DNA from: a virus | Lineage: Duplodnaviria > Heunggongvirae > Uroviricota > Caudoviricetes > Peduoviridae | Virus record (IMG/VR): IMGVR_UViG_2563366824_000006 | Direction: 5' to 3' (one strand) | Length of the DNA stretch: 37,453 nucleotides | In this document: positions 1 through 37,453 of the stretch, one piece after another | How the letters are laid out: each line of letters starts with the position of its first letter | How positions within the stretch are numbered: the stretch's first letter is position 1 | Position numbers and translations under genes: made by a program | Notes under the pieces: generated by a model | Database searches by the model: none | Told to the model about the DNA's origin: nothing | What the model saw: the letters and a program-made list of their open reading frames with translations, nothing else

Positions 1-1362
1 ATGTTTAAACCGGAACTCCTTTCCCCGGCGGGAACGCTGAAAAATATGCGTTACGCTTTCGCTTATGGCGCAGATGCTGTTTATGCGGGCCAGCCGCGTT
101 ACTCCCTGCGTGTGCGCAACAACGAATTTAACCACGAAAATCTCCAGCTCGGCATCAATGAAGCCCACGCGCTGGGGAAAAAGTTTTATGTCGTGGTCAA
201 CATTGCACCGCACAACGCCAAGCTGAAAACCTTTATCCGTGACCTGAAACCGGTGGTGGAAATGGGGCCGGATGCGCTGATTATGTCCGATCCAGGGCTG
301 ATTATGCTGGTGCGTGAGCACTTCCCTGAAATGCCGATCCATCTCTCGGTACAGGCTAACGCCGTGAACTGGGCGACGGTGAAATTCTGGCAGCAAATGG
401 GCCTGACCCGCGTGATCCTCTCTCGCGAGCTGTCGCTGGAAGAGATTGAAGAGATCCGCAATCAGGTGCCGGATATGGAGGTAGAGATCTTCGTTCACGG
501 CGCGCTGTGCATGGCCTACTCCGGTCGCTGCCTGCTCTCTGGCTATATCAACAAGCGCGACCCGAACCAGGGCACCTGCACCAACGCCTGCCGCTGGGAA
601 TACAACGTCCAGGAAGGGAAAGAAGATGACGTTGGCAACATCGTACACAAGTACGAGCCGATTCCGGTGCAAAATGTTGAGCCGACGCTGGGTATCGGCG
701 CACCAACCGACAAAGTGTTTATGATCGAAGAGGCCCAGCGTCCGGGCGAGTATATGACCGCGTTTGAAGATGAGCACGGCACTTACATCATGAACTCGAA
801 AGATCTGCGCGCCATCGCCCATGTAGAACGCCTGACCAAAATGGGAGTGCATTCGCTGAAAATCGAAGGCCGTACCAAATCTTTCTACTATTGCGCACGC
901 ACCGCGCAGGTTTACCGTAAAGCTATCGATGACGCAGCTGCGGGAAAACCATTCGATACCAGCCTGCTGGAAACTCTGGAAGGTCTGGCGCATCGTGGCT
1001 ATACCGAAGGTTTCCTGCGTCGTCATACTCACGACGATTATCAGAACTACGAATACGGTTATTCAGTTTCTGACCGCCAGCAGTTTGTTGGTGAGTTTAC
1101 CGGTGAGCGCAAGGGCGACCTCGCGGCGGTAGCGGTGAAAAATAAATTCTCCGTTGGTGACAGCCTTGAGCTGATGACGCCGCAAGGCAACATTAACTTT
1201 ACCCTTGAGCACATGGAAAACGCCAAAGGTGAAGCTATGCCGGTCGCACCAGGCGATGGTTATACTGTGTGGCTCCCGGTCCCGCAGGATCTTGAGCTAA
1301 ATTACGCGCTCCTGATGCGTAATTTCTCCGGGGAAACCACGCGTAACCCCCACGGTAAGTGA
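1..1362 (+). CDS. yegQ: Peptidase U32-family protein YegQ (tRNA hydroxylation protein TrhP); host gene
   Basis: 453-aa ORF starting at base 1; translation recognised as E. coli YegQ from memory; sits directly upstream of cyaR as in E. coli. Confidence 0.9.
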   Translation: MFKPELLSPAGTLKNMRYAFAYGADAVYAGQPRYSLRVRNNEFNHENLQLGINEAHALGKKFYVVVNIAPHNAKLKTFIRDLKPVVEMGPDALIMSDPGLIMLVREHFPEMPIHLSVQANAVNWATVKFWQQMGLTRVILSRELSLEEIEEIRNQVPDMEVEIFVHGALCMAYSGRCLLSGYINKRDPNQGTCTNACRWEYNVQEGKEDDVGNIVHKYEPIPVQNVEPTLGIGAPTDKVFMIEEAQRPGEYMTAFEDEHGTYIMNSKDLRAIAHVERLTKMGVHSLKIEGRTKSFYYCARTAQVYRKAIDDAAAGKPFDTSLLETLEGLAHRGYTEGFLRRHTHDDYQNYEYGYSVSDRQQFVGEFTGERKGDLAAVAVKNKFSVGDSLELMTPQGNINFTLEHMENAKGEAMPVAPGDGYTVWLPVPQDLELNYALLMRNFSGETTRNPHGK

Positions 1363-1446
1363 TTAATTTCGATTATTTTTCCCGGATGGAAAATTCTTAG
1401 AAACCGATCACATACAGCTGCATTTATTAAGGTTATCATCCGTTTC

Positions 1447-1533
1447 GCTGAAAAACATAACCCATAAAATGCTAGCTGTACCAGGAACCACCTCCTTAGC
1501 CTGTGTAATCTCCCTTACACGGGCTTATTTTTT
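1447..1533 (+). ncRNA. cyaR: CyaR (RyeE) Hfq-dependent small RNA; its 3' terminator overlaps the phage att core
   Basis: Sequence gctgaaaaacataacccataaaatgctagctgtaccaggaaccacctccttagcctgtgtaatctcccttacacgggcttatttttt matches my recollection of E. coli CyaR, including the C-rich anti-SD loop (ccuccuu) and the terminator hairpin plus U-tract. Not checked against Rfam. Confidence 0.75.
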
Positions 1534-1534
1534 A
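1507..1534. repeat. Prophage attachment-site core, ogr-proximal copy (28-bp direct repeat)
   Basis: aatctcccttacacgggcttatttttta is repeated exactly at 35638..35665; it corresponds to the P2 att core as I remember it and lies inside the cyaR terminator. Confidence 0.85.
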
Positions 1535-1596
1535 CGCGTAATACAATGAAATAAAAGGATTTATTTCTGGTCACGTCCACACATTGACCACATCGA

Positions 1597-1627
1597 CAAA
1601 AAAAGCCCCTCGACTGAGGGGCTTTCT
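1597..1627 (-). terminator. Intrinsic terminator downstream of ogr
   Basis: Stem agcccctc / gaggggct (1604-1611 / 1616-1623) with 4-nt loop; on the minus strand it is followed by an 8-T run (plus-strand A-run 1597-1604). Confidence 0.6.
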
Positions 1628-1635
1628 GCCTGTAA

Positions 1636-1854
1636 TTACATCCACATAATTTGCTGCCCTGACGGCAACGGGTGCGGCCTTACGGTGTGGACTTCTCCCG
1701 GCTTCACGATGTATCTCTGTACCGACTCATAGGTGATGAACGTGGCGCTGCAATTCACGTTCTGGCACTGGTGATAACGCTCTTTTGTCGTGTCAGTGAT
1801 ATAGCGACTTGTACGCGCATGTGCGGCATGCTGGCATAAAGGACAATGAAACAT
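1636..1854 (-). CDS. ogr: Late-gene transcription activator Ogr (zinc-finger)
   Basis: 72-aa product from the internal Met of ORF 1636..1917 (MFHCPLCQHAAHARTSRYITDTTKERYHQCQNVNCSATF...); near-identical to P2 Ogr from memory; Cys-x2-Cys...Cys-x4-Cys zinc finger. Confidence 0.85.
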   Translation of the reverse strand: MFHCPLCQHAAHARTSRYITDTTKERYHQCQNVNCSATFITYESVQRYIVKPGEVHTVRPHPLPSGQQIMWM

Positions 1855-1935
1855 CGCGAGCACCTCTTCCGGTTTTGTTGATGGTGCCATTTTAGTTATT
1901 TTATCCTTATAAAACAAACAGATAAAATAAAGACA

Positions 1936-3099
1936 TCACTCATCATCTTCTGTTTCATACTCCACATCAGAAAGCCTGACCTCAAGCTCCAAGGACGTCG
2001 TGAAGCCGCTATTATTCAGAAAATGTGTCACCTTAGTGATTGTCCAGTCCTGCTCGTCTATGACGCGCTTAAAGCCAGACACTCTGACCGGTGTTTCCGT
2101 GTAAATATCTGCCCGACCAGTGGCAAGGCTGATGGAGAACTCCGCAACGCCCCGTTGCAGTTTGTCCCACTTCGCCTGAGCGGCGCGCATGGCCTGCGCT
2201 TTCGTGGCATATACCGTAGTCAGGGCAAAAACGTTGTCAGCCTCACCGGCCATGTATTCACCTTCGCGCGCTTCCGGTACTTTTGGCGCTTTCTTCTGCG
2301 TGACCGGTTTCGCTTTCGGGTGCTCCAGTGCGCGCAGGTGTTTCTCTTTCTTTTTGCGTTTCAGTTTTACCTTCTGCTTTTGCGGCTTCGGGTCTTTGGT
2401 GTGTAACCACTTTGCCGTTACGCCGGTGTAGGCTCCACGGTCAGCAATCGCAAAATGATGACGGTCGCCGTCGCTGCGGGTGATGGTAATCTGCGGGATT
2501 TTTTTACCGCTGGCCGTCACCCCCTGCCCCGCTTTGAGAAACAACAATTTTCCCATTTTTACCGACACCTCACCGCCGTTGCGTTCAGCAAGGCGGGTCA
2601 GGAATTTTGCATCAGACTCCTGCGACTGGTCGATGTGCGGGATTTTAATTCCGGCCAGTGACGGAGCGACACTGGCTTCCAGCCTGTTACGGGAGGCTAT
2701 CGCCTCAACAATCGCACCGAGCGTGGTGTCATGCCATGAGCCTTCCCGGCGGGAATTGAGCGTCCCGCGAAAATCTGCACTCCGGGCGCGGATGGTAACC
2801 ACATCCGGCGCGCCCCGGTGTTCAACCTCATCAACGGTAAATTTCCCTTTGCATACCAGGGCAAAACCTTTCCAGCCGATATACACCGTCAGGACAGCGC
2901 CACGAACCGGCAGCCCGACCTGCCCGTCGGCATCGTTCAGTTCAATATCAAGCTGGTCAGCCTCAAAGCCCCGGTTATCCGTCAGGGTCATGCTCATCAG
3001 ACGGTCGCTGATATTGCCGGTAATATCCCTGCTGTCGAGCATCAGCATGTAATCCGGCGTCAGCGTACTGCCTGCATCAAATGTCAGCGCATCCAGCAT
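1936..3099 (-). CDS. D: Tail protein D (late control gene D family)
   Basis: 387-aa ORF; length and sequence consistent with P2 gpD; start overlaps the U stop (TAATG). Confidence 0.88.
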   Translation of the reverse strand: MLDALTFDAGSTLTPDYMLMLDSRDITGNISDRLMSMTLTDNRGFEADQLDIELNDADGQVGLPVRGAVLTVYIGWKGFALVCKGKFTVDEVEHRGAPDVVTIRARSADFRGTLNSRREGSWHDTTLGAIVEAIASRNRLEASVAPSLAGIKIPHIDQSQESDAKFLTRLAERNGGEVSVKMGKLLFLKAGQGVTASGKKIPQITITRSDGDRHHFAIADRGAYTGVTAKWLHTKDPKPQKQKVKLKRKKKEKHLRALEHPKAKPVTQKKAPKVPEAREGEYMAGEADNVFALTTVYATKAQAMRAAQAKWDKLQRGVAEFSISLATGRADIYTETPVRVSGFKRVIDEQDWTITKVTHFLNNSGFTTSLELEVRLSDVEYETEDDE

Positions 3100-3578
3100 T
3101 ATCCCGCCCCCGTCATACCCGTGAATTTAGTCGCCATACTGCCAGCCTTACCGATGAGCGATTCCGCCTGTTTACCGATATCGCCATAAAGCGCGGCCAG
3201 TGATTCATCAACGCGGGTGAGCGACAGCGTAAAATCAATTTTTCGGGGTGTGCCGTCTGCAAAGAAAATACTCCCTGTTTCACTCACCCTGCTGATGACA
3301 TACATGCCGTAAATCATGCCGGTGCCATCCAGCAACGGCCACGCCCGACCTTCCTCTGCCATCAGCCTGAGCGTAGTCATCGTCAGCTTTCCGCCGGTCA
3401 GCTCGGGATAAAGCACACCGGCAAGCGTGATGTTTTCCTCGCCAACACCGAGAAACTGAAAGGCATCCCGTTTACCGATACGGGAATTTGACGGCCAGCG
3501 ATAATCTGATTCACGCTGCATGGTCTGGTGTGGCAGCGTCTGGCGCATAAAAACAAACATACCTAACGCGAGCATCAT
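3099..3578 (-). CDS. U: Tail protein U
   Basis: 159-aa ORF in the P2 position between T and D; size matches P2 gpU. Confidence 0.85.
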   Translation of the reverse strand: MMLALGMFVFMRQTLPHQTMQRESDYRWPSNSRIGKRDAFQFLGVGEENITLAGVLYPELTGGKLTMTTLRLMAEEGRAWPLLDGTGMIYGMYVISRVSETGSIFFADGTPRKIDFTLSLTRVDESLAALYGDIGKQAESLIGKAGSMATKFTGMTGAG

Positions 3579-3592
3579 TTTTCGTCACCTCC

Positions 3593-6040
3593 TTAACCGT
3601 CATGCATCATGCTGGCACGGGCGCGCGCACGTTTATCCCGCTCGTATTTTTCGAGCGCATCCTGTAACTGGCGGTCAAGCTGTGTCTCCGGCGCAGTACC
3701 GCCCGTCAGGCTGATGTGATATTCGTTTTTACTCTGGTCCACATAAGAGCGGCCAGCCGGTGCCGTGACCGGCTGATAAGCCTGATAGCCTGCATAAGAG
3801 CTGGTCGCCGGAATATAACCACCGGTGCCATACGTGGCGGCATTAGTCCTTGCGGCGGTCTGGTCAAGTGTGTCTGACTCTTTGTTGATAACACCGAGTT
3901 TTTCCAGTACCCAGTCAATACCATTGCGCAGTTTGTTGAACGCATTAAGCGGCAGCATCAACGCGTCAGCCAGTGCCTGCCCGAACATGACGCCCGTGTC
4001 ACGGCAACGGTTCAGGGTGTCCTGTGTGGCTTTAACCGGGGCAATCAGGTTTTTAAACCACTGCCACGAGGCCTGTAACTTTTCGCCCAGCCAGTCAAAC
4101 ACCGGCTTAAGTGGTGTGAACAGTTCCCCCACCGGCGCAAATGCCGCTTTCAGCCCTTCCACCACACCGCCAAAGAATGCGCTGACAGGCTCCCAGTATT
4201 TACGGATAAGCAACGCCCCGGCGACAATAGCGGCCACCACAGCCACAACCGGCCAGCTAATCGCCCCGATGGCGGTCATAACAGCACTGCCAACCGTCGT
4301 GAAGATTGCCCCCATTGCGCCTGCTGCCGCGATGATGGCATTAATGCCGGTGATAACCGGCCAGGCTACAAGACCAATTGCACCGATGATGCCAGTAAGC
4401 GCCAGTGCGCCACCGACAATGAGGCCGATGGTTGACGCCAGTGATTTGTTTTTCTGGATCCAGCCGTCGAGTTTTAACACATACTTTGTGGCCGTCTGTG
4501 TGAGCTTACGCAGTGCGCCTTCCTGCTGGTCAAACAGGTCAGTCCCCACCGCCTCATAAGCGGACTGAAACTCCTTAAAGTCACCGCCGAGGTTGTCCTG
4601 CATGATATTTACCAGCTCGGCGGTCTTCCCGTCTGAGGCTTTAAACGCAGCGGTCAGTTTGTCCAGCTTTCCGGTTGAGGCGGCTGTCATCAGCACGGCG
4701 GCGGCTGAGCTGGCCTCCTCCCCGAAAATAGTTTTCATGTATTCAGCCTGCTGGGCAGTACCGAGCCGGTTTTTCTCAAAACTGGCCTGCATTTCTTTCA
4801 GAATGGTAAATACTGGTCGGGTATTCCCCTTGCTGTCTGAGGTTTTCACGCCAAGCTCTTTGAGTGCATCCCATGCTTTTCCCGTCGGTGCCTGCAGGCG
4901 GCTTAACACGGCACGGCTTCCCGTCCCCGCCATTGAACCTGTGATTTTTGCATCATGCAGCGCCCCGACCATTGCGGCGGTTTCTTCAATGCTGACACCG
5001 GCATTTTTTGCCACAGGTGCGGCATAGGTCAGCGCATCGCTCATGCCGTCAAAATCAGCGGCGGTTTTGTTCATCGTCATGGAGAGAACATCCCCGATAT
5101 GAGCGACCTTATCGTTTGAAAGCTGAAAGGCGGATTTCATCCCCATCAGCAGGGCGGCGTTTTCTTCCATCGTGCGGCGGTTCGCCTGTGCCATATTCAG
5201 CGTGACCGGCGTTGCCGCCTGAATGGCATCAACATCCCCACCGGCTTTCGCAATGATAATCTGTGCACCGGCTGCATCATCCGCCGAGGCGGCGGTATTG
5301 TCGCCGAGCTGGCGCGCCTGTTTGCGTAGTGCGGTCATTTCGGCGGAGTCTTTTGCCACTCCGAGCACGGCCTGCAATTCTGAGTTTTTCTGCGCAAACT
5401 CATAACCGGGCATCAGCAGCTTAACTCCGGCCATCGTTCCCGCCGCCGCAATCCCCACACCGGCAGCACCCACTGAGGCCATATTTCCGGCCAGTTCCTT
5501 TCCGGCCTGATAACGCTGTTTTACTGCGTTAAGTTTTGCCTGTTGTGCACTGACACGCGCCAGCGCGTCGCGCTGTCGGTTAAGCTGTGCGGTGGTTTCA
5601 CTGATACGGTTTTTCAGTCCCTGCTCATCATGTGCAAGATTGCGGGTATTAATTCCCACAGCGGCCAGTTCCCGCTGCTGGCGTTTAACGGAATCTGTCA
5701 GGCGGTTATATTTCGCCTGTAAGTCCTCCACCGCACGCTTTGCGGATTCCAGCACTTTCGCCTGAGCACGGGTCGGACGTTCGGTGTTTTTAAACTGTGT
5801 GGCAAGGGCTTCGGCTTCCTGCCGTGCCTTTTCAAGTGCATGACCAGTCACGGCGAGCTGTGCACTGGTCTTGCGGAATCCCTCAATACGGGATGCGTGA
5901 CCGTTCAGCTCGCGCAGTGATTTTTGTGTTTCCCGGATATCCCCCGACAGCGACTTACTCGCTGTGCGGATGGATTTAAACGGGCGGGATGCCTGGTCAA
6001 CAGCCCTGAGCAATACCTGTAATTTTACATTGTTACTCAT
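3593..6040 (-). CDS. T: Tail tape measure protein T
   Basis: 815-aa ORF with coiled-coil N-terminal part and Ala/Gly-rich hydrophobic middle typical of tape-measure proteins; position and length match P2 gpT. Confidence 0.9.
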   Translation of the reverse strand: MSNNVKLQVLLRAVDQASRPFKSIRTASKSLSGDIRETQKSLRELNGHASRIEGFRKTSAQLAVTGHALEKARQEAEALATQFKNTERPTRAQAKVLESAKRAVEDLQAKYNRLTDSVKRQQRELAAVGINTRNLAHDEQGLKNRISETTAQLNRQRDALARVSAQQAKLNAVKQRYQAGKELAGNMASVGAAGVGIAAAGTMAGVKLLMPGYEFAQKNSELQAVLGVAKDSAEMTALRKQARQLGDNTAASADDAAGAQIIIAKAGGDVDAIQAATPVTLNMAQANRRTMEENAALLMGMKSAFQLSNDKVAHIGDVLSMTMNKTAADFDGMSDALTYAAPVAKNAGVSIEETAAMVGALHDAKITGSMAGTGSRAVLSRLQAPTGKAWDALKELGVKTSDSKGNTRPVFTILKEMQASFEKNRLGTAQQAEYMKTIFGEEASSAAAVLMTAASTGKLDKLTAAFKASDGKTAELVNIMQDNLGGDFKEFQSAYEAVGTDLFDQQEGALRKLTQTATKYVLKLDGWIQKNKSLASTIGLIVGGALALTGIIGAIGLVAWPVITGINAIIAAAGAMGAIFTTVGSAVMTAIGAISWPVVAVVAAIVAGALLIRKYWEPVSAFFGGVVEGLKAAFAPVGELFTPLKPVFDWLGEKLQASWQWFKNLIAPVKATQDTLNRCRDTGVMFGQALADALMLPLNAFNKLRNGIDWVLEKLGVINKESDTLDQTAARTNAATYGTGGYIPATSSYAGYQAYQPVTAPAGRSYVDQSKNEYHISLTGGTAPETQLDRQLQDALEKYERDKRARARASMMHDG

Positions 6041-6460
6041 TCGTGTTTCCGCTTCGCCGGAGCGCCTTTTCGCGCCATGTGATGAGTTCGGTCAGGCTCA
6101 TGGGATACAGTTCTGATGGCGGCCAGTGAAATATCACTGCCACATCCGCCATCAGGTCATCGACCGAGAGATTTTTCGGAAACGTTACTGCACCGAGTTC
6201 GGCGACAAAAAACTGACCACCTTACCGGCCAGCGCCACAAGGTCAGGCAGTTCCAGTGCGGCGACTTCCTGCTCGGTCAGCATCGGTGCAGTCATGCGCG
6301 GCAGCACCTTAATCAGTGCATCGACTTCGGAGTTCGCGACCGCAGCCAGACTGACACCGCGCAGCGTCCCGGCATTGGGTTTCATCAGCGTGACCTGTTC
6401 GATGACCTGCTCACCACGCTTGACCGGATTGTCCAGGGTAATCACATTTTCTTTGTTCAT
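6033..6460 (-). CDS. E+E': E+E' tail assembly chaperone made by programmed -1 ribosomal frameshift
   Basis: Slippery heptamer TTTTTTG on the minus strand (6212..6206) in the zero-frame context AGT TTT TTG; I translated the -1 frame by hand and obtained FFVAELGAVTFPKNLSVDDLMADVAVIFHWPPSELYPMSLTELITWREKALRRSGNTNE, ending at a TAA (6035..6033) that overlaps the T start codon. Confidence 0.75.
6185..6460 (-). CDS. E: Tail assembly chaperone E
   Basis: 91-aa ORF immediately upstream of T, as in P2; ends ...KVVSFLSPNSVQ. Confidence 0.85.
   Translation of the reverse strand: MNKENVITLDNPVKRGEQVIEQVTLMKPNAGTLRGVSLAAVANSEVDALIKVLPRMTAPMLTEQEVAALELPDLVALAGKVVSFLSPNSVQ
6206..6212 (-). other. -1 frameshift slippery site (T TTT TTG) for E / E+E'
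   Basis: Read directly in the sequence; equivalent in principle to the lambda G/GT and P2 E/E+E' sites. Confidence 0.75.
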
Positions 6461-6516
6461 GGTTTTCTCACTTCTGAATCAGGGTTAACCGGTCAGCCTG
6501 GCTGACCGGATGAAAA

Positions 6517-7035
6517 TCACAGGCCGATATTGCGGCGGTGTTGCTCCAGCCGGTCGACGCCGTTCACCTTCTCAATCATGTTGATGGTGTCGATTTCGAC
6601 CAGCTCCTTACCGTCCAACGTCAGCCGGAAATAGGTGCAGACCACGGAGATTTTCGACTCAGTGTCTTCTCCCTGTTTCCCCTCGCCGGTGTCGATTTCT
6701 TTCTGACGTCCACGCATGACCACCTCGACGGCCACCGTTTCGCCGGTATCGTCGCGCTGGTAAGAGCCAGCAAAACGAATCGGTACGGCATCCACGCCGG
6801 TTGCGGCGTAGAGCTCCCAGATAACCGAATCCGGGAAGCCCCCGAGCGACCACTCCATTGACAGCGCATCGTCATCAAGGCCGAGGTCTACCGGTGCGCT
6901 GCCGTTCATCCCCGCACCGCGATAGTTTTCGAGCTTACGGGTCAGTTTTGGCAGCGTGACGGACTTTGCAACGCCCTGATAGCTGTAGCCGTTCAGAAAG
7001 ACGTTCATTAACTTGAGTTTGCGCGGCATTGCCAT
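6517..7035 (-). CDS. FII: Tail tube protein FII
   Basis: 172-aa ORF; position and size match P2 FII. Confidence 0.88.
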   Translation of the reverse strand: MAMPRKLKLMNVFLNGYSYQGVAKSVTLPKLTRKLENYRGAGMNGSAPVDLGLDDDALSMEWSLGGFPDSVIWELYAATGVDAVPIRFAGSYQRDDTGETVAVEVVMRGRQKEIDTGEGKQGEDTESKISVVCTYFRLTLDGKELVEIDTINMIEKVNGVDRLEQHRRNIGL

Positions 7036-7047
7036 CGCTCAGGCTCC

Positions 7048-8238
7048 TTAATTGCTGTTAACCGAAGTGACCAGATTTGCCAGGTATTTATCGGTAATAC
7101 GCTGGCGCAGGGTCAGGTTTTCAAGAGGAGGCACCGGTGTATAGTCGTAGTCGATATACAGTTTTCCGGCCTTGAGGGTTTCCGCATCGTTGGATTCTTC
7201 GCTGAACCAGCAGGTCGCATCCACGATATAGCCGTTTGTTTTCAGCTCACGGAATTTGGCATTGATGCCGTCAACGATGTCGCGAATCAGCGTTGCGGTG
7301 ATGGGCTTGTCCACCGCCCACATGTGCGCCTCAGCCATCGTGTCGGCCAGCACCTGCGCGGTGCGGGTGTAGTTTTCAAAGAGGAACAGCGGGTCATCAG
7401 AGCAGGTACGGTTACCCCAGAAGCGGAAACCGTCACGGCGAATCAGCGTTGTGACGCCTGACTCGTTAAGCAGGTCAGCATCGGTGCCGGACTCCTGCAA
7501 ATCCCAGAATACGGACGCGCTGATGCCGGTAACACCGTTCACCCCGACGTTGGACAGCGTTTTATGCCAGCCCTGCTCCTGGTCGATTTTAGCGCGCAGA
7601 CCCAGCGCACGGGCAGTGGCATACGCGGTGGCGGTGGTACTGGCGACCGTATCCCATGCGAGGAAATCCGGCCAGATGACCATCAGCTCACGCTGGCTGA
7701 AATTCTGGCGGTAGGCTTTCACCTCGGAAATGGTTTTACAGCCCCATGCGCTGATATACCCGAAAGCGCGCAGCTTCTGACAGACTGATGCCAGTGCAAC
7801 AGCCACCTCTTTGGTGTCCAGTCCCGGCACACCGAGAATACGCGGTTTAACGCCGGTTACCGACTCTGCCGCCAGCAGGGCTTTCAGTCCGGTGTACTGA
7901 CCATTTTCGTCGGTGGTGCCGATGATATTGGAAACGGTCTGCGCGAGTTTCGTTTCCTCGTCGTCGCCGGTGCCGTCTTCCACACGCACGACAACGGTGA
8001 CCGGTTTTGACTGGTCGGCGATGGCCTGCAACGATGCCGCCAGCGTGCCTTTTTTACCGGCCTTTGCAATTGCGCTCTGCACATTGGTAATCAGCACAGG
8101 TTTATTGAGGGGGAAGGTTTCCGCATCCGCATCGCTGGCCGTACAGACCATGCCGACAACGGCAGTGGATACGGTGGAAATGACGCGGGTGCCGTCGTTA
8201 ATCTCCAGCACCTGCACGCCATGATGATAGTCACTCAT
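7048..8238 (-). CDS. FI: Contractile tail sheath protein FI
   Basis: 396-aa ORF; position and size match P2 FI; GGAG Shine-Dalgarno about 9 nt upstream. Confidence 0.9.
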   Translation of the reverse strand: MSDYHHGVQVLEINDGTRVISTVSTAVVGMVCTASDADAETFPLNKPVLITNVQSAIAKAGKKGTLAASLQAIADQSKPVTVVVRVEDGTGDDEETKLAQTVSNIIGTTDENGQYTGLKALLAAESVTGVKPRILGVPGLDTKEVAVALASVCQKLRAFGYISAWGCKTISEVKAYRQNFSQRELMVIWPDFLAWDTVASTTATAYATARALGLRAKIDQEQGWHKTLSNVGVNGVTGISASVFWDLQESGTDADLLNESGVTTLIRRDGFRFWGNRTCSDDPLFLFENYTRTAQVLADTMAEAHMWAVDKPITATLIRDIVDGINAKFRELKTNGYIVDATCWFSEESNDAETLKAGKLYIDYDYTPVPPLENLTLRQRITDKYLANLVTSVNSN

Positions 8239-8330
8239 CCGTTTAACTCCGTGGTTAATGGGTGCAACTATTTTCTGTTGGGCAGTGCATGAGACGCTAT
8301 TTGACCTGGCTGGTCAGTGGATGAAACAAC
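8239..8330 (-). promoter_or_regulatory. Probable Ogr-dependent late promoter P_F region (upstream of FI)
   Basis: Position only, by analogy with P2 late-operon architecture; I found an imperfect dyad (TGG-N12-ACA around 8311..8328) but no perfect TGT-N12-ACA. Confidence 0.35.
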
Positions 8331-8361
8331 AGATAAAGAAAAGGCGGGCAATTCGCCCGCC
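8331..8361 (-). terminator. Intrinsic terminator downstream of the cargo gene, upstream of FI
   Basis: Stem ggcgggc / gcccgcc (8343-8349 / 8355-8361), followed on the minus strand by TTTTCTTTATCT. Confidence 0.55.
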
Positions 8362-8601
8362 TGTCCTGATTTGTACTCACTCATTTTCCGACTGACAATT
8401 TACATAGCCCAAACGCTATCAATTCTGACAGTCTGCTTTGAGCGAGGAGCAGACCTTCACGCTTTTCGCTGTTGAGTGACATGAATTATTAAAGAGCATT
8501 ATAAAACTTCACTTTTTCTAATTTCAATGCTTTATTAAAGTCAGCGACATTCAGGATTATCAATTCAATATTAATATACCATCAGCATTATATAAGAGGT
8601 A

Positions 8602-9606
8602 TTATGCTAACCATTTTGGATGCTCTTTATAAACATTATTAAACCACTCGGTCATTTCAGGTGAGTTCGTATCCTTTATCCAAGTTAACTCAAAGTCATC
8701 TCCCATAGATGCAAATATTGATTTCAATTGAGTTATGATTAAACCATAGTAAAATCCAAAAGTTTTTTCTTCATCCTCATTGACTAATGATTCAATATGA
8801 CAACTGAGAATAAATCGAACTCGTGCCGCCGTTGAGGGATGTGTCGATTGAAAATGTTCATGGGGTGATAAGCCATCAGAAAGTTTGAAGTAGCACAGTA
8901 TTAATAGCAATGAAAATGCAATTCCGCCTTCCTTGCTGCTATAAAAATCAAGCAAGTTATTAAGATAAGATGCCTTCTGATCAAATGCAGACTGTACATG
9001 TTTTTTTACAATATTAAGAGCAAAACCATCTGCAACTAATTCTCTTGCGTGGCTTGATATTATTTCTGCGCTATTGATTTTTTTATGTCCTAAAACATCA
9101 TCAAAGATAGTGTCAATAGATTGCTTTTTTGCTCGGTCGCCATGTTTATTAATGAAATGGCCTACTTCGTGACTAACTATAAACAGCATTAGACAATCAA
9201 GAATAAACATAAATAAGTGTGATTCGGACTCACTTTCCTCTCTTGTCTCATTGTTAAACCCAACAAATGGATTAGTAACGAGATGCAAGTCATAAAAGTT
9301 TAAATTAGTACTTTTCCCTGTTATCATCCCTGACCGAAAAATCAAGTCAGATAACTTACATAGTCTATCAAATGTGCCATAAGACATAAATATCAATTTT
9401 TCATCATAAATAATGCCGCATTGAAAATGTGAGTTGGTTGTAATGCAAAAATCCAGATCTAATTTTCGAACAGAGTCCATGTATTTACTAAAAAACGGCA
9501 GTACGAGACCATTATCTCTATCATTTATAAAATCATAGATAAGCCCCAATTGATTCTTTGAAAGAATTTCATTGATTTCATTAAGTTTTATTTCAAATCT
9601 ATCCAT
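8602..9606 (-). CDS. Cargo gene at the Z/fun position: putative zinc metallopeptidase with M48 (HtpX/Ste24)-like motifs and an N-terminal domain of about 135 aa of unknown function
   Basis: 334-aa ORF, AT-rich. Motifs read in the translation: HEVGH, then RELVADGFA (the ExxADxfA third-ligand motif of M48 peptidases), then STHPSTAARV (the THPxxxxR motif). AGAGGT Shine-Dalgarno upstream. No membrane helices evident, so probably soluble. Confidence 0.6.
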   Translation of the reverse strand: MDRFEIKLNEINEILSKNQLGLIYDFINDRDNGLVLPFFSKYMDSVRKLDLDFCITTNSHFQCGIIYDEKLIFMSYGTFDRLCKLSDLIFRSGMITGKSTNLNFYDLHLVTNPFVGFNNETREESESESHLFMFILDCLMLFIVSHEVGHFINKHGDRAKKQSIDTIFDDVLGHKKINSAEIISSHARELVADGFALNIVKKHVQSAFDQKASYLNNLLDFYSSKEGGIAFSLLLILCYFKLSDGLSPHEHFQSTHPSTAARVRFILSCHIESLVNEDEEKTFGFYYGLIITQLKSIFASMGDDFELTWIKDTNSPEMTEWFNNVYKEHPKWLA

Positions 9607-9760
9607 AATTAGAACCTCTTAATTAAAATTTTAAATAATCCGCTTAAGTAGCTATGGAGATGTAATTCTAATACTCAATCCACTCATTCAATGGAAAGAT
9701 TAGCATTACTTTAACCGCACTTTTGGACTTGACTTACTTCCCTTAAAGCTTCTGGGCACT

Positions 9761-9802
9761 ATGTTAGTAATGTCCGCTCTTCGCACGCAGCGGACATTGC
9801 TA
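9761..9802. repeat. Hairpin-containing repeat, copy 1 (15-17 bp stem, 10-nt loop)
   Basis: ttagtaatgtccgct (9763..9777) pairs with agcggacattgctaa (9788..9802) with one G-T wobble; the 42-nt segment matches 10859..10900 at 28 of 42 positions by my manual alignment. Confidence 0.6.
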
Positions 9803-9922
9803 ATAGCGGTCTATGTGAAACACGGGGAGTAGGTTAGTTTTAGCGTTAAACACAATAAGAGCACGATGAAGTATCAAAAAGGAAGCATTGCATAGATAAT
9901 TTAGGCAAAAACAGAGCTTAAA

Positions 9923-10774
9923 TTACATATCATTCGCTATCAATTCGGTTGAGAGAACCCTTGGAATCAAGCTACTTTTTGAACCATACTTTATATGCAG
10001 AAAGTCCATCATCTTTTCAACATCACTTTCATGCTCTACAATGACATATTTAATATCCTTATGTGAAAAGGGTAACCTGTCATCATCATAATATTCGTTA
10101 TATTTTCTCTTGCCATCTTGAGTTGATATATTTTTCGAAGCAGCGATCACTGGTTTTCCAATTGATTTTTCTATATCTGGAACAAATCGCCACTCCCTCT
10201 CATCTGCAAAAATATAGTTAGGTTTCTCCTGACCATTGCGTCGTTTCAAAGTTGCCTGGTAATTTTTCATATATCGCAAAGGATCTACAATTTTCTTGTA
10301 ACTAAGAATCGCCGAGTCATATTTCCGCTTTGCATTAGTTAATTGAGATGTTGTTCCTGAAGATTTTATTTCGTCCAAATGCTTTAATAACTTATTAACT
10401 TCTGCTTTTAAACGCCTAATCTCTAGATTATAATTATCAAAAACAGAAGAGTGCTTGGACATGTAAATTACTGGATTAAGTCCATTTTCGTTTGCCCAAT
10501 CTTTTGATAATCCTATGCCATAATGGCCATAACTTTCAGTATGCTGGGTAAGCTGTGTTAGCCTGATATCACAAAATGAAACCATCGGTATACCGAAATT
10601 TCTATTCGTGCTCTGGCCTTGTATAAACTCTCTAGCGAAAGAAATTCGAAAATAACTTGAGTCAAGTATCTCAAATAAGGTATCTAACTTTTCAGTAAAA
10701 TGAAACAAGGTCGTTGGGTATAAGCTACGCGACATAATGATCATCCATAATATGATGTATAAACTAAGTATCAT
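9923..10774 (-). CDS. Cargo gene at the Z/fun position: putative abortive-infection (Abi-like, possibly AbiGi-family) protein
   Basis: 283-aa ORF, AT-rich. N-terminal LFHFTEKLDTLFEIL ... GIPMVSFCDI ... YGHYGIGLSKDWANENGLNPVIY resembles Abi-family proteins as I remember them; family assignment unverified. True start may be an internal Met (ATG at 10744-10742 or 10735-10733), since the first 13 codons encode an odd hydrophobic peptide and lack a Shine-Dalgarno sequence. Confidence 0.5.
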   Translation of the reverse strand: MILSLYIILWMIIMSRSLYPTTLFHFTEKLDTLFEILDSSYFRISFAREFIQGQSTNRNFGIPMVSFCDIRLTQLTQHTESYGHYGIGLSKDWANENGLNPVIYMSKHSSVFDNYNLEIRRLKAEVNKLLKHLDEIKSSGTTSQLTNAKRKYDSAILSYKKIVDPLRYMKNYQATLKRRNGQEKPNYIFADEREWRFVPDIEKSIGKPVIAASKNISTQDGKRKYNEYYDDDRLPFSHKDIKYVIVEHESDVEKMMDFLHIKYGSKSSLIPRVLSTELIANDM

Positions 10775-10858
10775 AAATCAAGGTTATCAGTACTTACCAT
10801 ACATCAGCAAGCGGAATTAGCGATAGCGGCCTGCTCCTCATTAATCAACACTAAGAGC

Positions 10859-10900
10859 TGTTAGCTACTTCCGCTCCTGGCACAGAGCGGACTGTCAGAT
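10859..10900. repeat. Hairpin-containing repeat, copy 2 (degenerate copy of 9761..9802)
   Basis: Core tccgctc / gagcgga stem (10870-10876 / 10885-10891); an alternative 9-bp stem ggcacagag / ctctgtgcc (10879-10887 / 10910-10918). Confidence 0.55.
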
Positions 10901-10953
10901 TAGGCTTTACTCTGTGCCATAGATATGTAAGCTCACACCAGAGTTCATACAAC

Positions 10954-11481
10954 TTATTGCGGCATTTCCGGCCATTCAGGATTTGCAGGATCCACACGGC
11001 TGACCAGAACACTGTAGCGTTCCCATGCTTCCAGTCGGCTACGCTCCTCATCTGTTGCCATGTTCAGCCTGACAGCGCGCTCCAGTGGCAAAATCACGGA
11101 TTCAGCATCTGCAAGAAGTCTGGCTTTCCGGTTTTCTGCCTGCTGCTGCAATTCCTCTGCCGTATAAATGCGTTTAATCACTGTACCGTCCTTAAACATC
11201 CAGTTCCCTGAAATGTCCGCCCGTCGGTTAGCAGTAATATCCGCCACTTCAACAACACTTAATCCATCCGGTCTGATAGCTGTCACATCCTTTTCCACAT
11301 AGCGGATGATATTATCTTTGTCGTACGCTATTTTTAGCGTGTCATCAGCAAAATACTTTTGTTCTTCGTACCAGTTCTTACCATCTTCTGAAAAAAACCA
11401 GACAACATCAAAGTCTTTTGTCAATTGATATTGTTCAACCGTTTTTGGATTACCCGCCGTAATATTTTTTAAATGCTGCAT
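10954..11481 (-). CDS. G: Tail fibre assembly protein G
   Basis: 175-aa ORF directly downstream of H; size and sequence consistent with P2 gpG. Confidence 0.85.
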
Positions 11482-11484
11482 AAA

Positions 11485-14244
11485 TTATACCTGCGCCACG
11501 TTATACCATGTCCCGTTAATGTATTTCTGAACCGGTCTGTAATATACACCACCAATGTTATCGGCAGAGTTTGAGCCGGTATCCTGAACAATAATGCCGG
11601 AATATACACACCCGGACGGTGCCTGATGTGTCCATGTCATGCCATTGTTCGCAGGTTTGTATGTGGCAGCACCACCAAGCCGGATATCCCGGACATAGCG
11701 GGAATCAAAGTTACCGTAATCCGAGGGATTAACACGCCCCGTAATATTTATGGTTTTATTACTTTGAATACTTCCCGAGACAAAGCGCATAACATGGACG
11801 CTATTAGCATAAACATCCAGATTACCATCACCATTTTGTTTAAAGCCCGTGTCATTATCACCCAAAACAATCGAATTACCGCCAAGAGCACTGGATGTTC
11901 CTATACCCAGAGCACCATTCAATTGACCACCAGATAACGGCAGTGCACCGACATCTCCCGCTGTAGGTTTTCGCGTTGTGGTATAAAACTCAGACCAGTC
12001 AGCCTCGAATCCGTAACCGTCACGAGCAGAACGATAAAAAATACCGCCGTTCTTATAATTAACGCGGAACTGGGCGGCGGGACAACTTCCTTCACCGATA
12101 TTAAAATGAAGAATTAACGTTGATGCCCCACCAGTAGTTGCGTTATAGGCTCCGCTACTCCAGTTCCACCCAACGGCTTTATCATTCGCAACGGTGTCTC
12201 CTGTTTTTCCTGAGGCAAATGCACCAATATTTTTCGGCGTCAGGTTAATATCTGATGTTCCATCAAACGAAACGTTATTAATTTTACGGGCTGTTTTCAG
12301 CTTTGTTGCTGTCGCCGCATTGCCGGACAGTTCACCAGAAAGGCCAGCACTGAATGTCTGTTTCGCGCCCCATGTCTGGGCTTCGTCAATGATTGGTACT
12401 CGTCTTGCTGTGATCGTGCGGCTTCCCGGATTTCCTGAAATACGCACCATAAAAAATCGGTAGTTCGCTTTACTTACAGTGCTGCGCCATACATGCATTG
12501 AGCGCCCCGTACCGGAATCATCACTCGGACCAACTGCGATGTTTATCAGGTTGCCATCAATGACGCCCCAGTCCATACCGTCGGGAATATTGGTCATATT
12601 ATCCAGCCTAACGGTTATCAGACTGCCCGGCACAAAATCGTAGGTCTGCCAGTCCAGGCTGGTGAGCTTTGCCACAGCACCGCCGATACCCAGATTCAGG
12701 GGAAGTGAATACGAGGTGTAGACTTCCCGCCATTCGCTCCATGAGCTGCCGGTAAAGACGCGCTCAAAGGTGCGGCCTTTAAGGGTTGTACCTGTTCCGG
12801 CAGTTGTATAACGCTGCCATACATTAACACCATCAAACCGCCTCAACACTTCCAGAATGCCGAGTACAGTCACGCCGTTTCCGTCCAGTACTGGACCGTT
12901 GGTCGCTTTACCTGTAACGCTGTAAATACCTGGTGAGGTTACATCATTCAAATCACCTTCGTAATAACGACTCTCTGACTGATGACCGACTCTTAACCAC
13001 GGTTCCCACTGCGGATTTGATGCATCCCAGCTTGCCGTAAGGCAGCGGACATACATATTTCCACGGCGAGTGGTATAACGTTGCGTTCTTCCATAATTTC
13101 CGCCTTCGAGGATCTCAAGCATCCCCTGAGCAAAGCCGCCTTCCTCTGGATAATTGCGTTCATATGAAGCTATAGCCGAGCTACTGTTACGCCATAAACC
13201 AAGATGTTCGGCGGCTCCAAGCGTATTCAGGTCTATAGTCGTACTCAAAGGGCGGGTAGCTGATTGAGTGTGACGCCATATGCCCCACGGACCATCAGAG
13301 CCATTCCACTTATTGGCGAGTCTGCGTATGTATACATTGCCGTCTCTCGTGGTGAAGCGTTGCGTACCTGCAAAATTGCCGGCAGCAAAAACCTCAAGCA
13401 CACCGACAGCATTATCTTCCGGGAAATTTTTCTCCAGTGTTGCGTTAGTTGAGGTAGCTTTAGACCAGATCCCCAGATAAGCCTTAACGGGACCAAATGT
13501 ATTCAGATCAGCATCAAGCGGCATTTCGCCATTGTTTTTCATAAACGTCAGGCTGGTAACGCCAACATTGTCCAGAAAAGCGTCCTTATCTGGAATATCG
13601 CCACCGTTCTGGTCTTTCTGCAGACGTTTCTCAGCATTGTCATAGGCTGCTTTTACTGCCTTTGGCGTTGCAGCCTGCTTTTCACTGGTGCTGTTTGTTG
13701 CACTGCTTAACTGAGTAAAACCTTTTTCTGTCAGCGTGGCGTCAGGATGGCGGCGGGACTGCTCATGCTCTGCGATTTTGTCATCGACGTAATCCTGCGT
13801 CGCCATCACTGTGCTGGCATCAATACTCAGCTCAACGGACGCCACGTTGCTGAGAATAATAACCATGCGGCAGGTCTGCGCACGTCCGGAGCCTTCAGCC
13901 AGTTCTGGCTTATAGCTTTCTGCCATGTTGGATACCGCAATCAGTGTTCCGGCATCGTCATACAGACCAAGCTCACGCATCCAGAAGCCGCCCACTTCTG
14001 GCGGAACAACCAGTTCAGCCACGATATAGTTTTTATTCTTGTTATCCACACTGACTTTATTCAGGGCATGACGCCAGACTTCATGCACCAGTTTCGTCTG
14101 ACCGGCATCCGGCACCGGCAATTGGCCATTACCGTCACCCACAGCCATTGCAGACAGGTTTACTTTTTTCCCGCCGGGAACAGTGGCGGCTGCCAGCTTC
14201 GCGGCTCCGGCAGTAGTGATAACGGTTTTAAATTTCGTGCTCAT
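11485..14244 (-). CDS. H: Tail fibre protein H (mosaic; longer than P2 gpH)
   Basis: 919-aa ORF; N-terminal about 240 aa and the C-terminal end (...NALGGNSIVLGDNDTGFKQNGDG... ...QKYINGTWYNVAQV) resemble P2 gpH from memory; the middle contains three tandem repeats of about 90 aa. Confidence 0.88.
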   Translation of the reverse strand: MSTKFKTVITTAGAAKLAAATVPGGKKVNLSAMAVGDGNGQLPVPDAGQTKLVHEVWRHALNKVSVDNKNKNYIVAELVVPPEVGGFWMRELGLYDDAGTLIAVSNMAESYKPELAEGSGRAQTCRMVIILSNVASVELSIDASTVMATQDYVDDKIAEHEQSRRHPDATLTEKGFTQLSSATNSTSEKQAATPKAVKAAYDNAEKRLQKDQNGGDIPDKDAFLDNVGVTSLTFMKNNGEMPLDADLNTFGPVKAYLGIWSKATSTNATLEKNFPEDNAVGVLEVFAAGNFAGTQRFTTRDGNVYIRRLANKWNGSDGPWGIWRHTQSATRPLSTTIDLNTLGAAEHLGLWRNSSSAIASYERNYPEEGGFAQGMLEILEGGNYGRTQRYTTRRGNMYVRCLTASWDASNPQWEPWLRVGHQSESRYYEGDLNDVTSPGIYSVTGKATNGPVLDGNGVTVLGILEVLRRFDGVNVWQRYTTAGTGTTLKGRTFERVFTGSSWSEWREVYTSYSLPLNLGIGGAVAKLTSLDWQTYDFVPGSLITVRLDNMTNIPDGMDWGVIDGNLINIAVGPSDDSGTGRSMHVWRSTVSKANYRFFMVRISGNPGSRTITARRVPIIDEAQTWGAKQTFSAGLSGELSGNAATATKLKTARKINNVSFDGTSDINLTPKNIGAFASGKTGDTVANDKAVGWNWSSGAYNATTGGASTLILHFNIGEGSCPAAQFRVNYKNGGIFYRSARDGYGFEADWSEFYTTTRKPTAGDVGALPLSGGQLNGALGIGTSSALGGNSIVLGDNDTGFKQNGDGNLDVYANSVHVMRFVSGSIQSNKTINITGRVNPSDYGNFDSRYVRDIRLGGAATYKPANNGMTWTHQAPSGCVYSGIIVQDTGSNSADNIGGVYYRPVQKYINGTWYNVAQV
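12706..13515 (-). repeat. Three tandem protein-level repeats of about 90 aa inside tail fibre H
   Basis: Repeat units begin DLNTFGPV..., DLNTLGAA..., DLNDVTSP... and each carries a G-x-x-Q-R-(F/Y)-T-T motif followed by W-x-x-W; coordinates derived from residue positions about 244-513. Confidence 0.6.
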
Positions 14245-14254
14245 TGTTTCTCAC

Positions 14255-14782
14255 TTATCCGGGATAAACAGTAATAACATCACCATCACAGACCACACCG
14301 CCTGTATACAGACAGCCGGGAATGTCCTGGATAATGTTCAGACCGATAAGGTGGCGACTTGCGGGTTTGGCATCGGCAATAAGCCGTTCCATTTCCAGAT
14401 ACATCTCCTCCGTGATGCCGCTTTCCAGTACGCCGATATCAAGGCGGAAGGTTCCGGGCGGGTCGTTTGTCTCCCACCATTCCTTTACGTTAATGAGATA
14501 GCCGAGCGGCTCCACCACACGCCGGATTGCGCCGATAGTGCCTTTATGACAGTGGATGAAATAGGCATCGCGGATAACGGCGCGTTTTGTCGCTTCCGGC
14601 CACTTTTCATCCCACCTGTCGACCGAAAACGCCCACGCCAGCCACGGCAGCAGATTTGCCGGACAGGTGTCCGGGTTCCACAGTTCACGAATACTGACCG
14701 GCGTTTTTTCAATTTCCGCACAGGCTTTTGCGGCAGCAATTTCAAGCGGTGATGAGCCGGTCGGCAGCAGGCGCTCACTCAT
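14255..14782 (-). CDS. I: Baseplate assembly protein I
   Basis: 175-aa ORF; P2 order (J, I, H). Confidence 0.85.
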   Translation of the reverse strand: MSERLLPTGSSPLEIAAAKACAEIEKTPVSIRELWNPDTCPANLLPWLAWAFSVDRWDEKWPEATKRAVIRDAYFIHCHKGTIGAIRRVVEPLGYLINVKEWWETNDPPGTFRLDIGVLESGITEEMYLEMERLIADAKPASRHLIGLNIIQDIPGCLYTGGVVCDGDVITVYPG

Positions 14783-15683
14783 CCGAGCCTCCGGTCACGA
14801 CGCGGTATTCGGTACAGAAAGACGCCTGCGTACTGTTGAGCACAATGTCGGCCAGCGGTGCAGCCAGTTCGACACGCTGCACGCCTTCCACATGCAAAGC
14901 GGCATAAATGGCAGACAGACGGATGTCGCGCCCCAGCCGGTGCTGTGCCGTGATGTACGCTTCCAGTTTTTTCACGGCGGCAGCGCGGATGGGTTCGCTT
15001 TCGGGACCAGGGTAAAGGTAAAGCGTGGCGTTTATCTGGTATTCAACGATGGCGGCAGACTGTACGGTCACGCGGTCGGCCACCGGTCTGACGTCCTCGC
15101 CATTCAGGGCGTTACGCACCACGGCCAGCAGGTCTTCGGATGCGACACCGTTATTTTCACGTGACAGCACGGAGATAGTGACGCAGGCCGGAGACGGACT
15201 GGTGACAGAGATATCCGCAACACGCCCGTCAGCACTGCGTCCATGATACTGATAGGCACCCACCGACCCGGCGACGCTTAAACCTTCAAACGCCTGCTGA
15301 ATACGCAGACGATAATCTGTGTCAGATTCCATCACTGCCGGTGTCGGCGGAATGGTCGAATCATCTGCCGGGGTGATAGTCAGGCGCGTGGTGTTGTAAT
15401 TGGCACCAATCACATCAAGGTCATTACCGGCGGCACAGGCCAGCATTACCGCCCGTGCAGCCTCATTCACACGCTGACGCCAGATAAGCTCACGATAAGC
15501 ATTTTCCTCCAGCAGTTTGACGAGAGGCTCAGATTCCAGCGTCAGGGTACGGGCGACCGCCTCCTGCTGGTCTTCCGGGTAAAGGGAAATCAGTGTCGCC
15601 TTGCGTTCGGCGAGAATGGTTTCAAAGTCCAGCTCCTCAACCACATCCGGTGCGGGTAGCTGGTTCAGGTCGATAATCGGCAT
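14775..15683 (-). CDS. J: Baseplate assembly protein J
   Basis: 302-aa ORF; position and size match P2 gpJ. Confidence 0.88.
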   Translation of the reverse strand: MPIIDLNQLPAPDVVEELDFETILAERKATLISLYPEDQQEAVARTLTLESEPLVKLLEENAYRELIWRQRVNEAARAVMLACAAGNDLDVIGANYNTTRLTITPADDSTIPPTPAVMESDTDYRLRIQQAFEGLSVAGSVGAYQYHGRSADGRVADISVTSPSPACVTISVLSRENNGVASEDLLAVVRNALNGEDVRPVADRVTVQSAAIVEYQINATLYLYPGPESEPIRAAAVKKLEAYITAQHRLGRDIRLSAIYAALHVEGVQRVELAAPLADIVLNSTQASFCTEYRVVTGGSDE

Positions 15684-15687
15684 GGTT

Positions 15688-16035
15688 TCAACTCACAGGG
15701 ATGGTTAACGAAAGTGGCTGGCCGGTGTCGTTATGCTGGCCGGTTAACGTAACTGTCATTCGACCGTCAAAGCTGCGCGCCGTGGTGACGGATGACAGGG
15801 TGACGCGGGGTTCCCATTTCAGCACCGCCATGTAACAGGCGACCTTAATCTGCAACTCAAGCGCCGGAGTCTGCGGCTGGTCAATCATTGACGCCAGCAA
15901 CGAGCCGTAATCACGACGCATCACCCGCGAGCCGACCGGTGTGCGCAGGATATCGCCGATACTCTGGCTGATATGCTCAAGGTCAGTGACAGTCAGGCCA
16001 TCACTGCGATTCATTCCGAGATAACGCGCAGTCAT
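15688..16035 (-). CDS. W: Baseplate protein W (gp25/GPW family)
   Basis: 115-aa ORF; position and size match P2 gpW. Confidence 0.85.
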   Translation of the reverse strand: MTARYLGMNRSDGLTVTDLEHISQSIGDILRTPVGSRVMRRDYGSLLASMIDQPQTPALELQIKVACYMAVLKWEPRVTLSSVTTARSFDGRMTVTLTGQHNDTGQPLSLTIPVS

Positions 16036-16667
16036 AGAGGTCCCCCGGTTGTGCCGCCGCTGTCGCCGGGGTGTTTATGGGTATGCAGTACCTTACCGTT
16101 TGATGAGAGTTCACCGCCGGTGTGTTCAATGTTGCCGCGCATCGTCCCGCCCTTCTGCACTTCCAGCGTGCCGGTAGTCAGCTTGTTGGTGCAGACCACC
16201 TCCGGTGTGTCCAGGGTGATGCGAGTTGACGCTTTCACCATGACCACCGGCACCGTGGCGGTAACAGAATCAGAAGCCGTCACGCTGGCCGTTTTAATTC
16301 CGCTTGCCGTGAGCGCACTGGTTTCGGGTTCATACTCAATCACCGCCCCGTCAGGGAAACGGATGTACAGGGCATCCGCCGACGCAGACGGCGCGGGGTT
16401 ATCACCGGAATAAATCCCCGGCAGAACAAACGCCGTGTCGAGTTCGCCGCCCACGGACAGAATCAGCACCTGCTCCCCCACCGAAGGTGCCCACCATGTG
16501 CGTGAACGTCCGGCACGATGGGTCAGCCACTGAAGCCAGTCAGTGCACATGCCGCCGGTCTGCACACGGCAGCGACCGGCTTTAAGGTTGGTTTCGACGA
16601 CAAGGCCAGTACGAATCATGTTGCGCAGTGCGCGCGCGAGTTCCTGAATATTTGCGAGAGTGTTCAT
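16032..16667 (-). CDS. V: Baseplate spike protein V
   Basis: 211-aa product from the Met of MNTLANIQELARALRNMIR... (ATG confirmed at 16667..16665); matches P2 gpV from memory. The ORF-track start at 16685 is not an ATG. Confidence 0.85.
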   Translation of the reverse strand: MNTLANIQELARALRNMIRTGLVVETNLKAGRCRVQTGGMCTDWLQWLTHRAGRSRTWWAPSVGEQVLILSVGGELDTAFVLPGIYSGDNPAPSASADALYIRFPDGAVIEYEPETSALTASGIKTASVTASDSVTATVPVVMVKASTRITLDTPEVVCTNKLTTGTLEVQKGGTMRGNIEHTGGELSSNGKVLHTHKHPGDSGGTTGGPL

Positions 16668-16750
16668 GCATGTGAGATTGCACAATATATAAAAGTTATG
16701 CTATCTGGATTCATTTGTAGAACCACCAGACAACATTCAAGGAGAGCGTA
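16668..16750. promoter_or_regulatory. Divergent promoter region: probable late promoter P_V (minus) and the promoter of the opposite-strand cargo gene (plus)
   Basis: 83-bp AT-rich spacer between two divergent start codons; no perfect TGT-N12-ACA Ogr dyad found (best candidates have N11 or N14 spacing). Confidence 0.35.
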
Positions 16751-17536
16751 ATGGTCAGCTATAATGTGACTAATGTGTGGGAGCTAATCGTCTTGTATCT
16801 TTTGGTCTTTGTAGTATTAGCATTTTTTAGCTTTGGTAAAAGTAACCTTATGAGGCTTATTGCACATTATTTCAAATTTGGATATTCAGATAAAAAATTA
16901 AAAAGACTGGACCGCGAGTGGCGCGACATTCAACTATTTAAAATAATTAACGGAATCAATGTATCAGGCATCAAAGATGTGAAAATGATACAGCAGGGGT
17001 TGATTGATGGAAAACTAAAAACATCGGATTTTTTCCTTACTCGCTTCTGGGGAGACATAACAGAACCGCCATGCATCACAAAAACAATGAGTGCAGTCCT
17101 GGCCGGAATTCTTTATATTACCTTCGCATGTTGCATACACAACGAGCAATCTGCCATAGTAGAGGATGCCATAGCCATACCATATAAAAATATGATGTAC
17201 CATGTTTATAATGACAAGGTTCTTTTGTTCTCCGACAATAAAACAGATAAGTTCTATAAAGCTTTTAGCATTGCCGATTGCAAGAGACTGCAGAACACTT
17301 TTGTAACAGACACACTTCCTGCAATCGCCTGCAATAAGCTCTTACAGCTAAACGAGGAGGACTCCAAATGGTTAAGTCAGGAGATTAAAGATAATAACAG
17401 CCACAGAAAAACATTATTAATAATATCCCTCGTCTATTTCACTTCAGGTCTGGTTATACTTCTGTCATATACAAAATTCCTTTACGCCAATAAAAAAGTT
17501 GTAGAATACAAATCATCAAATAAAAACCACTCATAA
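16751..17536 (+). CDS. Cargo gene at the orf30 position: membrane protein of unknown function (three predicted transmembrane helices)
   Basis: 261-aa ORF on the opposite strand to the flanking late genes; AT-rich and Lys/Asn/Ile-rich; hydrophobic segments near residues 10-28, 112-128 and 230-248; GGAG Shine-Dalgarno at 16741-16744. Confidence 0.6.
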   Translation: MVSYNVTNVWELIVLYLLVFVVLAFFSFGKSNLMRLIAHYFKFGYSDKKLKRLDREWRDIQLFKIINGINVSGIKDVKMIQQGLIDGKLKTSDFFLTRFWGDITEPPCITKTMSAVLAGILYITFACCIHNEQSAIVEDAIAIPYKNMMYHVYNDKVLLFSDNKTDKFYKAFSIADCKRLQNTFVTDTLPAIACNKLLQLNEEDSKWLSQEIKDNNSHRKTLLIISLVYFTSGLVILLSYTKFLYANKKVVEYKSSNKNHS

Positions 17537-17541
17537 TCCTC

Positions 17542-17578
17542 TAAACATTGAGCGACCAGCACAGCCGCTCAATGTTTA
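17542..17578. terminator. Strong stem-loop between convergent genes (cargo gene and S); candidate bidirectional terminator
   Basis: Perfect 13-bp stem taaacattgagcg / cgctcaatgttta (17542-17554 / 17566-17578) with 11-nt loop; T-rich tails on both strands. Confidence 0.55.
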
Positions 17579-17607
17579 ATTGCGCATCAGCCTCTGCCTG
17601 GATAAAA

Positions 17608-18060
17608 CTAACGCTCAAGGTGAGCCAGGATAATCTCTTCAATCATCTGTACATCCTCACCGGTGAAGCCGAGCAGAGGGCGCGCCGGATAATCAATTTT
17701 CTTACCGTCTTTCCGGTTTTCTTCCGACAGACCGAACTGATGCACACTGGCGATTTTCGGTGACTTCCCGCCGTAAAACTCCATTGATGCCTGCTCCGGG
17801 CTGGCGCGGATATGCAAAAAACGACTGGTGATAAGTTTCGCAAACATTTTTCGCTTAACACGACCGGTCTTTTTTCTGGCGCTCTGCTGCTGGCGTGGTG
17901 CGTAGGGTGTGCCGTCCGGGGCTTTCTGTGCCATCACCCGGCGCTGCTGACTCTGACGCAGACGTTTTGCCAGTTCGGCGCTCAGTCGCCGACGCCCTGA
18001 CGGTGACAGCGACTCAATCAGTCCGGTCAGCCGGTCTTCAAAACGCTTAAACTCATTCAT
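17608..18060 (-). CDS. S: Tail completion protein S
   Basis: 150-aa ORF; position and size match P2 gpS. Confidence 0.85.
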   Translation of the reverse strand: MNEFKRFEDRLTGLIESLSPSGRRRLSAELAKRLRQSQQRRVMAQKAPDGTPYAPRQQQSARKKTGRVKRKMFAKLITSRFLHIRASPEQASMEFYGGKSPKIASVHQFGLSEENRKDGKKIDYPARPLLGFTGEDVQMIEEIILAHLER

Positions 18061-18520
18061 CCCACTTGCTCACCAGTTCGCCATTGATATACAGCTCCAT
18101 CGGGCGGGTGACCGGCTCCGGCGGCGGGGGTTCCGGGATATTCTTCACATGCAGCGCGCCGTCCACCTCACTGACCAGCGTGCGCTCAGTCAGCATCAGG
18201 CTGATGCTGATATCAAAGCTGCTGTCATTGTTGATGTCTGCATAAAACGTGAAGCCCTTTTTCTGACCTTCGTCGGTGGTCATGATGTCGGGCTGATTTT
18301 CCCGCAGCCACGCCAGCACCGGCACGATGAGCAGGTCAAAATCACCGGTAAAGTCGGTCACAATGACATTGAGCGTGTAACGCTTTTCAAATGACAGCGA
18401 CGTCGCCAGTGTGGAGGCAATACTCCCGTTATCCACGAATATCCGCAGCATCTCGGGACTGGTTTTCAGCACCGTGACGGCATCAGTCAGCGCCCTGCGC
18501 AGGCTGTCGGGTTTGAGCAT
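18053..18520 (-). CDS. R: Tail completion protein R
   Basis: 155-aa ORF; position and size match P2 gpR. Confidence 0.85.
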   Translation of the reverse strand: MLKPDSLRRALTDAVTVLKTSPEMLRIFVDNGSIASTLATSLSFEKRYTLNVIVTDFTGDFDLLIVPVLAWLRENQPDIMTTDEGQKKGFTFYADINNDSSFDISISLMLTERTLVSEVDGALHVKNIPEPPPPEPVTRPMELYINGELVSKWDE

Positions 18521-18773
18521 CGTTTTCGTCCTGACAGTGTTTAATCATTTTTATCTGGCTGGCACAGCGTGCCAGCGCGTTCTCAAGCTGCCGGATATCG
18601 GCACTTAAATCACCGTTCGTCTCCGGGTCACTGCCCGGCATCGGGCAAAGGCTCACTTTCGGGCAGGCGTTGGGGACAATCACTGGCGTCGGTGCAGGCC
18701 GGGCGCTGGTGCAACCGGCGCACAGCATCAGGCAGGTCAGCACCGTACCAGCGGCGAAAATCTTCGTTTTCAT
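18483..18773 (-). CDS. lysC: LysC, Rz1-like outer-membrane lipoprotein (o-spanin), embedded out of frame in lysB and R
   Basis: Internal Met of ORF 18483..18890 gives MKTKIFAAGTVLTCLMLCAGC..., a signal peptide with lipobox-like Cys, and a Pro-rich product; overlaps lysB in another frame as in P2. Confidence 0.65.
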   Translation of the reverse strand: MKTKIFAAGTVLTCLMLCAGCTSARPAPTPVIVPNACPKVSLCPMPGSDPETNGDLSADIRQLENALARCASQIKMIKHCQDENDAQTRQPAQGAD

Positions 18774-19053
18774 TGAGTAACCTCGTGATGGTTTTCTCGC
18801 GCTGTGCTTCACGCTTCGCGGCGTTCTCCAGTTCCTGACGCAGTGCCACCTGCGCCAGCTCGTTTTTGTCTGCCCTGGTGAGGGCAACATGAAGCTGATT
18901 TTTCAGCATGGTGATGGTCGTCTGTTGTTCACTGGCGACGTTGTTCACCCTGTCCAGCGAGGCGCGCAGGCTGGCGTTTTCATGCTTCGCCAGAAACAGC
19001 CCCGCCACCGCCAGCGATAACAACACAACCATCACAATCATCAGCCTTGACAT
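18628..19053 (-). CDS. lysB: LysB, Rz-like inner-membrane spanin (i-spanin)
   Basis: 141-aa ORF with N-terminal transmembrane helix followed by coiled coil; P2 position. Confidence 0.8.
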   Translation of the reverse strand: MSRLMIVMVVLLSLAVAGLFLAKHENASLRASLDRVNNVASEQQTTITMLKNQLHVALTRADKNELAQVALRQELENAAKREAQREKTITRLLNENEDFRRWYGADLPDAVRRLHQRPACTDASDCPQRLPESEPLPDAGQ

Positions 19054-19466
19054 GGTCCCCGCCCCTCAAAACGCTGACAGCAGGCCGTACGTATCAGCCG
19101 GAATAACAGCGCCGCCACGAGATAAATCAGCGCGGTAAAAATCCACCCGGCAGCGACCAGCGAGATAAACGTCGCCACCATCACCACCAGACCCATCGCC
19201 CGTCTGCACCACGGCACCGGCTGCAAATACAGCGACGTGACAATCTTCACGGCCAGCGATTCCGGCGGCAGCTCCCGCCCGTAGCGTTCCAGCACATACT
19301 CAGTGGCATACACGCCGACACCACCGGCAACCACACAGATAACCGTCGCCAGAATCGCCCAGGCAGCGACAAAATTGACGGCCACGCTCTGCGGGTTAAT
19401 CAGGGACAGTGCCAGCATCAGCGCCAGCGACACGTTCAGCATCAGTGAAAGGAATAATTTCTTCAT
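19041..19466 (-). CDS. lysA: LysA, membrane protein of the lysis cassette
   Basis: 141-aa strongly hydrophobic ORF directly downstream of K, as in P2. Confidence 0.8.
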   Translation of the reverse strand: MKKLFLSLMLNVSLALMLALSLINPQSVAVNFVAAWAILATVICVVAGGVGVYATEYVLERYGRELPPESLAVKIVTSLYLQPVPWCRRAMGLVVMVATFISLVAAGWIFTALIYLVAALLFRLIRTACCQRFEGRGPCQG

Positions 19467-19480
19467 GGTGTTTACTCCGT

Positions 19481-19978
19481 TTAAGCCGGTACGCCGCCAG
19501 CGGTACGCCAGACGGTGACCAGTTTTTCCAGTGAATGCTCACGCTGACCGTAACCGGCTCCCGGCAGGGATGCCCAGATATTGCGACAGCGTGAAATGGC
19601 GCGCTCAATGCGTCCCGCCCGGATGTCATCCAGCGCACCGCGTTCACGGATCAACTGAATGGCAAGTCTGTCCTGTGACAACGGACTGAAATCCGGCAGG
19701 GCAAGCTGTTTGCGGTAGTGCGGCCAGAACAGGTAAAGCTGCTGATAGCGACCGGAGGCCGTGGATTTTTCACCGCGACGGTTAAACACCTTCGCCGGTC
19801 GGCCATGCGCGAACGGGTGGTCACTGTAGTCGGTGAAAATTTCCGGCTTTCCGTCCAGTCCGGTGACTATCACGTCATAGCCCCGGTTTTTCGTCAGCGG
19901 ATGATTCGCCGTCCCTTCGGACACGGCCAGCATGTCGAGAAAGGCGGCGATATTCTGATGCGTGTTAATAACCGGCAT
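19481..19978 (-). CDS. K: Endolysin K (phage lysozyme)
   Basis: 165-aa ORF; P2 position between Y and lysA. Confidence 0.85.
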   Translation of the reverse strand: MPVINTHQNIAAFLDMLAVSEGTANHPLTKNRGYDVIVTGLDGKPEIFTDYSDHPFAHGRPAKVFNRRGEKSTASGRYQQLYLFWPHYRKQLALPDFSPLSQDRLAIQLIRERGALDDIRAGRIERAISRCRNIWASLPGAGYGQREHSLEKLVTVWRTAGGVPA

Positions 19979-20259
19979 TACGGTTTCCCCCTGCCCTTAA
20001 AGCGGCGCTGAATGGCAATCTCAATCACCTGATAACCGGCGATACCCAGCATGGAGCCGATGCCGCACACCGCAGGCAGTGACAGGTCAGGAAACTGCAC
20101 CAGAACAACACCGGCAACCATCGAGACAAAACCACCGAGCAACATGCGCCCGATAAACAGACGCGGGGTGATGGGTTCACCACCGGCAAGCACCTTGCCG
20201 ACAACAATCAGCACCCCAATCATGAAAAGCGACAGGACGCTTTTTTCTTCTGCTGTCAT
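19978..20259 (-). CDS. Y: Holin Y
   Basis: 93-aa ORF with transmembrane helices and a charged C-terminus; P2 position. Confidence 0.85.
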   Translation of the reverse strand: MTAEEKSVLSLFMIGVLIVVGKVLAGGEPITPRLFIGRMLLGGFVSMVAGVVLVQFPDLSLPAVCGIGSMLGIAGYQVIEIAIQRRFKGRGKP

Positions 20260-20262
20260 GCG

Positions 20263-20466
20263 TTACTCCCACAGATTGACAGTTTCAGCCACGGGGGCGG
20301 TCTGAACGTCGGGCAGTTCGACGACGGTGCCGTGCGGCAGCACCGCACCCAGTTCAGCCAGTCCCGGATTTGCGGCGAGCACAGCCTCGACCACGCCCTC
20401 AGTGCGCCCGTAATACCGGACACAAATGGCGTCGAGCGTGTCGCCCTGTAGCGCAAAGGTCTTCAT
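20263..20466 (-). CDS. X: Tail protein X
   Basis: 67-aa product from the internal Met (MKTFALQGDTLDAICVRYYG...); the ORF-track N-terminal extension would overlap L. Confidence 0.8.
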   Translation of the reverse strand: MKTFALQGDTLDAICVRYYGRTEGVVEAVLAANPGLAELGAVLPHGTVVELPDVQTAPVAETVNLWE

Positions 20467-20975
20467 CAGATTTGACTCACGATGCAGCGCGGCTTGTCCT
20501 GGATGCGCGCCACTGCCCAGCGCATATCCCGCCATAGCTCATCAATGGTGCTGTCAATGCTGTCGGCCTTCTTGTCGCCTTTGGCACTGGCATCCACGCC
20601 GCGATAACGCTCATAAAGCGATGCGGTCGCCATCGCACACACGGCGCGCTCGTAGTAAAAAACTTTGATGCTTTCACCGTCGATGTCGTCCGCCGGGACG
20701 TCCGCCAGACGCGTAAAACCGGCAGCAATTTTCTGTTCGCGGTACTCGTACAGCTCCGCATTCGTCTCCGCCATGCCTGACTTGATGGCCTCACGCAGAC
20801 GGGCGGGGGCGACGGTCTGCTCAAGGCGCATACGTTCCCGGACGCGCTTCGGGTCGATATCGGGAAAAAAGAACGTGTTTTTAATCACCGGCTCGTCGCC
20901 TGCCGGTTGCGGGATGACCACCGTACCCTCACCGGACACGGGAGCCTCCTTTCGCGGAATAATCAGCGTCATCAT
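20466..20975 (-). CDS. L: Capsid completion protein L
   Basis: 169-aa product from the internal Met (MMTLIIPRKEAP...), consistent with P2 gpL length. Confidence 0.8.
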   Translation of the reverse strand: MMTLIIPRKEAPVSGEGTVVIPQPAGDEPVIKNTFFFPDIDPKRVRERMRLEQTVAPARLREAIKSGMAETNAELYEYREQKIAAGFTRLADVPADDIDGESIKVFYYERAVCAMATASLYERYRGVDASAKGDKKADSIDSTIDELWRDMRWAVARIQDKPRCIVSQI

Positions 20976-21074
20976 GACTACCTCTGAAAAGTCGGGCGGT
21001 GGACGCCGGTGCAGTGTCAGGTGATTCACCCTCACTGACCGGCGTGCCGCCCTGGCGCGGGGCGCATTCGGTTG

Positions 21075-21818
21075 TTAACTGGCTTTCTTTTTCGGGCGTC
21101 CACGTTTTGCCGGTGTCACGCTCCGGGTCTTACGCGGGGTACGGGTGGCCGCTTTGGGCTGCGGCTCCGGCTTCGGTTTCAGCTCCCGCTCCAGTCGTTC
21201 AATCTCTTTTTTGACGCCTGCCTGACAGTCGAGCTGTGTCGCACGTTGCAGGTGCGCCAGCGCACCGGCGGCATCACCACCGTCACGCAGAAACAGACCG
21301 GTGATTTTGTGCAGCTTTGCGCGCACTTCATCAGGCATGTCAGCCGTGGCGGTCAGTTCAAGGGTCTCCGTCAGCAGGCGGGGATCCACAGACTCACCGG
21401 CAGCGTGAGCGCGCATGGCCGCGAGCGCCACCTCCTCGGTGAACATGTACGGCGGGGTGCGGCGGTGTTTACCCGGCATGGTCAGACCGTACTTCAGGGC
21501 ATAACGGGCAATCTCCAGCGCACCGGCAATATCGCCGGTATCCAGACGCCACAGCATGACCGTCATCAGAATGTCATCCTGTGCACCTTTGCCCTGCTCC
21601 AGCACGCCGTTCACCCACGGCAACCAGAACGGCAGCAGTTCGCGTTTTTTCGCGGCCTTCAGCTCTTTTGAATAAATCGCTTTCAGTGTGCGCTGGTCTG
21701 CGGCCAGCTTGACCAGCATCTGCTCATAGACAGTTGCATGTCGCAGCGGGGCGGCGTCCCGCTGCGCGGTCATCGCTGCCGAGACCCGCATCATGTGGCG
21801 CTGTGCGGGACTCGTCAT
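21075..21818 (-). CDS. M: Terminase small subunit M
   Basis: 247-aa ORF with basic C-terminal tail; P2 position and size. Confidence 0.88.
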   Translation of the reverse strand: MTSPAQRHMMRVSAAMTAQRDAAPLRHATVYEQMLVKLAADQRTLKAIYSKELKAAKKRELLPFWLPWVNGVLEQGKGAQDDILMTVMLWRLDTGDIAGALEIARYALKYGLTMPGKHRRTPPYMFTEEVALAAMRAHAAGESVDPRLLTETLELTATADMPDEVRAKLHKITGLFLRDGGDAAGALAHLQRATQLDCQAGVKKEIERLERELKPKPEPQPKAATRTPRKTRSVTPAKRGRPKKKAS

Positions 21819-21821
21819 CGG

Positions 21822-22895
21822 TTACGCTCCCGGCTCTGCGGTCACTTTAGTCGGTGTGGAGAAGTCACCGACCTTAATTTTTTCCACCAGACAACCGGCG
21901 GCGTAGTCTTCCACCACGTAATCAATGTTCATTGACTCGTAGTTCTCCACGCGGTCGAGTTTCGGGTTTTCCACAATCACGCGGCGATGGCTGTCATCCA
22001 TGTAGTAGATGGACAGGTTTTCCAGCTTCGTGATGAGCATCGCATCCGCCGGGAAGTACGGGACGCGTACCGCCGGCAGGTTACCGATGCGTTTCTGGCT
22101 GATGATGACGTCAGCGGCCAGCATCTCGCTGTTGTCCTGCTCCTTGTTGACGATGGGGAAATACTTGTCCGCCAGTAGCTGACGCCCCACAATCACCACA
22201 AGGTCAGGGTCTTCCTGATACCACGGCTCAATCAGGTTGTTGGTCGCATCCATCACCAGTGCATCGAGGCTGGCATAATCACCGCCCTTACCCACGCGGA
22301 TGACCTCAGAGGTCGTGTGACCTTCCTCGTCAGTAACCTTGCTCATCACGCGCGCCGGGGCTTCATTGCGGTATTTCTGCAGCCAGCCGACCGCCACATC
22401 CTGCAGCATCGGATTGCTGCTGCGGTCAGAGGTTTCGGCACGCCTCACGCCGTTAAAACCGGCCATGATTAAATCAAGGGACTGGCGTTTGATAATGGCG
22501 TTACGGACACGGAGCTGGAAATCCTGATAACGCGCCCACAGGTCAAGCGTTTTGTAGCGGATATAAAAATCGAAGTTAATCTGGTCGCATTCGTACTTGT
22601 TTGACGCCAGCTTCGAGAAGTCCTTCGGCTGACGCTCGGTGCCACCGGCGGTGTCTGTGGTGCTGGCGATGGAGCCGGTGACACCAATACCAATTTTTTC
22701 CCCTTTCATTTCGCTGACCGGCACAATGTTGATGCGGGTCAGAAAGTCAGAGGACTCCTGCATGGTGTTCATCAGGGTCTGGGTGACCGACGGTTCAACG
22801 GTGAATTTTTTCGACACATCACCGGCGTCGATGCCGTTCAGTTCGGCAACACGGGACAGGTAGGCATTAAATTTAAAGCGGGTTTCCTGGCGCAT
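21822..22895 (-). CDS. N: Major capsid protein N
   Basis: 357-aa ORF; P2 position and size. Confidence 0.9.
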   Translation of the reverse strand: MRQETRFKFNAYLSRVAELNGIDAGDVSKKFTVEPSVTQTLMNTMQESSDFLTRINIVPVSEMKGEKIGIGVTGSIASTTDTAGGTERQPKDFSKLASNKYECDQINFDFYIRYKTLDLWARYQDFQLRVRNAIIKRQSLDLIMAGFNGVRRAETSDRSSNPMLQDVAVGWLQKYRNEAPARVMSKVTDEEGHTTSEVIRVGKGGDYASLDALVMDATNNLIEPWYQEDPDLVVIVGRQLLADKYFPIVNKEQDNSEMLAADVIISQKRIGNLPAVRVPYFPADAMLITKLENLSIYYMDDSHRRVIVENPKLDRVENYESMNIDYVVEDYAAGCLVEKIKVGDFSTPTKVTAEPGA

Positions 22896-22953
22896 AGTTT
22901 TTCCTGAAATTAAGGGTTAATCGTGAAGGTTTTCCCGGACTGGCTGACGCCGG

Positions 22954-23808
22954 TCAGCAGTTCGTCATCAGGGCGTCACCGCCACCGCCGGTGGCCTTGC
23001 TGCGGCGCTGCTGGGTCAGACTTTCGGTGTGGTCGAGACTGTTTTTCAGGCGGGTGAATGCCTGACTGGTTTCATCAGCCCTGTGAGTCACATCCTGCTT
23101 AAGTGCGGAAAAGGCGGTTTCCATCTCAGCAAGGCGCTGCTCAGTGGTGCTCAGTTTTTCCTGCACATGTTCAGCAACAGCGGTCACCGCTTCATGCACA
23201 TCATTCAGACGGGCGTCATCGCTGGCCTGTTTGCGGCCAAAAATGGATTTCACCTTTTCGGTCAGGGCGGTGAACACGGTTTCAGGCAGGTCTTCAAATT
23301 CCAGCTCAACAGGCGTTGCCACTGAAATCAGGTTTTCAGGGCTTAATTTGAAGCGGTTCAGGGGGTTGTGTTTTGCCGTGCGGCAGAATTCCAGGTATTC
23401 CGTGCCAAGGCTTGCCGGGTCATCGGTGACGGCCAGCCCCACCAGATAACATTTGCCGGTATTGGCAAAGTTCGGCTGAATTTCCATTGAGGTATAGACC
23501 TTCTGCGCGGCCTTGTTCATCGCGATAAGGTCATCGGTCGGGGTGATTTTCGCAAACAGCGCCCATTTGCCTTTCAGCGCCGAATCGTCATCAATCTTTT
23601 CGGCCTTCAGTTCGGCCACATCGCCATAACGTTTAAAAATGCCGTCAGGCAGGATGCCGCGCAGATGTTCCAGGTTAATGCGGCAACCATAGACTCGCGG
23701 GTCAAAGGTTTCGGCCATTTCCTGAATATCCTGCGCACTGATGACACGCCCGTCACAGGTGTCACCCTCAACGCCGATACGAAAGAATTTTGAGACTTTT
23801 TTTGCCAT
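22954..23808 (-). CDS. O: Capsid scaffolding protein O
   Basis: 284-aa product from the internal Met (MAKKVSKFFRIGVEGDT...); P2 position and size. Confidence 0.88.
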   Translation of the reverse strand: MAKKVSKFFRIGVEGDTCDGRVISAQDIQEMAETFDPRVYGCRINLEHLRGILPDGIFKRYGDVAELKAEKIDDDSALKGKWALFAKITPTDDLIAMNKAAQKVYTSMEIQPNFANTGKCYLVGLAVTDDPASLGTEYLEFCRTAKHNPLNRFKLSPENLISVATPVELEFEDLPETVFTALTEKVKSIFGRKQASDDARLNDVHEAVTAVAEHVQEKLSTTEQRLAEMETAFSALKQDVTHRADETSQAFTRLKNSLDHTESLTQQRRSKATGGGGDALMTNC

Positions 23809-23981
23809 TGTCAGGAGTCCTGAATAGTGAGTAGAGGAGTCACATGTCGGCATCAGTTTCCCGACGATGCGCATCCTCCGCCATCAGTCCCGGATGGCTT
23901 ATCACTGACACAACAGCACCTTAGCGAATCGCGGGGCGCGACTCAGTAGCCTTGCCGTGTATTCATCACGGCGAGGTATTC
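23809..23981. promoter_or_regulatory. Divergent late promoter region (P_O leftward, P_P rightward)
   Basis: 173-bp spacer between divergent O and P start codons, as in P2; assigned by position, no clean Ogr dyad identified by eye. Confidence 0.4.
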
Positions 23982-25754
23982 ATGACCATCACCACAGACA
24001 CCACTCTTTTACACGACCCGCGTCGTCAGGCGGCGCTGCTGTACTGGCAGGGGTTTTCCGTGCCGCAGATTGCCGCCATGTTGCAGATGAAACGCCCGAC
24101 GGTGCAGAGCTGGAAACAGCGCGACGGCTGGGACAGTGTTGCCCCCATCAGCCGTGTCGAAATGAGCCTGGAAGCGCGGCTGACCCAGCTCATCATCAAA
24201 CCGCAGAAAACCGGCGGTGACTTCAAGGAAATTGACCTTCTGGGACGCCAGATTGAACGACTGGCACGGGTAAACCGTTACAGTCAGACCGGCAACGAGG
24301 CAGACCTTAATCCGAACGTCGCTAACCGCAACAAAGGCGGGCGTCGCAAACCGAAAAAGAATTTTTTCAGTGACGAGGCCATCGAAAAGCTGGAGCAGAT
24401 TTTCTTTGAGCAGTCTTTCGACTATCAGTTGCACTGGTATCGCGCCGGGCTTGAGCACCGCATCCGCGATATCCTGAAATCCCGCCAGATTGGCGCGACG
24501 TTTTATTTTTCCCGCGAGGCGCTGCTGCGTGCCCTGAAAACCGGTCATAACCAGATTTTTCTGTCGGCCAGTAAAACGCAGGCGTATGTATTCCGCGAAT
24601 ACATCATCGCCTTTGCCCGGCTGGTTGACGTTGACCTGACCGGTGACCCGATTGTCCTGGGCAATAACGGCGCAAAACTGATTTTTCTCGGCACCAACTC
24701 CAACACCGCGCAGAGCCATAACGGCGACCTGTACGTCGACGAGATTTTCTGGATCCCGAATTTTCAGGTACTGCGTAAGGTGGCATCAGGTATGGCCTCA
24801 CAGAGTCACCTGCGCTCGACCTATTTCTCCACCCCGTCCACGCTGGCGCACGACGCCTACCCGTTCTGGTCGGGTGAACTGTTCAACCGGGGACGCGCCA
24901 GCGCCGCCGAACGCGTGGAAATCGATGTCAGTCATAACGCCCTTGCCGGAGGTCTTCTCTGTGCGGACGGCCAGTGGCGACAGATTGTCACCATTGAGGA
25001 CGCCCTGAAAGGCGGCTGCACGCTGTTTGACATTGAGCAGCTCAAACGCGAAAACAGCGCCGACGATTTTAAAAACCTGTTCATGTGTGAATTTGTTGAC
25101 GACAAGGCATCGGTGTTCCCGTTCGAGGAGCTGCAACGCTGCATGGTCGACACGCTGGAAGAATGGGAAGACTATGCGCCGTTTGCCGCCAATCCGTTCG
25201 GCTCCCGCCCGGTCTGGATTGGTTACGACCCGTCACACCGTGGCGACAGCGCCGGATGCGTGGTACTGGCACCGCCGGTGGTGGCCGGTGGCAAATTCAG
25301 AATACTTGAGCGTCACCAGTGGAAAGGCATGGACTTTGCCACTCAGGCGGAATCCATCCGCAAACTCACCGAAAAATACAACGTCGAATACATCGGTATT
25401 GATGCCACCGGCCTCGGTGTCGGCGTGTTCCAGCTCGTGCGCTCGTTCTATCCCGCCGCGCGCGATATCCGCTACACGCCGGAAATGAAAACCGCAATGG
25501 TGCTCAAGGCAAAAGACGTCATCCGCCGTGGCTGTCTGGAATATGACGTCAGCGCCACCGACATCACCAGCTCGTTTATGGCTATCCGCAAGACCATGAC
25601 CAGCAGCGGACGCAGCGCCACCTATGAGGCCAGCCGCAGCGAGGAAGCCAGCCACGCCGACCTCGCCTGGGCGACCATGCACGCCCTGTTAAATGAGCCA
25701 CTCACCGCCGGTATCAGCACCCCGCTGACATCCACCATTCTGGAGTTTTACTGA
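23982..25754 (+). CDS. P: Terminase large subunit (ATPase/nuclease) P
   Basis: 590-aa product from the Met of MTITTDTTLLHDPRRQAALLYWQGF...; P2 gpP length; stop overlaps the Q start (ATGA). Confidence 0.9.
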   Translation: MTITTDTTLLHDPRRQAALLYWQGFSVPQIAAMLQMKRPTVQSWKQRDGWDSVAPISRVEMSLEARLTQLIIKPQKTGGDFKEIDLLGRQIERLARVNRYSQTGNEADLNPNVANRNKGGRRKPKKNFFSDEAIEKLEQIFFEQSFDYQLHWYRAGLEHRIRDILKSRQIGATFYFSREALLRALKTGHNQIFLSASKTQAYVFREYIIAFARLVDVDLTGDPIVLGNNGAKLIFLGTNSNTAQSHNGDLYVDEIFWIPNFQVLRKVASGMASQSHLRSTYFSTPSTLAHDAYPFWSGELFNRGRASAAERVEIDVSHNALAGGLLCADGQWRQIVTIEDALKGGCTLFDIEQLKRENSADDFKNLFMCEFVDDKASVFPFEELQRCMVDTLEEWEDYAPFAANPFGSRPVWIGYDPSHRGDSAGCVVLAPPVVAGGKFRILERHQWKGMDFATQAESIRKLTEKYNVEYIGIDATGLGVGVFQLVRSFYPAARDIRYTPEMKTAMVLKAKDVIRRGCLEYDVSATDITSSFMAIRKTMTSSGRSATYEASRSEEASHADLAWATMHALLNEPLTAGISTPLTSTILEFY

Positions 25755-26788
25755 TGAGTAAGAAAAAAGGGAAAACACCGCAGCCAGCGGTGAAAACAAT
25801 GACTGCCAGCGCCCCGAAAATGGAGGCATTCACCTTTGGCGAGCCGGTGCCGGTACTCGACCGCCGTGACATTCTGGATTATGTCGAGTGCATCAGTAAC
25901 GGCAGATGGTATGAGCCACCAATCAGCTTTACCGGTCTGGCAAAAAGCCTGCGTGCTGCCGTGCATCACAGCTCCCCGATTTACGTCAAACGCAATATTC
26001 TGGCCTCGACATTTATCCCGCATCCGTGGCTTTCCCAGCAGGATTTCAGCCGCTTTGTGCTGGATTTTCTGGTGTTCGGTAATGCGTTTCTGGAAAAGCG
26101 ATACAGCACCACCGGTAAGGTCATCAGACTGGAAACCTCACCGGCAAAATATACCCGCCGTGGTGTGGAGGAGGATGTTTACTGGTGGGTGCCGTCCTTC
26201 AACGAGCCGACACCTTTCACGCCCGGCTCCGTGTTTCATCTGCTGGAGCCGGATATTAATCAGGAGCTGTACGGCCTGCCGGAATATCTCAGCGCCCTTA
26301 ACTCTGCCTGGCTGAATGAGTCGGCCACGCTGTTCCGCCGCAAGTATTACGAAAACGGCGCACATGCCGGATACATCATGTACGTCACTGATGCCGTGCA
26401 GGATCGCAACGATATCGAAATGCTCCGCGAAAACATGGTGAAGTCGAAAGGCCGCAACAACTTTAAAAATCTGTTTCTCTATGCCCCACAGGGGAAAGCC
26501 GACGGCATTAAAATTATCCCGCTCAGTGAAGTCGCAACGAAGGACGATTTTTTTAATATCAAAAAAGCCAGCGCCGCTGACCTGCTGGACGCGCACCGCA
26601 TCCCCTTTCAGTTGATGGGCGGCAAGCCGGAGAACGTCGGGTCGCTGGGTGATATTGAGAAAGTGGCAAAGGTCTTTGTCCGCAATGAGCTTATCCCGCT
26701 ACAGGACAGGATCCGCGAGATAAACGGCTGGCTCGGTCAGGAGGTCATCCGCTTTAAAAACTACTCACTGGACACTGACAACGGCTGA
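25754..26788 (+). CDS. Q: Portal protein Q
   Basis: 344-aa ORF; P2 position and size. Confidence 0.9.
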   Translation: MSKKKGKTPQPAVKTMTASAPKMEAFTFGEPVPVLDRRDILDYVECISNGRWYEPPISFTGLAKSLRAAVHHSSPIYVKRNILASTFIPHPWLSQQDFSRFVLDFLVFGNAFLEKRYSTTGKVIRLETSPAKYTRRGVEEDVYWWVPSFNEPTPFTPGSVFHLLEPDINQELYGLPEYLSALNSAWLNESATLFRRKYYENGAHAGYIMYVTDAVQDRNDIEMLRENMVKSKGRNNFKNLFLYAPQGKADGIKIIPLSEVATKDDFFNIKKASAADLLDAHRIPFQLMGGKPENVGSLGDIEKVAKVFVRNELIPLQDRIREINGWLGQEVIRFKNYSLDTDNG

Positions 26789-26793
26789 ACATC

Positions 26794-26816
26794 GCCGCCT
26801 GCGGGCGGCTTTTTTA
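26794..26816 (+). terminator. Intrinsic terminator after Q
   Basis: GC stem cgccgcc / ggcggc around a tgcg loop, followed by tttttt (26811..26816). Confidence 0.65.
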
Positions 26817-26957
26817 CAACCCGCCATCACGCCCTCACACGCTCACCACCGCACAAAACATCCCACAGACACACCAACGCCCCGGCGAACAATCTAAACG
26901 CCATCACGACGCGCTCAGACGCTGAAAAAATAAAATCAGCACCACCGCCAGCGCGCA

Positions 26958-26976
26958 GTGCTTTCCCCGCCTCGCC
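26958..26976. other. cos site (19-nt cohesive-end sequence)
   Basis: gtgctttccccgcctcgcc is the reverse complement of GGCGAGGCGGGGAAAGCAC, the P2 cohesive end as I remember it; located just beyond Q as in P2. Confidence 0.8.
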
Positions 26977-27262
26977 CGCCCGCTTAATGGGGCGGTTTTA
27001 ATGCACTTGCATGAATGGCCTAAAGTACGCCAGTTCTGACACTGCAAAGTTAGAAAATGCCTAACAGGTACATGCAAAATGATGCATCAAATGAATTCAT
27101 ACTGAAATAACCCCCAACCACATAGCTAAGCATCCACATCTTTACATCTAACTCACTAAATTCTCTTGAATAAATCAAAAAGTTAGGTTAGATCTCTATC
27201 GTTGAGGAAGGCAACCTCGAACACTTAAGGCTAAATATAAAAAGAATAAAAAGAGGGATAAA

Positions 27263-29470
27263 ATGAAATTAAAACTCAAAAACGTAACAAGCTATCATAA
27301 AGAATATTTTACTGAGTTAGATTTATCCAAAAAAATAAACATATTGTATGGACAAAATGGTTGTGGAAAATCTACCATATCAAATTATTTTTACAATCCT
27401 AAAGACACCGCCTATAAGGAATGTGTATGCGAACCCATCGATAATTATCGAACCCTAGTCTACAACTCAAAATATATAGAAGATAATTTTTATAATGCAA
27501 AAGAGCAAAAAGGTATATTTACCCTCAGTCAAAAAAATGCAGAAATTGAAAAAATACTATCTGAAAAAGAAGAGCTAAACAAATCACTAGCACATCAGCA
27601 TAAAGAAAAAAAAGAATTTATCGAAAAACTCCATGAAGCGAAAAACAAAAAAGAGCAAGAATGCATAAATTCCATATGGAATAAGACCAAAGACATAAGA
27701 AGTTCAGAATTAAAACAATTAATGAAAGGTCAAATAGGAAGCAAAGCCACTTTCTATTACCATCTAAAAAAGTATACTCCACAAACTGATATTGATATAA
27801 AATCATTAATACAATCTTATAGCAAACTTCTCGAGTTTAAAGGAAAAGAAATACCTCTGATAACTCCTTATAAAGGATATGTTTTATCTGAAGAAACTCA
27901 AAAAACATTATCCACACCAATTATTGACTCTAGCAACAGCTATTTATCTGAAGCAATAAAAGAGCTACAAAATATTGATTGGATTAAACAAGGCAAAGAG
28001 CTATATTTAAATGGAGAAATTTGTCCATTTTGCCAAAGGGACACAATAGATGATAATTTTATTAAAGCCATTGAATCTATCTTTGATGAAACATACTCAA
28101 GAAAAGTAGATCAAATACAACAAATAAAACTATCTTATGATAATGCCATTAAAAATCATCATGAAGAAATAAAGAGTAACATTTTATCATGTGAGGTGAT
28201 AAACCAAGACGAAAAAGATAAAAGCCTTTCATATGTTAAGGCATTAGAAACTATTGCAGAAAAAAACATCAAATTATTGGATAATAAAATAGAGAATCCA
28301 TCTATAAGCATTGTGCTGGAGTTTGAAAAGTCGATAGAGGAAAAACTATTAGAAGATATAGAACAATACAACAAAAAAATTAACGAGTTCAATGACAAAG
28401 TAAAAAGATTTAATAATAGCGAAATAGATATTCGCGAAAAGATGTGGGCAGCAATCAGAGACTTATGTAGCGCGGAATTTGAAATACTATCAGACTGCGA
28501 AAGAAACTTTCAAGAAAAATATGAAAACGCTGCATCCTTCATGCAGGAAATAAAAAGAAAAGAAGAGATCAACACAAATGAAATCAATGAACTAAGAAAT
28601 AAAACATCAAGTGTAGATGCAACAATAGATGCAATAAACTCACGACTTAAATTTCTTGGCATCTCTGGTTTTAGCATTGATAAACACGCCGAACTCAAAG
28701 ATAAGTATATAATATCCCGCGATGGAAACAATAGAAAACAAGATGTATATCGGTCATTAAGCGAAGGTGAAAAAACATTAATAACGTTTCTATATTTTTT
28801 AGAATGTTGCAAGGGTAAAACAAATGAAAATGATACTGATATGCGTGATAAACTCATAGTTATAGATGATCCTATATCAAGTTTATCTCAAAACTATGTT
28901 TTCGACATAGCATCCATGATCCATCATGACATAATTGAAAAAGGCATTTCATCAAAAATAATAATCCTCACCCATAATCTTTATTTCTTCCATGAGTTAA
29001 TAAAACTCGCCTCTAAAAAAGGAATAAATTTTAAACGTGACTACTTTCTTGGCAGAATAAACAAAAATGAATTTAGCACCATTAGTGCTATAGATAAAAA
29101 AAGTGTGCAAAATGAATACCAATCCCTTTGGCAAGTATTAAAAGATGCAAAAGAGAAAAAAATCAACAAAATAATAATCCCCAATATTATGAGAAATATA
29201 CTTGAGTATTACTTTGCATTTGTTCATAGAACTGACGCATTAGAGGCAAAGCTTACTGAATTAACAAATGATGAAAATAACAGCCATTTCCGTGCCTTTT
29301 ACAGATATATAAACAGAGGCTCTCACTCCGACGCAATAAACATAACAGATATGGGCGATATTGAACCTGAGAAATACTTAGAACTCTTGCACAAAATATT
29401 CAGAATGACTGGTGATGAGAAACATTACTTAACAATGATGGGTGAAGAAGAGGTAAATGTTACCGCTTAG
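27263..29470 (+). CDS. Cargo gene at the tin/old position: RloC/PrrC-like ABC-type ATPase with Rad50-like CxxC zinc hook and putative C-terminal HEPN/anticodon-nuclease domain
   Basis: 735-aa ORF, very AT-rich. Walker A GQNGCGKST (27347..27373); long coiled-coil region with CPFC (28022..28033) at its midpoint; signature-like LSEGEK; Walker B LIVIDDP; H-loop ILTHNL; C-terminal R-x3-E (MRNILEYY) and R-x6-H (RYINRGSH) motifs. Confidence 0.55.
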   Translation: MKLKLKNVTSYHKEYFTELDLSKKINILYGQNGCGKSTISNYFYNPKDTAYKECVCEPIDNYRTLVYNSKYIEDNFYNAKEQKGIFTLSQKNAEIEKILSEKEELNKSLAHQHKEKKEFIEKLHEAKNKKEQECINSIWNKTKDIRSSELKQLMKGQIGSKATFYYHLKKYTPQTDIDIKSLIQSYSKLLEFKGKEIPLITPYKGYVLSEETQKTLSTPIIDSSNSYLSEAIKELQNIDWIKQGKELYLNGEICPFCQRDTIDDNFIKAIESIFDETYSRKVDQIQQIKLSYDNAIKNHHEEIKSNILSCEVINQDEKDKSLSYVKALETIAEKNIKLLDNKIENPSISIVLEFEKSIEEKLLEDIEQYNKKINEFNDKVKRFNNSEIDIREKMWAAIRDLCSAEFEILSDCERNFQEKYENAASFMQEIKRKEEINTNEINELRNKTSSVDATIDAINSRLKFLGISGFSIDKHAELKDKYIISRDGNNRKQDVYRSLSEGEKTLITFLYFLECCKGKTNENDTDMRDKLIVIDDPISSLSQNYVFDIASMIHHDIIEKGISSKIIILTHNLYFFHELIKLASKKGINFKRDYFLGRINKNEFSTISAIDKKSVQNEYQSLWQVLKDAKEKKINKIIIPNIMRNILEYYFAFVHRTDALEAKLTELTNDENNSHFRAFYRYINRGSHSDAINITDMGDIEPEKYLELLHKIFRMTGDEKHYLTMMGEEEVNVTA

Positions 29471-29697
29471 GCCGCATATTACCGATTCGGGTAAGAACGA
29501 CGGTGCTTACGCACCGTCTCCCAGCGCCCAAAGCGGTAGCGGTTGTACTGTCGTACATTCACTAACCTTAACATGAGATTATCTCCATGCTGGCACCATT
29601 GTTGCCAATGGCAGCCTTTATACCCTTTGTATAAAGCTAATACTAAGAGCATTGCTAGGTAGATTTCCCAAGCGGTAACGTGGGTATTCTAAGACAA

Positions 29698-31986
29698 TTA
29701 CTTAAAAAGATCAAAGCCACTAAAAAACTGCTTCCACTCACCACTTATTGGATATATAAACTTTCGTCCGTCAAACTTTACCGTCGCGCCACGCGCCAGC
29801 GCCTCAAGCTCCCATCGCTGCGGCCTGATACCGTTCTGAGCAAGGTCAACGCGGATACGGTTGATTTGCAATCGTTCCGACCGGGTCAGTCTGGCAGATG
29901 GTGCCATTTCATACTGTTTTAACGGGCTTCCGTTTCTCTGCTGACGATTTGGTGTTCTCAGCCCGTGTTTTAATGCGCCCCTGAGCGCCCTCACGACCTC
30001 CGGGTCATTCCATTCGATAACACCGTCATCAACCAGATTAAGCACTGCTGCGGCGTGCTCAGAAGGCGTGGGAGCCGGTAACGAAGTATTACCGCCGGTG
30101 AGCTTTCCACAGTTATTGACAGGACTCCGAGGCGCGGCGATGCCGCTTTTTAAAGTCAAAGGCTCAACGACCGGAACTTTCGGCACAATGCGCCAGTCCG
30201 TCGTTCTGGTGATATGAATATGGCGCGCGCCGAGATGCGGCGCGTAAATGCCGACCACTCTCTCGACCTCTTCCTCGTACTCGTTAACGTCATCCGACGG
30301 GCTACGGGCGACCCTGACAGTCTGACAATCGCGCGGGACATTTGCCCCACCCTGCGCGCTGATATACAACGCAAAATCACCACTGTCTGCGGCGGCGCGT
30401 GCAGCCTCGACGCGCTCGTCAAACTCATCAGCAATGCTGACGCCGCGCGGCAATTTGCGTAGTTCACGGTAAGCCCCCATTGTCGGCAGACCAACCGTTT
30501 TAAATTGCGGGATGCGCCACGTTGACGCCCATGCAGTAACAGCCGCGGCAGTATCTTTCAGAGGTCTGCCGGTATCGTTATCGAGCTGACCATCCAGTGC
30601 ATAGCCGTCGATGTTTTTTGAGATGTATTTCGCGATATACCCCGCAGCACCGCCCCGATTAAGGTGTTTTGCCTGAAAACGGTTTCGCGCGGCTCCTCTT
30701 TCGTCGCCATCCTCTTTGAGCGCATAGCGACGCATGATTTCGATAATCTGGTTACGCTGGCGCGGATTACAAAAAAGCATCATATGCCAGTGCGGCGTTC
30801 CGTCGTGGTGTGGCTCGACGACACGCAAACCGTAGACCTGTAAATCATTATCCTTGAATGCCGTGCGCATCAGGCTCCAGATACGGCAGAGATAACGCTG
30901 CGCATCCTTTGGATTAAATGCCTCATCGTTCCAGCCGTGATTTAGCTGGACGGTTTTACTTTCGCCTTTTCTGACCTGACGTGTCGGGTGATACTTTGAC
31001 GGCGCGGTCAGCGTGATAAACATCCCTACATCACCCTCTGCTGCGGCGTAACGCTCAATACCGGCAATGGTGTTCATCAGCTCCATCCGGCGAATTTCAG
31101 GATTAGAAATACTGCCCATCACCTTACTGATAAGGTCGATGCGCTCGCCGGTTTCCCTGTTTTCGAGATCACACGATTTAAGAAATTCCAGGTTTGCCTG
31201 GCGGCGTGCACGCACATCACGAATGGCATGTTTACTGGCATAAGGAGAACGGTCTTTATTGACCTCCCCGACAGCAATCAGTAACGCCTCATGCCAGCGC
31301 ATACGCTGGCCTTTAAACTGATGAGTCCACCACTCATCGTTAAACAGACGGGCAATGGCAGAATATGCCTGCCTCGTGGTCATCTGCCCTTTACGGTATT
31401 TTTTCCAGTAGAGAGGGGAAATATTGAAAGCACGTGCAGCGCCAGCAACATGACCATAGAGGTGAGCCTGCGCCTCATCCGTAAACAGCGATTCTTTTTC
31501 GCCATGCGCATCCACCCAGGCATCGCTGAGTTCCTCATACATCATGAAAAGCTGCGATGAGATACGGGCAGCAAACTTTTTCAGCTCCTTGTCATTCATT
31601 CCCGGCAGGCGCGCATAGTGGTCACGCTCTGCCAGAAACAGTAACGACGCGTCGGTGTTCATTTCATGGCGCTGATTCACACGCTCAATGCGCGGCCATA
31701 AACGACGCTGAAAAGTGGATGTGAGGAAATAAAACCCGTGCACCGGGCTTTTATTGCGCCGGATGTAGTCATAGCGTGAAGTAAACAGCGAGCGCAAAAA
31801 GTAAGGCAGGCGGTTAATCGTGGATAAAACACCTTGCACCTGACGCATCTCGTCACGTGTAAGGGGTCTTTCGCGCCCGACAGCCTCGCGTGGCGCGTTC
31901 CATGCATAAGCACCGGTAAACGCCTTACCGGTGCCTGCAGCAAATGCTGACGGAGGGACAAAACGCCCGGAGGCTTTAACGGCCAT
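29698..31986 (-). CDS. A: Rolling-circle replication initiator A
   Basis: 762-aa product from the internal Met (MAVKASGRFVPPSAFAAGTGK...); matches P2 gpA from memory. Confidence 0.88.
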   Translation of the reverse strand: MAVKASGRFVPPSAFAAGTGKAFTGAYAWNAPREAVGRERPLTRDEMRQVQGVLSTINRLPYFLRSLFTSRYDYIRRNKSPVHGFYFLTSTFQRRLWPRIERVNQRHEMNTDASLLFLAERDHYARLPGMNDKELKKFAARISSQLFMMYEELSDAWVDAHGEKESLFTDEAQAHLYGHVAGAARAFNISPLYWKKYRKGQMTTRQAYSAIARLFNDEWWTHQFKGQRMRWHEALLIAVGEVNKDRSPYASKHAIRDVRARRQANLEFLKSCDLENRETGERIDLISKVMGSISNPEIRRMELMNTIAGIERYAAAEGDVGMFITLTAPSKYHPTRQVRKGESKTVQLNHGWNDEAFNPKDAQRYLCRIWSLMRTAFKDNDLQVYGLRVVEPHHDGTPHWHMMLFCNPRQRNQIIEIMRRYALKEDGDERGAARNRFQAKHLNRGGAAGYIAKYISKNIDGYALDGQLDNDTGRPLKDTAAAVTAWASTWRIPQFKTVGLPTMGAYRELRKLPRGVSIADEFDERVEAARAAADSGDFALYISAQGGANVPRDCQTVRVARSPSDDVNEYEEEVERVVGIYAPHLGARHIHITRTTDWRIVPKVPVVEPLTLKSGIAAPRSPVNNCGKLTGGNTSLPAPTPSEHAAAVLNLVDDGVIEWNDPEVVRALRGALKHGLRTPNRQQRNGSPLKQYEMAPSARLTRSERLQINRIRVDLAQNGIRPQRWELEALARGATVKFDGRKFIYPISGEWKQFFSGFDLFK

Positions 31987-32251
31987 ATGAGCCAAAAGCC
32001 TCTGAACAACGCTTGCTGAGTCGCTCAACCTGCGCGTTTAAATCAGCAAAAGACTTTGCGCTTCCGGTCAGAATATCGTGATGCATCAGGCCGGAAACGA
32101 GCTGGTTTAATTTCGGGTAATAACCAACCACCGCCAGCCATTCCTGACCGGCGTTTTTACCGCTTTCCGCTCTCTTTTTCTCGTGGAGAATAAACTGAAA
32201 GCTGTCACTGGTAACGACATAACGTTCGCCAATTTCAATACGAATACTCAT
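31976..32251 (-). CDS. Hypothetical protein (P2 orf83 position)
   Basis: 91-aa ORF in the small-ORF cluster between B and A. Confidence 0.6.
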   Translation of the reverse strand: MSIRIEIGERYVVTSDSFQFILHEKKRAESGKNAGQEWLAVVGYYPKLNQLVSGLMHHDILTGSAKSFADLNAQVERLSKRCSEAFGSYGR

Positions 32252-32472
32252 GCCGTTCTCCGGTAATGTTTGTTTTTTGCTTCAAAGACTGACTGACAGG
32301 AAACACAACGCGTGGCTGACGGATAAGCCGCACGACGGGCAGCAGGTATTGGCGCGTCACACTCTTCGCAAACCAGCGCAGAAGCACCGCAATGTTTTAC
32401 CCTTGCCGCGTTAATCTGACGCTCCAGTAATTCAGCCTGTTGTTCCTGAATAAAATCTACGTTGTCCGGCAT
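32248..32472 (-). CDS. TraR/DksA-family C4 zinc-finger protein (P2 orf82 position)
   Basis: 74-aa ORF with CGASALVCEEC...CVSC (four Cys in two CxxC pairs). Confidence 0.65.
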   Translation of the reverse strand: MPDNVDFIQEQQAELLERQINAARVKHCGASALVCEECDAPIPAARRAAYPSATRCVSCQSVFEAKNKHYRRTA

Positions 32473-32777
32473 TACCAGCTCCTTTTGTCGTTAAGTTTTT
32501 TAAATTCATCAGCGCAATAGCTGGCAATTTCTGTCGTTAATTTTGTGAGTTCATCCACGGAGGAGATTTTCTTGTGAAATACAGCGCGTTTAACAAGTAA
32601 ATTGACCACATCAGACAGGAGATTTAATTCGTTCTGATAAATCGCGATAACAGACTCAGTTATTTCGCGTTTTTCTTTATCAAGACCAAGTTGAATAAGA
32701 GATAAATCGCCATTTTTCATAACGGCGATTTTTAAGGCGTTATTCAGTAATACAACTGAACGAGAACAGGACATCAA
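32472..32777 (-). CDS. Hypothetical protein (P2 orf81 position)
   Basis: 101-aa ORF with coupled start/stop overlaps to its neighbours. Confidence 0.6.
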
Positions 32778-32998
32778 AGCACCTCCCCGCGAGACAATCC
32801 GATATTGTGAAATTTTTCCGACTCCTGACTGAGCAGCTCGACTATCTCCACGCGGGATAACTCCGCCTTTGTGATGTGGCGAATCATGGCGTCAAGATGA
32901 GAAGAAAAGCGCGTCGCTGCGTCGGCCTGTGCTTCGGTTCTGGCCTGTTGCAGCAGTAATGCGTATTTACCGCACTGATTTTCAGAAACTGTATGCAT
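32774..32998 (-). CDS. Hypothetical protein (P2 orf80 position)
   Basis: 74-aa ORF downstream of B. Confidence 0.6.
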
Positions 32999-33061
32999 GA
33001 CTTTCTCCAGGCAAAAAGAAGCCCCGCACGATTAAGTGCGTTAAAAACTCTGGTTAATTAC

Positions 33062-33562
33062 TTAATGCAGATATTGCTCTGGTTTTACCGACGTCAGAAT
33101 TGTCGGTGCATACTCAAACAGGCTGAATAATTCACGTAATGCACGGAATAAAGCATCACGCCAGTAACATGATTCTTCATTAATTCGCCAGTATGGCTGG
33201 TTGAATTCTTTTTCAGTCAATCCGGCATGCATAAATAAAGTACGACGCTGACTGACTGTTAAAAAACTAATATATGCATACTCACTTGCGCCAACCTGAC
33301 GGCGTTTTGAGAATGCCCCACGCAATTCATCAATTGCACAAACCAGCCGTTCACGTTCGACGTCGTTCATTTCTTCAAAACGCATCGTTGCGTGACGCTG
33401 TTTTAACTGCGCATGGAAGCAAACCGTTAGCCGTTCGCGTTCCATCATCTGATTATAATAATCACATGTATCCTGCCAGCGAGGGACGGCAAGATGCTTG
33501 CCAATTATCCGGCGCATAGCTGCTGGCTGTTTTTCAACGAGATTGAGCGTCATCACTGTCAT
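33062..33562 (-). CDS. B: Replication protein B (helicase-loader-like)
   Basis: 166-aa ORF; P2 position and size. Confidence 0.85.
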   Translation of the reverse strand: MTVMTLNLVEKQPAAMRRIIGKHLAVPRWQDTCDYYNQMMERERLTVCFHAQLKQRHATMRFEEMNDVERERLVCAIDELRGAFSKRRQVGASEYAYISFLTVSQRRTLFMHAGLTEKEFNQPYWRINEESCYWRDALFRALRELFSLFEYAPTILTSVKPEQYLH

Positions 33563-33729
33563 TTCCAGACCCTCCGGCTTTTCAGAAAGGTCAGAGCCTT
33601 TTTTAACGGACTCTGTTTTTTGGTGCGGATAATGATTCCCTTACGCCCCTTACCGTGGGTGATGGTGAAGTCAATCGCCCTGGGGCTTTCGTTACGCAGT
33701 AACTGAGCAATACAACGAGGCTCATTCAT
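33559..33729 (-). CDS. Hypothetical small protein (P2 orf78 position)
   Basis: Internal Met of ORF 33559..33753 (MNEPRCIAQLLRNE...) avoids overlap with cox; start uncertain. Confidence 0.5.
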   Translation of the reverse strand: MNEPRCIAQLLRNESPRAIDFTITHGKGRKGIIIRTKKQSPLKKALTFLKSRRVWK

Positions 33730-33739
33730 ACGGTTCTCC

Positions 33740-34015
33740 TTAACGTGGTTCACCGAGACCTAACCACATCAACCAGCCGTCACGAATCTCTTTAGGGCGG
33801 CTTTCATAAGCCAGTTTTAGTCCGTTATTCCATGCCGGAAGGTATACCCAATATTCACCTGCACGACCTGAAGCTGATTGTGGATCGGTCATATCAATTA
33901 CAGGCAGCTTTCCTTTATCGATCATCCGACGAACCGCTCCTGTCGATTTTCCTATTAGTTTTGCGAACTCCTGATAAGGAATCGCATCAGTCATGAGTGT
34001 TACTTGCTTGCTCAT
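33740..34015 (-). CDS. cox: Cox: excisionase and repressor of the lysogenic promoter
   Basis: 91-aa ORF MSKQVTLMTDAIPYQEFAKLIGKSTGAVRRMIDKGKLPVID...; matches P2 Cox from memory. Confidence 0.9.
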   Translation of the reverse strand: MSKQVTLMTDAIPYQEFAKLIGKSTGAVRRMIDKGKLPVIDMTDPQSASGRAGEYWVYLPAWNNGLKLAYESRPKEIRDGWLMWLGLGEPR

Positions 34016-34129
34016 GTCGTCCTCTAGCCCTCATGAATTGCGTTTAATGTCTTATAATGCCTTTTAGTGCCCACATCCAAGCACTAAACAATCTACATCT
34101 AAACTAAATACTATTGAGATCTAAACACC
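34016..34129. promoter_or_regulatory. Immunity switch region: face-to-face Pc / Pe promoters with C-repressor operator repeats
   Basis: Perfect TATAAT at 34053..34058 (plus; candidate Pc -10). Exact 8-bp direct repeats atctaaac at 34097..34104 and 34119..34126, 22 bp apart, flank a candidate Pe -10 on the minus strand; a third ctaaac lies at 34084..34089. Confidence 0.6.
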
Positions 34130-34429
34130 ATGTCAAACACGATAAGCGAGAAGATAGTCTTAATGCGAAAATCAGAGTATTTGAGCAGACAACAACTTGC
34201 TGATTTAACAGGGGTTCCGTATGGCACGCTGAGTTACTATGAAAGTGGTCGTTCAACACCTCCAACAGATGTCATGATGAACATCCTGCAGACCCCACAA
34301 TTCACCAAATACACTTTATGGTTCATGACCAATCAGATCGCTCCTGAGTCCGGGCAAATTGCGCCCGCTCTCGCACACTTTGGGCAAAACGAAACAACGT
34401 CGCCCCACTCCGGTCAAAAGACTGGTTAA
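34130..34429 (+). CDS. C: Immunity repressor C
   Basis: 99-aa ORF MSNTISEKIVLMRKSEYLSRQQLADLTGVPYGTLSYYESG...; matches P2 C from memory; helix-turn-helix. Confidence 0.9.
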   Translation: MSNTISEKIVLMRKSEYLSRQQLADLTGVPYGTLSYYESGRSTPPTDVMMNILQTPQFTKYTLWFMTNQIAPESGQIAPALAHFGQNETTSPHSGQKTG

Positions 34430-34544
34430 CAATTCATCGTGAATATATTCATCACAAGTGCCTACTATTGGTGGCTAAATTTCAGCCACCACGAAAAAAG
34501 CGATTAGTAGTCGCAAAAAAACACACCACTCGGAGGGTTTTCTG

Positions 34545-35558
34545 ATGGCAATCAAAAAACTCGATGATGGTCGATATGAAGTGGACATCCGCCCTACTGG
34601 ACGTAATGGAAAACGCATCCGTAGGAAGTTTGATAAGAAAAGCGAAGCTGTCGCTTTCGAGAAATACACGTTGTACAACCACCACAATAAAGAATGGCTA
34701 TCAAAACCAACAGACAAGCGACGTCTGTCGGAGCTGACACAGATCTGGTGGGATTTAAAGGGTAAACACGAAGAGCATGGGAAATCTAATCTTGGAAAAA
34801 TTGAAATCTTCACAAAAATAACGAATGACCCATGCGCATTTCAAATTACGAAATCGCTTATCAGCCAGTACTGCGCCACCCGAAGAAGTCAGGGTATTAA
34901 ACCTTCGAGTATCAATCGTGATTTAACATGTATTAGCGGCATGTTTACAGCCCTGATTGAAGCGGAGTTATTCTTTGGTGAGCACCCTATCAGAGGGACA
35001 AAAAGGCTTAAGGAGGAAAAACCAGACACAGGCTATCTCACGCAGGAAGAAATTGCCTTACTGCTTGCTGCTCTTGACGGCGACAACAAAAAGATTGCGA
35101 TTCTTTGCCTGAGTACTGGAGCACGTTGGGGAGAAGCAGCTCGTTTGAAAGCAGAAAATATCATCCATAACCGCGTCACGTTTGTTAAAACGAAAACAAA
35201 CAAACCACGCACCGTCCCGATCTCAGAGGCTGTTGCCAAAATGATCGCGGATAACAAACGAGGTTTTTTATTCCCTGATGCTGATTACCCTCGCTTCAGA
35301 CGAACAATGAAAGCAATAAAACCGGATTTGCCAATGGGGCAAGCCACACATGCACTAAGGCACAGCTTTGCCACTCATTTCATGATTAATGGAGGAAGTA
35401 TTATCACGCTACAACGGATACTAGGTCACACGCGGATTGAGCAAACTATGGTTTACGCTCATTTTGCGCCAGAGTACCTTCAGGACGCCATTTCTCTTAA
35501 TCCGCTAAGAGGTGGTACTGAGGCCGAGAGTGTCCACACAGTGTCCACAGTAGAGTAA
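34545..35558 (+). CDS. int: Tyrosine integrase
   Basis: 337-aa ORF with C-terminal R...HxxR...Y catalytic signature (HALRHSF...Y); matches P2 Int in size and position, adjacent to att. Confidence 0.9.
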   Translation: MAIKKLDDGRYEVDIRPTGRNGKRIRRKFDKKSEAVAFEKYTLYNHHNKEWLSKPTDKRRLSELTQIWWDLKGKHEEHGKSNLGKIEIFTKITNDPCAFQITKSLISQYCATRRSQGIKPSSINRDLTCISGMFTALIEAELFFGEHPIRGTKRLKEEKPDTGYLTQEEIALLLAALDGDNKKIAILCLSTGARWGEAARLKAENIIHNRVTFVKTKTNKPRTVPISEAVAKMIADNKRGFLFPDADYPRFRRTMKAIKPDLPMGQATHALRHSFATHFMINGGSIITLQRILGHTRIEQTMVYAHFAPEYLQDAISLNPLRGGTEAESVHTVSTVE

Positions 35559-35637
35559 CGTTTAAGGGCTTTCAGTGGTAATTTATGCCGCTCAAACCCG
35601 CATTGTACCGTTGAAAGCCCCTACTGGTGACACCCTA

Positions 35638-35665
35638 AATCTCCCTTACACGGGCTTATTTTTTA
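35638..35665. repeat. Prophage attachment-site core, int-proximal copy (28-bp direct repeat)
   Basis: Exact copy of 1507..1534; the flanking sequence diverges immediately on both sides. Confidence 0.85.
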
Positions 35666-35821
35666 TGCATAAGCCGTATCCTGGTCACCGTCTTCCATTG
35701 ACCACATCGATAGAATCCCCCTTCATAACACGATGCCTTTCACGTAACGGCATCGTGCTCGTACAGATTCCGGCTACGCACAACCAGAACGCGCATGTTT
35801 GACGCTTACCAAAAAATATTC

Positions 35822-36139
35822 TCACTCTCCACATTTGAATGTCAGACGAGCGACGCCATGTAATCCTGCACCTTCTGTCTTCAGGTCAACTATCTGCATT
35901 TTTTTGCCCTGAGTAACACAGAAATGAGCTGCATCATTTTTTACTATATTTTCTGCACCAGAAATTCTGCCCCTGGCTAAAGAAGCTTCGGCTTCGGTGT
36001 AGTATTGGTTATCGAGTTTACGCTGAATATTACTTTTATATGCAAGACCAAATTTACCGATACTTGTCTCATCATTATGTACAGCACACCCAGACATAAG
36101 AAAAACACTAATTAATGATATAGCAGCTATCTTTTTCAT
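35822..36139 (-). CDS. yegR: Lipoprotein YegR (host gene)
   Basis: 105-aa product from the internal Met (MKKIAAISLISVFLMSGC..., signal peptide with lipobox); recognised as E. coli YegR. Confidence 0.8.
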   Translation of the reverse strand: MKKIAAISLISVFLMSGCAVHNDETSIGKFGLAYKSNIQRKLDNQYYTEAEASLARGRISGAENIVKNDAAHFCVTQGKKMQIVDLKTEGAGLHGVARLTFKCGE

Positions 36140-36553
36140 CTTACCTTCCCCCATTAAATACCAACGACACGCTCTGGTGTTAAAATATAATAATGGCATG
36201 ATTATTATAATTGAATAGGATTATAATAAATGTTCTGTACAACATTTCCTACATAAGTAGGAATTACATACACGGAGGCCCTTCCGGGTAACCCCATGGG
36301 GGGGTTAATATATTTTTAATAGTATATTGAAGATGCCACTGTTTAGTTGAATATTAGGTATATGCTCTTTTTTGAAATTTACCTATGGCTACCGTTAACA
36401 TTCACTGTCCCCATTGCAAGCTCCTGGTGGTAACCACTGAATCCTCCATACTTGAACTGATTTTTTATCCTCCGACTTTCATCCTGTTCTGACTCCACCT
36501 TTTCTTTTCTGCTCTACACTATCTACAGACCAATCATAAAGGCACATACGATC

Positions 36554-37453
36554 ATGGCAGAATTTCCCGCCAGCTTACTGATTCTTAATGGCAAAAGTAC
36601 TGACAATTTACCATTGCGCGAAGCAATTATGCTGTTGCGTGAGGAAGGAATGACGATCCATGTGCGGGTCACCTGGGAGAAAGGCGATGCCGCACGATAT
36701 GTAGAGGAGGCCCGGAAGTTGGGCGTCGCAACGGTGATTGCCGGTGGTGGCGATGGCACCATTAATGAAGTTTCTACGGCGTTGATTCAGTGTGAGGGGG
36801 ATGACATACCCGCGCTAGGAATTTTGCCATTAGGAACCGCCAATGATTTTGCCACCAGTGTAAGGATTCCTGAGGCACTGGATAAGGCGCTGAAACTGGC
36901 AATTGCCGGTGACGCCATTGCGATAGATATGGCGCAGGTCAACAAACAAACCTGTTTTATTAATATGGCGACAGGCGGATTTGGGACGCGTATTACCACA
37001 GAAACGCCGGAAAAATTAAAAGCCGCGCTGGGTGGCGTCTCTTACATCATTCATGGCTTAATGCGCATGGATACTCTGCAACCGGACCGTTGTGAGATCC
37101 GCGGTGAAAACTTTCACTGGCAAGGTGACGCCCTGGTCATTGGTATTGGTAACGGGCGTCAGGCCGGTGGCGGTCAGCAATTGTGCCCGAACGCGTTAAT
37201 TAACGATGGCTTGCTGCAACTGCGCATTTTTACCGGCGATGAAATTCTTCCGGCTCTCGTATCAACATTAAAATCTGACGAAGATAACCCGAATATTATC
37301 GAAGGCGCTTCGTCGTGGTTTGATATACAAGCCCCACACGAAATCACTTTTAATCTTGATGGCGAACCGTTGAGCGGACAAAACTTTCATATTGAAATAC
37401 TTCCGGCGGCGTTGCGTTGTCGATTACCACCAGATTGCCCATTGTTGCGTTAA
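36554..37453 (+). CDS. yegS: Lipid kinase YegS (DAGK_cat family; host gene)
   Basis: 299-aa ORF with GGDGT motif; recognised as E. coli YegS; stop codon is the last triplet of the window. Confidence 0.9.

Follow-up and report, generated by a model that had tools for sequence, protein, structure and literature searches.

The use of the cyaR site by phage P2 and the phage remnant beside cyaR in Escherichia coli K-12 belong to textbook and database knowledge. The small RNA (sRNA) gene cyaR, or ryeE, is on record as a P2 target (Archer, 2011; Bobay, 2013, citing Wassarman, 2001; PMC3032704, Table 2; PMC3603311); the P2-type elements of E. coli W, K-12 (ogr-D′), and B are listed with "cyaR RNA" as their insertion site (PMC3032704, Table 2), and ryeE in E. 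coli is mentioned as a phage target known from earlier work (PMC3603311). P2-type integrases are described elsewhere as mostly integrating "between genes," and cyaR is unnamed in that description (PMC3448106). The equation of locI with the cyaR terminator is based on secondary citations and the GenBank annotation of P2. Other phages are found at the 3′ ends of tRNA, tmRNA, and sRNA genes, including 186 at tRNA-Ile, Fels-2 and SopE-phi at ssrA, and phages at sdsR/ryeB in Salmonella, and their attachment core overlaps and restores the 3′ end of the RNA (PMC3448106; PMC3333887; PMC3603311). The cyaR target differs from the tRNA- and tmRNA-type sites in that it is the terminator of an Hfq-type sRNA and not a tRNA-like T-arm/acceptor stem.

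The stretch of DNA analyzed here (hereafter, the window) comprises 37,453 nucleotides, and its features are collected in Table 1. The element in the window is almost certainly an intact 34.1-kb P2-type (Peduovirus) prophage in the canonical primary site of P2, i.e., the cyaR terminator in the yegQ–yegR interval. The presence of P2 at the cyaR terminator is real, ordinary, and already described, and it constitutes no new biology. The initial annotation had regarded integration at an sRNA gene as unusual, which is contradicted by the status of the site as the canonical site of P2 and a published target and by the occurrence of the int-arm/core junction in 669 of 5426 complete E. coli genomes (~12%). 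The value of the analysis for annotation lies in the exact limits of the prophage, with an insert of 34,131 bp when one core copy is counted, and in the demonstration that cyaR is intact in the lysogen represented by the window.

Table 1. Positions of host, attachment-site, and prophage features in the window.
Feature	Position	Strand	Basis
yegQ (trhP), 3′ part, left flank	1–1362	+	ORF list; yegQ/trhP annotation in matching E. coli genomes
cyaR (ryeE) sRNA gene	1447–1533	+	Rfam RF00112; fold of three hairpins, the last being the terminator
CyaR intrinsic terminator: 11-bp stem and 6-nt loop (1498–1525), U-tract (1526–1533)	1498–1533	+	Terminator scan and fold
attL core, cyaR-side repeat copy	1507–1534		Repeat search; annotated 27-bp attP core of P2 plus 1 nt
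IHF site of P2 P arm	1532–1565		Position mapped from AF063097 protein_bind "IHF"; similar, not identical, to P2
Int arm-type binding site, P arm, ogr side	1569–1596		28/28 identical to "Int P arm" annotated in P2
Rho-independent terminator of ogr and F operon	1601–1625	-	Matches annotated P2 terminator
ogr, late-gene activator, 72 aa	1636–1854	-	Pfam Ogr_Delta, E = 2e-21; P2 and K-12 annotation; translation
P2 late region	1936–26788		96–98% nucleotide identity to annotated Peduovirus genomes; ORF sizes; gene order as in related prophages
Cargo island between tail-sheath and tail-fibre-assembly genes: AbiGi-like gene (9923–10774) and 334-aa partner (8602–9606)	8602–10774	-	
cos site, 19-nt cohesive end	26958–26976	-	Exact match to P2 cosL/cosR GGCGAGGCGGGGAAAGCAC
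735-aa AAA_13 ATPase, cargo at old/tin position (PADLOC candidate PDC-S06, PrrC-like C-terminal half)	27263–29470	+	
Early region: A (replication nickase), small ORFs, B, cox (-); C repressor, 34130–34429 (+)	29698–34429		98% identity to P2, in which A, B, Cox, and C are annotated; ORFs
int, tyrosine integrase, 337 aa	34545–35558	+	Pfam Int_N and Phage_integrase; P2 int annotation
Int arm-type sites, P′ arm, int side, overlapping int 3′ end	35524–35550		Identical to annotated P2 site
Cox (excision directionality factor) binding region	35548–35621		Identical to annotated P2 site
attR core, int-side bare repeat copy	35638–35665		Repeat search; neither terminator nor Rfam match
Decayed copy of P2 P-arm Int site, host flank B′	35680–35710		Repeat family; alignment to P2 P arm
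yegR, right flank	35822–36139	-	Annotated in 100%-identical empty site
yegS, right flank	36554–37453	+	ORF list; annotated in 100%-identical empty site

The cyaR Gene and the Attachment Site

The covariance model CyaR_RyeE (RF00112) matches the window at 1445–1530 on the plus strand over model positions 1–85 of 85 with 100.7 bits (E = 3.6e-19), far beyond the gathering score of 47, and the sRNA call of the initial annotation thereby passes a test set in advance. The Rfam scan of the whole window yielded no match besides CyaR, a tRNA search of the window found no tRNA, and a simple scan of 1300–2000 gave no match to a sigma-70 promoter. The sRNA family depends on cAMP-CRP for transcription and on Hfq for function, and the gene lies downstream of yegQ, as it does in the family; its start and its length of 87 nt are those of the K-12 annotation. 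The fold agrees with the hairpins conserved in the family, among them the ones bearing the CCUCC seed loop and the terminator loop AAUCUCCCUU, and the minimum-free-energy fold of the terminator has -15.9 kcal/mol (z = -6.1), the hairpin being followed by TATTTTTT. The terminator stem co-varies across ~120 Enterobacterales loci, where the constancy of the loop is by construction, as it was fixed in the search pattern.

The prophage is bounded by an exact direct repeat of 28 bp, AATCTCCCTTACACGGGCTTATTTTTTA, with 34.1 kb of P2-type DNA between the copies, and a repeat search also returned a longer, inexact pair (1507–1541 and 35638–35672). The cyaR-side copy begins 2 nt ahead of the loop, so that it includes just the final 2 nt of the 5′ stem half, together with the loop, all of the 3′ stem half, and the U-tract, and it ends ~1 nt beyond the 3′ end of CyaR RNA; the proposal that the att core is situated within the CyaR terminator and U-tract is therefore borne out. 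The int-side copy is without the 5′ stem half, and the terminator scan and the Rfam search returned nothing there, in agreement with its earlier description as a bare core without the sRNA body; the terminator hairpin is accordingly intact at attL and missing at attR. The repeat is not a chance one because the joined flanks are a real contiguous site in E. coli genomes and the joined prophage ends are the int-attP-ogr-D region of P2. Briefly, the flanks joined at the repeat give the unoccupied yegQ-cyaR-yegR site. This site occurs uninterrupted in 4565 of the 5426 complete E. coli genomes, one of which, NZ_CP023142, with annotated yegQ, yegR, and yegS, matches it over 1170 nt at 100% identity. 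This is the alignment to an empty site that had been proposed as a check, and the core was found inside cyaR. The prophage ends joined in the same manner align in one piece with AF063097 at 98.0% identity, and this entry annotates the Int P′ arm, Cox sites, attP core, IHF site, Int P arm, ogr terminator, and ogr at matching places. Hence, the core is duplicated at both ends of a Peduovirus prophage with a matching unoccupied attB, and a P2-type attP (P′ arm, Cox, 27-bp core, IHF, and P arm) lies between int and ogr, which also upholds the assigned P2-type orientation, in which ogr is next to cyaR and int is at the far end. From the P′ arm through the core, 141 of 141 nt are the same as in P2, and the P-arm site holds the reverse complement of the arm consensus tgTGGaCa (PMC3448106).

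By analogy with the established biology of P2 and lambda Int, the P2-type tyrosine integrase would have recombined the 27/28-bp attP core with the identical host sequence, which spans the loop and 3′ stem half of the terminator as well as the U-tract. The encoded integrase carries an N-terminal arm-binding domain (Pfam Int_N, E = 1e-24) and a catalytic domain (Phage_integrase, E = 9e-22). The order after integration is cyaR-core-P arm-ogr at attL and int-P′ arm-core-yegR flank at attR, and everything rightward of the strand-exchange points would now be derived from the phage. Owing to the identity of the two cores, the terminator of cyaR is still complete and has not changed, whereas the second core copy, which is without the sRNA body, cannot form one; the logic is that of phage integration at the 3′ ends of tRNA or tmRNA genes. 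In the window, the phage core equals the host core, so the sequence of CyaR RNA is unaltered up to its 3′ end, and the change begins just past that end with CGCGTAA in place of TGCATAA. Strand exchange between two identical cores leaves no trace of its position in the window. The view that integration rebuilds an intact cyaR 3′ end from phage DNA consequently holds with regard to the intact end, whereas the phage share depends on the strand-exchange points, as natural variants indicate for core position 15, where lysogens in hosts with a differing attB apparently have the phage allele either in cyaR or at the int end.

Relationship to P2 and Other P2-Type Elements

The closest known counterpart is P2 (AF063097/NC_001895) at its primary E. 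coli attachment site, which has the same 27-bp core and cos site, identical Int P′ arm, Cox region, and Int P arm, the same int-attP-ogr-D order at 98% identity, and late and early genes that are 96–98% identical. The late region comprises, on the minus strand, the tail genes D-U-T-E-FII-FI, the tail fibre and baseplate genes G-H-I-J-W-V, S-R, lysis genes, and the head genes X-L-M-N-O, and, on the plus strand, the terminase/portal genes P-Q; window positions 1535–25000 are 96–98% identical to Peduovirus genomes over 86% of their length. The differences from P2 are in the cargo: the AbiGi-like gene and its partner are located where P2 has Z/fun, and the AAA_13/PDC-S06 ATPase where P2 has old/tin. 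The tail-fibre ORF of the window, with 919 aa, also differs, P2 H being shorter. The AbiGi-like protein is matched by Pfam AbiGi (E = 7e-31) and PADLOC AbiGi (E = 1e-41), and its partner has a weak Peptidase_M48 match (E = 1e-4) and no PADLOC match; the island is inside the 14% of the query without a match in other Peduovirus genomes. The 735-aa ATPase is matched by Pfam AAA_13 (E = 5e-104) and PADLOC PDC-S06 (E = 1e-254), and the old/tin stretch of P2 found no match when the early region of the prophage was compared with P2.

In K-12, the ogrK-yegZ (ogr-D′) locus shares an identical attL junction (cyaR-core-P arm-ogr) with the window, with 97% identity over window positions 700–2142; however, it holds ogr and a D fragment alone, joined to a truncated core of 18 nt, whereas the window has the whole prophage. 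The earlier statement that K-12-type strains retain just ogrK and the D′ fragment is confirmed by this arrangement, which reads cyaR-core-P arm-ogrK-D′ followed by the truncated core. The P2-type prophages of E. coli W (Wphi2) and B (P2*B) occupy the same insertion locus (PMC3032704, Table 2); the window represents another strain with another cargo set, and none of them is different in kind.

Alternative Interpretations and the Origin of the CyaR Terminator

The K-12 ogrK-D′ remnant illustrates that P2 prophages, which are non-inducible, decay at the cyaR site, and the element in the window could by the same token be a cryptic, non-functional remnant; we consider this quite unlikely because the element has the full length of 34.1 kb, all late and early genes of P2 are ORFs of the expected size, the cos site is exact, and int, cox, C, the two att sites, and every annotated Int, Cox, and IHF site are intact. 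Judging from its sequence, the intact prophage is probably still functional. An effect on the sRNA itself is similarly improbable: in the lysogen, the yegR-side flank gives way to the P arm and the ogr terminator of the phage, and termination or readthrough of CyaR, and with it CyaR output, could shift, with readthrough transcripts that would be antisense to ogr. A published study describes the CyaR terminator as leaky, intrinsic readthrough in K-12 being ~41% (PMC9765468), the sequences diverge from the first base past the core (CGCGTAATAC in attL versus TGCATAAGCC in the empty site), and ogr follows 100 nt downstream on the opposite strand. Nevertheless, the hairpin and the entire U-tract are unchanged, and K-12, in which CyaR was characterized, already has the same phage arm downstream of cyaR; therefore, the "lysogen context" is the reference context.

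A more far-reaching reading, tentative and with the balance tilted against it, is that P2 traffic rewrites the CyaR terminator: the 3′ stem half, the U-tract, and ~50 bp downstream would be a fixed relic of an earlier P2-like integration, and lysogeny could swap core position 15 (window position 1521, pairing with U1502), since this position would be within the overlap region of strand exchange or adjacent to it. Such a history is suggested by the decayed P-arm Int site 15 nt past the core, which is also present in unoccupied sites (L001, L003, and L130–132) and has a local alignment score of 38 against 13.0 ± 2.1 (maximum 28) in 5000 shuffles. Furthermore, most other genera run cyaR directly into the yegS promoter, and both the relic and yegR are absent from Escherichia sp. 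E1V33. In E. coli, the 3′ stem half ACACGGGC is the same as in the P2 core and produces a U.G wobble, whereas in E. albertii and E1V33 an identical 5′ half is combined with ACGCAGGC. The match between the E. coli stem and the P2 core may, however, have arisen in the other direction, by adaptation of the phage to the host; moreover, the predicted energy gap between the two pairings is small (-15.9 versus -16.6 kcal/mol).

The swapping of position 15 is approached through a flank haplotype, the M70 type, in which most of ~530 genomes apparently have A (a perfect U-A pair), these being single-mismatch matches to a G-allele query, and 25 have G. Among M70-type lysogens with 100% identical flanks, the attL/attR pair of alleles is G/A in three genomes, A/G in one, and A/A in one. 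Reciprocal outcomes are expected from tyrosine-recombinase chemistry with a mismatch in the heteroduplex overlap, and the occurrence of both reciprocal arrangements fits an overlap that includes position 15, on the basis of few events and deduced parental alleles. Position 15 also abuts the 6-nt spacer TTACAC between inverted CCC and GGG. On the other hand, the three attL-G/attR-A genomes are maybe one clone (ST131-like) and thus one event, the haplotype is itself polymorphic (the 25 with G) such that the pre-integration allele of each lysogen is inferred, and phage cores might be polymorphic too. The strongest form of the rewriting scenario is a shade more doubtful still: P2-like phages would keep rewriting the terminator, the "empty" attB, with its relic of a P2 Int arm site in all E. 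coli, would be an old attL, the common U.G allele (1502/1521) would be the phage core allele, A-allele hosts would receive the base of either parent, and repeated integration and excision would drive conversion toward the phage sequence. These side observations are of modest value; if true, the relic arm site in every "empty" site and the swapping of a terminator base would make a concrete example, open to testing, of how a phage can mold the 3′ end of a regulatory RNA of its host. They also offer a natural read-out of the location of strand exchange by P2 Int.

P2-type arm repeats are found downstream of cyaR in several other enterobacterial genera.

Integration of the Prophage at the 3′ End of cyaR

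The sole Rfam match in the whole window is the sRNA CyaR, which covers 85 of 85 positions of the CyaR_RyeE model (RF00112) at 100.7 bits, far over the gathering score of 47. The 87-nt CyaR RNA folds into three hairpins, the third of which, the terminator, consists of an 11-bp stem and a 6-nt loop and is directly followed on its 3′ side by UAUUUUUU. A repeat search paired 1507–1541 with 35638–35672, and AATCTCCCTTACACGGGCTTATTTTTTA is an exact 28-bp identity between the two cores within these segments. Given the position of the terminator hairpin, the 28-bp repeat opens with the final 2 nt of the 5′ stem half; it further spans the loop, the entire 3′ stem half, and the U-tract, and ends approximately 1 base beyond the end of CyaR RNA. 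The int-side copy is devoid of the 5′ stem half, and neither a terminator prediction at this copy nor the whole-window Rfam scan returned a match there, in agreement with its initial description as a bare core. A second CyaR-like element at attR is ruled out by the single Rfam match and the lack of a predicted terminator; a tRNA or tmRNA as the target is likewise ruled out, with no tRNA gene anywhere in the window.

Both unintegrated partners were recovered by joining the ends. The empty-site probe (window 1000–1534 joined to 35666–36300) was searched against complete E. coli genomes (n = 5426); the joined flanks are contiguous in 4565 of these and broken in approximately 860. In strain CFSAN061770, they are 100% identical across 1170/1170 bases, and the genes are annotated as yegQ, yegR, and yegS. 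The attP probe (35200–35665 joined to 1535–2000) was searched against phage genomes, and phage P2 (AF063097) was matched in a single piece at 98.0%. The P2 annotation at this match proceeds in the order int, Int P′ arm sites, Cox sites, 27-bp attP core, and IHF site, followed by the Int P arm sites, ogr terminator, ogr, and D. The P′ arm through the core is the same as that of P2 at 141/141 positions, and the P arm site at 28/28. The alignment of attL, attR, the empty site, the K-12-type locus, and P2 attP displays the expected four-way relationship, and the two reconstructions rule out the repeat as a product of chance or an assembly artefact. The structural description in the initial annotation is thus correct, including the ncRNA call: the prophage is integrated at the 3′ end of cyaR, and the reconstructed empty site places the att core within the gene, inside the terminator and U-tract.

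The cyaR site is the P2 primary site locI, and in K-12 it is occupied by a P2-like remnant. In the genome paper of E. coli W, the P2-type elements of W (Wphi2), K-12 (ogr-D′), and B were reported as inserted at “cyaR RNA” (PMC3032704, Table 2), and Bobay et al. referred to E. coli ryeE as an already known phage target, citing Wassarman 2001 (PMC3603311). Such integration is also common: 669 of the 5426 genomes cover at least 80% of a 68-nt probe for the int-side junction, which joins the P′ arm, core, and yegR-side flank. Integration at an sRNA gene, initially regarded as unusual, is therefore the published behavior of P2-type elements at cyaR/ryeE, and the element in the window is an ordinary representative of a familiar kind, found where such elements are well known to reside. 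Only a relic Int arm in the host flank and base swaps at core position 15 might merit brief further work.

Prophage Body and Cargo

Many Peduovirus genomes match window 1535–25000 at 96–98% identity over 86% of its length, and identity to P2 is 98% in the early region. The P2 gene set is represented by ORFs of the expected sizes, with Int_N and Phage_integrase domains in the integrase and an Ogr_Delta zinc finger in Ogr; the prophage appears complete as judged from these genes and the cos sequence (see table). It differs from P2 in that two classical accessory positions are filled by other cargo. At the Z/fun position, between the tail-sheath and tail-fibre-assembly genes, an AbiGi-like gene adjoins a gene for a 334-aa protein, which has no match in PADLOC and, hence, none to AbiGii; together, they may constitute a variant two-gene abortive-infection pair (8602–10774). 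At the old/tin position lies an AAA_13 ATPase, with PrrC-like similarity in the C-terminal half. The prophage of MSB1_4E (L129) carries an “AAA family ATPase” of equal size at the corresponding place. The H-position tail-fibre ORF is longer than P2 H and lies near a stretch aligning less well with other Peduovirus genomes, which suggests that its receptor-binding part has been exchanged. Within the baseplate/tail gene block, a 261-aa ORF of opposite orientation has no match in Pfam or PADLOC, and ST131-type prophages (L125–L128) carry a hypothetical gene of equal size at this place.

Features of the window and the evidence on which they were assigned
Feature	Coordinates	Strand	Evidence
CyaR_RyeE (RF00112)	1445–1530	+	Rfam
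CyaR terminator hairpin	1498–1525		RNA fold
attL core (ogr side)	1507–1534		28-bp repeat
334-aa AbiGi neighbour	8602–9606	-	weak Peptidase_M48 match only
AbiGi-like gene	9923–10774	-	Pfam E = 7e-31; PADLOC E = 1e-41
H-position tail-fibre ORF, 919 aa	11485–14244	-	
261-aa ORF	16751–17536	+	
cos	26958–26976		exact P2 19-nt cos sequence
735-aa AAA_13 ATPase	27263–29470	+	PADLOC candidate PDC-S06, E = 1e-254
attR core (int side)	35638–35665		28-bp repeat
Relic Int arm site	~35680–35710		alignment with P2 ogr-side arm
yegR	35822–36139	-	

Probable Mechanism and Effect on CyaR

The tyrosine integrases of P2 and lambda bind arm sites and the core with the aid of IHF, and Cox is added in excision. By analogy with these enzymes, strand exchange by the integrase would occur inside the core. 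Because the 27/28-bp core is common to attP and attB, attL rebuilds a complete cyaR terminator, and attR is left with the core without the sRNA body. The Int arm consensus has been reported as tgTGGaCa (PMC3448106).

Since both cores are identical in the window, CyaR is unchanged up to its last base, and the sequence first departs from that of the empty site directly past the core (CGCGTAA at attL versus TGCATAA in the empty site). In K-12, the strain background of CyaR studies, the same phage arm already lies downstream of cyaR. Whether the phage-supplied 3′ end affects CyaR had initially been left open; the answer here is mostly negative, the RNA sequence being the same and the downstream context being that of K-12. 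The downstream context could matter because the CyaR terminator is reported to be leaky, with approximately 41% readthrough (PMC9765468).

A Relic Arm in the Unoccupied Site

The host flank beyond attR (35666–35715) contains a relic of an Int arm site that aligns with the ogr-side arm of P2. CTGGTCAC and CATTGACCACATCGA are common to the relic and the P2 arm at near-equal distance from the core, and 16 bp between the core and arm site are deleted relative to P2. The local alignment score is 38, compared with 13.0 ± 2.1 (maximum 28) in 5000 shuffles, and the aligned stretch is exactly the annotated P-arm Int site of P2, with one repeat intact and the second decayed. All unoccupied E. coli sites examined contain the relic, and K-12 has it on the right-hand side of the younger ogrK-D′ remnant; the relic is thus older than the present prophage. 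The simplest reading of these sequences is that the relic represents an older P2-like integration deleted to a stub; because it is also present in unoccupied sites, the “empty” attB itself looks like an old P2-like stub. K-12 displays the order cyaR, core, P arm, ogrK-D′, and truncated core; in the K-12-type locus (L002, 1443–1463), this right-hand core retains 18 of 28 nt and is fused to a D fragment, and the relic arm then follows. As the relic adjoins the truncated core of the ogrK-D′ remnant, the K-12 locus appears to have received P2-like elements at cyaR at least twice in succession. A larger phage-derived segment in the yegR-side flank is ruled out: blastn against phages matched only records that include host flanks, and the phage-like part is therefore only the arm relic of approximately 30–50 nt.

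yegR sits between the relic arm and yegS. E. albertii, Escherichia sp. E1V33, Salmonella diarizonae, and Citrobacter youngae lack a YegR homologue at their cyaR loci (L055, L093, L102, and L109); in E1V33, the yegS promoter region comes immediately after cyaR. The GTDB representative “E. coli ECMA0423” has a yegR copy that is just 50% identical.

Alleles at Core Position 15

In the terminator stem at attL, U1502 is paired with position 15 of the core (window 1521; 35652 in the attR copy). Most E. coli and P2 carry G, which yields a U·G wobble, and the M70-type flank haplotype mostly carries A, which yields a perfect U–A pair; the predicted hairpin energy differs little between the two, at −16.6 kcal/mol for the A allele versus −15.9 kcal/mol for the G allele. 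Position 15 adjoins a 6-nt spacer, TTACAC, flanked by inverted CCC and GGG. The short B′ type (20-nt yegR-side flank) was ruled out as a marker of the A allele, as the same flank accompanies G in many genomes, and a longer, haplotype-specific flank was substituted.

The flanks of five lysogens match the M70-type haplotype at 100% identity. Three of these (L125, L127, and L128) carry G at attL and A at attR, L129, with a different P2-like prophage, carries A at attL and G at attR, the int end, and L126 carries A at both. In L125, L127, and L128, the CyaR stem thus contains one base of phage origin, given the inferred parental alleles. A mismatch in the heteroduplex overlap is predicted to lead to reciprocal outcomes by tyrosine-recombinase chemistry, and the patterns in the five lysogens are as expected if position 15 lies inside the recombination overlap. 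However, L125, L127, and L128 may represent one clone, and the parental alleles are deduced from a haplotype that is itself polymorphic: approximately 530 genomes are one base off the G-allele query, the mismatch being most probably at position 15, and G occurs at this position in 25 of approximately 557 genomes. This polymorphism weakens the argument for a crossover there. The 3′ stem half is ACGCAGGC in E. albertii and Escherichia sp. E1V33, and their 5′ half is the same as in E. coli; these sequences are equally compatible with a phage-derived 3′ stem half in E. coli and with adaptation of the phage to its host.

cyaR Loci in Other Genera

The cyaR loci of approximately 120 Enterobacterales species were collected by a pattern search. 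The terminator stem co-varies across these species; the constancy of the loop is uninformative because the search pattern itself specified it. In most species, the yegS promoter region lies directly 3′ of cyaR. In several genera, a P2-type arm (GAAATAAAAGG ... GTCCACACATTGACCACATCGA ... terminator) follows cyaR instead (L034, L050, L074, L083, L093, L102, L106, L109, and L118); the hosts include, among others, two or three Citrobacter genomes, one each of Enterobacter and Buttiauxella, S. diarizonae, E. albertii (truncated), and Enterobacteriaceae-type isolates (L050 and L106). The presence of these arms indicates that cyaR is an attachment site of this phage lineage far outside E. coli. At each arm-bearing locus, the core matches the terminator stem of its own host, and in L093, L106, and L118, ogr and gpD homologues adjoin cyaR on its downstream side.

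What the first reader, a model, noticed from the sequence alone, without database searches (positions are those of the whole stretch)
1507..35665. P2-identical immunity and structural backbone, but cargo replaced at all three moron loci
Ogr, Cox, C and most structural proteins look essentially identical to P2 from memory, and the prophage has no obvious truncations, frameshifts or insertion sequences, so it is probably inducible. Yet none of the P2 cargo genes (fun/Z, orf30, tin, old) is recognisable; each site holds something else. That makes this element a natural experiment in hotspot turnover on a fixed backbone.
Basis: partly seen in the sequence, partly recalled or inferred. Interest (0 to 1): 0.4.

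Follow-up and report, generated by a model that had tools for sequence, protein, structure and literature searches.

The report
P2 prophage with swapped defence cargo
This is a complete, apparently viable copy of the well-known coliphage P2 in its usual chromosomal site; two of its three accessory-gene slots carry different predicted anti-phage genes from P2, which is a well-documented pattern and not a new one.

Summary
The window holds a 34.2-kb P2-type prophage (1507-35665) at the classical P2 site locI, in the 3' end of cyaR, between yegQ/trhP and yegR/yegS. It is collinear with P2 at 95-98% nt. The C-Cox switch is 100% identical. All essential genes are full length, and cos and att are intact.

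The distal tail fibre (H C-terminus plus G) is also swapped.

The A-Q slot holds one RloC-family gene (Rad50-like ATPase, CPFC zinc hook, Arg-Glu-His nuclease triad). The G-FI slot holds two separate single-gene cassettes, an orphan AbiGi-family gene and an uncharacterised M48-like/Lit-resembling metallopeptidase. This slot is bounded exactly by the 30-nt inverted repeat already annotated in other P2 phages, and a third copy lies between the two genes.

The same prophage, with 5 differences, sits in E. coli JNE21-009 between flanks about 2% divergent, so it moved recently. P2-type immunity is not UV-inducible, so "probably inducible" is doubtful. Hotspot turnover on a fixed P2 backbone is already well documented.

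The parts
1445..1530 (+). Host sRNA gene cyaR (ryeE); its 3' end is the P2 attachment site locI
   Evidence: Rfam RF00112, 100.7 bits, E 3.6e-19. It overlaps the attL core.
1507..1534 (.). attL core (28-nt direct repeat, equal to the P2 attP core)
   Evidence: Exact repeat of 35638-35665. It matches the P2 attP core at 24356-24383.
1636..1854 (-). ogr (late-gene activator)
   Evidence: tblastn with P2 Ogr: 72/72 aligned, 98.6%.
1936..8238 (-). F operon tail genes: D, U, T, E/E', FII, FI
   Evidence: All full length at 97.8-99.4% aa with no gaps. The T-run of the E/E' slippery site is kept.
8424..8453 (+). FI-side boundary hairpin / inverted repeat of the Z/fun hotspot
   Evidence: 30-nt arm, 83% complementary to 10870-10899. 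Homology to P2 ends exactly at 8453. The same element occurs in P2 and in the inverted repeats annotated in P2-EC58.
8602..9606 (-). Cargo gene 2 at Z/fun: a 334-aa M48-like, Lit-resembling Zn-metallopeptidase of an uncharacterised family
   Evidence: Pfam M48 22.6 bits (cut-off 20.3). NCBIfam Lit 22 bits (cut-off 274). No PADLOC hit. HExxH (H146, E147, H150), E189, D193 and P257 are near-invariant in 130 relatives. hhalign against K-12 Lit gives probability 43%, E 2.5e-4.
9765..9807 (+). Third, degenerate copy of the boundary hairpin, lying between the two cargo genes
   Evidence: 29/43 match to the G-side element. 0 of 500 shuffles reach this (maximum 25), and other parts of the window reach at most 26.
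9923..10735 (-). Cargo gene 1 at Z/fun: orphan AbiGi-family protein (270 aa, or 283 aa from the upstream ATG at 10774)
   Evidence: Pfam AbiGi 108 bits and PADLOC AbiGi 141 bits. NCBIfam AbiGI equivalog 58.5 bits against a cut-off of 300. No AbiGii partner is present.
10870..10899 (-). G-side boundary hairpin / inverted repeat of the Z/fun hotspot
   Evidence: Homology to P2 resumes exactly at 10870.
10954..14244 (-). Tail-fibre assembly gene G and tail-fibre gene H, with an exchanged distal (receptor-binding) part
   Evidence: G is 74.9% identical. H residues 1-204 are 83.8% identical; the rest is unrelated or 39% identical, and the protein is 919 aa against 669 aa in P2. Pfam finds gp37_C. 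The region is 99.4% nt identical to Peduovirus P22H1.
14255..16667 (-). Baseplate genes I, J, W, V
   Evidence: 92-100% aa identity, full length.
16751..17536 (+). orf30 homologue: P2's own accessory gene, retained
   Evidence: 261 aa, as in P2. 79.8% aa identity over 253 residues. phrog_2407 452 bits, function unknown. Local GC about 40%.
17608..23808 (-). O operon: S, R, lysC/B/A, K, Y, X, L, M, N, O
   Evidence: 90-100% aa identity, full length.
23982..26788 (+). Terminase gene P and portal gene Q
   Evidence: P 100% and Q 98.5% identical.
26958..26976 (.). cos: the 19-nt cohesive-end sequence
   Evidence: Identical to P2 cosL/cosR.
27263..29470 (+). Cargo at the A-Q (tin/old) hotspot: a 735-aa RloC-family protein (Pfam AAA_13, PADLOC candidate PDC-S06)
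   Evidence: AAA_13 350 bits, PDC-S06 845 bits, PrrC 56.5 bits. Motifs: Walker A 30-37, CPFC 254-257, LSEGE 499-503, LIVIDD 531-536, H571, R644-x3-E648-x39-S687-H688. All are invariant in 27 homologues down to 26% identity. AF2 shows long helices on both sides of the CPFC loop, and the top PDB matches are Rad50.
29698..33729 (-). Early operon: A, orf83, orf82, orf81, orf80, B, orf78
   Evidence: 95-100% aa identity. The last 7 residues or so of A differ because the cargo junction (29733/29734) lies in its 3' end.
33740..34429 (.). Immunity switch: cox (33740-34015, -), the Pe/Pc operators, and C (34130-34429, +)
   Evidence: Cox and C are 100% aa identical. The region is 100% nt identical to P2.
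34545..35558 (+). int
   Evidence: 99.7% aa identity.
35638..35665 (.). attR core
   Evidence: Exact repeat of 1507-1534.

Best explanation
The element is a complete Peduovirus prophage, homoimmune with P2, integrated by Int at the classical P2 site locI (the 3' end of cyaR).

Shown:
- Its core differs from P2 only by point divergence of 2-5%.
- Four modules differ from P2:
  (i) the cos-proximal A-Q hotspot, where orf91-tin-old is replaced by one RloC-family gene;
  (ii) the G-FI (Z/fun) hotspot, where fun(Z) is replaced by two independent single-gene cassettes, an orphan AbiGi-family gene and an M48-like metallopeptidase. The hotspot is delimited by a roughly 30-nt hairpin repeat, and homology between P2 phages breaks exactly at that repeat;
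  (iii) the distal tail fibre H/G, a host-range allele shared with other Peduovirus isolates;
  (iv) the S-V slot, which still carries a diverged orf30 allele.

Inferred:
- The three new genes are prophage-expressed anti-phage (abortive-infection type) functions.
- The RloC-like protein would sense a DNA or infection signal through its Rad50-like ATPase and zinc hook, and would cut tRNA anticodon loops with its Arg-Glu-His domain.
- The metallopeptidase would, like Lit, cleave a host or phage protein when triggered.
- The role of the AbiGi-family protein is unknown.
- The cassettes were exchanged by recombination at the conserved flanks and hairpins, independently at each hotspot.
- The phage is viable but, like P2, is released only spontaneously and is not SOS-inducible.
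For: Backbone and intactness:
- (collinear blocks, full-length proteins, 100% identical switch region).
- (att, cos and E/E' slippery site).
- (cyaR).

Recent mobility:
- Against E. coli O166:H15 JNE21-009 the prophage has 5 differences in 34 kb. The flanks carry 34 SNPs in 1.3 kb on the left and 37 in 1.8 kb on the right. The nearest flank differences lie about 200 bp outside attL (1311) and about 60 bp outside attR (35728), so the switch to near-identity falls close to the att cores.

Independent turnover at each hotspot:
- Two other locI prophages carry the same RloC-like gene at 99.7% identity.
- STW0522-31 has three hypothetical genes at G-FI, an empty S-V slot and a different C/Cox.
- MSB1_4E has identical C, Cox and Int proteins, but a DGQHR protein, a hypothetical gene and IS1 at G-FI, and an empty S-V slot.

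RloC features (defined in PMC2610378):
- All sequence motifs are present and invariant.
- Helical arms flank the CPFC loop, and the best PDB matches are Rad50.
- A 31%-identical homologue is named 'wobble nucleotide-excising tRNase' by JGI.
- 'AAA_13' appears as a single-gene arrangement at this hotspot in Rousset Table S5.

Two separate cassettes at G-FI:
- The genes are 316 nt apart, with a third hairpin copy between them.
- Relatives of the peptidase stand alone in six other contexts examined: a P4-like island, a P2/P4 remnant, a Vibrio cassette array, a spot next to SIR2-HerA, and two chromosomal sites.
- Relatives of the AbiGi gene stand alone in five contexts.

Hairpin boundaries:
- They match the inverted repeats annotated in P2-EC58 and P2's own fun(Z) boundaries.

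Non-inducibility:
- PMC1904263; no LexA box near consensus.
Against: - No function was tested. PDC-S06 is only a PADLOC candidate, and I found no experimental validation in the papers searched.
- The peptidase has no PADLOC hit and falls far below the Lit family thresholds. None of 130 relatives matches Pfam Peptidase_U49 at E <= 0.001.
- The AbiGi family is known only as half of a two-gene lactococcal system.
- Promoter-like sites in the cargo are no more frequent than in shuffled sequence, so expression from the prophage is assumed, not shown.
- In P2-type contigs the AbiGi and peptidase genes were adjacent in every contig examined that was long enough to show both (10 shown, out of more than 120 index blocks listed). 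A functional pairing in this phage is therefore not excluded.
- Viability is inferred from sequence alone.
Confidence: 0.8

Rival explanations
1. One reading: a fixed P2 backbone in which all three accessory loci (fun/Z, orf30, tin/old) have been replaced by unrelated genes.
For: Two of the three loci have no similarity to P2. The orf30 region is AT-rich and more diverged than its flanks, at 85-90% nt. This may be why it was not recognised by eye.
Against: Window 16751-17536 is collinear with P2 orf30, has the same length (261 aa), and is 79.8% aa identical with E 8e-131.
Confidence: 0.02
2. The AbiGi-family gene and the M48-like peptidase form one two-gene system, a variant of AbiGi/AbiGii or a toxin-antitoxin-like pair in which the peptidase replaces AbiGii.
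For: The two genes are adjacent and co-oriented. They were adjacent at 100% identity in every P2-type contig examined that was long enough to show both. Pfam labels AbiGi an 'antitoxin'.
Against: There is a 316-nt spacer containing a copy of the cassette-boundary hairpin. None of 6 contexts of peptidase relatives contains an AbiGi gene, and none of 5 contexts of AbiGi relatives contains the peptidase. The constant linkage is seen only among identical copies of one phage lineage, so it counts as a single event.
Confidence: 0.15
3. The prophage is a defective or cryptic remnant that only looks intact.
For: Function cannot be read from sequence. The last residues of gpA differ from P2 because the cargo junction lies in its 3' end. 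Amino-acid substitutions at 1-10% exist in many genes.
Against: All essential genes are full length without gaps, and cos, att, the switch and the slippery site are intact. The same gpA end is present in at least 12 other E. coli prophages that carry this cargo. A near-identical copy sits between att sites in a host whose flanks are about 2% diverged, which implies recent infection and integration. The length of 34.1 kb is about 102% of P2.
Confidence: 0.1
4. The replaced cargo is not anti-phage. It might serve host fitness, virulence or phage-internal functions, for example a regulatory protease of the ImmA/IrrE type.
For: About a quarter of P2-like phages carry a putative plasmid-partition system at the A-Q hotspot, and about 2% carry a cytolethal distending toxin (PMC9122126). 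Two of 130 relatives of the peptidase hit Pfam M78 (IrrE/ImmA). No defence phenotype is published for any of the three genes in the papers searched.
Against: The RloC family has demonstrated anticodon-nuclease activity and a proposed anti-phage role (PMC2610378). Relatives of the peptidase and of AbiGi recur next to known defence genes such as SIR2-HerA, GmrSD, a TIR-domain protein (CAP12-PCTIR_TIR) and DUF4238, and in P4-like hotspots. There is no adjacent HTH repressor partner, which an ImmA-type protease would need.
Confidence: 0.15

Closest known systems
Bacteriophage P2 (AF063097 / NC_001895), type species Peduovirus P2
   Same: Gene order, att core, cos, Ogr, Int and all structural and replication genes are shared at 90-100% aa identity. 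The C-Cox switch is 100% nt identical. The integration site is locI. orf30 is retained.
   Different: fun(Z), orf91, tin and old are absent. The distal part of H, and G, are exchanged. Orf30 is only 80% identical. The genome is 34.1 kb against 33.6 kb for P2.
P2-like prophage of E. coli O166:H15 JNE21-009 (NZ_AP041814.1, 2433.5-2467.6 kb)
   Same: It is the same phage, with 5 differences over 34 kb, the same three cargo genes and the same site.
   Different: The host flanks are about 2% diverged. There the RloC-like gene is annotated as frameshifted (A7 instead of A8 at window position about 27598-27606). In the window the gene is intact.
RloC, the wobble-nucleotide-excising anticodon nuclease (Davidov & Kaufmann 2008, PMC2610378), and its relative PrrC
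   Same: ABC-ATPase motifs, a coiled-coil insert with a CxxC zinc hook, and a C-terminal Arg-x3-Glu-x36-52-(Ser)His triad. The gene is solitary and not linked to a restriction-modification locus.
   Different: PADLOC files the protein only as candidate PDC-S06. It is carried by a phage hotspot.
Lit, the cell-death peptidase of prophage e14 (MEROPS/Pfam U49)
   Same: Both are prophage-borne single genes of about 300 aa. The HExxH, RExxAD and (S/N)THP motifs align (hhalign E 2.5e-4). NCBIfam Lit matches at E 7e-5.
   Different: Scores are far below the family cut-offs (22 against 274 bits). hhalign probability is only 43%. None of 130 relatives reaches Pfam U49 at E <= 0.001, while 18 reach M48. 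The N-terminal domain is different. The target and trigger are unknown.
AbiG of Lactococcus (AbiGi + AbiGii)
   Same: The protein is a Pfam and PADLOC AbiGi family member.
   Different: There is no AbiGii gene here or next to close relatives. The NCBIfam equivalog score is 58.5 against a cut-off of 300. The gene stands alone in islands, prophage ends and ICE-like elements.
P2 'Z-region' variants P2-EC30/EC58/EC67 (AJ512676-AJ512685) and the P2 defence hotspots of Rousset et al. 2022 and Moura de Sousa et al. 2026
   Same: Cargo is replaced between G and FI inside the same inverted repeats, and between A and Q. Turnover occurs without change of the core.
   Different: This particular G-FI cargo is found in 1 of 5,426 complete E. 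coli genomes and in no deposited phage record. A third hairpin copy splits the locus into two cassettes.

Membership tests
Peduovirus P2 (P2-immunity group) | Collinear genome with P2 core genes and high nucleotide identity | tested here: met
   Three collinear blocks at 95-98% nt identity. All core proteins are full length.
Peduovirus P2 (P2-immunity group) | P2 immunity specificity: the C repressor, its operators and Cox | tested here: met
   C and Cox are 100% aa identical. Window 33601-34800 is 100% nt identical to P2. Homoimmunity itself was not assayed.
Peduovirus P2 (P2-immunity group) | P2 Int/att specificity and integration at locI | tested here: met
   Int is 99.7% identical. The 28-nt att core is duplicated at both ends, and attL lies in the 3' end of cyaR between yegQ and yegR/yegS.
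Peduovirus P2 (P2-immunity group) | Non-inducibility by UV/SOS | not testable with these tools
   Expected from the P2-identical switch and the absence of a near-consensus LexA box. No tum gene was searched for by sequence. An induction experiment is needed.
RloC (anticodon nuclease) | ABC-ATPase motifs: Walker A, signature, Walker B/D-loop and switch His | tested here: met
   GQNGCGKS 30-37, LSEGE 499-503, LIVIDD 531-536 and H571, all invariant in alignment A2.
RloC (anticodon nuclease) | Coiled-coil insert with a central CxxC zinc hook that splits the ATPase head | tested here: met
   CPFC 254-257 is invariant. The AF2 model has long helices at 90-141 and 264-448 around the 248-263 loop. The best PDB matches are Rad50 with coiled coil. 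This rests on a model, not a solved structure.
RloC (anticodon nuclease) | C-terminal Arg-x3-Glu-x36-52-His triad, with Ser often before His | tested here: met
   R644-x3-E648-x39-S687-H688, invariant in 27 homologues.
RloC (anticodon nuclease) | tRNA anticodon-loop cleavage with excision of the wobble nucleotide | not testable with these tools
   This is a biochemical property.
Lit / Peptidase U49 | Reaches the family model threshold (Pfam PF10463 or NCBIfam NF007238) | tested here: not met
   No PF10463 hit for the window protein, even at E <= 10. NF007238 scores 22.1 bits against a cut-off of 274. 0 of 130 relatives reach PF10463 at E <= 0.001.
Lit / Peptidase U49 | HExxH zinc site plus a downstream Glu/Asp motif | tested here: met
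   H146, E147, H150, E189 and D193 are conserved in at least 90% of 130 relatives. These motifs align with those of Lit. The feature is shared with M48 and so is not specific to Lit.
Lit / Peptidase U49 | Cleavage of EF-Tu triggered by the phage T4 Gol peptide | not testable with these tools
   This is an experimental property, recalled from established knowledge of Lit.
Peptidase M48 | Reaches the Pfam PF01435 gathering score | tested here: inconclusive
   22.6 bits against a cut-off of 20.3, with no single stretch significant on its own. Only 18 of 130 relatives match. PGAP names the protein 'M48 family metalloprotease'. Foldseek against the PDB gave no significant match.
AbiG system (AbiGi + AbiGii) | AbiGi-family protein | tested here: met
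   PF10899 scores 108 bits against a cut-off of 22.4. PADLOC AbiGi scores 141 bits.
AbiG system (AbiGi + AbiGii) | Adjacent AbiGii partner gene | tested here: not met
   The only neighbouring ORF of size is the M48-like gene. No AbiGii was found next to relatives in 5 contexts.
P2 Z/fun ('TO') hotspot cassette | Cargo lies between G and FI, inside the conserved inverted repeats | tested here: met
   The arms lie at 8424-8453 and 10870-10899, and homology to P2 breaks exactly at their inner ends. The element is shared with P2 and with the annotated repeats of P2-EC58.

The most novel reading that the evidence does not exclude
Two things are not excluded.

(1) The 334-aa HExxH protein may represent a small, undescribed family of stand-alone abortive-infection metallopeptidases. 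It has about 130 clusters at 50% identity among 1.84 billion proteins. The family is related to, but distinct from, Lit and M48. It travels as a single-gene cassette between P2 and P4 hotspots, defence islands and Vibrio cassette arrays.

(2) The roughly 30-nt hairpin that bounds the P2 G-FI hotspot may be a recombination site that lets cassettes stack in tandem. Each gene here is followed by one copy in the same orientation. That would be an integron-like cassette array inside a phage tail-gene cluster.
Probability: 0.3. Interest if true: 0.5.

Novelty: new member of a known kind. Interest (0 to 1): 0.25.

Why it matters
As posed, the finding mainly re-observes a documented rule: P2-like phages keep a near-constant core and swap short defence cargo at a few hotspots. 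Its value is as a clean, fully delimited example.

- The immunity region is identical to P2.
- The swap boundaries are exact to the base.
- One slot is retained, two are replaced, and the host-range module is replaced as well.
- Sister prophages show each slot assorting independently.

Three practical points follow.

- A lysogen should be immune to P2 and may exclude other phages through a tRNA-cutting RloC-type enzyme, which has not been validated in a P2 context.
- The M48-like peptidase and the orphan AbiGi gene are cheap, testable single-gene defence candidates.
- The hairpin-bounded two-cassette structure gives a concrete handle on how the G-FI hotspot exchanges genes.

Tried and rejected
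- Foldseek of the peptidase model (pLDDT 82) against the PDB found nothing significant. BepA (M48) was at E 0.5.
- The viral fold library gave one uncharacterised Myoviridae protein at E 4e-5.
- Sequence searches of the PDB gave nothing for either cargo protein.
- Promoter and terminator scans of both cargo regions were at chance level for promoters, so no transcription-unit claim is made.
- No boundary repeats were found at the A-Q hotspot.
- LexA-box searches found no near-consensus site, and the loose pattern matched at chance frequency.
- Megablast of both cargo regions against 50,697 phage records matched only the flanks.
- Literature searches for PDC-S06 and Peptidase_U49 found no functional test of these genes.
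- Christie & Calendar 2016 (PMC4836473) is not held. Nilsson et al. 2004 could not be read, so its inverted repeats were taken from the GenBank annotation of AJ512683.
- I considered and rejected reading the many short 'AAA family ATPase, partial' proteins as frequent frameshifts. Most of those listed are labelled 'partial' by their sources, so they look like truncated records rather than frameshifts.

Full report
**What is in the window**

ORF listing, base composition and megablast against phage records show a Peduovirus genome in reverse orientation relative to the P2 map. It carries three AT-rich islands, at about 8.3-11.5 kb, 16.7-17.6 kb and 27.0-29.6 kb.

The flanks are host genes. On the left are a U32 peptidase (yegQ/trhP) and the sRNA gene cyaR (Rfam 100.7 bits). 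On the right are yegR and the lipid kinase gene yegS.

A 28-nt direct repeat identical to the P2 attP core lies at 1507-1534 and 35638-35665, and the left copy overlaps the 3' end of cyaR. From my own knowledge, this is the classical P2 site locI, the place that in K-12 holds the ogrK/yegZ remnant.

**Check of the observation against P2 (AF063097)**

blastn gives three collinear blocks:
- 1507-8453 at 96.5%.
- 13639-26976 at 95.3%.
- 29734-35665 at 97.9%.

The cos flank also matches, and gene G shows a weak 78.6% match. There is no match for 8454-10869 or for 27007-29733.

tblastn with all 42 P2 proteins returns full-length, gap-free matches for every essential gene:
- P, K, Y, W, C, Cox, Orf78 and Orf82 at 100%.
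- Ogr at 98.6% and Int at 99.7%.
- The other core proteins at 90-99.7%.

The 19-nt cohesive end is identical, and the T-run of the E/E' slippery site is kept. A 300-nt sliding comparison shows 100% nt identity over 33601-34800, which is the whole C-Pe/Pc-cox switch.

So the 'P2-identical immunity and structural backbone, no truncations' part is confirmed. The prophage is 34.16 kb, about 102% of P2.

P2 orf30 lies inside the second collinear block. Window 16751-17536 encodes a protein of the same length (261 aa). It is 79.8% identical to P2 Orf30 (E 8e-131) and 85-90% identical at nt level. fun(Z), orf91, tin and old give no hit.

Two of the three loci are therefore replaced, and one holds a diverged allele of P2's own gene.

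- H is 919 aa against 669 aa in P2. Only residues 1-204 resemble P2, at 84%.
- G is 75% identical.
- A T4 gp37_C-type domain is present.
- This allele is 99.4% identical to that of Peduovirus P22H1 and common in other isolates.

**Cargo at the A-Q (tin/old) hotspot**

There is one gene, 27263-29470 (+), 735 aa.
- Pfam AAA_13 scores 350 bits.
- PADLOC candidate PDC-S06 scores 845 bits, with a weaker PrrC hit of 56.5 bits over residues 434-716.

Davidov & Kaufmann (PMC2610378) define RloC by three features: ABC-ATPase motifs, a coiled-coil insert with a CxxC zinc hook, and a C-terminal Arg-x3-Glu-x36-52-His triad in which Ser often precedes His. The window protein has all of them:
- Walker A at 30-37.
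- CPFC at 254-257.
- LSEGE at 499-503.
- LIVIDD at 531-536.
- H571.
- R644-x3-E648-x39-S687-H688.

Every one of these residues is invariant in an alignment of 27 homologues down to 26% identity.

An AlphaFold model (pLDDT 81.5) has a split ATPase head and long helices around the CPFC loop, followed by a helical C-domain. Its best PDB matches are Rad50 with coiled coil, then SMC heads, LmuB and PtuA. JGI names a 31%-identical homologue 'wobble nucleotide-excising tRNase'.

I therefore file it as an RloC-family protein. The enzymatic activity and any anti-phage effect are inferred.

The gene is common:
- Near-identical DNA next to gpA occurs in 13 of 5,426 complete E. coli genomes.
- About 60 more genomes match at roughly 71% identity.
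- 'AAA_13' is listed as a single-gene arrangement at this hotspot in Rousset et al., Table S5.
- No functional test of PDC-S06 was found.

**Cargo at the G-FI (Z/fun) hotspot**

There are two co-oriented genes, 316 nt apart.

*The AbiGi-family gene (9923-10735)*
- Pfam AbiGi scores 108 bits and PADLOC AbiGi scores 141 bits.
- It reaches only 58.5 bits against the 300-bit cut-off of the lactococcal AbiGI equivalog.
- It has no AbiGii partner.
- Relatives at 60-91% identity stand alone in varied mobile contexts:
  - a Pantoea chromosome;
  - a Klebsiella island with GmrSD, a TIR-domain protein (CAP12-PCTIR_TIR) and DUF4238;
  - the end of a Serratia prophage;
  - an ICE-like element.
  They often sit next to umuC-like genes.

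*The metallopeptidase gene (8602-9606)*
- It encodes a 334-aa HExxH protein.
- Word-based search of 5.8 billion proteins finds only 28 clusters.
- A profile search of 1.84 billion representatives finds 130, of which 13 are below E 1e-30.
- H146, E147, H150, E189, A192, D193, P257 and R262 are conserved in at least 90% of these.
- It barely passes Pfam M48 (22.6 bits against 20.3) and has no PADLOC hit.
- It resembles Lit of prophage e14 only weakly. NCBIfam Lit gives 22 bits against a cut-off of 274. hhalign gives 43% probability and E 2.5e-4, aligning the HExxH, RExxAD and THP motifs.
- Of the 130 relatives, 18 hit M48, 2 hit M78 and none hit Peptidase_U49 at E <= 0.001.
- It is therefore not a member of the Lit family. 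It is an uncharacterised M48-like family that may work like Lit.
- Its relatives are always solitary and sit in defence-type places:
  - a P4-like island next to an AAA_21 + DUF4276 pair;
  - a P2/P4 remnant in Providencia;
  - a Vibrio array of small cassettes with RelE/MqsA;
  - a spot next to SIR2 + DUF87(HerA) and SymE;
  - a chromosomal site in Enterobacter.

**Anatomy of the G-FI swap**

The region with no P2 match (8454-10869) is bracketed exactly by a 30-nt inverted repeat, 8424-8453 and 10870-10899, 83% complementary. The same element, TCTGACAGTCYGCTYTGWGCSAGGAGCRGA, bounds fun(Z) in P2. It also lies inside the 'left/right inverted repeat' annotated in the P2-EC58 Z-region entry AJ512683.

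A third, degenerate copy lies at 9765-9807, between the two genes. It matches the G-side element plus 13 further nt at 29 of 43 positions. No shuffle out of 500 reaches this (maximum 25), and no other part of the window exceeds 26.

Each gene is thus followed by one hairpin copy in the same orientation. Together with the solitary relatives, this favours two independently acquired cassettes over one operon.

Against that reading, in P2-type contigs from public assemblies the two genes were adjacent at 100% identity in every contig examined that was long enough to show both (10 shown, out of more than 120 index blocks listed). That reflects one circulating phage lineage.

This cargo is rare in finished genomes (1 of 5,426) and absent from 50,697 phage records.

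**Is the phage alive, and is it inducible?**

The one complete genome with the same G-FI cargo is E. coli O166:H15 JNE21-009. It carries the same prophage with only 5 differences over 34 kb, one of which is a 1-nt loss in an A8 tract that frameshifts the RloC-like gene there. By contrast the host flanks differ at 34 sites in 1.3 kb on the left and 37 in 1.8 kb on the right. The nearest flank differences lie about 200 bp outside attL and about 60 bp outside attR. This pattern is what integration of one phage into two different hosts would give, and it argues for recent infectivity.

'Inducible' is another matter:
- Non-inducibility by UV was one of the original classification criteria of the P2-like phages, and a P2 lysogen releases about 4.5e-4 phage per cell spontaneously (PMC1904263).
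- SOS-inducible relatives need a LexA-controlled Tum antirepressor (PMC11195241).
- This element has P2's exact switch and no near-consensus LexA box. I did not search for a tum homologue by sequence.

**Comparison with what is known**

Independent turnover of the slots can be seen directly. Two other locI prophages carry the same RloC-like gene at 99.7% identity:
- STW0522-31 has three unrelated hypothetical genes at G-FI, an empty S-V slot, and a different C/Cox.
- MSB1_4E has identical C, Cox and Int proteins, but a DGQHR protein, a hypothetical gene and IS1 at G-FI, and an empty S-V slot.

This is the behaviour already described in the literature:
- Rousset et al. 2022 found 1,650 arrangements in 18,150 A-Q loci, with old and tin confirmed as defences.
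- Moura de Sousa et al. [quoted passage not shown]
- The Z-region GenBank entries linked to Nilsson et al. 2004 document the same variation.

**Verdict**

The backbone, the immunity region, the intactness and two replaced loci hold. The claim about orf30 is wrong.
Turnover is real, but it did not occur at all three loci, the phage is probably not SOS-inducible, and the phenomenon is not new.
- The residual novelty lies in the uncharacterised M48-like peptidase family, the orphan AbiGi gene and the hairpin-delimited two-cassette structure. None of these was tested functionally.
- Interest 0.25; novelty: new member of a known kind.

Noticed in passing
window 27598-27606 (inside the RloC-like gene): An A8 homopolymer is the site of the single-base loss that makes this gene 'frameshifted' in the otherwise near-identical prophage of E. 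coli JNE21-009. It could be a slip-prone inactivation site or a homopolymer assembly error.
   Followed up: partly
window 8424-8453, 9765-9807, 10870-10899: The roughly 30-nt hairpin element bounds the G-FI hotspot and recurs between the two cargo genes. Each gene is followed by a copy in the same orientation, which resembles a cassette array. The element occurs nowhere else in the window.
   Followed up: partly
window 1-1440 and 35666-37453, compared with L002: The host flanks are about 2% diverged from JNE21-009, while the prophage between the att cores differs at only 5 positions. The same phage sits in two host lineages.
   Followed up: yes
window 10954-14244: The distal tail fibre (H C-terminus with a gp37_C-type domain, plus G) is exchanged relative to P2 and is 99.4% identical to Peduovirus P22H1. 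This is a host-range module swap that the finding did not mention.
   Followed up: yes
L018 (STW0522-31) and L031 (MSB1_4E), S-V intergenic region: In two sister prophages that carry the same RloC-like gene, the orf30 slot is empty (about 66 nt between S and V). orf30 is thus a presence/absence accessory gene, and here the slot is occupied by the P2-type allele.
   Followed up: partly
L016 (Vibrio campbellii), L008 (Pectobacteriaceae), L015 (Providencia), L029 (metagenome): Relatives of the M48-like peptidase occur as solitary genes in four settings: a Vibrio array of small cassettes with RelE/MqsA, a P4-like island beside an AAA_21 + DUF4276 pair, a P2/P4 remnant, and next to SIR2 + HerA and SymE.
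   Followed up: partly
L010, L011, L030: Close relatives of the AbiGi-family gene repeatedly lie beside umuC/umuD-like genes (Pfam IMS, Peptidase_S24) in islands or ICE-like elements.
   Followed up: no
window 29698-29733 (3' end of gene A): The A-Q cargo junction lies inside the last codons of replication gene A, so the C-terminal 7 residues or so of gpA differ from P2, and P2's overlapping orf91 is lost. The same gpA end is present in the other E. coli prophages with this cargo.
   Followed up: partly
window 8342-8362 (- strand): A strong terminator-like hairpin (9-bp GC-rich stem followed by a T-run) lies between the Z/fun cargo and the FI gene, on the FI side of the boundary hairpin. It would insulate the cargo genes from the late F operon.
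   Followed up: no

Follow-up and report, generated by a model that had tools for sequence, protein, structure and literature searches.

The cell-death peptidase Lit of the Escherichia coli element e14 (Peptidase_U49) is sensor and effector in one: it is triggered by a complex of a phage capsid peptide with EF-Tu (Gol/gp23-EF-Tu) and cleaves EF-Tu (PMC13228613; PMC9712102). The lactococcal AbiG system, formed by AbiGi and AbiGii, is described in a 2026 review as a two-component, experimentally validated abortive infection (Abi) system whose AbiGi lacks structural hits, and the AbiGi family has been placed in the ADP-ribosyltransferase (ART) superfamily (PMC12522546). Protease-effector modules, in turn, join trypsin-, caspase- or subtilisin-like proteases to MBL, alpha/beta-hydrolase, Pepco or EACC1 effectors, with congruent phylogenies (Evans et al. 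2025 preprint).

We analysed a window of 37,453 nucleotides containing a P2-like prophage of E. coli O166:H15, which carries cargo between the tail fibre assembly gene G (Caudo_TAP; 10954..11481, minus strand), its upstream backbone flank, and the tail sheath gene FI (Phage_sheath; 7048..8238, minus strand), its downstream backbone flank. This position fits the P2 Z/fun variable locus, located between G and FI and delimited by the inverted repeats that are annotated for the Z regions of P2-EC58 and EC67, and the backbone flanks match the deposited 'P2-EC58 proviral Z-region' (AJ512683). As the initial annotation had stated, two co-oriented AT-rich genes occupy the slot, with open reading frames, flank homology and GC content all in agreement (0.328 for a protease gene and 0.348 for an AbiGi gene, versus 0.567 in FI and 0.50 across the window). 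The cargo had also been placed inside a late operon; instead, the slot is bounded by G and by a strong intrinsic terminator, which sits in the P2 backbone between the cargo and FI (8342..8362, minus strand; 9-bp stem, 7 of its pairs GC, plus a T-tract; -20.1 kcal/mol, z -5.5), and we thus take it to lie between two P2 late operons. Both genes are already named by PGAP. An Rfam scan of the cargo for RNA antitoxins or structured RNAs returned nothing credible, and we claim no promoter because a promoter scan yielded 11 sites versus 10.0 in shuffles, that is, no excess.

Most probably, the Z/fun slot contains two independent single-gene cassettes, a solo AbiGi and a Lit-like zincin, which would have become stacked when they recombined at a GC-rich hairpin repeat common to both. 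At the level of sequence, our comparisons demonstrate the anatomy of the cassettes and the independence of both genes, whereas an anti-phage role, a trigger and a substrate are what we infer for the two proteins.

The first cassette contains an AbiGi-family gene (9923..10735, minus strand) encoding 270 aa. The longest open reading frame (9923..10774, minus strand; 283 aa) is present as initially annotated, although its start is more likely the ATG at 10735, chosen by PGAP and found in nearly all homologs, than the ATG at 10774, which is not conserved in the homolog alignment. The Abi-like identity proposed from the motifs LFHFT, PMVSFCD and YGHYGIGLSKDW, all of them present, was confirmed by profile searches assigning the protein to the AbiGi family, with Pfam PF10899 scoring 108 bits versus a cutoff of 22.4 (E 7e-31) and the PADLOC AbiGi model 141 bits (1e-41) over profile positions 18-259 of 260. 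The protein is thus a full-length member of the same family as lactococcal AbiGi, although it scores only 58.5 bits against the lactococcal AbiGI equivalog (NCBIfam NF042957; cutoff 300).

The residues invariant in the AbiGi alignment, H12-F-T, S53-F-C-D and E179-x-E181 (270-aa numbering), are compatible, as H / S-x-C-D / E-x-E, with ART motifs I (H/R), II (S/Y-x-S) and III (E/ExE). The AF2 model (pLDDT 92) contains a long helical-hairpin insertion at residues 97-155, which distinguishes it from DarT-type ADP-ribosyltransferase toxins. Foldseek comparison of the model with the PDB yielded nothing significant, the fold match with DarT ranked 60, below helical-hairpin matches, and the AbiGi sequence had no match among solved structures. 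Also unlike DarT, the gene is not adjoined by a DarG-like macrodomain antitoxin.

In contrast to the bicistronic abiG operon, AbiGi is here a solo cassette separated by 316 bp from the next gene, and no AbiGii occurs in this locus or beside any of the approximately 87 AbiGi relatives examined. The downstream protein had been said to differ from AbiGii, and it indeed gave no AbiGii match in Pfam or PADLOC; likewise, ten tightly or closely linked genes downstream of AbiGi relatives, scanned for an AbiGii-like partner, contained none. Because the lactococcal system is described as having two components, a solo AbiGi might be inactive. We infer that this AbiGi works on its own against phages, ADP-ribosylating in an NAD-dependent manner and dispensing with AbiGii.

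The second cassette contains a zincin metallopeptidase gene of the M48/U49 clan (8602..9606, minus strand) that, as initially annotated, encodes 334 aa with three motifs, HEVGH for zinc binding and catalysis (residues 146-150; 9157..9171), RELVADGFA (residues 188-196; 9019..9045) and STHPSTAARV (residues 254-263; 8818..8847), all on the minus strand. Among 109 relatives, reaching down to approximately 15% identity, H146, E147, H150, D193 and R262 are invariant and E189, a candidate third zinc ligand, and P257 nearly so. An HExxH by itself is not rare, appearing in 3.7% of shuffles of the protease sequence; the conservation of these residues, on the other hand, strongly implies that the zincin is catalytically competent.

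The M48-like identity held narrowly, because Pfam PF01435 scored 22.6 bits over residues 141-266 versus a gathering cutoff of 20.3, a small margin; the predicted fold matches M48, M13, BepA, ZMPSTE24 and BlaR1. Sequence comparison with solved structures gave only marginal M48 and spurious LRR matches, including 17% identity to the soluble M48 protein 3c37. With regard to the solubility suggested initially, two helices, around residues 131 and 228, exceed a Kyte-Doolittle value of 1.6, as does the equivalent helix of Lit, and both sit in high-confidence helical regions of the AF2 model. The protease has neither the membrane-spanning nor the TPR architecture of HtpX, Ste24 and BepA, and its context is mobile and defence-associated, whereas M48 peptidases serve in housekeeping protein quality control. 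A scan of species-representative genomes found no confirmed relative, which indicates rarity, and we assign the protease to a rare family that stands apart within the M48/U49 zincin clan.

Lit is the nearest characterised analogue of this protease. Both are single-gene prophage cargo, often beside an integrase, and span about 300-330 aa, HExxH falling around residue 150-160; their HExxH / E(R)E.AD / THP....R motifs all align (hhalign E 2.5e-4, probability 43%), with RELVADGFA facing EEREAD of Lit and STHPSTAARV facing NTHPAAYERI of Lit and STHPLTSERI of 3c37. The Lit models in NCBIfam and PADLOC gave weak but specific matches to the protease, Lit being its best PADLOC match (E 0.01), and most protease homologs carry precomputed PF10463.16 matches, mostly labelled 'weak'. 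The protease is not, however, a Lit ortholog: it scored 22.1 bits with NCBIfam NF007238 (cutoff 274) and had no match to PF10463.15 (cutoff 23.9 bits) even at E<=10, where a genuine Lit scored 374 bits, and BLASTP aligned only 33 residues with Lit, with no detectable N-terminal similarity.

In abortive infection, the protease probably unites the roles of sensor and effector as Lit does, a mechanism proposed by analogy because sequence similarity to Lit is weak. Cassette 2 (approximately 8427-9763) would then supply a latent sensor-plus-effector protease that, during infection, would detect either a late protein of the phage or a complex of phage and host proteins; once activated, it would cleave an essential host factor and so abort the infection.

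To assess whether the two genes belong together, we compared their occurrence. A tblastn search of all fetched loci found the pair only in loci 99.7-100% identical to the present one (L001, L020-22, L026), and it is kept together in more than 80 near-identical sequences. The protease was found without AbiGi in ten diverged contexts at 45-85% identity (including homologs at 85, 84, 81, 66, 63, 62, 51, 48 and 45%), among them an Enterobacter chromosome, an integrase island with AAA_21 and DUF4276, a site beside SIR2 and DUF87, another next to a P2-like integrase/CI, P2-like prophages in which it sits beyond Ogr, what looks like a cassette array in Vibrio and an island with an AAA_13 gene. AbiGi was found without the protease in seven contexts at 60-91% identity (including homologs at 91, 90, 88, 77, 68 and 60%), such as after gpA of another P2-like phage, on a Pantoea chromosome, beside Mrr/nSTAND3 and at the termini of other prophages. 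In the 80 AbiGi-family loci from species-representative genomes, no open reading frame matched the protease HMM at E<=1, so that the other gene was present in none of the ten protease contexts and none of the approximately 87 AbiGi contexts. Nor did the protease have a conserved neighbour over its ten distinct contexts. In an all-against-all comparison of upstream neighbours for a hidden protease partner, only Pantoea-lineage loci shared one, and none was AbiGi-like. That Pantoea-lineage neighbour is an open reading frame of 150-238 aa with a sub-threshold TIR match.

These contexts also bear on whether the cargo is anti-phage at all, since the genes could be morons for lysogenic conversion or fitness, selfish genes of an addiction or toxin type, or anti-defence genes that settled in a permissive slot. 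No PADLOC model calls the protease, the PHROG families of both proteins are labelled 'unknown function' and some homologs adjoin housekeeping genes. We nonetheless consider this unlikely, because homologs recur in defence contexts, namely P2 hotspots, integrase islands with AAA_21/DUF4276, SIR2 with DUF87, Mrr/nSTAND3, RM methylases and AbiTii, and because AbiGi forms part of an Abi system validated by experiment and Lit, the closest characterised counterpart of the protease, excludes phages.

The flanks of the two genes revealed three hairpin elements. Element A (10857..10899; inverted repeats I1/I2) is the boundary between the P2 backbone and the AbiGi cassette; within it, backbone homology to P2-EC58 stops at 10870 and homology of the AbiGi cassette extends to 10892, and the equivalent site in AJ512683 is where the annotated 'left inverted repeat' begins. 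Element B (9764..9810; 15-nt arms, 93% complementary; -22.4 kcal/mol, z -3.6) lies at the seam between the cassettes, and element C (8424..8455), at the boundary between the protease cassette and the P2 backbone, forms an inverted repeat with A (30 nt, 83%) and contains the point, 8445, where backbone homology ends. Elements A and B share the core TCCGCT-N10-AGCGGA, of which C is a diverged copy; the hairpin pattern, matched exactly at 10870-10891 in element A, occurs twice in the window versus 0.02 times expected.

In five AbiGi contexts, similarity halts at the same two hairpin ends. The 5' flank of AbiGi (10775..10892, minus strand), presumed to hold its own promoter, is 84-89% identical, and its 3' flank (9789..9903, minus strand) 88-94% identical, in the AbiGi contexts L023, L025, L028 and L029-31, and the left half of element B travels together with 9789-9903 in AbiGi homologs. 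Cassette 1 (approximately 9789-10892) is thus a solo AbiGi bordered on its 5' and 3' sides by conserved sequence of its own. Conversely, the 5' flank of the protease (9607..9735, minus strand; ribosome binding site AAGAGG, own promoter presumed) travels with the homolog of Enterobacter mori, whose upstream region is 86-90% identical to 9607-9635 and 9686-9735 and whose 5' flank is opened by a B-like hairpin. The 3' flank of the protease, including element C, is conserved in three contexts (L015, L011 and L017). The intergenic gap of 316 bp (9607-9922) is therefore split, its AbiGi-proximal part being inherited with AbiGi and its protease-proximal part with the protease; judged from this homology, the gap is a seam, with the junction inside hairpin repeat B.

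The initial annotation had proposed a two-gene anti-phage module, and we weighed whether the genes form one two-component abortive infection system in which the protease senses infection and activates or degrades AbiGi, or the reverse. The genes adjoin, are co-oriented with similar GC content and are maintained jointly in the near-identical sequences; moreover, protease-effector modules are a recurrent theme in defence (10.1101/2025.11.14.688446) and P2/P4 hotspots reportedly combine components to yield functional chimeras (10.64898/2026.02.27.708500). As in the modules of Evans et al., a protease gene has a putative toxic effector as its neighbour within a defence locus. Unlike in those modules, the partners do not occur together outside one clonal locus, and an operonic layout, with a short gap and shared regulation, is absent: a strong hairpin interrupts the gap and each gene has its own conserved 5' flank. 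In addition, known modules are co-phylogenetic and employ serine or cysteine proteases and other effectors, and neither M48/Lit nor AbiG appears in 10.1101/2025.11.14.688446. As a conserved module, the pair did not survive the context look-ups, tblastn searches and HMM scans, and a single system in this locus seems very unlikely. As a whole, the initial interpretation is partly supported.

It is extremely improbable that the zincin serves a regulatory role like the proteases ImmA/IrrE/CapP, cleaving a repressor to induce its neighbours rather than acting as a killing effector, because, despite a weak PADLOC match to CapP (E 0.027) and Peptidase_M78/IrrE matches in 5 of 109 distant relatives, no HTH or repressor gene is adjacent here or in ten homolog contexts and M48, rather than M78, gave the best matches in both fold and profile.

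With stacked cassettes as the preferred explanation, separate origin alone leaves room for functional cooperation at this locus. There is a slim chance that the separately acquired cassettes now form a functional chimera, a new pairing of a protease with an ADP-ribosyltransferase Abi protein caught at birth; the Lit-like zincin might, for instance, detect infection and license the ART-like AbiGi by proteolysis, or the target of the protease might be modified by AbiGi. Possibly, too, the shared hairpin ends mark a dedicated exchange mechanism by which single-gene defence cassettes would move between P2 hotspots, further prophages and islands in the chromosome.

Should the zincin prove to work as an exclusion protease, it would represent a second, sequence-distinct family with the one-protein sense-and-kill logic of Lit, and its trigger and substrate would be easily found by escape-mutant and cleavage assays. 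Activity of AbiGi without AbiGii, if true, would revise how defence-annotation tools score AbiG, and a working solo AbiGi would be a tractable E. coli model for the AbiG family. For genome scans, the lesson is that adjacency in a hotspot is no evidence of a system. Finally, the seams within shared hairpins offer a concrete, testable picture of how cargo is swapped and stacked at P2 hotspots.

The protease gene (8602..9606, minus strand, 334 aa) and the AbiGi gene (9923..10774 in its longest form, minus strand, 283 aa) lie between the tail-fibre assembly gene G (10954..11481, minus strand) and the sheath gene FI (7048..8238, minus strand), in an AT-rich island (GC 0.33-0.35, versus 0.57 for FI and 0.50 for the whole window). 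Both ORFs, their position and composition, and every protein motif quoted in the initial annotation were recovered, except that the AbiGi start at 10774 gives way to 10735, favoured by the RefSeq pipeline (PGAP) and most homologs, most likely yielding a 270 aa product. The DNA on either side of this cargo matches the deposited P2-EC58 'proviral Z-region', indicating that it occupies the Z/fun slot. A prophage of E. coli O166:H15 JNE21-009 is identical in sequence to the window; in a set of 5,426 complete genomes of E. coli, only one contains the cargo, whereas 1,266 contain the flanks.

We placed protease homologs on contigs, taking up to 6 kb of flanking DNA, and searched nearby for AbiGi, including by tblastn at E≤1. 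No AbiGi gene was found within these flanks for homologs with identities of 85% (Enterobacter mori), 84% (Pectobacteriaceae), 81%, 66%, 63%, 62% (Pantoea), 51% (Providencia), 48% (Vibrio) and 45%. Their settings were mobile or defence-like: adjoining a P2-like integrase/CI, past Ogr at the end of a P2-like prophage, in an integrase island with AAA_21 and DUF4276, adjoining SIR2 and DUF87, and in an apparent cassette array of Vibrio. It is unlikely that one of the cargo genes, or both, has a role outside defence. In the Pantoea-type lineage (62-66% identity), a conserved ORF of 150-238 aa precedes the protease with a 41-bp gap (L002 5421-5960, L003 5508-5960, L004 1076-1528 and L027 2162-2878); it gives a weak CAP12/Pycsar TIR-domain match (22.4 bits, below the threshold of 24.7), may be a lineage-specific partner, and is without counterpart at the window locus.

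Conversely, no protease was found near AbiGi homologs of 91, 90, 88, 77, 68 and 60% identity. The 91%-identical cassette immediately follows replication gene A in another P2-like phage (locus L023, 2741-5176 and 6007-6828), at the other P2 hotspot and with the same hairpin ends as in the window; the same cassette therefore fills the gpA-gpQ hotspot in one phage and the Z slot in another. No ORF in 80 AbiGi-family loci sampled from species-representative genomes matched the protease HMM at E≤1, and the varied neighbours (RM methylases, AbiTii, DUF6119, housekeeping genes) never included AbiGii.

Protease and AbiGi occur together only in 99.7-100% identical copies of the window locus, and these sequence comparisons indicate that they are not a conserved pair, giving no support to the two-gene system proposed in the initial annotation. 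A recent chimera forming a true two-component system is very improbable: component melding is reported at P2/P4 hotspots (10.64898/2026.02.27.708500) and protease-effector modules are common (10.1101/2025.11.14.688446), but the defining hallmarks of such modules, co-occurrence and operon organisation, are absent here. An ImmA/CapP-like regulatory role for the zincin is hardly credible, as a repressor partner was found in none of the contexts.

The 316-bp gap between the two genes is composite. Positions 9789-9903 are 88-94% identical to DNA 3' of AbiGi homologs at five unrelated loci, and 9607-9635 and 9686-9735 are 86-90% identical to DNA 5' of the E. mori protease homolog. In all contexts, similarity to the AbiGi cassette has the same two end points, at imperfect inverted repeats. 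Three related GC-rich hairpins mark the junctions: A (10857-10899, backbone/AbiGi), B (9764-9810, AbiGi/protease; -22.4 kcal/mol, z -3.6) and C (8424-8455, protease/backbone). A and C, inverted repeats of each other, lie at the two ends of the whole cargo, and A and B, sharing the core TCCGCT-N10-AGCGGA, enclose AbiGi alone; exact TCCGCT-N6-12-AGCGGA occurs twice in the window, versus 0.02 expected. P2-backbone homology stops inside A (10870) and C (8445), a B-like hairpin opens the 5' flank of the E. mori homolog, and three other contexts conserve the protease 3' flank with its C-like element. All three seams therefore fall inside copies of one hairpin repeat and, as judged from these alignments, the cargo is two cassettes placed end to end. 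Related copies (L035 1875-1896; L015/L016 7210-7230; L011 about 5790-5830) delimit the same cassettes in unrelated genomes, which, with the hairpins at every junction here, suggests that cassettes at P2 hotspots are exchanged by way of the hairpin. The equivalent P2-EC58 hairpin forms the opening 22 nt of the annotated 'left inverted repeat', and the inverted repeats that Nilsson et al. annotated in P2-EC58/EC67 are probably counterparts of this repeat. A near-consensus sigma-70-like site (TTGAAA-18-TATAAT, 11/12; 8498-8527, minus strand) lies past the protease stop, within the cassette 3' flank and oriented toward FI; the overall count of promoter-like sites was not above that of shuffles.

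The other classic P2 hotspot of this prophage, between gpA and the portal gene, contains a 735-aa AAA_13 ATPase (27263-29470, plus strand, GC about 0.30) that matches PADLOC candidate PDC-S06 at 845 bits and resembles PrrC in its C-terminal region. With the Z-slot cargo, candidate defence cargo therefore occupies at least two hotspots. The 45%-identical protease homolog, in an island of a Pseudomonadota genome, also has an AAA_13 ATPase (717 aa; L009 2987-5140) some 860 bp upstream, probably a coincidence of defence-island content. A 261-aa ORF (16751-17536, plus strand), opposite to the surrounding late genes and in a lower-GC patch (about 0.45), had no match in Pfam or PADLOC; it may represent a third insertion of accessory DNA, here among tail/lysis genes.

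Most likely, each cassette works by itself. The best precedent for the zincin is Lit, also a lone prophage gene adjoining an integrase, which recognises the complex of T4 major capsid protein and EF-Tu and cleaves EF-Tu, being sensor and effector in one protein (PMC13228613, PMC9712102). By analogy, the window zincin would combine sensing and cleavage. AbiGi is proposed to modify a nucleic acid or a protein upon infection, in an ART-type, NAD-dependent reaction and without AbiGii. Genuine lit in e14 (L034 2696-3589) and several protease homologs (L002, L015, L027) share the same placement, as the last gene before, and convergent with, the prophage or island integrase, a hint that proteases of this class favour att-proximal positions.

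PGAP already assigns both genes to families, as 'M48 family metalloprotease' and 'abortive infection system antitoxin AbiGi family protein'. The Z slot is established as a variable locus with anti-phage genes, and a 2026 survey of 1,511 P2 elements noted 'Lit' in one P2-like prophage only, which may or may not be the prophage described here. The modest novelty lies in a rare, distinct protease family of the Lit/M48 clan that is found repeatedly as solo cargo in defence contexts, in a solo AbiGi clade, and in the stacking of their cassettes at hairpin seams.

Follow-up and report, generated by a model that had tools for sequence, protein, structure and literature searches.

The repeats at positions 9761-9802 and 10858-10899 of the window (the whole 37,453-nt stretch of Peduoviridae DNA analysed here) are probably cis-acting cassette-boundary sites at which gene cassettes are swapped, with a small tyrosine recombinase as the likeliest catalyst; the probability of this reading is estimated at about 70 %. 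As judged from sequence comparison, three such sites mark the exact ends of two phage-defence cassettes, and the same ends are found in other genera. The first-pass annotation had taken the repeats for a recombination scar or for the edge of a cassette, where genes of the hotspot are exchanged. The boundary reading is supported, as cassettes recur from hairpin to hairpin and empty hotspots are devoid of sites, while "scar" proved to be the wrong word for conserved elements of functional appearance.

Repeat copies in the window

Open reading frames at 8602-9606, 9923-10774 and 10954-11481 leave non-coding spacers of 316 and 179 bp on either side of the Abi-like gene, in agreement with the lengths initially given. 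Ungapped alignment of 9761-9802 with 10858-10899 gave 28 matches out of 42 and was the top-scoring 42-mer pair between the two spacers. The repeat and its count had been correctly reported at the outset, with the second segment placed one base off; that register (9761-9802 against 10859-10900) scored just 10/42. None of 200 spacer shuffles attained 28 (mean 22.5, maximum 27), and the possibility raised beforehand, that the similarity might be no better than chance, did not survive this test. A repeat search of the window returned 9762-9795 and 10859-10892 at 76 % identity.

The common core, TCCGCT-N10-AGCGGA, is a 22-bp dyad found in exact form at 9773-9794 and 10870-10891. By our own calculation, ~0.005 chance occurrences of this exact 12-base pattern are expected per 37 kb. 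When up to two mismatches were allowed, six matches were found in the window versus 1.59 expected, a number reached by none of 100 shuffles. Both copies fold into hairpins as first described. Copy 1 displayed a 15-bp stem of -13.1 kcal/mol as DNA (z = -3.8) and copy 2 a 7-bp stem of -8.9 to -9.2 kcal/mol (z = -1.5 to -1.8); the energy of copy 2 is by itself not exceptional.

The arms being palindromic, the orientation of the copies cannot be read from them (an inverted alignment of copies 1 and 2 gave 29/42). The loop is asymmetric: its family consensus, YTGWGCSARR, was matched by copy 1 at eight of ten positions on the minus strand and at five on the plus strand, and the loop of copy 2 likewise fits on the minus strand. 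The same orientation previously assigned to both copies is supported by this asymmetry. The two copies are real, and a third had been overlooked at 8424-8453 (core 8432-8453). It is inverted relative to copy 2, matches the reverse complement of 10870-10899 at 25 of 30 positions, and scored 35 in local alignment, where shuffled sequences gave 25 at most.

Organization of the hotspot

On the minus strand, in late-gene order, the region reads G, site 2 (>>), AbiGi, site 1 (>>), the M48/Lit-like protease, site 3 (<<), a terminator and FI. G (10954-11481) matched Caudo_TAP (E = 1.5e-34) and FI (7048-8238) displayed sheath domains, the gene order being as in P2. The enclosed DNA has a GC content of 35 %, versus 50 % for the window.

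Site 2 (copy 2; 10858-10903, minus strand) lies on the G side, 63 nt past the G stop on the sense strand, has an exact core and falls within an annotated "left inverted repeat". Its core (10870-10891) reads TCCGCT CTGTGCCAGG AGCGGA on the minus strand, is of the GTGCC-loop type, and faces the cargo, toward lower coordinates. The outer, backbone arm is CTAATCTGACAG (10892-10903) and the inner, cassette arm AGTAGCTAAC (10860-10869). 34 bp of this site are 100 % identical in non-P2 islands of E. coli.

Site 1 (copy 1; 9764-9803, minus strand), recognized by its exact core, fold and loop orientation, lies between the cassettes, 128 nt past the AbiGi stop on the sense strand. Its core (9773-9794, minus strand) reads TCCGCT GCGTGCGAAG AGCGGA, with a GTGCC-like loop facing the protease cassette. 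Both flanks (TTAGCAATG and CATTACTAA) are of the inner-arm type, which accounts for the 15-bp stem; the left one is the conserved end of the AbiGi cassette and the right one the conserved start of the protease cassette. The repeats had been described as bracketing the Abi-like gene. The AbiGi cassette does end there; copy 1, however, is an unannotated internal site that bounds two cassettes.

Site 3 (8424-8453, plus strand), the third copy, lies on the FI side within the "right inverted repeat" and faces the cargo, toward higher coordinates. Its core (8432-8453) reads TCTGCT TTGAGCGAGG AGCAGA, is of the GAGCG-loop type and carries a compensated C>T / G>A change in the arms; its outer arm is TCTGACAG (8424-8431).

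Cassette A (9795-10869, minus strand), identified by Pfam and PADLOC matches and delimited by blastn, comprises an AbiGi-family gene with its own upstream region. The corresponding frame (9923-10774) matched AbiGi in Pfam (E = 7e-31) and PADLOC (E = 1e-41). Its true start is likely Met14 at 10735, which gives 270 aa; AbiGi homologs are of 270 aa. Cassette B (8454-9772, minus strand) comprises a gene for an M48/Lit-like metalloprotease (8602-9606, 334 aa) and its flanks. The protein matched Peptidase_M48 in Pfam (E = 1e-4) and, weakly and far under the family cut-off, the NCBIfam "phage exclusion protein Lit" (E = 7e-5); its homologs carry precomputed PF10463 (Peptidase_U49) assignments.

The outer parts of the inverted repeats form "platform" segments at 8364-8423 (FI side, mapped from the GenBank "right inverted repeat") and 10904-10953 (G side, from the "left inverted repeat"), both missing from empty hotspots. 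A degenerate partner site, TTTACT CTGTGCCATA GATATG, is present in the G-side platform at ~10905-10926. On reading the sequence, 10880-10888 was also seen to be complementary to 10911-10919. A canonical intrinsic terminator of the backbone lies at 8342-8362 (minus strand; AGGCGGGCGAATTGCCCGCCT followed by TTTCTTTATC), past the hotspot and ahead of the FI promoter region. It is not a copy of the repeat, and its presence shows that termination is provided for elsewhere than at the repeats. A binding site for the late activator Ogr was considered and rejected, since the P2 annotation places it apart from the FI-side hairpin, ~100 bp closer to FI.

Recurrence of the cassettes

The AbiGi segment, from site 2 to site 1, recurs in at least four unrelated contexts (loci L227, L228, L230 and L231), three with named hosts: Pantoea agglomerans, Klebsiella michiganensis and Proteus mirabilis. 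Identity in blastn was 83-92 % and confined to window positions ~10891 to ~9789, between unrelated flanks, so that homology begins and ends at the two hairpin cores. One of these copies (L228) has no left arm, and the loop is hypervariable at positions 9-10. The protease segment is 80-82 % identical at the nucleotide level to loci L233 and L235, from the core of site 1 to that of site 3. Altogether, the cassettes recur at 80-92 % in Pantoea, Klebsiella, Proteus, an Enterobacter mori-type contig and Pectobacteriaceae. The entire 2.4-kb cargo was found in one of 5426 complete E. coli genomes (NZ_AP041814.1), and plasmids displayed only distant AbiGi matches. Given this rarity, the cassettes were traced via protein homologs.

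In P2-like hotspots the ends were equally sharp. Across 44 cargo types on the G side, backbone identity extends no more than ~4 nt from the hairpin's inner foot. For these 44 and for 20 FI-side cargo types, identity is at least 90 % over the outer flank, left arm and loop positions 1-8, returns to at least 90 % over the right arm, and then falls to 30-50 % within ~4 nt. The converse was encountered as well: identical insides (88-98 %) start at nt +1 next to unrelated outsides in different genera (L140/L212, L148/L181 and L212/L222).

Filled and empty P2-like hotspots

An unbiased sample of P2-like loci, retrieved by the FI protein, comprised nine empty and 47 filled hotspots. The first-pass annotation had suggested looking for the motif in other P2-like prophages, and sites were indeed found in 44/47 filled and 0/9 empty hotspots (hypergeometric P = 2.9e-8). 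A site of the GTGCC-loop type was present 51-66 nt past the G stop in 43 out of 47 filled hotspots, and one of the GAGCG-loop type ~215 nt ahead of FI in 31 out of 47. Four two-cassette hotspots (L256, L279 and L313 among them) displayed an internal <<F,>>G doublet 42 nt apart, and another (L303) a single internal >>G site, like this window.

In the empty hotspots of E. coli FY26 and EC556 the G stop is joined directly to the terminator. The whole ~2.6-kb block, including inverted repeats of 90-110 bp, is missing from empty hotspots, the terminator at 8342-8362 is kept, and no target-site duplication was found at the empty/filled junction.

Site grammar and distribution

Members of the site family consist of a 22-bp dyad with an asymmetric loop and a semi-conserved arm on the cassette side (CRTT, often CRTTGCTAAC). 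All 61 distinct inward-pointing site pairs were heterotypic, one site with a GTGCC loop and one with a GAGCG loop (binomial P = 9e-19, many pairs sharing the P2 backbone and hence not being independent events). Back-to-back doublets (n = 24) were heterotypic in 22 of the 22 fully typable cases, two more having one unclassifiable member. Their spacing was 35-43 nt (39-43 nt in 23/24) and their linker, CCTTCAGCTCAGT, is partly conserved.

The same sites bound cassette arrays in Enterobacterales chromosomes and plasmids (~50 species) and in lambdoid prophages. The same architecture was encountered in CP4-like islands, between recE and cI of a lambdoid viral contig and in a Rac-like prophage; one set of the IMG/VR loci was chosen by the motif itself. 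In metagenome-assembled genomes of soil Alphaproteobacteria, single contigs hold many occurrences of the core. Those E. coli genomes that matched at all harbored it in a median of one to two places and a maximum of four to six, all of them prophages or islands.

Base-pair covariation was scant, the arms being conserved as sequence and not merely as pairing, and G.T-type pairs were tolerated mostly on the strand read from outside to inside. Covariation as proof of the folded strand was dropped, since the variation is too scant to decide. A scan of 8200-11100 against Rfam (E <= 10) returned chance snoRNA-type matches only and no family.

A candidate recombinase

Clustering of open reading frames around the sites at first returned only LysR, MFS, LysE, SDR, AraC and GNAT proteins as recurrent cargo. 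A gene for a tyrosine recombinase of 200 aa (Phage_integrase family, PF00589, E = 3e-18), first noticed from two 95 %-identical frames of that length, was repeatedly found between outward-facing sites in other arrays. It occurs in loci fetched by the DNA motif alone (L004, L137, L191, L228 and L186). Homologs fetched by protein similarity alone, from Idiomarina, Cycloclasticus/Tara and Providencia, all displayed a GTGCC-type half-site ~20 nt past the stop and facing away from the gene. Globally, a PF00589 protein was linked to the sites in at least nine distinct loci representing three orders, and the recombinase gene was present in 928 out of 5426 complete E. coli genomes. WP_001305361 and WP_023147793 are examples of the protein, whose predicted active-site tyrosine belongs to a C-terminal VRY motif; E. 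coli NIPH17_0020, Yu5 and strain 104 harbor arrays together with the recombinase. It was found in a minority of the fetched Enterobacterales loci, was absent from P2-like hotspots, and no copy was found in the 37-kb window.

The best NCBIfam match of the protein scored 56 bits against a cut-off of 220, with weak Xer/integron-type matches only, and a PDB sequence search returned no match. The geometry of the core site, with arms TCCGCTYT and RRAGCGGA around G(T/A)GC(C/G)A, would fit a tyrosine recombinase. The repeated position of its gene between outward-facing sites makes the 200-aa protein a candidate for the cognate enzyme of the sites.

Proposed mechanism and alternative explanations

With its three sites, the G-FI (Z/fun) hotspot would hold two cassettes that move independently of each other. 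A cassette would be gained, lost or swapped when DNA is broken and joined at the inner foot of these sites. Such joining would leave the same cargo between unrelated flanks and the same flanks around unrelated cargo. The dyad would correspond to a classical core site in which two binding arms of ~8 bp, inverted relative to each other, surround a 6-bp centre, GTGCCA or GAGCGA. The two centres may be mutually incompatible, so that each cassette end would exchange only with its like. A trans-acting tyrosine recombinase of ~200 aa, consisting of the catalytic domain only, would be the catalyst. The sites, the rules of their orientation, the limits of the cassettes and their presence in other genomes are observed directly; that the exchange is site-specific, that this recombinase carries it out and that site 1 is a collapsed doublet are inferred. 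Because the two sites of a cassette are in inverted orientation, simple recombination between them within one molecule would flip the segment, not excise it, and cassette transfer would therefore need two exchanges or another route; no circular or excised intermediate was encountered.

Site 1 may derive from a back-to-back doublet (~42 nt apart) that lost one member. In the ancestral doublet, a GAGCG-loop site would have closed the AbiGi cassette and a GTGCC-loop site opened the protease cassette; deletion between directly repeated arms would have collapsed the two into one. Both flanks of site 1 would then be inner arms, hence the unusually long stem.

The hairpins might instead be mere homology handles for Red/RecET-type or ordinary short-homology recombination, or for replication template switching, with no dedicated enzyme and with the small recombinase as a passenger or an unrelated integrase remnant. 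Core and arms do offer 22-34 bp of near-identity between unrelated elements, a conserved patch of 22-30 bp could recombine without a dedicated enzyme, and array-bearing Rac-like and lambdoid prophages encode RecE/RecT-type functions. The patchy occurrence of the recombinase, found in a minority of Enterobacterales loci and in none of the P2-like hotspots, would fit too, and the proposed collapse of the doublet is best explained by slippage between short direct repeats. Such handles leave unexplained, however, why dyad, loop and orientation are conserved from Enterobacterales to Alteromonadales-type genomes, why each cassette has one site of each loop type, why outward-facing sites always surround the recombinase, including homologs fetched by protein only, and why the breakpoints are so sharply fixed; we consider this reading unlikely. 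Chance likeness between hairpins of two unrelated AT-rich spacers, to which an identity of just 28/42 and the copy 2 energy (z about -1.5 to -1.8) might lend itself, is already refuted by the shuffle tests, by two exact 12-base dyad cores in 37 kb and by hundreds of conserved instances at equivalent positions elsewhere, and its probability is negligible.

Two further readings would give the hairpins another function. Transcriptional or RNA elements travelling with the cassettes (terminators, insulators shielding late operons or REP-like 3' stabilisers) would be intergenic, as the sites are, with sites 2 and 1 after the G and AbiGi stops on the sense strand; the hairpins are stable, and their G.T-type pairs lie mostly on the outside-to-inside strand. 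Yet none of the three copies is followed by a T/U tract (their tails being AGTAGCTAAC, CATTACTAAC and CCTTCACGC), and a terminator scan of 8200-11100 flagged only 8342-8362, which is kept in empty hotspots. The annotated V-operon terminator of P2 is a different hairpin, ~280 bp beyond the G-side site. Moreover, sites occupy both the 5' and the 3' ends of the cargo, whose direction varies relative to site type; loop and arm sequences are kept in different genera and covary little; homology is lost within the hairpin or at its foot and not beyond it; and no Rfam family matched. The duplicated terminator or regulatory RNA that had originally been named as the alternative is not supported, given the missing T-tract, the terminator scan, the presence of sites at both cargo ends and the conservation of sequence beyond mere pairing, and RNA elements in general appear very improbable. 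A role as selfish repeats is scarcely more plausible, whether as REP/BIME- or MITE-like units moved in trans by a RAYT-type or other transposase or as terminal inverted repeats of non-autonomous transposons (mobile insertion cassettes). The fixed-spacing inverted doublets with their partly conserved linker do resemble BIMEs or REPINs, the core is abundant in the soil Alphaproteobacteria contigs, and the loss of a ~2.6-kb block with inverted repeats from empty hotspots looks insertion-like. Against this stand the low copy number in E. coli (median one to two places, in mobile elements only), the lack of target-site duplication, and a homology break at the inner foot, the opposite of the outer end predicted for a transposon. 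Sites are also heterotypic and strictly inward around the cargo, and a tyrosine recombinase is linked to them in place of a transposase.

Comparison with known systems

GenBank records AJ512676-AJ512685 of the P2 Z-region annotate "left" (113 bp) and "right" (91 bp) inverted repeats. Sites 2 and 3 fall inside these features of AJ512676, AJ512683 and AJ512685, to which the flanks in the window are 94-95 % identical with the repeat features under the match, and a 44-nt site query matched the "left inverted repeat" of six AJ5126xx records. Nilsson, Karlsson and Haggard-Ljungquist (2004, Mol Biol Evol 21:1), as related in a review, proposed that phages and bacteria exchange foreign AT-rich genes in a site-specific manner. 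The outer repeat pair of P2-like phages was already described in 2004, at the same G-FI locus, with the same sequence and as an inverted pair around foreign low-GC frames. The records annotate the outer pair only, even in regions with two and three frames. What goes beyond these annotations is the internal site, a 22-bp core that comes with two loop types, the doublet rule, the linked recombinase and the occurrence in chromosomes, plasmids and lambdoid prophages.

Integrons (IntI, attI, attC) and their CALINs share with these arrays cassettes of one to a few genes, an imperfectly palindromic and directly repeated boundary of ~64 bp, a tyrosine recombinase at or within the array with a specialised adjacent site, orphan arrays without the enzyme, and defence or accessory cargo. 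IntI-type integrases have ~320 aa and an IntI-specific insertion. The recombinase linked here has ~200 aa, is not IntI and is absent from the hotspot. Unlike in integrons, the boundary consists of two small back-to-back hairpins with different loop types, genes occur in either orientation and some cassettes are multi-gene. GTTAG precedes and CTAAC follows the hairpin, in contrast to RYYYAAC...GTTRRRY of attC. An attC identity was rejected from our own comparison with the published consensus, the flanks 5'-GTTAG(C/T)AATG-core-CATT(G/A)CTAA-3' being of opposite polarity on either strand and their boxes fitting that consensus at only 5/7.

The pdif (XerC/XerD) modules of Acinetobacter plasmids also lie between short inverted dyad sites without a recombinase inside, recur in different replicons and move by an inferred mechanism. 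They differ in that the present sites bear no sequence similarity to dif, cer or pdif (11-6-11, TTATG-type XerD arm), neighbouring modules are parted by a doublet and share no single site, and the candidate enzyme is not XerC/D. The Xer/dif consensus is GGTGCGCATAA-N6-TTATGTTAAAT, and no resemblance to it was seen by eye in the sites. A comparison by eye with Xer/dif, serine resolvase, Tn3 and ERIC sequences gave only partial word matches, and these candidates were dropped.

REP/BIME (REPIN) elements are short extragenic palindromes that likewise form inverted doublets of two subtypes with a fixed linker, and are associated with recombination junctions. The present sites differ from them in sequence, in having no 5' GTAG, in their low E. 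coli copy number and in their strict inward orientation. No RAYT (Y1 HUH) transposase was found among the recurrent neighbouring protein clusters of the fetched loci. A terminal inverted repeat of a transposon or MITE was rejected on the position of the break, at the inner foot, and the missing target-site duplication.

Significance

P2-like prophages are a major reservoir of anti-phage genes, and the mechanism behind the high rate of gene exchange at their hotspots was stated to be unknown (Rousset et al. 2022, PMC9122126). Literature searches by keyword and by the motif sequence turned up neither the site family nor the recombinase system. This does not establish novelty; the wider system may nevertheless have gone undescribed. 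Tentatively, and at somewhat less than even odds, sites and ~200-aa recombinase could together form a widespread cassette-exchange system with an integron-like logic and an unrelated enzyme and site. In Enterobacterales it would span chromosomes, plasmids, CP4-like islands and both lambdoid and P2-like prophages, and it would probably reach soil Alphaproteobacteria and genomes of the Alteromonadales type. Since the two site flavours would be incompatible, each cassette would have a direction and could be swapped as a unit. The P2 Z/fun hotspot would be an orphan array serviced in trans, and this would be the mechanism by which its defence genes turn over rapidly.

The window gives the base-exact start and end of two predicted defence cassettes, and the same cassettes and sites move among phages, islands, plasmids and chromosomes of different genera. 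Should the recombinase not be the enzyme, a clean annotation remains, with three recombination-junction sites, two cassettes and a separate terminator. If it is the enzyme, the turnover of defence and accessory genes at hotspots would become experimentally tractable, the 22-bp site would be a practical marker to delimit and mine cassettes, and the site pair could be a natural tool for cassette exchange.

Hairpin sites in the Z/fun hotspot

The window was an E. coli P2-like (Peduovirus) prophage, in which H (11485-14244), G (tail-fibre assembly, 10954-11481), two low-GC cargo genes, FI (sheath, 7048-8238), FII, E, T, U and D followed one another on the minus strand. GC content was 35% in the cargo block versus 50% in the window; these features therefore place the finding of the first-pass annotation in the classical Z/fun hotspot between G and FI, as it had assumed. 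It had reported two degenerate 42-bp direct repeats around the Abi-like gene, matching at 28 of 42 positions. These repeats are real: the count was recovered for 9761-9802 against 10858-10899, the second coordinate having been set one base too high, and was reached in none of 200 shuffles of both spacers (mean 22.5, maximum 27). Each 42-mer contained one exact 22-bp dyad, TCCGCT-N10-AGCGGA, at 9773-9794 (copy 1) and 10870-10891 (copy 2). Folding confirmed the proposed hairpins, with a 15-bp stem in copy 1 (-13.1 kcal/mol as DNA, z = -3.8) and a 7-bp stem in copy 2, the folding energy of which was unexceptional by itself. The palindromic arms made the direct and the inverted alignment score alike (28/42 versus 29/42), and orientation can thus be read only from the loop. 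A third copy, previously unseen, was located at 8424-8453, where it reads TCTGACAG TCTGCT TTGAGCGAGG AGCAGA and is inverted relative to copy 2 (25/30 matches, score 35 versus a shuffle maximum of 25).

When compared with phage records by BLAST, the spacer region matched the 'proviral Z-region' entries AJ512676, AJ512683 and AJ512685; AJ512680 and AJ512681 were added by accession. In all five records (Nilsson, Karlsson & Haggard-Ljungquist 2004), a 'left inverted repeat' of 113 bp and a second repeat of 91 bp, named 'right inverted repeat' on four of the records, are annotated exactly at copies 2 and 3. The outer sites, and the idea of their role as exchange points, are therefore already known. 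No internal repeat is annotated on those records, including those with two or three ORFs. The outer flank of copy 2 displayed a degenerate second site (10905-10926, TTTACT CTGTGCCATA GATATG), which suggests that the long annotated repeat is partly a decayed partner of a site doublet. The 9-mers GGCACAGAG and CTCTGTGCC (10880-10888 and 10911-10919) are complementary.

Anatomy of the site family

Pattern scans covering IMG/VR and a set with one genome for each species yielded the site instances, each of which was oriented by its loop. All oriented instances read outside-TCCGCT-loop YTGWGCSARR-AGCGGA-C-R-T-T (often CRTTGCTAAC)-inside, with two loop types, GTGCC (G-type) and GAGCG (F-type). P2-like phages displayed a G-type site 51-66 nt past the G stop and an F-type site about 215 nt ahead of FI, both directed into the cargo. 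A conservation profile was drawn up for distinct cargo types, 44 on the G side and 20 on the FI side. Conservation was at least 90% across the outer flank, left arm and the first eight loop positions, 55-66% at positions 9-10 of the loop (purines without exception) and again at least 90% in the right arm, before falling to random level within about 4 nt. Backbone accordingly meets cargo at a constant point, the inner foot of the hairpin, and the junction is not spread across the spacer. All 61 distinct inward-pointing pairs were heterotypic, although the binomial P of 9e-19 overstates their independence, many sharing the P2 backbone; so were all 22 doublets with both members typed.

The FI protein served to retrieve P2-like loci as an unbiased sample. 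None of nine empty hotspots (128-356 bp) contained a site, versus at least one in 44 of 47 filled hotspots (hypergeometric P = 2.9e-8). Empty G-FI hotspots within this size range, devoid of hairpin sites and of the 90-110-bp repeats and with the terminator 5 nt past the G stop, were loci L237, L238, L261, L300, L321, L286, L312, L315, L323, L317 and L322. In E. coli FY26 (L237) and EC556 (L238), 5 nt separated the G stop from the backbone terminator and FI promoter region, everything from about 8364 to about 10952 of the window being absent, annotated repeats included. Since sites and repeats are missing from empty hotspots, the sites came in with the cargo. No target-site duplication was evident at the junction of empty hotspots.

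Cassettes and their distribution

Homologs of the AbiGi protein (77-91% identical) were found in Pantoea agglomerans, Klebsiella michiganensis, a Logan contig and Proteus mirabilis. In all four loci, nucleotide homology (83-92%) began at the copy-2 core and broke off at the AbiGi-proximal arm of the copy-1 core, between unrelated flanks (umuC-like, GmrSD and nSTAND3/Mrr genes); the downstream end of the cassette was there a canonical F-type site. Homologs of the second cargo gene product (81-85% identical) occurred in an Enterobacter mori-type contig, Pectobacteriaceae CE70 and a Logan contig. Homology in the first two (80-82%) began at the copy-1 core and reached the copy-3 core or a point within about 20 nt of it; in the third protease locus (L236) BLAST homology spanned only about the gene, which is followed by an F-type-like site. 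A G-type site lay upstream of the protease cassette in locus L233, and an F-type site with its doublet partner downstream in L235. With homology running from site to site between unrelated flanks, the cassette boundary first proposed for the repeats is the correct interpretation.

The AbiGi-family gene (9923-10774, minus strand) stood alone, its AbiGii partner being absent from the cassette in the window and in the four other contexts. As close homologs are all 270 aa long, its true start is probably Met14 (10735), not the start of the 283-aa ORF. A 21-22-nt direct repeat occurred within this cassette at 10814-10835 and 9792-9815 (minus strand ggCCGCTATcgCTAATtCCGC and gaCCGCTATtaGCAATgTCCGC). 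Its upstream copy, kept in all homologs of the cassette, looks like a fossil half-site (inner arm and left core arm, without right arm) and explains the inverted repeat 10810-10821/10864-10875. The protease gene (8602-9606, minus strand) gave weak matches to Pfam M48 and to the NCBIfam 'phage exclusion protein Lit' (E = 7e-5, far under the family cut-off), and none to PADLOC models; its homologs carry precomputed PF10463 (Peptidase_U49). The gene product may be a Lit-like abortive-infection protease and not an M48 enzyme with a housekeeping role.

Sites also occurred outside P2. A 34-bp stretch comprising a G-type site and its outer arm (TCCGCTCCTGGCACAGAGCGGACTGTCAGATTAG) was 100% identical in non-P2 E. 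coli CP4-like islands (L004, L005 and L006, near position 4001), at a junction of variable and conserved DNA upstream of YeeP-like GTPase and Ag43 genes; in two of them an F-type partner enclosed other cargo. Variable cargo on one side of these junctions comprised a DUF2971 protein, an ETEC_3214-family protein and a small recombinase. In a lambdoid viral contig, the interval from recE to cI contained a G-type and an F-type site enclosing a cargo of 1185 aa. Matches listed in the one-genome-per-species scan, for which about 17 chance matches are expected overall, included at least about 50 Enterobacterales species (three plasmids included) and at least about 60 loci of soil Alphaproteobacteria MAGs. 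Enterobacterales arrays read >>F cargo <<G, a 39-43-nt doublet, >>F cargo <<G and onward (arrows giving site direction), with ordinary accessory genes as cargo (LysR, MFS, LysE, SDR, AraC, GNAT); in locus pairs across genera the inside was 88-98% identical from nt +1 and the outside unrelated. Soil Xanthobacteraceae/Hyphomicrobiales MAGs (a subset of L107-L226, e.g. L132, L126 and L107) displayed the same core and loop, ATG TCCGCT TTGTGCCAAA AGCGGA CAT, at about 0.35 copies per kb in fetched loci. These were often direct tandems with a period of 45 or 91 nt, REP-like and unlike the inverted doublets of Enterobacterales.

A duplicated terminator had been the alternative to a cassette boundary. 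A scan of 8200-11100 flagged a single canonical hairpin with T-tract, at 8342-8362 (minus strand, a 9-bp GC-rich stem followed by TTTCTTTATC), away from the three sites; it lies between hotspot and FI promoter region and is kept in empty-hotspot P2-like prophages. The terminator annotated for the V operon of P2 is another hairpin, situated about 280 bp past the G-side site. Cargo genes face either way relative to the two site types, the arms are kept as sequence with slight covariation, and Rfam returned nothing for the sites. The hairpins were consequently rejected as terminators and are read as cassette boundaries.

Copy 1 was a single site, its left flank being the end of the AbiGi cassette and its right flank the start of the protease cassette, at which its G-type-like loop is directed (8/10 versus 5/10). 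Two-cassette hotspots L256/L262, L279 and L313 displayed a back-to-back doublet, <<F then >>G, 42 nt apart, and L303 a single internal >>G site as in the window. Deletion between the directly repeated TCCGCT arms of such a doublet would produce exactly copy 1, which we infer to be a collapsed doublet; its long stem would arise because both flanks are inner arms after collapse.

A candidate recombinase

In K. michiganensis, the AbiGi cassette was adjoined by an ORF of 200 aa that encodes a Phage_integrase domain; the E. coli island cassette of L004 contained an ORF 95% identical to it. By tblastn against all fetched loci, this recombinase was also found in L137, L191 and L186, and three further loci contained fragments of it; all of these loci had been obtained through the DNA motif only. 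Tyrosine recombinases of this kind (about 200 aa, catalytic domain only) were encoded at L228:3750-4352, L004:1856-2458, L137, L191, L186 and L239-L247. The gene always lay between two outward-pointing sites: an F-type site 41-62 nt ahead of the ATG, and about 20 nt past the stop a G-type half-site with aberrant left arm (GCAGCC CTGTGCCARR AGCGGA CRTT) overlapping a CAGGGCTG...CAGCCCTG hairpin. The same half-site was present in all homologs obtained through protein similarity only, from Idiomarina (beside gcvTHP), Cycloclasticus/Tara and Providencia. A conserved hairpin, ACTCAAATCTCC...GGAGATTTGAGT, immediately preceded the start codon.

The family is very large (at least 7999 clusters), and its DNA was detected in 928 of 5426 complete E. 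coli genomes. Identities of 77-99% from Enterobacterales to Idiomarina, Cycloclasticus and Pseudoalteromonas (55% in an Alphaproteobacteria MAG) suggest recent, horizontal spread. In a Rac-like prophage of NIPH17_0020 (L246), one of the 928 E. coli genomes with the gene, the array read >>G cargo <<F >>G cargo <<F int >>G cargo. Adjoining recE/ydfD/dicB, it comprised two hypothetical-gene cassettes, the small recombinase and another cassette, and two further tyrosine recombinase/integrase genes followed. This layout parallels the intI-attI-cassette-attC arrangement of integrons, although the recombinase is not IntI and the box polarity of the sites is opposite to that of attC. No description of the recombinase-site pairing was found in the searchable literature, which is weak evidence of novelty.

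Proposed mechanism

Cassette exchange would be site-specific, the 22-bp dyad acting as putative core site, in which a 6-bp centre, GTGCCA or GAGCGA, is flanked by arms of about 8 bp. If these centres are mutually incompatible, each cassette end would recombine with its like only, resulting in two-crossover cassette exchange between molecules; the P2 hotspot would be serviced in trans. Within the window, the sites add a further case to the inverted-repeat junctions published for the P2 Z-region, one that has an additional internal site. The surrounding evidence points towards a cassette system of far greater extent, for which a dedicated recombinase is plausible. This wider system and its candidate recombinase are worth experimental follow-up.

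Follow-up and report, generated by a model that had tools for sequence, protein, structure and literature searches.

Experiments have shown that gpH of Yersinia phage L-413C (NP_839867, 913 aa) binds to cells of Y. pestis (PMC7460101); the protein, as cited in the same paper, was described as a four-part mosaic by Garcia et al. 2008. On Y. pestis, L-413C and P2 vir1 both require the terminal GlcNAc/LPS-core receptor (PMC3182234). The host range of P88, a P2-like phage, has been mapped to a 31-aa region (aa 716-746) near the C-terminus (PMC5285337). The fibres of R-type pyocins contain two domains, Knob1 (residues 357-439) and Knob2 (residues 445-528), of which the second belongs to the most diverse regions and was proposed to bind the cell surface; knob domains, which have multiple hydrophobic cores, are argued to aid trimer folding, and relatives of these knobs include phi11 gp45, phage K gp144, T4 gp34 and pyocin fibres (Buth et al. 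2018, PMC6116203).

The window (the whole stretch of DNA that was analysed, 37,453 nt, IMG/VR record IMGVR_UViG_2563366824_000006) was 97-98% identical to Peduovirus genomes. Its tail fibre gene H fits the operon position of its P2 counterpart (V-W-J-I-H-G) by ORF order compared with the P2 annotation: baseplate gene I (14255..14782, from the ORF list and Pfam) lies directly upstream, and gene G, a Caudo_TAP chaperone gene, follows immediately 3'. G is 75% identical to P2 gpG and equal to it in length. The H protein is most probably the receptor-binding fibre of a P2-like (Peduovirus) prophage of E. coli, in the long form first seen in L-413C, assembled as a chain of exchangeable modules that includes a cassette of three knobs and a further domain, D4. 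The features of the locus are as follows.

11485..14244, minus strand: gene H, encoding a tail fibre of 919 aa in the 'long' form typified by L-413C (ORF).
13792..14244, minus strand: N-terminal baseplate-attachment domain, aa 1-151, which places H among Peduovirus gpH proteins (Pfam Phage_tail_fib, PF12571, E = 1.9e-57).
13615..13737, minus strand: Phage_fiber_2 repeat, aa 170-210, a conserved joint upstream of the cassette (PF03406, E = 6e-21).
13261..13530, minus strand: Knob 1 (K1), aa 239-328 (unit HMM, i-E = 5e-38).
12979..13254, minus strand: Knob 2 (K2), aa 331-422, the closest paralogue of K1 (unit HMM, i-E = 5.8e-39).
12712..12975, minus strand: Knob 3 (K3), aa 424-511, a divergent paralogue (unit HMM, i-E = 1.8e-28).
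12370..12711, minus strand: D4, aa 512-625, a predicted fourth, beta-rich globular domain (AF2 model and allele conservation).
12232..12369, minus strand: conserved linker motif (GNAATATKLKTARKINNVSFDGTSDINLTPKNI), aa 626-671, recurring in Tequatrovirus gp37.
11941..12231, minus strand: Mu S'-like / gp37_C distal segment, aa 672-768 (8ju3, E = 3.9e-48; PF12604, E = 4.6e-5).
11710..11940, minus strand: P2 H-like / gp37-trimerisation-like segment, aa 769-845 (67% to P2 gpH aa 477-534).
11488..11709, minus strand: C-terminal tip, aa 846-919, of another type than in P2 and L-413C apart from its last ~17 aa (42% identity to the P2 tip).
10954..11481, minus strand: gene G, chaperone for assembly of the tail fibre, paired with the H tip (Caudo_TAP, E = 1.5e-34).

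A reading made earlier from the sequence alone (the sequence-only reading) had described H as a mosaic with P2-like ends, a middle made of repeats and a length well above the about 669 aa given for P2 gpH. That length was right: canonical P2 gpH is annotated at 669 aa (NC_001895 12734..14743), and H is longer by 250 aa. The mosaic was likewise borne out by alignment, in which H matched P2 gpH at its two ends only, over 204 aa at the N-terminus (84%) and, across a gap of 68 aa, over 150 aa at the C-terminus (about 39%), so that only aa 1-204 and 770-919 resemble P2. The non-P2 middle (aa 205-769) is larger than the repeats and also takes in D4 and the Mu S'-like segment. P2 gpH was without the repeat unit when searched with the unit HMM (score -3).

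Three tandem repeats of about 90 aa had been noticed at aa 244-513, and these are real: the unit HMM located copies at aa 239-328, 331-422 and 424-511 (90, 92 and 88 aa). Self-BLASTP of H returned the identity match only. In windowed Smith-Waterman comparison with shuffling, K1 and K2 scored 187 against 26.6 +/- 4.9 for shuffled sequences (z = 32.7; 0/500 shuffles reached 187), and their profile-profile comparison (hhalign) gave E = 4.8e-29. K3 is much more diverged; pairwise it reached only z = 2.5-3.0 against K1 and K2, and its relationship became significant once homologues were added (hhalign probability 91%, E about 1e-6). The three units are homologous to one another. Each is closed by the W-x-x-W pair that forms the invariant columns W83 and W86 of the unit alignment, as the report of paired Trp residues had it. 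The proposed motif G-x-x-Q-R-(F/Y)-T-T survives in part: QR[FY]TT occurs exactly three times in H (aa 295, 388 and 477), but the constant 'G-x-x' does not hold, the spacing from G to Q being 1, 2 and 4 residues.

Profile and model matches together indicate that the repeat units are pyocin-knob domains, homologous to the knobs of R-type pyocin fibres and predicted to fold like them. Pfam, NCBIfam and single-sequence PDB searches returned no match for aa 233-670. Against the PDB, the unit profile matched 9b45 of the Pa193 tail fibre (E = 7e-6) and, from the R1/R2 pyocin fibres, 6cl5 (E = 8e-4), 6ct8 (1.5e-3) and 6cl6 (2e-3); each match spanned positions ~7-88 of 94, and the matches are modest in significance and consistent with one another. 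An AF2 model of K1 (pLDDT 84.8, pTM 0.77) has five strands, and its two best PDB matches in Foldseek were 6cl5_A (TM 0.70, rmsd 2.8 A, 26% identity) and 6ct8 (TM 0.69, rmsd 2.5 A), followed by Pa193, phi812, T4 gp34, phage K gp144 and phi11 gp45; Foldseek E-values for the single-unit model were 1.7e-3 to 3e-2. Four of these matches, namely the pyocin fibres, T4 gp34, phage K gp144 and phi11 gp45, also figure among the knob relatives given by Buth et al. 2018. The structural support comes from monomer AlphaFold models, and the knob identity leans on several modest matches in agreement. The five predicted strands fit the fold of Knob1 and Knob2, a single antiparallel sheet of five or six strands joined by long loops, and the unit lengths of 88-92 aa agree with the roughly 83-90 residues of pyocin knobs. 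A 408-aa model of all four domains was less informative (pTM 0.42; Foldseek TM about 0.25, with beta-propeller lectins intermixed). NCBI titles for homologues read 'pyocin knob domain-containing protein'.

Of the remaining modules of H, the Phage_fiber_2 segment is also present in Mu S (PDB 5yvq/8ju3). D4 was modelled with six strands, at pLDDT mostly 64-88 (in blocks of ten) and below 50 at its joint to knob 3; it had no Pfam match and no PDB profile match (best E = 0.08, a lectin). A reading of D4 as a fourth, degenerate knob found no support in sequence (hhalign probability <1% against the knob profile; no PDB match) and was set aside; any kinship would be one of fold. The linker is probably a recombination joint, judging from its distribution: its motif also lies upstream of the cassette in gp37 of Tequatrovirus VIPECOOM01 (57% over 44 aa), and the H protein of P24A7b is homologous to this one until aa ~672 and divergent beyond. 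Beyond the linker, aa 672-768 are about 80% identical to Mu S,S' (8ju3), as counted by hand from the alignment, and aa 769-845 gave a weak PF20744 match and a PDB match to 6f45 (E = 1.7e-4). In the PDB, the tip came closest in sequence to 9cuy, the short tail fibre of phiTE (E = 2.8e-18). By analogy with related fibres, the tip is likely the primary receptor-binding and chaperone-binding end. H ends in RPVQKYINGTWYNVAQV and P2 gpH in RPIQKYINGTWYNVAQV, with 16/17 of the last residues identical, and from the Mu and P2 fibres we infer that this conserved end binds the chaperone G.

In the arrangement proposed here, the P2-type N-terminal domain would attach the fibre to the baseplate and would be followed by the three tandem pyocin-knob domains, D4 and the conserved linker; the distal part would be Mu S'/gp37-like, with a tip that folds with assistance from chaperone G, encoded downstream. 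By analogy with the pyocin crystal structures, each knob in the trimer would form a compact bead, its beta-sheets around the three-fold axis and its loops facing outward. With its beads packed in this way, the array may serve as a rigid section of shaft that trimerises by itself and adds to the length of the fibre. Its loops, exposed in three rings and fast-evolving, probably touch surface sugars in an auxiliary role, and primary receptor choice (LPS core) would, as in relatives, be made by the C-terminal tip rather than by the knobs.

Allelic variability bears on this division of labour. Across 30 distinct E. coli alleles, which are non-independent database entries and many of them partial, per-site variability was 0.15-0.19 in the knobs versus 0.06 in D4. 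It was enriched in predicted loops of K3 (p = 0.001) and K1 (p = 0.04), and no loop enrichment was found in K2 in this set. The identities of K1, K2 and K3 vary independently across alleles, while D4 stays at 90% or above and is kept at 95% or above in most of them. The alternative that survives best takes the knobs as purely structural: they would serve as trimerisation nuclei and, as spacers, fix the length of the fibre without touching the host surface; the variability would then reflect relaxed constraint on loops and hitch-hiking with recombination. Several observations are as this would predict: knob domains are argued to aid trimer folding (Buth et al., PMC6116203), the columns conserved in the unit alignment (G, P, E, Q, T, W, W) belong to the core, K2 shows no loop-specific variability, and fibres carry 1-8 matched stretches, as expected of a length module. 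We nevertheless hold it to be doubtful, as variability is three-fold above that of the adjacent D4 and loop-enriched in K1 and K3, and single-knob reassortment among otherwise near-identical alleles suggests selection.

A bolder proposal is that each of the three knobs is a specificity cassette that can be exchanged on its own, its ring of loops reading a different feature of the O-antigen/LPS layer. This is speculative and, on present evidence, unlikely; if true, knob-by-knob reassortment in E. coli Peduovirus prophages would tune host range combinatorially, besides the tip, and would constitute a lateral, multi-site mode of recognition not yet demonstrated for P2-like phages.

The sequence-only reading had gone further and suggested that the repeats form a swapped or expanded receptor-binding shaft that gives a host range different from that of P2. 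Among E. coli alleles no other part of the shaft is indeed as variable as the knobs, which also recombine one at a time, but a main receptor-binding role for them is improbable: L-413C and the knobless P2 vir1 need the same LPS-core residues on Y. pestis, P88 host range maps near the C-terminus, and the H tip is likewise a swapped module, carrying an end nearly identical to that of P2 gpH. A difference in host range thus cannot be attributed to the repeats. It is plausible from the sequence that the H phage differs from P2 in host range, because the H tip (aa 846-919) is unlike those of both P2 and L-413C. The receptor common to L-413C and P2 vir1 was demonstrated on Y. pestis only, and L-413C combines an H-type shaft with a P2-like tip.

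The preferred reading, of auxiliary knobs in a modular fibre, also extends to the origin of the cassette. Codon-aligned identity between K1 and K2 was 45% (aa) and 58% (nt), that of K3 to K1 and K2 was 44-54% (nt), and third-codon-position identity between units was 32-40%. TRF found no DNA repeat across the three units; the two arrays that it did report, at 14101-14120 and 14633-14651, are short and unrelated, and DNA-level self-comparison of the region gave short chance seeds only. T4-like gp37 has an orthologue of each unit, arranged as in H; at roughly 50-70%, their identity to the H units exceeds that between the paralogues. The Tequatrovirus gp37 cassette matched H at 51% identity over aa 121-631; the order K1-K2-K3 is kept there and in several other fibre architectures, and Atlantibacter S74-type fibres have a two-knob, K1-K3 version. 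The unit is carried by 1913 protein cluster representatives, and the best 150 of these 1913 clusters had 1-8 matched knob stretches (mode 3). These comparisons show the units to be paralogues of old standing, which pass as one block between unrelated fibres, T4-like gp37 among them. Since the knob order is kept in gp37 and other fibre contexts and the paralogues are old, the shaft was therefore, by all indications, acquired en bloc and not amplified in the phage. The description of the module as triplicated or expanded, taken as a local event, does not hold: a recent tandem triplication within the H phage lineage, as the adjacency, similar length and shared motifs of the units might suggest, is refuted by their low nucleotide and third-position identity, the lack of a detectable DNA repeat and the closer, co-linear orthologues in T4-like gp37.

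The architecture of H is already known, as L-413C gpH represents it, sequenced and annotated, as a common fibre type. H genes identical to this one, or nearly so, recur across many genomes of E. coli and across isolated phages; the tail fibres of Peduovirus P22H1 and others are 99.8% identical in protein, and E. coli JNE21-009 carries the gene at 100% DNA identity. H has little value as a discovery: RefSeq genomes of E. coli carry the gene with 100% identity in DNA, the mosaic make-up was described for L-413C in 2008, and the knob repeat is a catalogued domain already in NCBI protein names. For fibre engineering and host-range prediction, aa 232-631 may be treated as a single portable cassette between conserved joints, and primary specificity is better sought in the tip and G. 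Knob-wise allelic reassortment offers a cheap, testable handle on the contribution of shaft knobs to adsorption.

Compared with known systems, Mu S/S' (5yvq, 8ju3) resembles H in the Phage_fiber_2 segment, the variable part of S' and the C-terminal end, but the solved Mu constructs lack a knob cassette and Mu relies on an invertible G segment; among the genes neighbouring H and G, no inverted alternative fibre gene adjoins them. Tequatrovirus gp37 (VIPECOOM01 WFG77869; Shigella phage JK23) has K1-K2-K3-D4 in the order of H at 51-59% identity, flanked by the linker motif. Unlike H, this 982-aa protein is a T4-type fibre with the cassette near its N-terminus and no P2 attachment domain, and gp38-type adhesin genes lie downstream. 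The R1/R2 pyocin fibres (6cl5, 6cl6, 6ct8) share the knob fold and detectable sequence homology, with tandem knobs that follow a P2-type N-terminus, which binds the particle, and precede a binding domain at the C-terminus. They have two knobs, an iron-containing shaft and a lectin-like foot, whereas H has three knobs, D4 and a gp37/Mu S'-like tip, and identity between the P. aeruginosa R1/R2 pyocin knobs and the H knobs is only 24-26%. P2 gpH (NP_046775) shares the N-terminus, the aa 769-845 segment, the last ~17 aa, G and the operon position, but its middle, free of knobs, consists of a second Phage_fiber_2-type repeat and then an Ala-rich region. L-413C gpH differs from H in K1 and K3, only about 50% identical as read from the alignment, and in its last ~65 aa, where its tip is P2-like and that of H is of another type (divergence after aa ~855). 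It is otherwise colinear with H over the full length, at 77% identity (708/923) with no large gaps, and shares with it the N-terminus, three knobs, D4, the linker, the Mu S'-like segment and the gene order I-H-G.

Overall, the window matches Peduovirus P22H1, P24E6b, D8 and others at 97-98% identity; it is a P2-like prophage, flanked by host genes and with an integrase gene at 34545..35558. The tail-fibre gene H follows the baseplate gene I homologue, which ends 10 nt upstream, and the 175-aa Caudo_TAP chaperone gene G (75% identity to P2 gpG) starts 3 nt downstream. By BLASTP, H aa 1-204 were 84% identical to P2 gpH and aa 770-919 ~39% identical, with 68 P2 residues absent from H and the C-terminal 17 residues conserved. 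Nothing in aa 205-769 aligned to P2 gpH, and the sequence-only reading of P2-like ends around a foreign middle is therefore right, as was the length it gave for canonical P2 gpH (669 aa). Two records both named "Peduovirus P2" (OU784746.1 and NC_070906.1; 31,490 bp) encode the 919-aa H at 99.8% identity rather than the 669-aa gpH, so that the species label is no predictor of fibre type. The fibre was divided as follows.

11485..14244, minus strand: H, tail fibre, ORF of 919 aa
H aa 239-328, minus-strand gene: K1, first knob unit, placed by HMM
H aa 331-422, minus-strand gene: K2, second knob unit, placed by HMM
H aa 424-511, minus-strand gene: K3, third knob unit, placed by HMM
H aa 512-625 (12370..12711), minus strand: D4, six-strand beta domain in the predicted model
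H aa 626-671, minus-strand gene: linker
H aa 672-768 (11941..12231), minus strand: Mu S'-like segment, ~80% identity to the Mu S' variable region (PDB 8ju3)
H aa 769-845, minus-strand gene: P2-like segment, 67% identity to P2 gpH
H aa 846-919, minus-strand gene: tip, the C-terminal end, weakly like P2 (42%) and L-413C

The three tandem repeats claimed for the middle were recovered with minor corrections. The motif QR[FY]TT is found at aa 295, 388 and 477, and segment-versus-segment Smith-Waterman comparison within H gave its peak score at the 241/341 offset. K1 and K2 scored 187 against 26.6 +/- 4.9 for shuffled sequences (z = 32.7), and their profiles, built from database homologues, matched in hhalign at E = 4.8e-29; K3 against K1 or K2 gave z = 2.5-3.0 pairwise and E ~1e-6 (probability 91%) by profile. 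The HMM, made from a 26-sequence unit alignment in which the G, P, E, Q, T, W and W columns do not vary, found exactly three units in H and zero in P2 gpH. No DNA-level tandem repeat was present in the repeat region, and codon-aligned nucleotide identity was 58% for K1-K2 and 44-54% in comparisons with K3. The repeats are judged real but old; the proposed shaft stands as mosaic and swapped, and not as a local triplication.

Close H homologues are titled "pyocin knob domain-containing protein" at NCBI. Against PDB sequences, the unit profile matched the Pseudomonas phage Pa193 tail fibre (9b45, E = 7e-6), the R1 pyocin fibre (6cl5, E = 8e-4) and R2 pyocin fibres (6ct8, E = 1.5e-3; 6cl6, E = 2e-3), the whole unit being covered in each. 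An AlphaFold model of K1 alone (pLDDT 84.8, pTM 0.77, five strands) ranked 6cl5_A first in Foldseek (TM 0.70, rmsd 2.8 A, 26% identity) and 6ct8 second (TM 0.69), followed by Pa193, phi812, T4 gp34, phage K gp144 and phi11 gp45; a larger four-domain model returned the same families with worse scores. Four of these matches (phi11 gp45, phage K gp144, T4 gp34 and the pyocin fibres themselves) are the ones that Buth et al. 2018 give as structural relatives of the pyocin knobs (PMC6116203). For D4 no relative was detected in PDB sequences, Pfam or the knob profile; it always follows the knobs and, as the knobs vary, most E. coli alleles keep it at 95% identity or above.

In an exhaustive HMM search of 1.84 billion cluster representatives, 1913 proteins contained the unit at E <= 1e-3 (356 at E <= 1e-10). 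Among the best 150 of the 1913, matched stretches numbered 1-8 per protein with a mode of 3 (54/150), and a stricter re-count gave 1-7 copies, again with mode 3. The ordered K1-K2-K3 set recurs in other proteins of 589 to 1494 aa, and one of 1300 aa (P0121) has six units as two such sets in succession. A two-knob K1-K3 form without K2 is found in Atlantibacter and Citrobacter fibres that bear S74 peptidase chaperone domains (P0093-P0120); this suggests that K2 arose by duplication of K1. Tequatrovirus VIPECOOM01 gp37 is 51% identical to H aa 121-631, the region of the K1-K2-K3-D4 cassette, and a conserved motif stands after the cassette in H and before it in gp37. Given this recurrence, the sharing with gp37 and the common joint motif, the cassette is a mobile block between conserved joints. 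This fits the long-known exchange of tail-fibre segments, reportedly described by Haggard-Ljungquist et al. in 1992 as horizontal among P2, Mu, P1, lambda and T-even phages. The Mu S'-like segment points to a recent Peduovirus/Mu-like fibre exchange.

A host range unlike that of P2 had been suggested from the repeats, and it is not attributable to them. On Y. pestis, Yersinia phage L-413C and P2 vir1 both need the GlcNAc that terminates the LPS outer core, together with the heptoses beneath it (PMC3182234), and their fibres have only the N-terminus and tip in common; in P2-like P88, a 31-residue swap near the C-terminus altered host range (PMC5285337). Because of the shared receptor and the P88 swap, primary specificity of H is best assigned to the tip, which among PDB sequences is closest to the phiTE short tail fibre. 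Per-site variability across 30 distinct E. coli alleles was 0.17, 0.15 and 0.19 in K1, K2 and K3 versus 0.06 in D4, and it was enriched in predicted loops of K3 (p = 0.001) and K1 (p = 0.04), with no loop enrichment in K2. Identities of K1/K2/K3 to the window allele varied independently of one another (e.g. 100/99/76, 78/82/98 and 47/77/76), with D4 at least 90%. The knobs of H are not inert in evolution, and their diversity parallels that of pyocin Knob2, one of the most variable regions there, with a proposed part in orienting the fibre on the cell surface (PMC6116203). From this parallel, the allelic variability and the reassortment, the favoured view is that the knobs would be rigid self-trimerising shaft beads that, we infer, also bind, adding auxiliary, diversifying surface contacts.

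The window carries other cargo.

9923..10774, minus strand: AbiGi-like gene between G and sheath gene FI (Pfam E = 7e-31; PADLOC AbiGi E = 1e-41)
8602..9606, minus strand: 334-aa ORF adjoining the AbiGi-like gene, weak Peptidase_M48 match only
27263..29470, plus strand: 735-aa AAA_13 ATPase (PADLOC candidate defence family PDC-S06, E = 1e-254; PrrC-like C-terminal match)
16751..17536, plus strand: 261-aa ORF opposite the baseplate operon at the P2 orf30 position, zero Pfam or PADLOC matches

The AbiGi-like gene occupies the slot held by fun(Z) in P2 and, with the 334-aa ORF as a non-canonical partner, could be two-gene abortive-infection cargo; the ATPase looks like a further defence moron carried by the prophage.

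Fibres that cover 80% or more of H are present in 30 phage records (4 at >=99% identity), and 169 complete E. coli genomes have the gene across 80% or more of its length, one at 100% DNA identity. L-413C gpH (913 aa) is colinear with H at 77% identity, and H is accordingly an already known fibre type made from a catalogued domain. Garcia et al. 2008, as cited in PMC7460101, described the L-413C protein as a hybrid of four regions whose N- and C-termini are P2-like.

Follow-up and report, generated by a model that had tools for sequence, protein, structure and literature searches.

The minus strand of the lysis region described here carries an open reading frame of 135 codons (18483..18890) that is out of frame both with lysB and with R. 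The question raised by this locus is whether such a frame is translated at all and, if so, from which start codon, into what kind of protein, and in which arrangement with the neighboring genes. An earlier note on this DNA had proposed that a short Rz1-type o-spanin, LysC, was produced from this frame, and that the length-based ORF call had extended it artificially at the N-terminus. The evidence collected below makes it almost certain that lysB and lysC constitute a P2-type spanin pair, in which lysC is started independently inside lysB and encodes a 96-aa prolipoprotein.

The lysis cassette and the LysB and LysC families

The window, i.e., the whole stretch of 37,453 nucleotides that was analysed, corresponded to a complete P2-like prophage of 37.4 kb, bordered by trhP on one side and by yegR/yegS on the other, with its late genes on the minus strand according to the RefSeq annotation. 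When the 3.2-kb segment from 17400 to 20600 was used as query, it was found to be 100% identical to E. coli O166:H15 JNE21-009 (NZ_AP041814.1), in which the pair bears the RefSeq names lysB and lysC. About 1,680 further E. coli records matched this segment, mostly at 95-99%, and phage P2, Wphi, fiAA91-ss, and P2-like Yersinia phages matched it at 96-97%. The genes Y, K, and lysA were placed directly upstream of lysB/lysC on the same strand, as found in a lysis cassette (Table 1).

Table 1. Positions of the genes and sequence features at the lysB/lysC locus of the window
Feature	Position	Strand	Description	Basis
Y	19978..20259	-	Holin	PF04550 (143.6 bits); P2 and RefSeq annotations
K	19481..19978	-	Endolysin	P2 and RefSeq annotations
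lysA	19041..19466	-		phrog_162; P2 and RefSeq annotations
lysB	18628..19053	-	i-spanin, Rz-like inner-membrane subunit, 141 aa	TIGR03495; phrog_89; identity to P2 LysB
LysB transmembrane segment	18988..19044	-	Residues 4-22, LMIVMVVLLSLAVAGLFLA	Hydropathy scan
Spurious N-terminal extension	18774..18890	-	39 codons, lysB coding sequence only	No Shine-Dalgarno sequence; stops; variation pattern
lysC Shine-Dalgarno sequence	18781..18784	-	GAGG, 7 nt before the ATG, within lysB codons	Sequence
lysC	18483..18773	-	Rz1-like o-spanin, precursor of an outer-membrane lipoprotein; 96 aa and a stop codon, read in frame +1 to lysB	NF038368; PF23793; phrog_456; identity to P2 LysC
LysC signal peptide	18714..18773	-	Residues 1-20: MKTK / IFAAGTVLTCLML / CAG; non-canonical lipobox L-C-A-G
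Met16 codon	18726..18728	-	Start of the RefSeq/PGAP model (CDS 18483..18728, 81 aa), judged too short
Cys21 codon	18711..18713	-	Probable lipidation site, residue 1 of mature LysC
Double-coding stretch	18628..18773	-	146 nt; LysB C-terminus plus LysC signal peptide and Pro-rich linker
LysC-only stretch	18521..18627	-	107 nt; conserved TNGDLSADI motif and start of the C-terminal helix
lysC 3' end / R start overlap	18483..18520	-	38 nt
R	18053..18520	-	Tail completion/terminator gene	PF06891 P2_Phage_GpR (153 bits); P2 annotation
S	17608..18060	-		ORF list

LysB matched TIGR03495 (phage_LysB) with 171.5 bits, above the cutoff of 92.75, and phrog_89 (Rz-like spanin) with 204 bits, and 135 of its 141 residues were those of P2 LysB. 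Its best 19-residue hydrophobic window (residues 4-22, mean Kyte-Doolittle value of 2.89) corresponded to a single N-terminal transmembrane helix, which, together with the family match, places LysB among the i-spanins. Its periplasmic part contained Cys120 and Cys126 and ended in a Pro-rich C-terminus.

Read from the internal Met at 18773, the 135-aa ORF gave a 96-aa product in which the signal part MKTKIFAAGTVLTCLMLCAG is followed by a mature part opening with CTSARPAPTPVIVPNACPKVSLCPMPGSDPE; the whole precursor consists of MKTKIFAAGTVLTCLMLCAG and, as the mature part, CTSARPAPTPVIVPNACPKVSLCPMPGSDPETNGDLSADIRQLENALARCASQIKMIKHCQDENDAQTRQPAQGAD. This product covered all 85 positions of the NCBIfam profile NF038368 ('Rz1-like lysis system protein LysC') with 126.4 bits against a cutoff of 27, and it scored 64.3 bits against Pfam PF23793 (cutoff 27) and 108 bits against phrog_456. 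PF23793 and NF038368 were the sole hits in Pfam and NCBIfam, respectively, with no match to an Rz1 family at E <= 0.01. With both family scores above their cutoffs and with a partner, LysB, that passes TIGR03495, the proposed identity as an Rz1-type o-spanin held.

The arrangement of the genes differed from that first described. lysC starts in the +1 frame inside lysB, shares 146 nt with it, is the only one of these genes over the next 107 nt, and overlaps R with its last 38 nt. Since it continues past the lysB stop into R, leaving 145 nt outside lysB, its architecture is 'overlapped' and not 'embedded' as in lambda Rz1, and the nesting assumed in the earlier note had to be abandoned. The same overlapped layout was found in all 76 loci compared. 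Likewise, the supposed overlap between lysB and R does not exist, as these genes are separated by a gap of 107 nt that is bridged by lysC.

Coding status and translation start of lysC

For the comparative analysis, 80 loci encoding LysC relatives with 58-97% amino-acid identity were collected from one-genome-per-species bacterial assemblies. Among them, 76 loci, from Enterobacterales genomes, were usable for counting start codons, Shine-Dalgarno (SD) sequences, and residues, and 75 entered a nucleotide alignment, in which their identity to the window ranged from 57 to 97%, with a median of 66%. lysC occupied the +1 frame relative to lysB in 76/76 loci, with a lysB/lysC overlap of 146-176 nt, and had a length of 96 codons in 66 of them.

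The nucleotide diversity of the 75 aligned loci was then distributed by codon position. Upstream of the lysC ATG, lysB positions 1, 2, and 3 presented values of 0.379, 0.308, and 0.537, while within the 146-nt overlap the diversity was damped at all three positions (0.252, 0.132, and 0.221). The wobble position of lysB thus fell from 0.537 to 0.221 inside the overlap (Mann-Whitney p = 7e-14), and that of lysC presented 0.252 in the overlap versus 0.449 in the lysC-only stretch, where lysC positions 1, 2, and 3 reached 0.204, 0.124, and 0.449 (p = 1.4e-7). In the 38-nt lysC/R overlap, the variation followed the R frame (0.459 at R position 3), matching the poorly conserved LysC tail, and from the R start on R position 3 was the most variable one. 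The switch of the variable position from the lysB to the lysC and then to the R frame fell exactly on the gene borders. As judged by these codon-position patterns, the comparison demonstrates purifying selection on the lysC frame, although the overlapping lysB frame could account for much of the conservation of lysC codons 1-20. As a side observation, the lysB/lysC locus would serve well in teaching, as it shows cleanly how overlapping genes are exposed by variation at the codon positions.

These patterns bear directly on the idea that the out-of-frame ORF is merely a chance open frame in coding DNA that yields no protein. It is true that G+C-rich coding DNA often contains long ORFs in alternative frames, and several of them were listed near this one. 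However, a frame without a product would hardly be kept open, with 96 codons in 66 of the 76 loci, down to 57% nucleotide identity, nor would it be expected to vary at its own third position in the lysC-only stretch, to damp the variation in the overlap, or to match curated family models. There is practically no probability left for the chance-ORF reading, which the comparative data can be said to have already refuted. The short out-of-frame product postulated in the earlier note is thus best regarded as a real protein of 96 aa, which starts at the internal Met at 18773, matches family models, and remains open in 75 divergent loci.

Three gene models compete for lysC, namely the 135-aa longest ORF, the 96-aa form of P2 and SpaninDB, and the 81-aa form of RefSeq. 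The ATG at 18773 is preceded by an SD sequence (Table 1), whereas inspection of the sequence before the ATG at 18890 and before the Met16 ATG at 18728 revealed no ribosome site. The hexamer at -12 to -7 was CGAGGT or CGAGGC in 57/76 loci and a variant with AAGG or GGAG in another 13, and the same GAGGT is given as the ribosome site of P2 lysC in the SpaninDB table (Kongari et al. 2018). The homologous start codon was ATG in 75 loci and GTG in one (n = 76).

The view that the true product is the full 135-aa ORF, started at 18890, can invoke the fact that this ORF is the longest in its frame and that in 25/76 loci no stop interrupted this frame over the 39 or more codons upstream. Against it, besides the absence of an SD sequence at 18890, an in-frame stop was located 0-4 codons upstream of the homologous lysC ATG in 37 of the 76 loci, so that the 39-codon extension cannot belong to a conserved protein. 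Moreover, the substitutions within the extension follow the lysB frame alone, since the diversity of 0.294, 0.570, and 0.342 at lysC-frame positions 1, 2, and 3 reproduces the lysB wobble pattern. The Arg/Trp-rich extension would also bury the signal peptide, and it stays outside the family-model matches, the NF038368 alignment starting at residue 43 of the 135-aa ORF, which is residue 4 of the 96-aa form. The probability of a 135-aa product is therefore considered close to nil. There is direct evolutionary evidence, from stops and substitution patterns, that translation of lysC would start at about 18773 and not at 18890, and on this point the suspicion of a spurious N-terminal extension was well founded.

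The RefSeq model, in which an 81-aa protein starts at Met16 (18728), is the one used in the source genome, and the majority of the database homologues that NCBI names LysC have this length. Nevertheless, the product of this model would begin with MLCAG directly before the Cys, having lost the charged n-region and the hydrophobic core, and without them neither export nor lipidation would be possible. In addition to the lack of an SD sequence before 18728, residue 16 was Leu or Thr in 13/76 loci, while Met1 and its SD sequence were conserved. When the 96-aa form is used, the NF038368 alignment begins as early as residue 4, and both the P2 GenBank record and SpaninDB give 96 aa. The 81-aa model is accordingly held to be very improbable, and the 96-aa gene model is the only one of the three supported by the comparison of loci. 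RefSeq LysC entries appear to be systematically truncated, and because most of the signal peptide is gone from the 81-aa form, automated lipoprotein or spanin detection applied to such records would miss LysC. The practical value of this locus lies, in this sense, in annotation.

A frameshift fusion between LysB and LysC was also considered as the source of LysC and was rejected, since the conserved SD sequence, ATG, and full N-terminal signal peptide fit independent initiation only. Three fusion-like database entries (P0107, P0010, and P0111) were found to be isolated frame chimeras.

Lipoprotein signal, mature LysC, and proposed function

The N-terminus of the 96-aa LysC presented the features of a signal peptide, which the earlier note had proposed. 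A positively charged n-region (MKTK, +2) was followed by a 13-residue hydrophobic core, whose mean Kyte-Doolittle value was 2.24, and position 21 was occupied by Cys. The net charge of the first six residues ranged from +1 to +3 in 76/76 loci, and both Cys21 and the Thr at +2 (Thr22) were found in all 76. Cys18, in turn, was replaced by Ser in seven loci and by Leu in one. Of these two cysteines, only Cys18 can be replaced, which makes Cys21 the likely site of acylation.

The lipobox-like Cys claimed for this protein was confirmed only in part. Cys21 is present, but the sequence LCAG that precedes it matched neither PROSITE PS51257 nor the classic pattern [LVI][ASTVI][GAS]C, and neither of them gave a hit on the 96-aa LysC; the patterns fail because of the Cys at -3. 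Regarding P2 LysC, SpaninDB records that the 'LipoP server finds cleavage site at 20 and 17... No hit by Prosite', and assigns to it the lipobox LCAG, four periplasmic cysteines, and the architecture 'ovl' (Kongari et al. 2018). As the PROSITE miss was recorded for P2 LysC too, it does not separate the LysC of the window from its family. The miss was accordingly discarded as a refutation of the lipoprotein signal, given that P2 LysC behaves in the same way, that LipoP calls the P2 site, and that Cys21 is invariant. Over residues 1-24, the sole difference from P2 LysC was R2K, and cleavage between residues 20 and 21 may be predicted from the published LipoP note for P2 together with the conservation described above. 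Among the relatives, the lipobox (-4 to +1) was LCAGC in 43 loci, LCVGC in 13, LCAAC and LSAGC in seven each, LCVAC in three, LCVSC in two, and TLSGC in one. The LysC lipobox is, therefore, non-canonical yet conserved.

The +2 Asp sorting rule belongs to the established knowledge on the Lol pathway. In LysC, the +2 residue was Thr in the window as well as in 76/76 loci, and the presence of Thr instead of Asp would imply sorting to the outer membrane.

The mature protein was Pro-rich, as previously proposed, with eight Pro among its first 31 residues. It carried the periplasmic cysteines Cys37, Cys43, Cys70, and Cys80, of which C70 was invariant and C37, C43, and C80 were nearly invariant; these residues in LysC and Cys120/Cys126 in LysB would be available for intermolecular disulfides. 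An AlphaFold2 model of moderate confidence (mean pLDDT of 66.7) predicted a Pro-rich segment devoid of secondary structure at residues 21-50 and a helix at residues 56-89 (pLDDT ~75-90). The search for a solved structure of a LysC relative retrieved none, the best PDB E-value (0.13) being meaningless.

In two-component spanins, an inner-membrane subunit and a lipidated outer-membrane subunit bind each other and fuse the membranes after the loss of the cell wall (Kongari et al. 2018). Following this scheme, ribosomes would start at the ATG at 18773, directed by the GAGG located 7 nt upstream, and translate the +1 frame inside lysB into the 96-aa prolipoprotein LysC, whose precursor would be cut by signal peptidase II before Cys21. 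The mature LysC of 76 aa, predicted to comprise a Pro-rich extended linker followed by the C-terminal helix and to expose four periplasmic Cys, would bind the periplasmic end of LysB, and the resulting complex would reach across the periplasm, passing through the peptidoglycan. Upon removal of the peptidoglycan by the holin Y and the endolysin K, these complexes would fuse or disrupt the outer membrane, releasing the phage. The lipidation and localization of LysC, its complex with LysB, and the membrane fusion are here attributed by analogy with lambda Rz/Rz1 and from the P2 literature, and should be read as probable properties of the pair.

A different role has been suggested by the P2 record itself, whose note for lysC reads 'non-essential; regulation of lysis' and which marks a putative attenuator hairpin within lysC, with the same hairpin occurring at 18558..18576 of the window. 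LysC could then be mainly a regulator of lysis timing, or the stretch a transcription attenuator, rather than a gene for an outer-membrane fusion subunit. However, all eight hairpin pairs were kept in only 4/75 loci, with no compensatory pattern, and no T-run follows the hairpin. The scan for promoters and terminators over 17300-20700 gave counts at or below those of shuffled sequence, and no site was listed where lysC starts or where P2 has its 'attenuator', including the hairpin. The hairpin was thus rejected as a conserved RNA element, being kept among the nearest relatives only. As for a regulatory protein, the conserved features of LysC act at the protein level (signal peptide, Cys21, and helix), and an effect on timing would not conflict with LysC being a spanin. 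Both versions of this alternative are regarded as highly unlikely, and LysC is taken further as the o-spanin partner of LysB.

Residue 25 is Arg in the window and Pro in P2, and this Pro25/Arg25 polymorphism concerns the first proline of mature LysC. A published source places the P2 'gor' mutations, which concern lysis timing, in the first and second proline of the phage's LysC. Since R25 is common in natural homologues, it most likely represents neutral variation. It may still be asked whether the Pro25/Arg25 polymorphism, the Cys at -3, and the second LipoP site between residues 17 and 18 reflect alleles or processing forms through which the o-spanins of the P2 family tune lysis timing, a speculative proposal to which little probability is given. 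If true, the o-spanins of this family would not be interchangeable fusion subunits.

Comparison with known spanin pairs

The closest known system is that of phage P2 (GenBank AF063097), in which lysB occupies 7922..8347, lysC 8202..8492 (96 aa), and R 8455..8922. The gene order Y-K-lysA-lysB-lysC-R-S was common to P2 and the window, and the lengths of the two proteins (141 and 96 aa) and the overlaps of lysC with lysB (146 nt) and with R (38 nt) were identical. The alignment to P2 LysC, proposed beforehand as a check, gave 92/96 identical residues with AAM83596, with no difference in length or in placement with respect to lysB and R. Both proteins of the pair presented 96% amino-acid identity to their P2 counterparts, and the lysB-lysC DNA was 98% identical; the SD sequence and the LCAG lipobox followed by Cys were also the same. 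The differences consisted of four substitutions in LysC (R2K, P25R, Q51E, and V74I) and six in LysB, besides the fact that P2 is a laboratory phage whereas the window is a resident prophage located between trhP and yegR. To judge from sequence, the overlapping pair is orthologous to LysB and LysC of P2 and represents an ordinary known case and, as nothing in it departs from the P2 case, it is already known. In the literature, P2 lysB/lysC are cited as the paradigm of the overlapped spanin architecture.

The pair also resembles Rz/Rz1 of phage lambda, in which the gene of a Pro-rich outer-membrane lipoprotein likewise lies in the +1 frame of the gene of the inner-membrane subunit, downstream of the holin and endolysin genes, and the same function is presumed. 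lysB and lysC together reportedly complement lambda Rz/Rz1 nulls, as Markov and colleagues are said to have found in 2004. Unlike lambda Rz1, which is wholly inside Rz, lysC continues past the lysB stop into R. Mature Rz1 has about 40 aa and one Cys and is unstructured; mature LysC is larger, with 76 aa, a predicted C-terminal helix, and four periplasmic Cys.

The LysB/LysC pairs of Fels-2, KS14, KL3, and HP1/HP2 are more distant in sequence from that of the window and share with it the overlapped arrangement, a site for signal peptidase II located around residues 20 and 21, the conserved NGDL motif, and several periplasmic Cys. They include canonical lipoboxes, LSGC in Fels-2 and LLAC in HP2, unlike the window, and in KS14 and KL3 the overlap of lysC with R is shorter, extending over 8 bp.

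The lysC reading frame and its database models

In the source genome, the o-spanin gene lysC is represented by a shortened RefSeq/PGAP model of 81 aa, in which most of the LysC signal peptide is lost. The protein search revealed that most NCBI-named LysC homologues share this length, which suggests that the start-site error is systematic among these entries. Three deposited "LysC" proteins from outside the window (P0107, P0010 and P0111) were found to be chimeric, switching between the LysB and LysC frames within the overlap, as exemplified by the sequence ...AAGYGAELPDAVRRLHQRPACTDASDCPQRL...GSDPQTNGDL. They probably correspond to frameshift errors or miscalled genes in the assemblies concerned.

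Relative to bacteriophage P2 LysC, the first proline of the mature protein (residue 25) is replaced by arginine in the window. The same R25 was observed in several abundant natural LysC clusters, and it is therefore a natural polymorphism.

Coordinates of the features in the window
Feature	Coordinates	Strand	Detail
LysC residue 25 codon	18699..18701	minus	Arg
lysC CDS, RefSeq/PGAP model	18483..18728	minus	81 aa, start at Met16 (MLCAGC...)
8-bp hairpin GCTGGCAC-GCT-GTGCCAGC	18558..18576	minus	within lysC
P2 orf30 homologue	16751..17536	plus	phrog_2407
Two cargo genes	8602..10735	minus	between tail-fibre assembly gene and tail sheath gene
Intact 735-aa ORF	27263..29470	plus	between portal gene and replication gene

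The hairpin within lysC

The hairpin inside lysC, which in P2 carries the annotation "putative transcription attenuator", was also found in the window. It is not followed by a T-run, and among 75 related loci (57-97% nucleotide identity to the window) its 8 pairs were all retained in only four, with no compensatory changes.

The orf30 homologue and the cargo genes

By sequence comparison, the orf30 homologue is diverging faster than its neighbouring genes, since its product is only 80% identical to P2 Orf30, against about 96% for LysB and LysC. Judged by eye, both ends of this product seem hydrophobic.

The two cargo genes, placed at the P2 Z/fun position, encode an M48-family metalloprotease and an AbiGi-like protein (141 bits against PADLOC AbiGi), the latter likely being anti-phage defence cargo. 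The 735-aa ORF presented a full-length match to the PADLOC candidate defence family PDC-S06 (845 bits); RefSeq labels this gene a frameshifted pseudogene, yet the ORF is intact in the window, where it occupies the counterpart of the P2 old/tin position.

Follow-up and report, generated by a model that had tools for sequence, protein, structure and literature searches.

A single RloC-like ATPase gene with a putative anticodon nuclease domain as cargo of the cos-proximal hotspot of a P2-like prophage

The window, by which we mean the whole stretch of 37,453 nucleotides analysed here, carries a P2-like prophage with cyaR/yegR beside its integration site, and a low-GC island with one cargo gene occupies its hotspot between genes Q and A. 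The features of this locus were as follows:

26958–26976, minus strand: P2-type cos 19-mer, the left anchor of the hotspot
27015–29733, no strand assigned: GC-poor cargo island of ∼2.7 kb at the cos-proximal Q-A hotspot of the P2-like prophage
27253–27257, plus strand: Shine-Dalgarno sequence GAGGG, 5 nt before the ATG, found by sequence inspection
27263–29470, plus strand: rloC-like gene, an open reading frame with an ATG start encoding 735 aa, identical to WP_047656954.1
27599–27606, plus strand: A8 homopolymer within the rloC-like gene, a frameshift site in another strain

The portal gene Q (25754–26788, plus strand) lies on one side of the reading frame and the replication gene A (29698–32028, minus strand) on the other. 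Homology to P2-like phages stops at about 27014–27016 and restarts in the 3′-terminal part of gene A, from position 29734 on, and GC content is 0.29–0.34 across 27001–29500 vs. 0.53–0.58 in the flanks (about 30% for the reading frame itself). The cos site matches GGCGAGGCGGGGAAAGCAC exactly, which we take to be the P2 cos 19-mer, with 0 matches expected by chance. Reading frame, GC content and neighbours thus agree with the earlier note, which had described a real AT-rich gene of 735 aa in the cos-to-A interval, on the strand opposite to A. The rloC-like gene is the sole cargo of the 2.7-kb island, and its product is the exact representative of protein cluster P0001. A promoter scan upstream of its ATG gave no site exceeding background. 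In addition, the island and its surroundings contain neither a partner gene nor a tRNA gene, and no Rfam RNA was found there. The homologous 43 kb of NZ_AP041814, equivalent to window positions ∼6800–37453 plus the downstream host flank, carry no annotated hsd genes. A 57-aa reading frame at 29479–29652 (minus strand) has no RefSeq annotation and was taken as spurious. The prophage had also been called otherwise identical to P2, which our comparison contradicted: identity to Peduovirus phages was ∼97–98% over only 80% of window positions 1–25000, in three pieces, and at least two further low-GC cargo islands are present, at ∼8300–10900 and ∼16500–17500.

The Rad50/SMC-type ABC motifs reported earlier (GQNGCGKST, LSEGEK, LIVIDDP and LTHN) were all located in the 735-aa protein, together with the insert and the cysteine pair:

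27350–27373, plus strand: Walker A (P-loop) GQNGCGKS, aa 30–37
27530–28657, plus strand: insert of helical, coiled-coil-like character that divides the ABC head in two, aa ∼90–465, from the AF2 model
28022–28033, plus strand: CPFC, aa 254–257, putative zinc hook
28757–28771, plus strand: ABC signature LSEGE, aa 499–503, with L499, S500, G502 and E503 invariant
28853–28873, plus strand: Walker B and D-loop LIVIDDP, aa 531–537, with D535, D536, P537 and S540 invariant
28967–28978, plus strand: switch (linchpin) histidine in LTHN, aa 569–572, with H571 invariant

Residues G30, N32, G35, K36 and T38 were kept in all 27 aligned sequences covering the Walker A region. The full-length AF2 model (pLDDT 80.7) had Rad50, SMC and LmuB as its top PDB matches; its fold search returned only Rad50, SMC, LmuB and AriA, and the best Foldseek matches, Rad50 and SMC, included their coiled coils. 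Sequence and profile searches of the PDB recovered only SMC, Rad50 and AriA heads, and no RloC or PrrC structure. As modelled, a helical insert with the invariant CxxC at its middle interrupts a Rad50/SMC-like ABC head. The long coiled coil with a central CPFC claimed in the earlier note was borne out in part: the predicted insert is ∼375 aa long and helical (helices at 90–141, 277–309, 315–344, 356–381, 383–401 and 403–447), and CPFC lies about halfway along it; aa 143–250, however, were modelled as short broken helices and there was no single continuous coil. None of the 29 homologs, with identities down to 18%, deviated at C254 or C257, and the flanking residues W240, G244, F256 and F274 were likewise conserved. 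The pLDDT around the hook was 53–72, and the zinc hook is a putative one, read from the sequence.

The C-terminal region carries the following features:

29096–29467, plus strand: all-helical C-terminal domain, aa ∼612–735, putative HEPN anticodon nuclease of PrrC/RloC type
29192–29206, plus strand: Arg644-x3-Glu648 (RNILE, aa 644–648), which would supply residues one and two of the putative catalytic triad
29303–29326, plus strand: RYINRGSH, aa 681–688, a HEPN-like R-x6-H motif in which Ser687-His688 provides the third putative triad residue

The domain was modelled with seven helices (pLDDT 77.5, pTM 0.72). RNILE and RYINRGSH correspond to the R-x3-E and R-x6-H motifs noticed earlier. N641, R644, S687 and H688 were invariant, while residue 648 was Glu in 27 of the 29 sequences and Asp in 2, and residue 681 was Arg in 21/29 and Lys in 3/29. 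The RloC triad has been defined as Arg-X3-Glu-X36-52-His, often with Ser before the His (PMC2610378), and the spacing observed here, R644-x3-E648-x39-S687-H688, falls within this rule. Searched alone, the domain matched the AAA_13 C-terminus (model positions 595–712, E = 5.4e-19), and it was found in 485 representative clusters, almost always at the C-terminus of proteins of 715–790 aa. Several matches of about 400 aa were considered as PrrC-type proteins and rejected, since four were fragments and P0216 was a family member without the insert; no true PrrC was among those checked. The proposed similarity to anticodon nucleases or HEPN proteins held in one respect. When nested fragments were extended through the C-terminal domain, the score against the PADLOC PrrC model rose from 44.1 to 49.4 and 54.8 bits, so that the domain contributes ∼10.7 bits of colinear score in this anchored nested-fragment test only, but the domain alone matched neither the PrrC model nor the Pfam HEPN families. 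Structure prediction likewise recovered the Rad50/SMC-like head and the helical insert, whereas fold searches with the C-terminal domain gave no diagnostic match and left a HEPN fold, whose core is a four-helix up-down bundle with an Rx4-6H motif, unconfirmed.

Profile comparisons placed the protein in a family. Pfam AAA_13, presumably built around RloC, aligned end to end (aa 16–713 to model 9–712/713, E = 4.7e-104), and PDC-S06 (PDLC04886), a phage-defence candidate family of PADLOC, matched aa 2–728 (model 4–724/727, E = 1.4e-254), while the PADLOC PrrC model matched only aa 434–716 (E = 5.6e-16). RefSeq names the protein merely "AAA family ATPase", and two relatives carry the JGI label "wobble nucleotide-excising tRNase". 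A profile search of a 5.8-billion-protein database reached no named Geobacillus or Acinetobacter RloC and no PrrC. Residues that define RloC (G35/K36, C254/C257, S500/G502/E503, D535/D536/P537, H571, R644, S687 and H688) and N641 were invariant when scored over 29–44 homologs down to 15–18% identity, and E648 was near-invariant. Thus the sequence and locus features by which RloC is recognised were found, namely the ABC motifs, the central CxxC insert, the Arg-X3-Glu-X36-52-His triad, AAA_13 membership and a stand-alone gene. Our analyses suggested that the protein very probably belongs to the RloC family; the profile matches, the conserved triad and the hook residues support the RloC/PrrC-like reading first proposed for this gene.

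Comparison with known systems points the same way. Like the RloC proteins of Geobacillus kaustophilus (GkaRloC) and Acinetobacter baylyi (AbaRloC) (Davidov and Kaufmann 2008; Klaiman 2012, 2014), the 735-aa protein is a single polypeptide with ABC motifs, a central CxxC helical insert between Walker A and the signature, and a C-terminal Arg-x3-Glu-x36-52-(Ser)His. RloC genes also stand alone, rarely linked to a restriction-modification (R-M) silencer, and in many cases no other cargo accompanies them on the integrated phage, as is true of the gene described here. The differences are that RloC has 804 aa and that identity to RloC-length relatives of ∼800 aa is only 19–31%. One distant relative of 799 aa has a type III R-M module as its neighbour, along with an Abi_C gene. 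PrrC of E. coli (prr/EcoprrI) follows the same triad logic, and its ABC C-lobe and nuclease domain are colinear with the 735-aa protein; however, PrrC has ∼400 aa without a coiled-coil/zinc-hook insert, in contrast to the 375-aa insert here, and its gene belongs to a type Ic hsd operon, by which it is kept silent, whereas no R-M gene neighbours the rloC-like gene.

The closest parallel in position is the AAA_13 protein WP_000423308 of E. coli APEC O1 (738 aa), which is listed in Table S5A of Rousset 2022. Its gene occupies the same Q-A hotspot of a P2-like prophage in the same orientation, likewise singly and without a partner, and the two proteins share 58% identity over their full length with all motifs kept. 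Nevertheless it is a different allele, with nucleotide identity of ∼67% in the N-terminal half and ∼81% in the 3′ part and adjoining flank, and with an upstream region unrelated to that of the window gene. WP_000423308 is probably the "E. coli APECO1 RloC" named by the Kaufmann laboratory (Klaiman 2012), because blastn found a single homolog in NC_008563, and it may possibly correspond to the APECO1_4465 ABC-HEPN group of Anantharaman 2013.

Taken as a whole, we consider that the gene encodes an RloC-family stand-alone anticodon nuclease, the sole cargo of the old/tin hotspot, with a tRNA-cleaving defence mechanism; by analogy with the characterised RloCs, we give this reading, mechanism included, a probability of roughly 0.72. 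Wobble-position cleavage of tRNA-Lys, tRNA-Glu or tRNA-Gln has been reported for the Geobacillus and Acinetobacter RloCs, and the mechanism proposed here is modelled on them (Davidov 2008; Klaiman 2012, 2014). The lysogen would make little of the protein, and the zinc-hook/ATPase switch of the protein itself would keep it silent. Once the ATPase heads are bound by DNA ends or by replication intermediates from a superinfecting phage, ATP hydrolysis would free the C-terminal nuclease, and the nuclease would then cut one or a few tRNAs in the anticodon loop. The wobble nucleotide might also be excised, and phage tRNA-repair enzymes would then be unable to fix the tRNA. As a result, translation would halt and the infection would abort, and the lysogenic population, hence the prophage, would be protected.

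First among the alternatives, a protein of the same family and architecture could differ from canonical RloC in its nuclease target or trigger, which we regard as unlikely. It might, for example, cleave mRNA, rRNA or other tRNAs, respond to a phage protein instead of DNA ends, or serve as a prophage addiction or competition module rather than in abortive infection. The low identity to the RloC-length relatives is consistent with such divergence, and PADLOC models the clade separately as PDC-S06; in a 2025 preprint, an E. coli PDC-S06 ATPase called by PADLOC was missed by the authors' DefenseFinder-based labels. Characterised RloCs themselves vary in their tRNA targets. However, it is precisely the RloC/PrrC triad and the cysteines of the hook that do not vary, the domains follow one another in the same order as in RloC, and the locus shows no partner or sensor protein. 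A related idea, which appears rather doubtful, is that the enterobacterial clade at the P2 hotspot (PDC-S06, ∼735 aa) forms a functionally distinct RloC branch tuned to prophage life; its head may, for instance, sense free or cos-type DNA ends of competitor phages, spare P2 replication and cut another set of tRNAs.

Second, the protein could be a non-nucleolytic SMC/Rad50-like ATPase acting in DNA tethering, repair or partition, with a regulatory or DNA-binding C-terminal domain. The fold search matches of the full-length model, the undiagnostic search with the C-terminal domain, the RefSeq name and one UniRef relative named "DNA repair ATPase" would fit this picture. We nevertheless judge it very unlikely. 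Although the rest of the domain is poorly conserved, N641, R644, S687 and H688 are invariant and E648 nearly so, which indicates an active site; furthermore, the PrrC-model match runs colinearly through this domain, and the position of the gene is an established hotspot of defence genes.

Third, the cargo might be decaying and non-functional. In the closest complete genome, NZ_AP041814, the homopolymer is A7 instead of A8 and the copy is annotated as a frameshifted pseudogene, and another copy has been gutted by IS5. The window copy, in contrast, is intact, 735-aa-length variants occur on hundreds of contigs of E. coli, E. albertii and Shigella, and the catalytic residues are conserved family-wide; we therefore hold decay to be highly improbable. 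Cluster P0003 (559 aa, 176 members), which we considered as a sign of frequent N-terminal disruption, proved to consist mostly of partial sequences at contig edges. It is conceivable, though rather doubtful, that slippage at the A8 tract itself turns a costly toxin on and off.

Finally, a diverged homolog of P2 Old, an ATPase-Toprim nuclease with a phage-exclusion role that shares the locus, the strand and an N-terminal ABC-type ATPase with our protein, had been named beforehand as an identity that would overturn the RloC-like reading, and it is effectively refuted: no Toprim, OLD or GajA profile of Pfam or PADLOC matched at E ≤ 1, AAA_13 spans aa 16–713 and therefore leaves no room for another domain, and the C-terminal domain with its HEPN-like motif is all-helical, whereas Toprim is an alpha/beta fold.

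The novelty of an RloC-family nuclease at this site is low, because the cargo class has already been catalogued at the P2 hotspot: Table S5B of Rousset 2022 labels its AAA_13 system "RloC-like", the fifth commonest there with 420 of 18,150 P2 loci, and the window gene adds only another allele. Authors often count RloC among the defence systems; in Creative-Commons PubMed Central papers and bioRxiv preprints, we found no phage-protection test of RloC and, for this E. coli clade, no test of anti-phage or tRNase activity. Being compact and encoded by a single gene, the version described here would, in a tractable E. coli/P2 lysogen, be a convenient system for testing phage protection of the RloC type, and the same system could show what triggers RloC and whether phage tRNA repair is defeated when the wobble nucleotide is excised.

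A single 735-aa gene between cos and the replication gene A, on the strand opposite to A, was confirmed, with the open reading frame, the coordinates and the cos 19-mer in agreement, and it proved as AT-rich as the earlier note had described, with a GC content of 0.29-0.34 over window 27001-29500 versus 0.53-0.58 in both flanks.

Features around the rloC-like gene
23952-25754, left of the rloC-like gene: terminase gene P
25754-26788, left of the rloC-like gene: portal gene Q
26958-26976: cos, exact match to the P2 cos 19-mer
5 nt upstream of the rloC-like ATG, + strand: Shine-Dalgarno GAGGG, read from the sequence
27263..29470, + strand: rloC-like gene, ORF with ATG start, 735 aa
29698-32028, strand opposite to the rloC-like gene: replication gene A, right neighbour

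A terminator-like hairpin follows Q, to the left of the gene. Homology to P2-like phages ends at ~27015 and restarts at 29734 within the last ~11 codons of gene A; therefore, the cargo island is ~2.7 kb long and the rloC-like gene is its sole gene. Over window 29698-29733, the final ~11 codons of A up to its stop, backbone homology to other P2-like phages is lacking; the right-hand recombination boundary of the hotspot therefore falls within the 3' end of A, so that a cargo swap replaces the C-terminal tail of A as well. In ORF, annotation and Rfam look-ups, neither the island nor its immediate surroundings contained a partner gene, a tRNA gene or a member of a known RNA family.

The protein was compared with the AAA_13 and PrrC profiles, as had been proposed. 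Pfam AAA_13 spans it end to end (aa 16-713 versus model 9-712/713, E=4.7e-104), the PADLOC phage defence candidate family PDC-S06 matches with E=1.4e-254, and aa 434-716 align to the PADLOC PrrC model (E=5.6e-16). NCBIfam gave nothing specific, and PHROG gave "unknown function". Homologs are mainly enterobacterial and ~730-745 aa long, more distant ones being ~800 aa, and two bear the JGI name "wobble nucleotide-excising tRNase". The motifs previously quoted were all present (aa 30-37, 254-257, 499-503, 531-536, 569-572, 644-648 and 681-688). In a 29-sequence alignment reaching down to 18% identity, the Walker A residues G35 and K36 were invariant in the 27/27 sequences covering the region, and C254, C257, S500, G502, E503, D535, D536, P537, H571, N641, R644, S687 and H688 were invariant as well; the last four, all in the C-terminal domain, recurred in a second alignment (n=44). 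Position 648 was E in 27/29 homologs and D in 2/29. These invariant columns coincide almost exactly with the published functional residues of RloC, and the spacing Arg644-x3-Glu648-x39-Ser687-His688 agrees with its definition, "Arg-X3-Glu-X36-52-His, where Ser often precedes His" (Davidov & Kaufmann, PMC2610378). In addition, R681...H688 (R-x6-H) is the counterpart of the HEPN Rx4-6H motif; its conservation is partial, position 681 being R or K in 24/29.

The full-length AF2 model (pLDDT 80.7, pTM 0.44) comprises an N-terminal beta/alpha head lobe, a helical insert (aa ~90-465), the head C-lobe and a seven-helix C-terminal domain, with CPFC, the putative zinc hook, at a lower-confidence turn near the middle of the insert. 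Foldseek against PDB returned Rad50 as the best match (7zr1, E=2e-7), followed by SMC heads, Lamassu LmuB, retron ATPases, PtuA and AriA, and these matches confirmed the modelled protein as a Rad50/SMC-type ABC ATPase. Sequence, profile and fold searches found no RloC or PrrC structure in the PDB copy used. Of the layout anticipated in the earlier note, the head, the helical insert with CPFC and a helical C-terminal domain were thus recovered, while the HEPN fold stays putative. For this domain, evidence from sequence is better than that from structure. By itself it aligns to the C-terminal portion of AAA_13 (E=5.4e-19), and the colinear PrrC-model score rises over nested fragments from 44.1 to 49.4 to 54.8 bits, the domain adding ~10.7 bits. 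Searching 1.84 billion proteins with it retrieved 485 representative clusters, nearly all of them proteins of 715-790 aa that carry the domain at their very C-terminal end.

Taken as an RloC, the protein agrees at every sequence-level feature examined, and the RloC/PrrC-type reading with a putative HEPN nuclease domain is supported. PrrC proper has no insert and is linked to hsd, and the rloC-like gene fits neither. An OLD-family nuclease with a Toprim domain, the usual type at the old/tin locus, was rejected, as Pfam and PADLOC profile searches gave no Toprim or OLD signal.

The gene lies in a P2-like prophage between the CyaR sRNA and yegR/yegS; CyaR at the left junction and the integrase and yegR at the right end place the whole prophage within the window.

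Prophage ends and other cargo
1445-1530, + strand: CyaR/RyeE sRNA at the left prophage junction (Rfam, 100.7 bits)
within 8602-10774, - strand: AbiGi-family protein, 283 aa (PADLOC 9.8e-42, Pfam 7.4e-31)
within 8602-10774, - strand: M48-like metallopeptidase, 334 aa (HEVGH motif; Pfam 22.6 bits)
16751-17536, + strand: 261-aa ORF, RefSeq "hypothetical protein"
~34544-36138, right end: integrase, then yegR (coordinates transferred from the annotated homologous region in NZ_AP041814)

The prophage had been called otherwise P2-identical, which did not hold, as it carries further low-GC cargo. A second island (32-34% GC, ~8300-10900) occupies the P2 Z/fun position, between the tail sheath gene FI and the tail-fibre assembly gene G; there the AbiGi-family protein is partnered by the metallopeptidase in place of AbiGii, and the pair may be a variant AbiG-type system. 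A third low-GC spot, flanked by baseplate gene V and a gene for virion morphogenesis, presumably the place of P2 orf30, holds the 261-aa ORF, for which Pfam and PADLOC gave no match.

Among 5,426 complete E. coli genomes, the allele (>=99% nucleotide identity) occurred in 13, a full-length homolog by blastn in 74 and any blastn match in 126, all chromosomal; no deposited phage genome of the collection searched carried the gene. The exact protein is WP_047656954.1, and intact 735-aa variants occur on hundreds of contigs, E. albertii and Shigella included. E. coli APEC O1 has a 738-aa homolog (58% identical), also at the Q-A position. An A8 homopolymer lies inside the gene at window 27599-27606; the NZ_AP041814 copy, identical apart from A7 at this place (by slippage or sequencing error), carries a frameshifted-pseudogene annotation, and that in NZ_CP146687 is gutted by an IS5 insertion with internal deletion. 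Two independent disruptions in other strains would be consistent with the gene being costly to carry, although so small a number supports no argument.

More distant relatives neighbour R-M genes or sit on other mobile elements. Two ~40%-identity representatives, P0053 and P0047 (loci L003-L005 in E. coli, L006 in Pantoea ananatis; genes ~2180-8190), lie directly downstream of, and on the same strand as, a conserved block of HxsD, two radical-SAM enzymes and two small proteins. This arrangement recurred in two different mobile elements, an integrase island next to smpB and an element with relaxase, resolvase and ParB genes, and may represent a multi-gene system that includes an RloC-like ATPase. 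The metagenomic representative P0216 (396 aa) belongs to the PDC-S06/RloC-like family and is laid out like PrrC: the ~330-aa helical/CxxC insert is missing, and the ATPase motifs (Walker A, signature, Walker B), the switch His and the R-x3-E...SH domain are kept. It either arose by deletion or connects the two architectures.

Findings of this kind have already been published, by Klaiman et al. among others. Prophage-borne ABC-HEPN proteins related to PrrC/RloC were described with E. coli APECO1_4465 as prototype (Anantharaman et al., 2013), and the P2 cos-proximal hotspot has "AAA_13 ... RloC-like" as its system #5, with 420 occurrences and the APEC O1 allele in the locus table (Rousset et al., 2022). 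The rloC-like gene is another allele of this catalogued cargo class and adds little new. Eight P2-hotspot systems were cloned in that study, the AAA_13 RloC-like one not among them, and PDC-S06 still has candidate status in PADLOC.

Following published work on characterised RloCs, the protein is by homology most likely a self-contained switch, in which the Rad50-like head and zinc hook would hold the C-terminal nuclease silent until DNA ends and ATP hydrolysis switch it on; the activated nuclease would cut tRNA anticodon loops, shutting down translation and aborting infection. Direct support here is limited to the architecture and to how well switch and catalytic residues are conserved, and we infer trigger, target, zinc binding and defence phenotype by analogy. 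For a first direct test of whether RloC defends against phages, a P2 lysogen with a one-gene RloC native to E. coli would be well suited.
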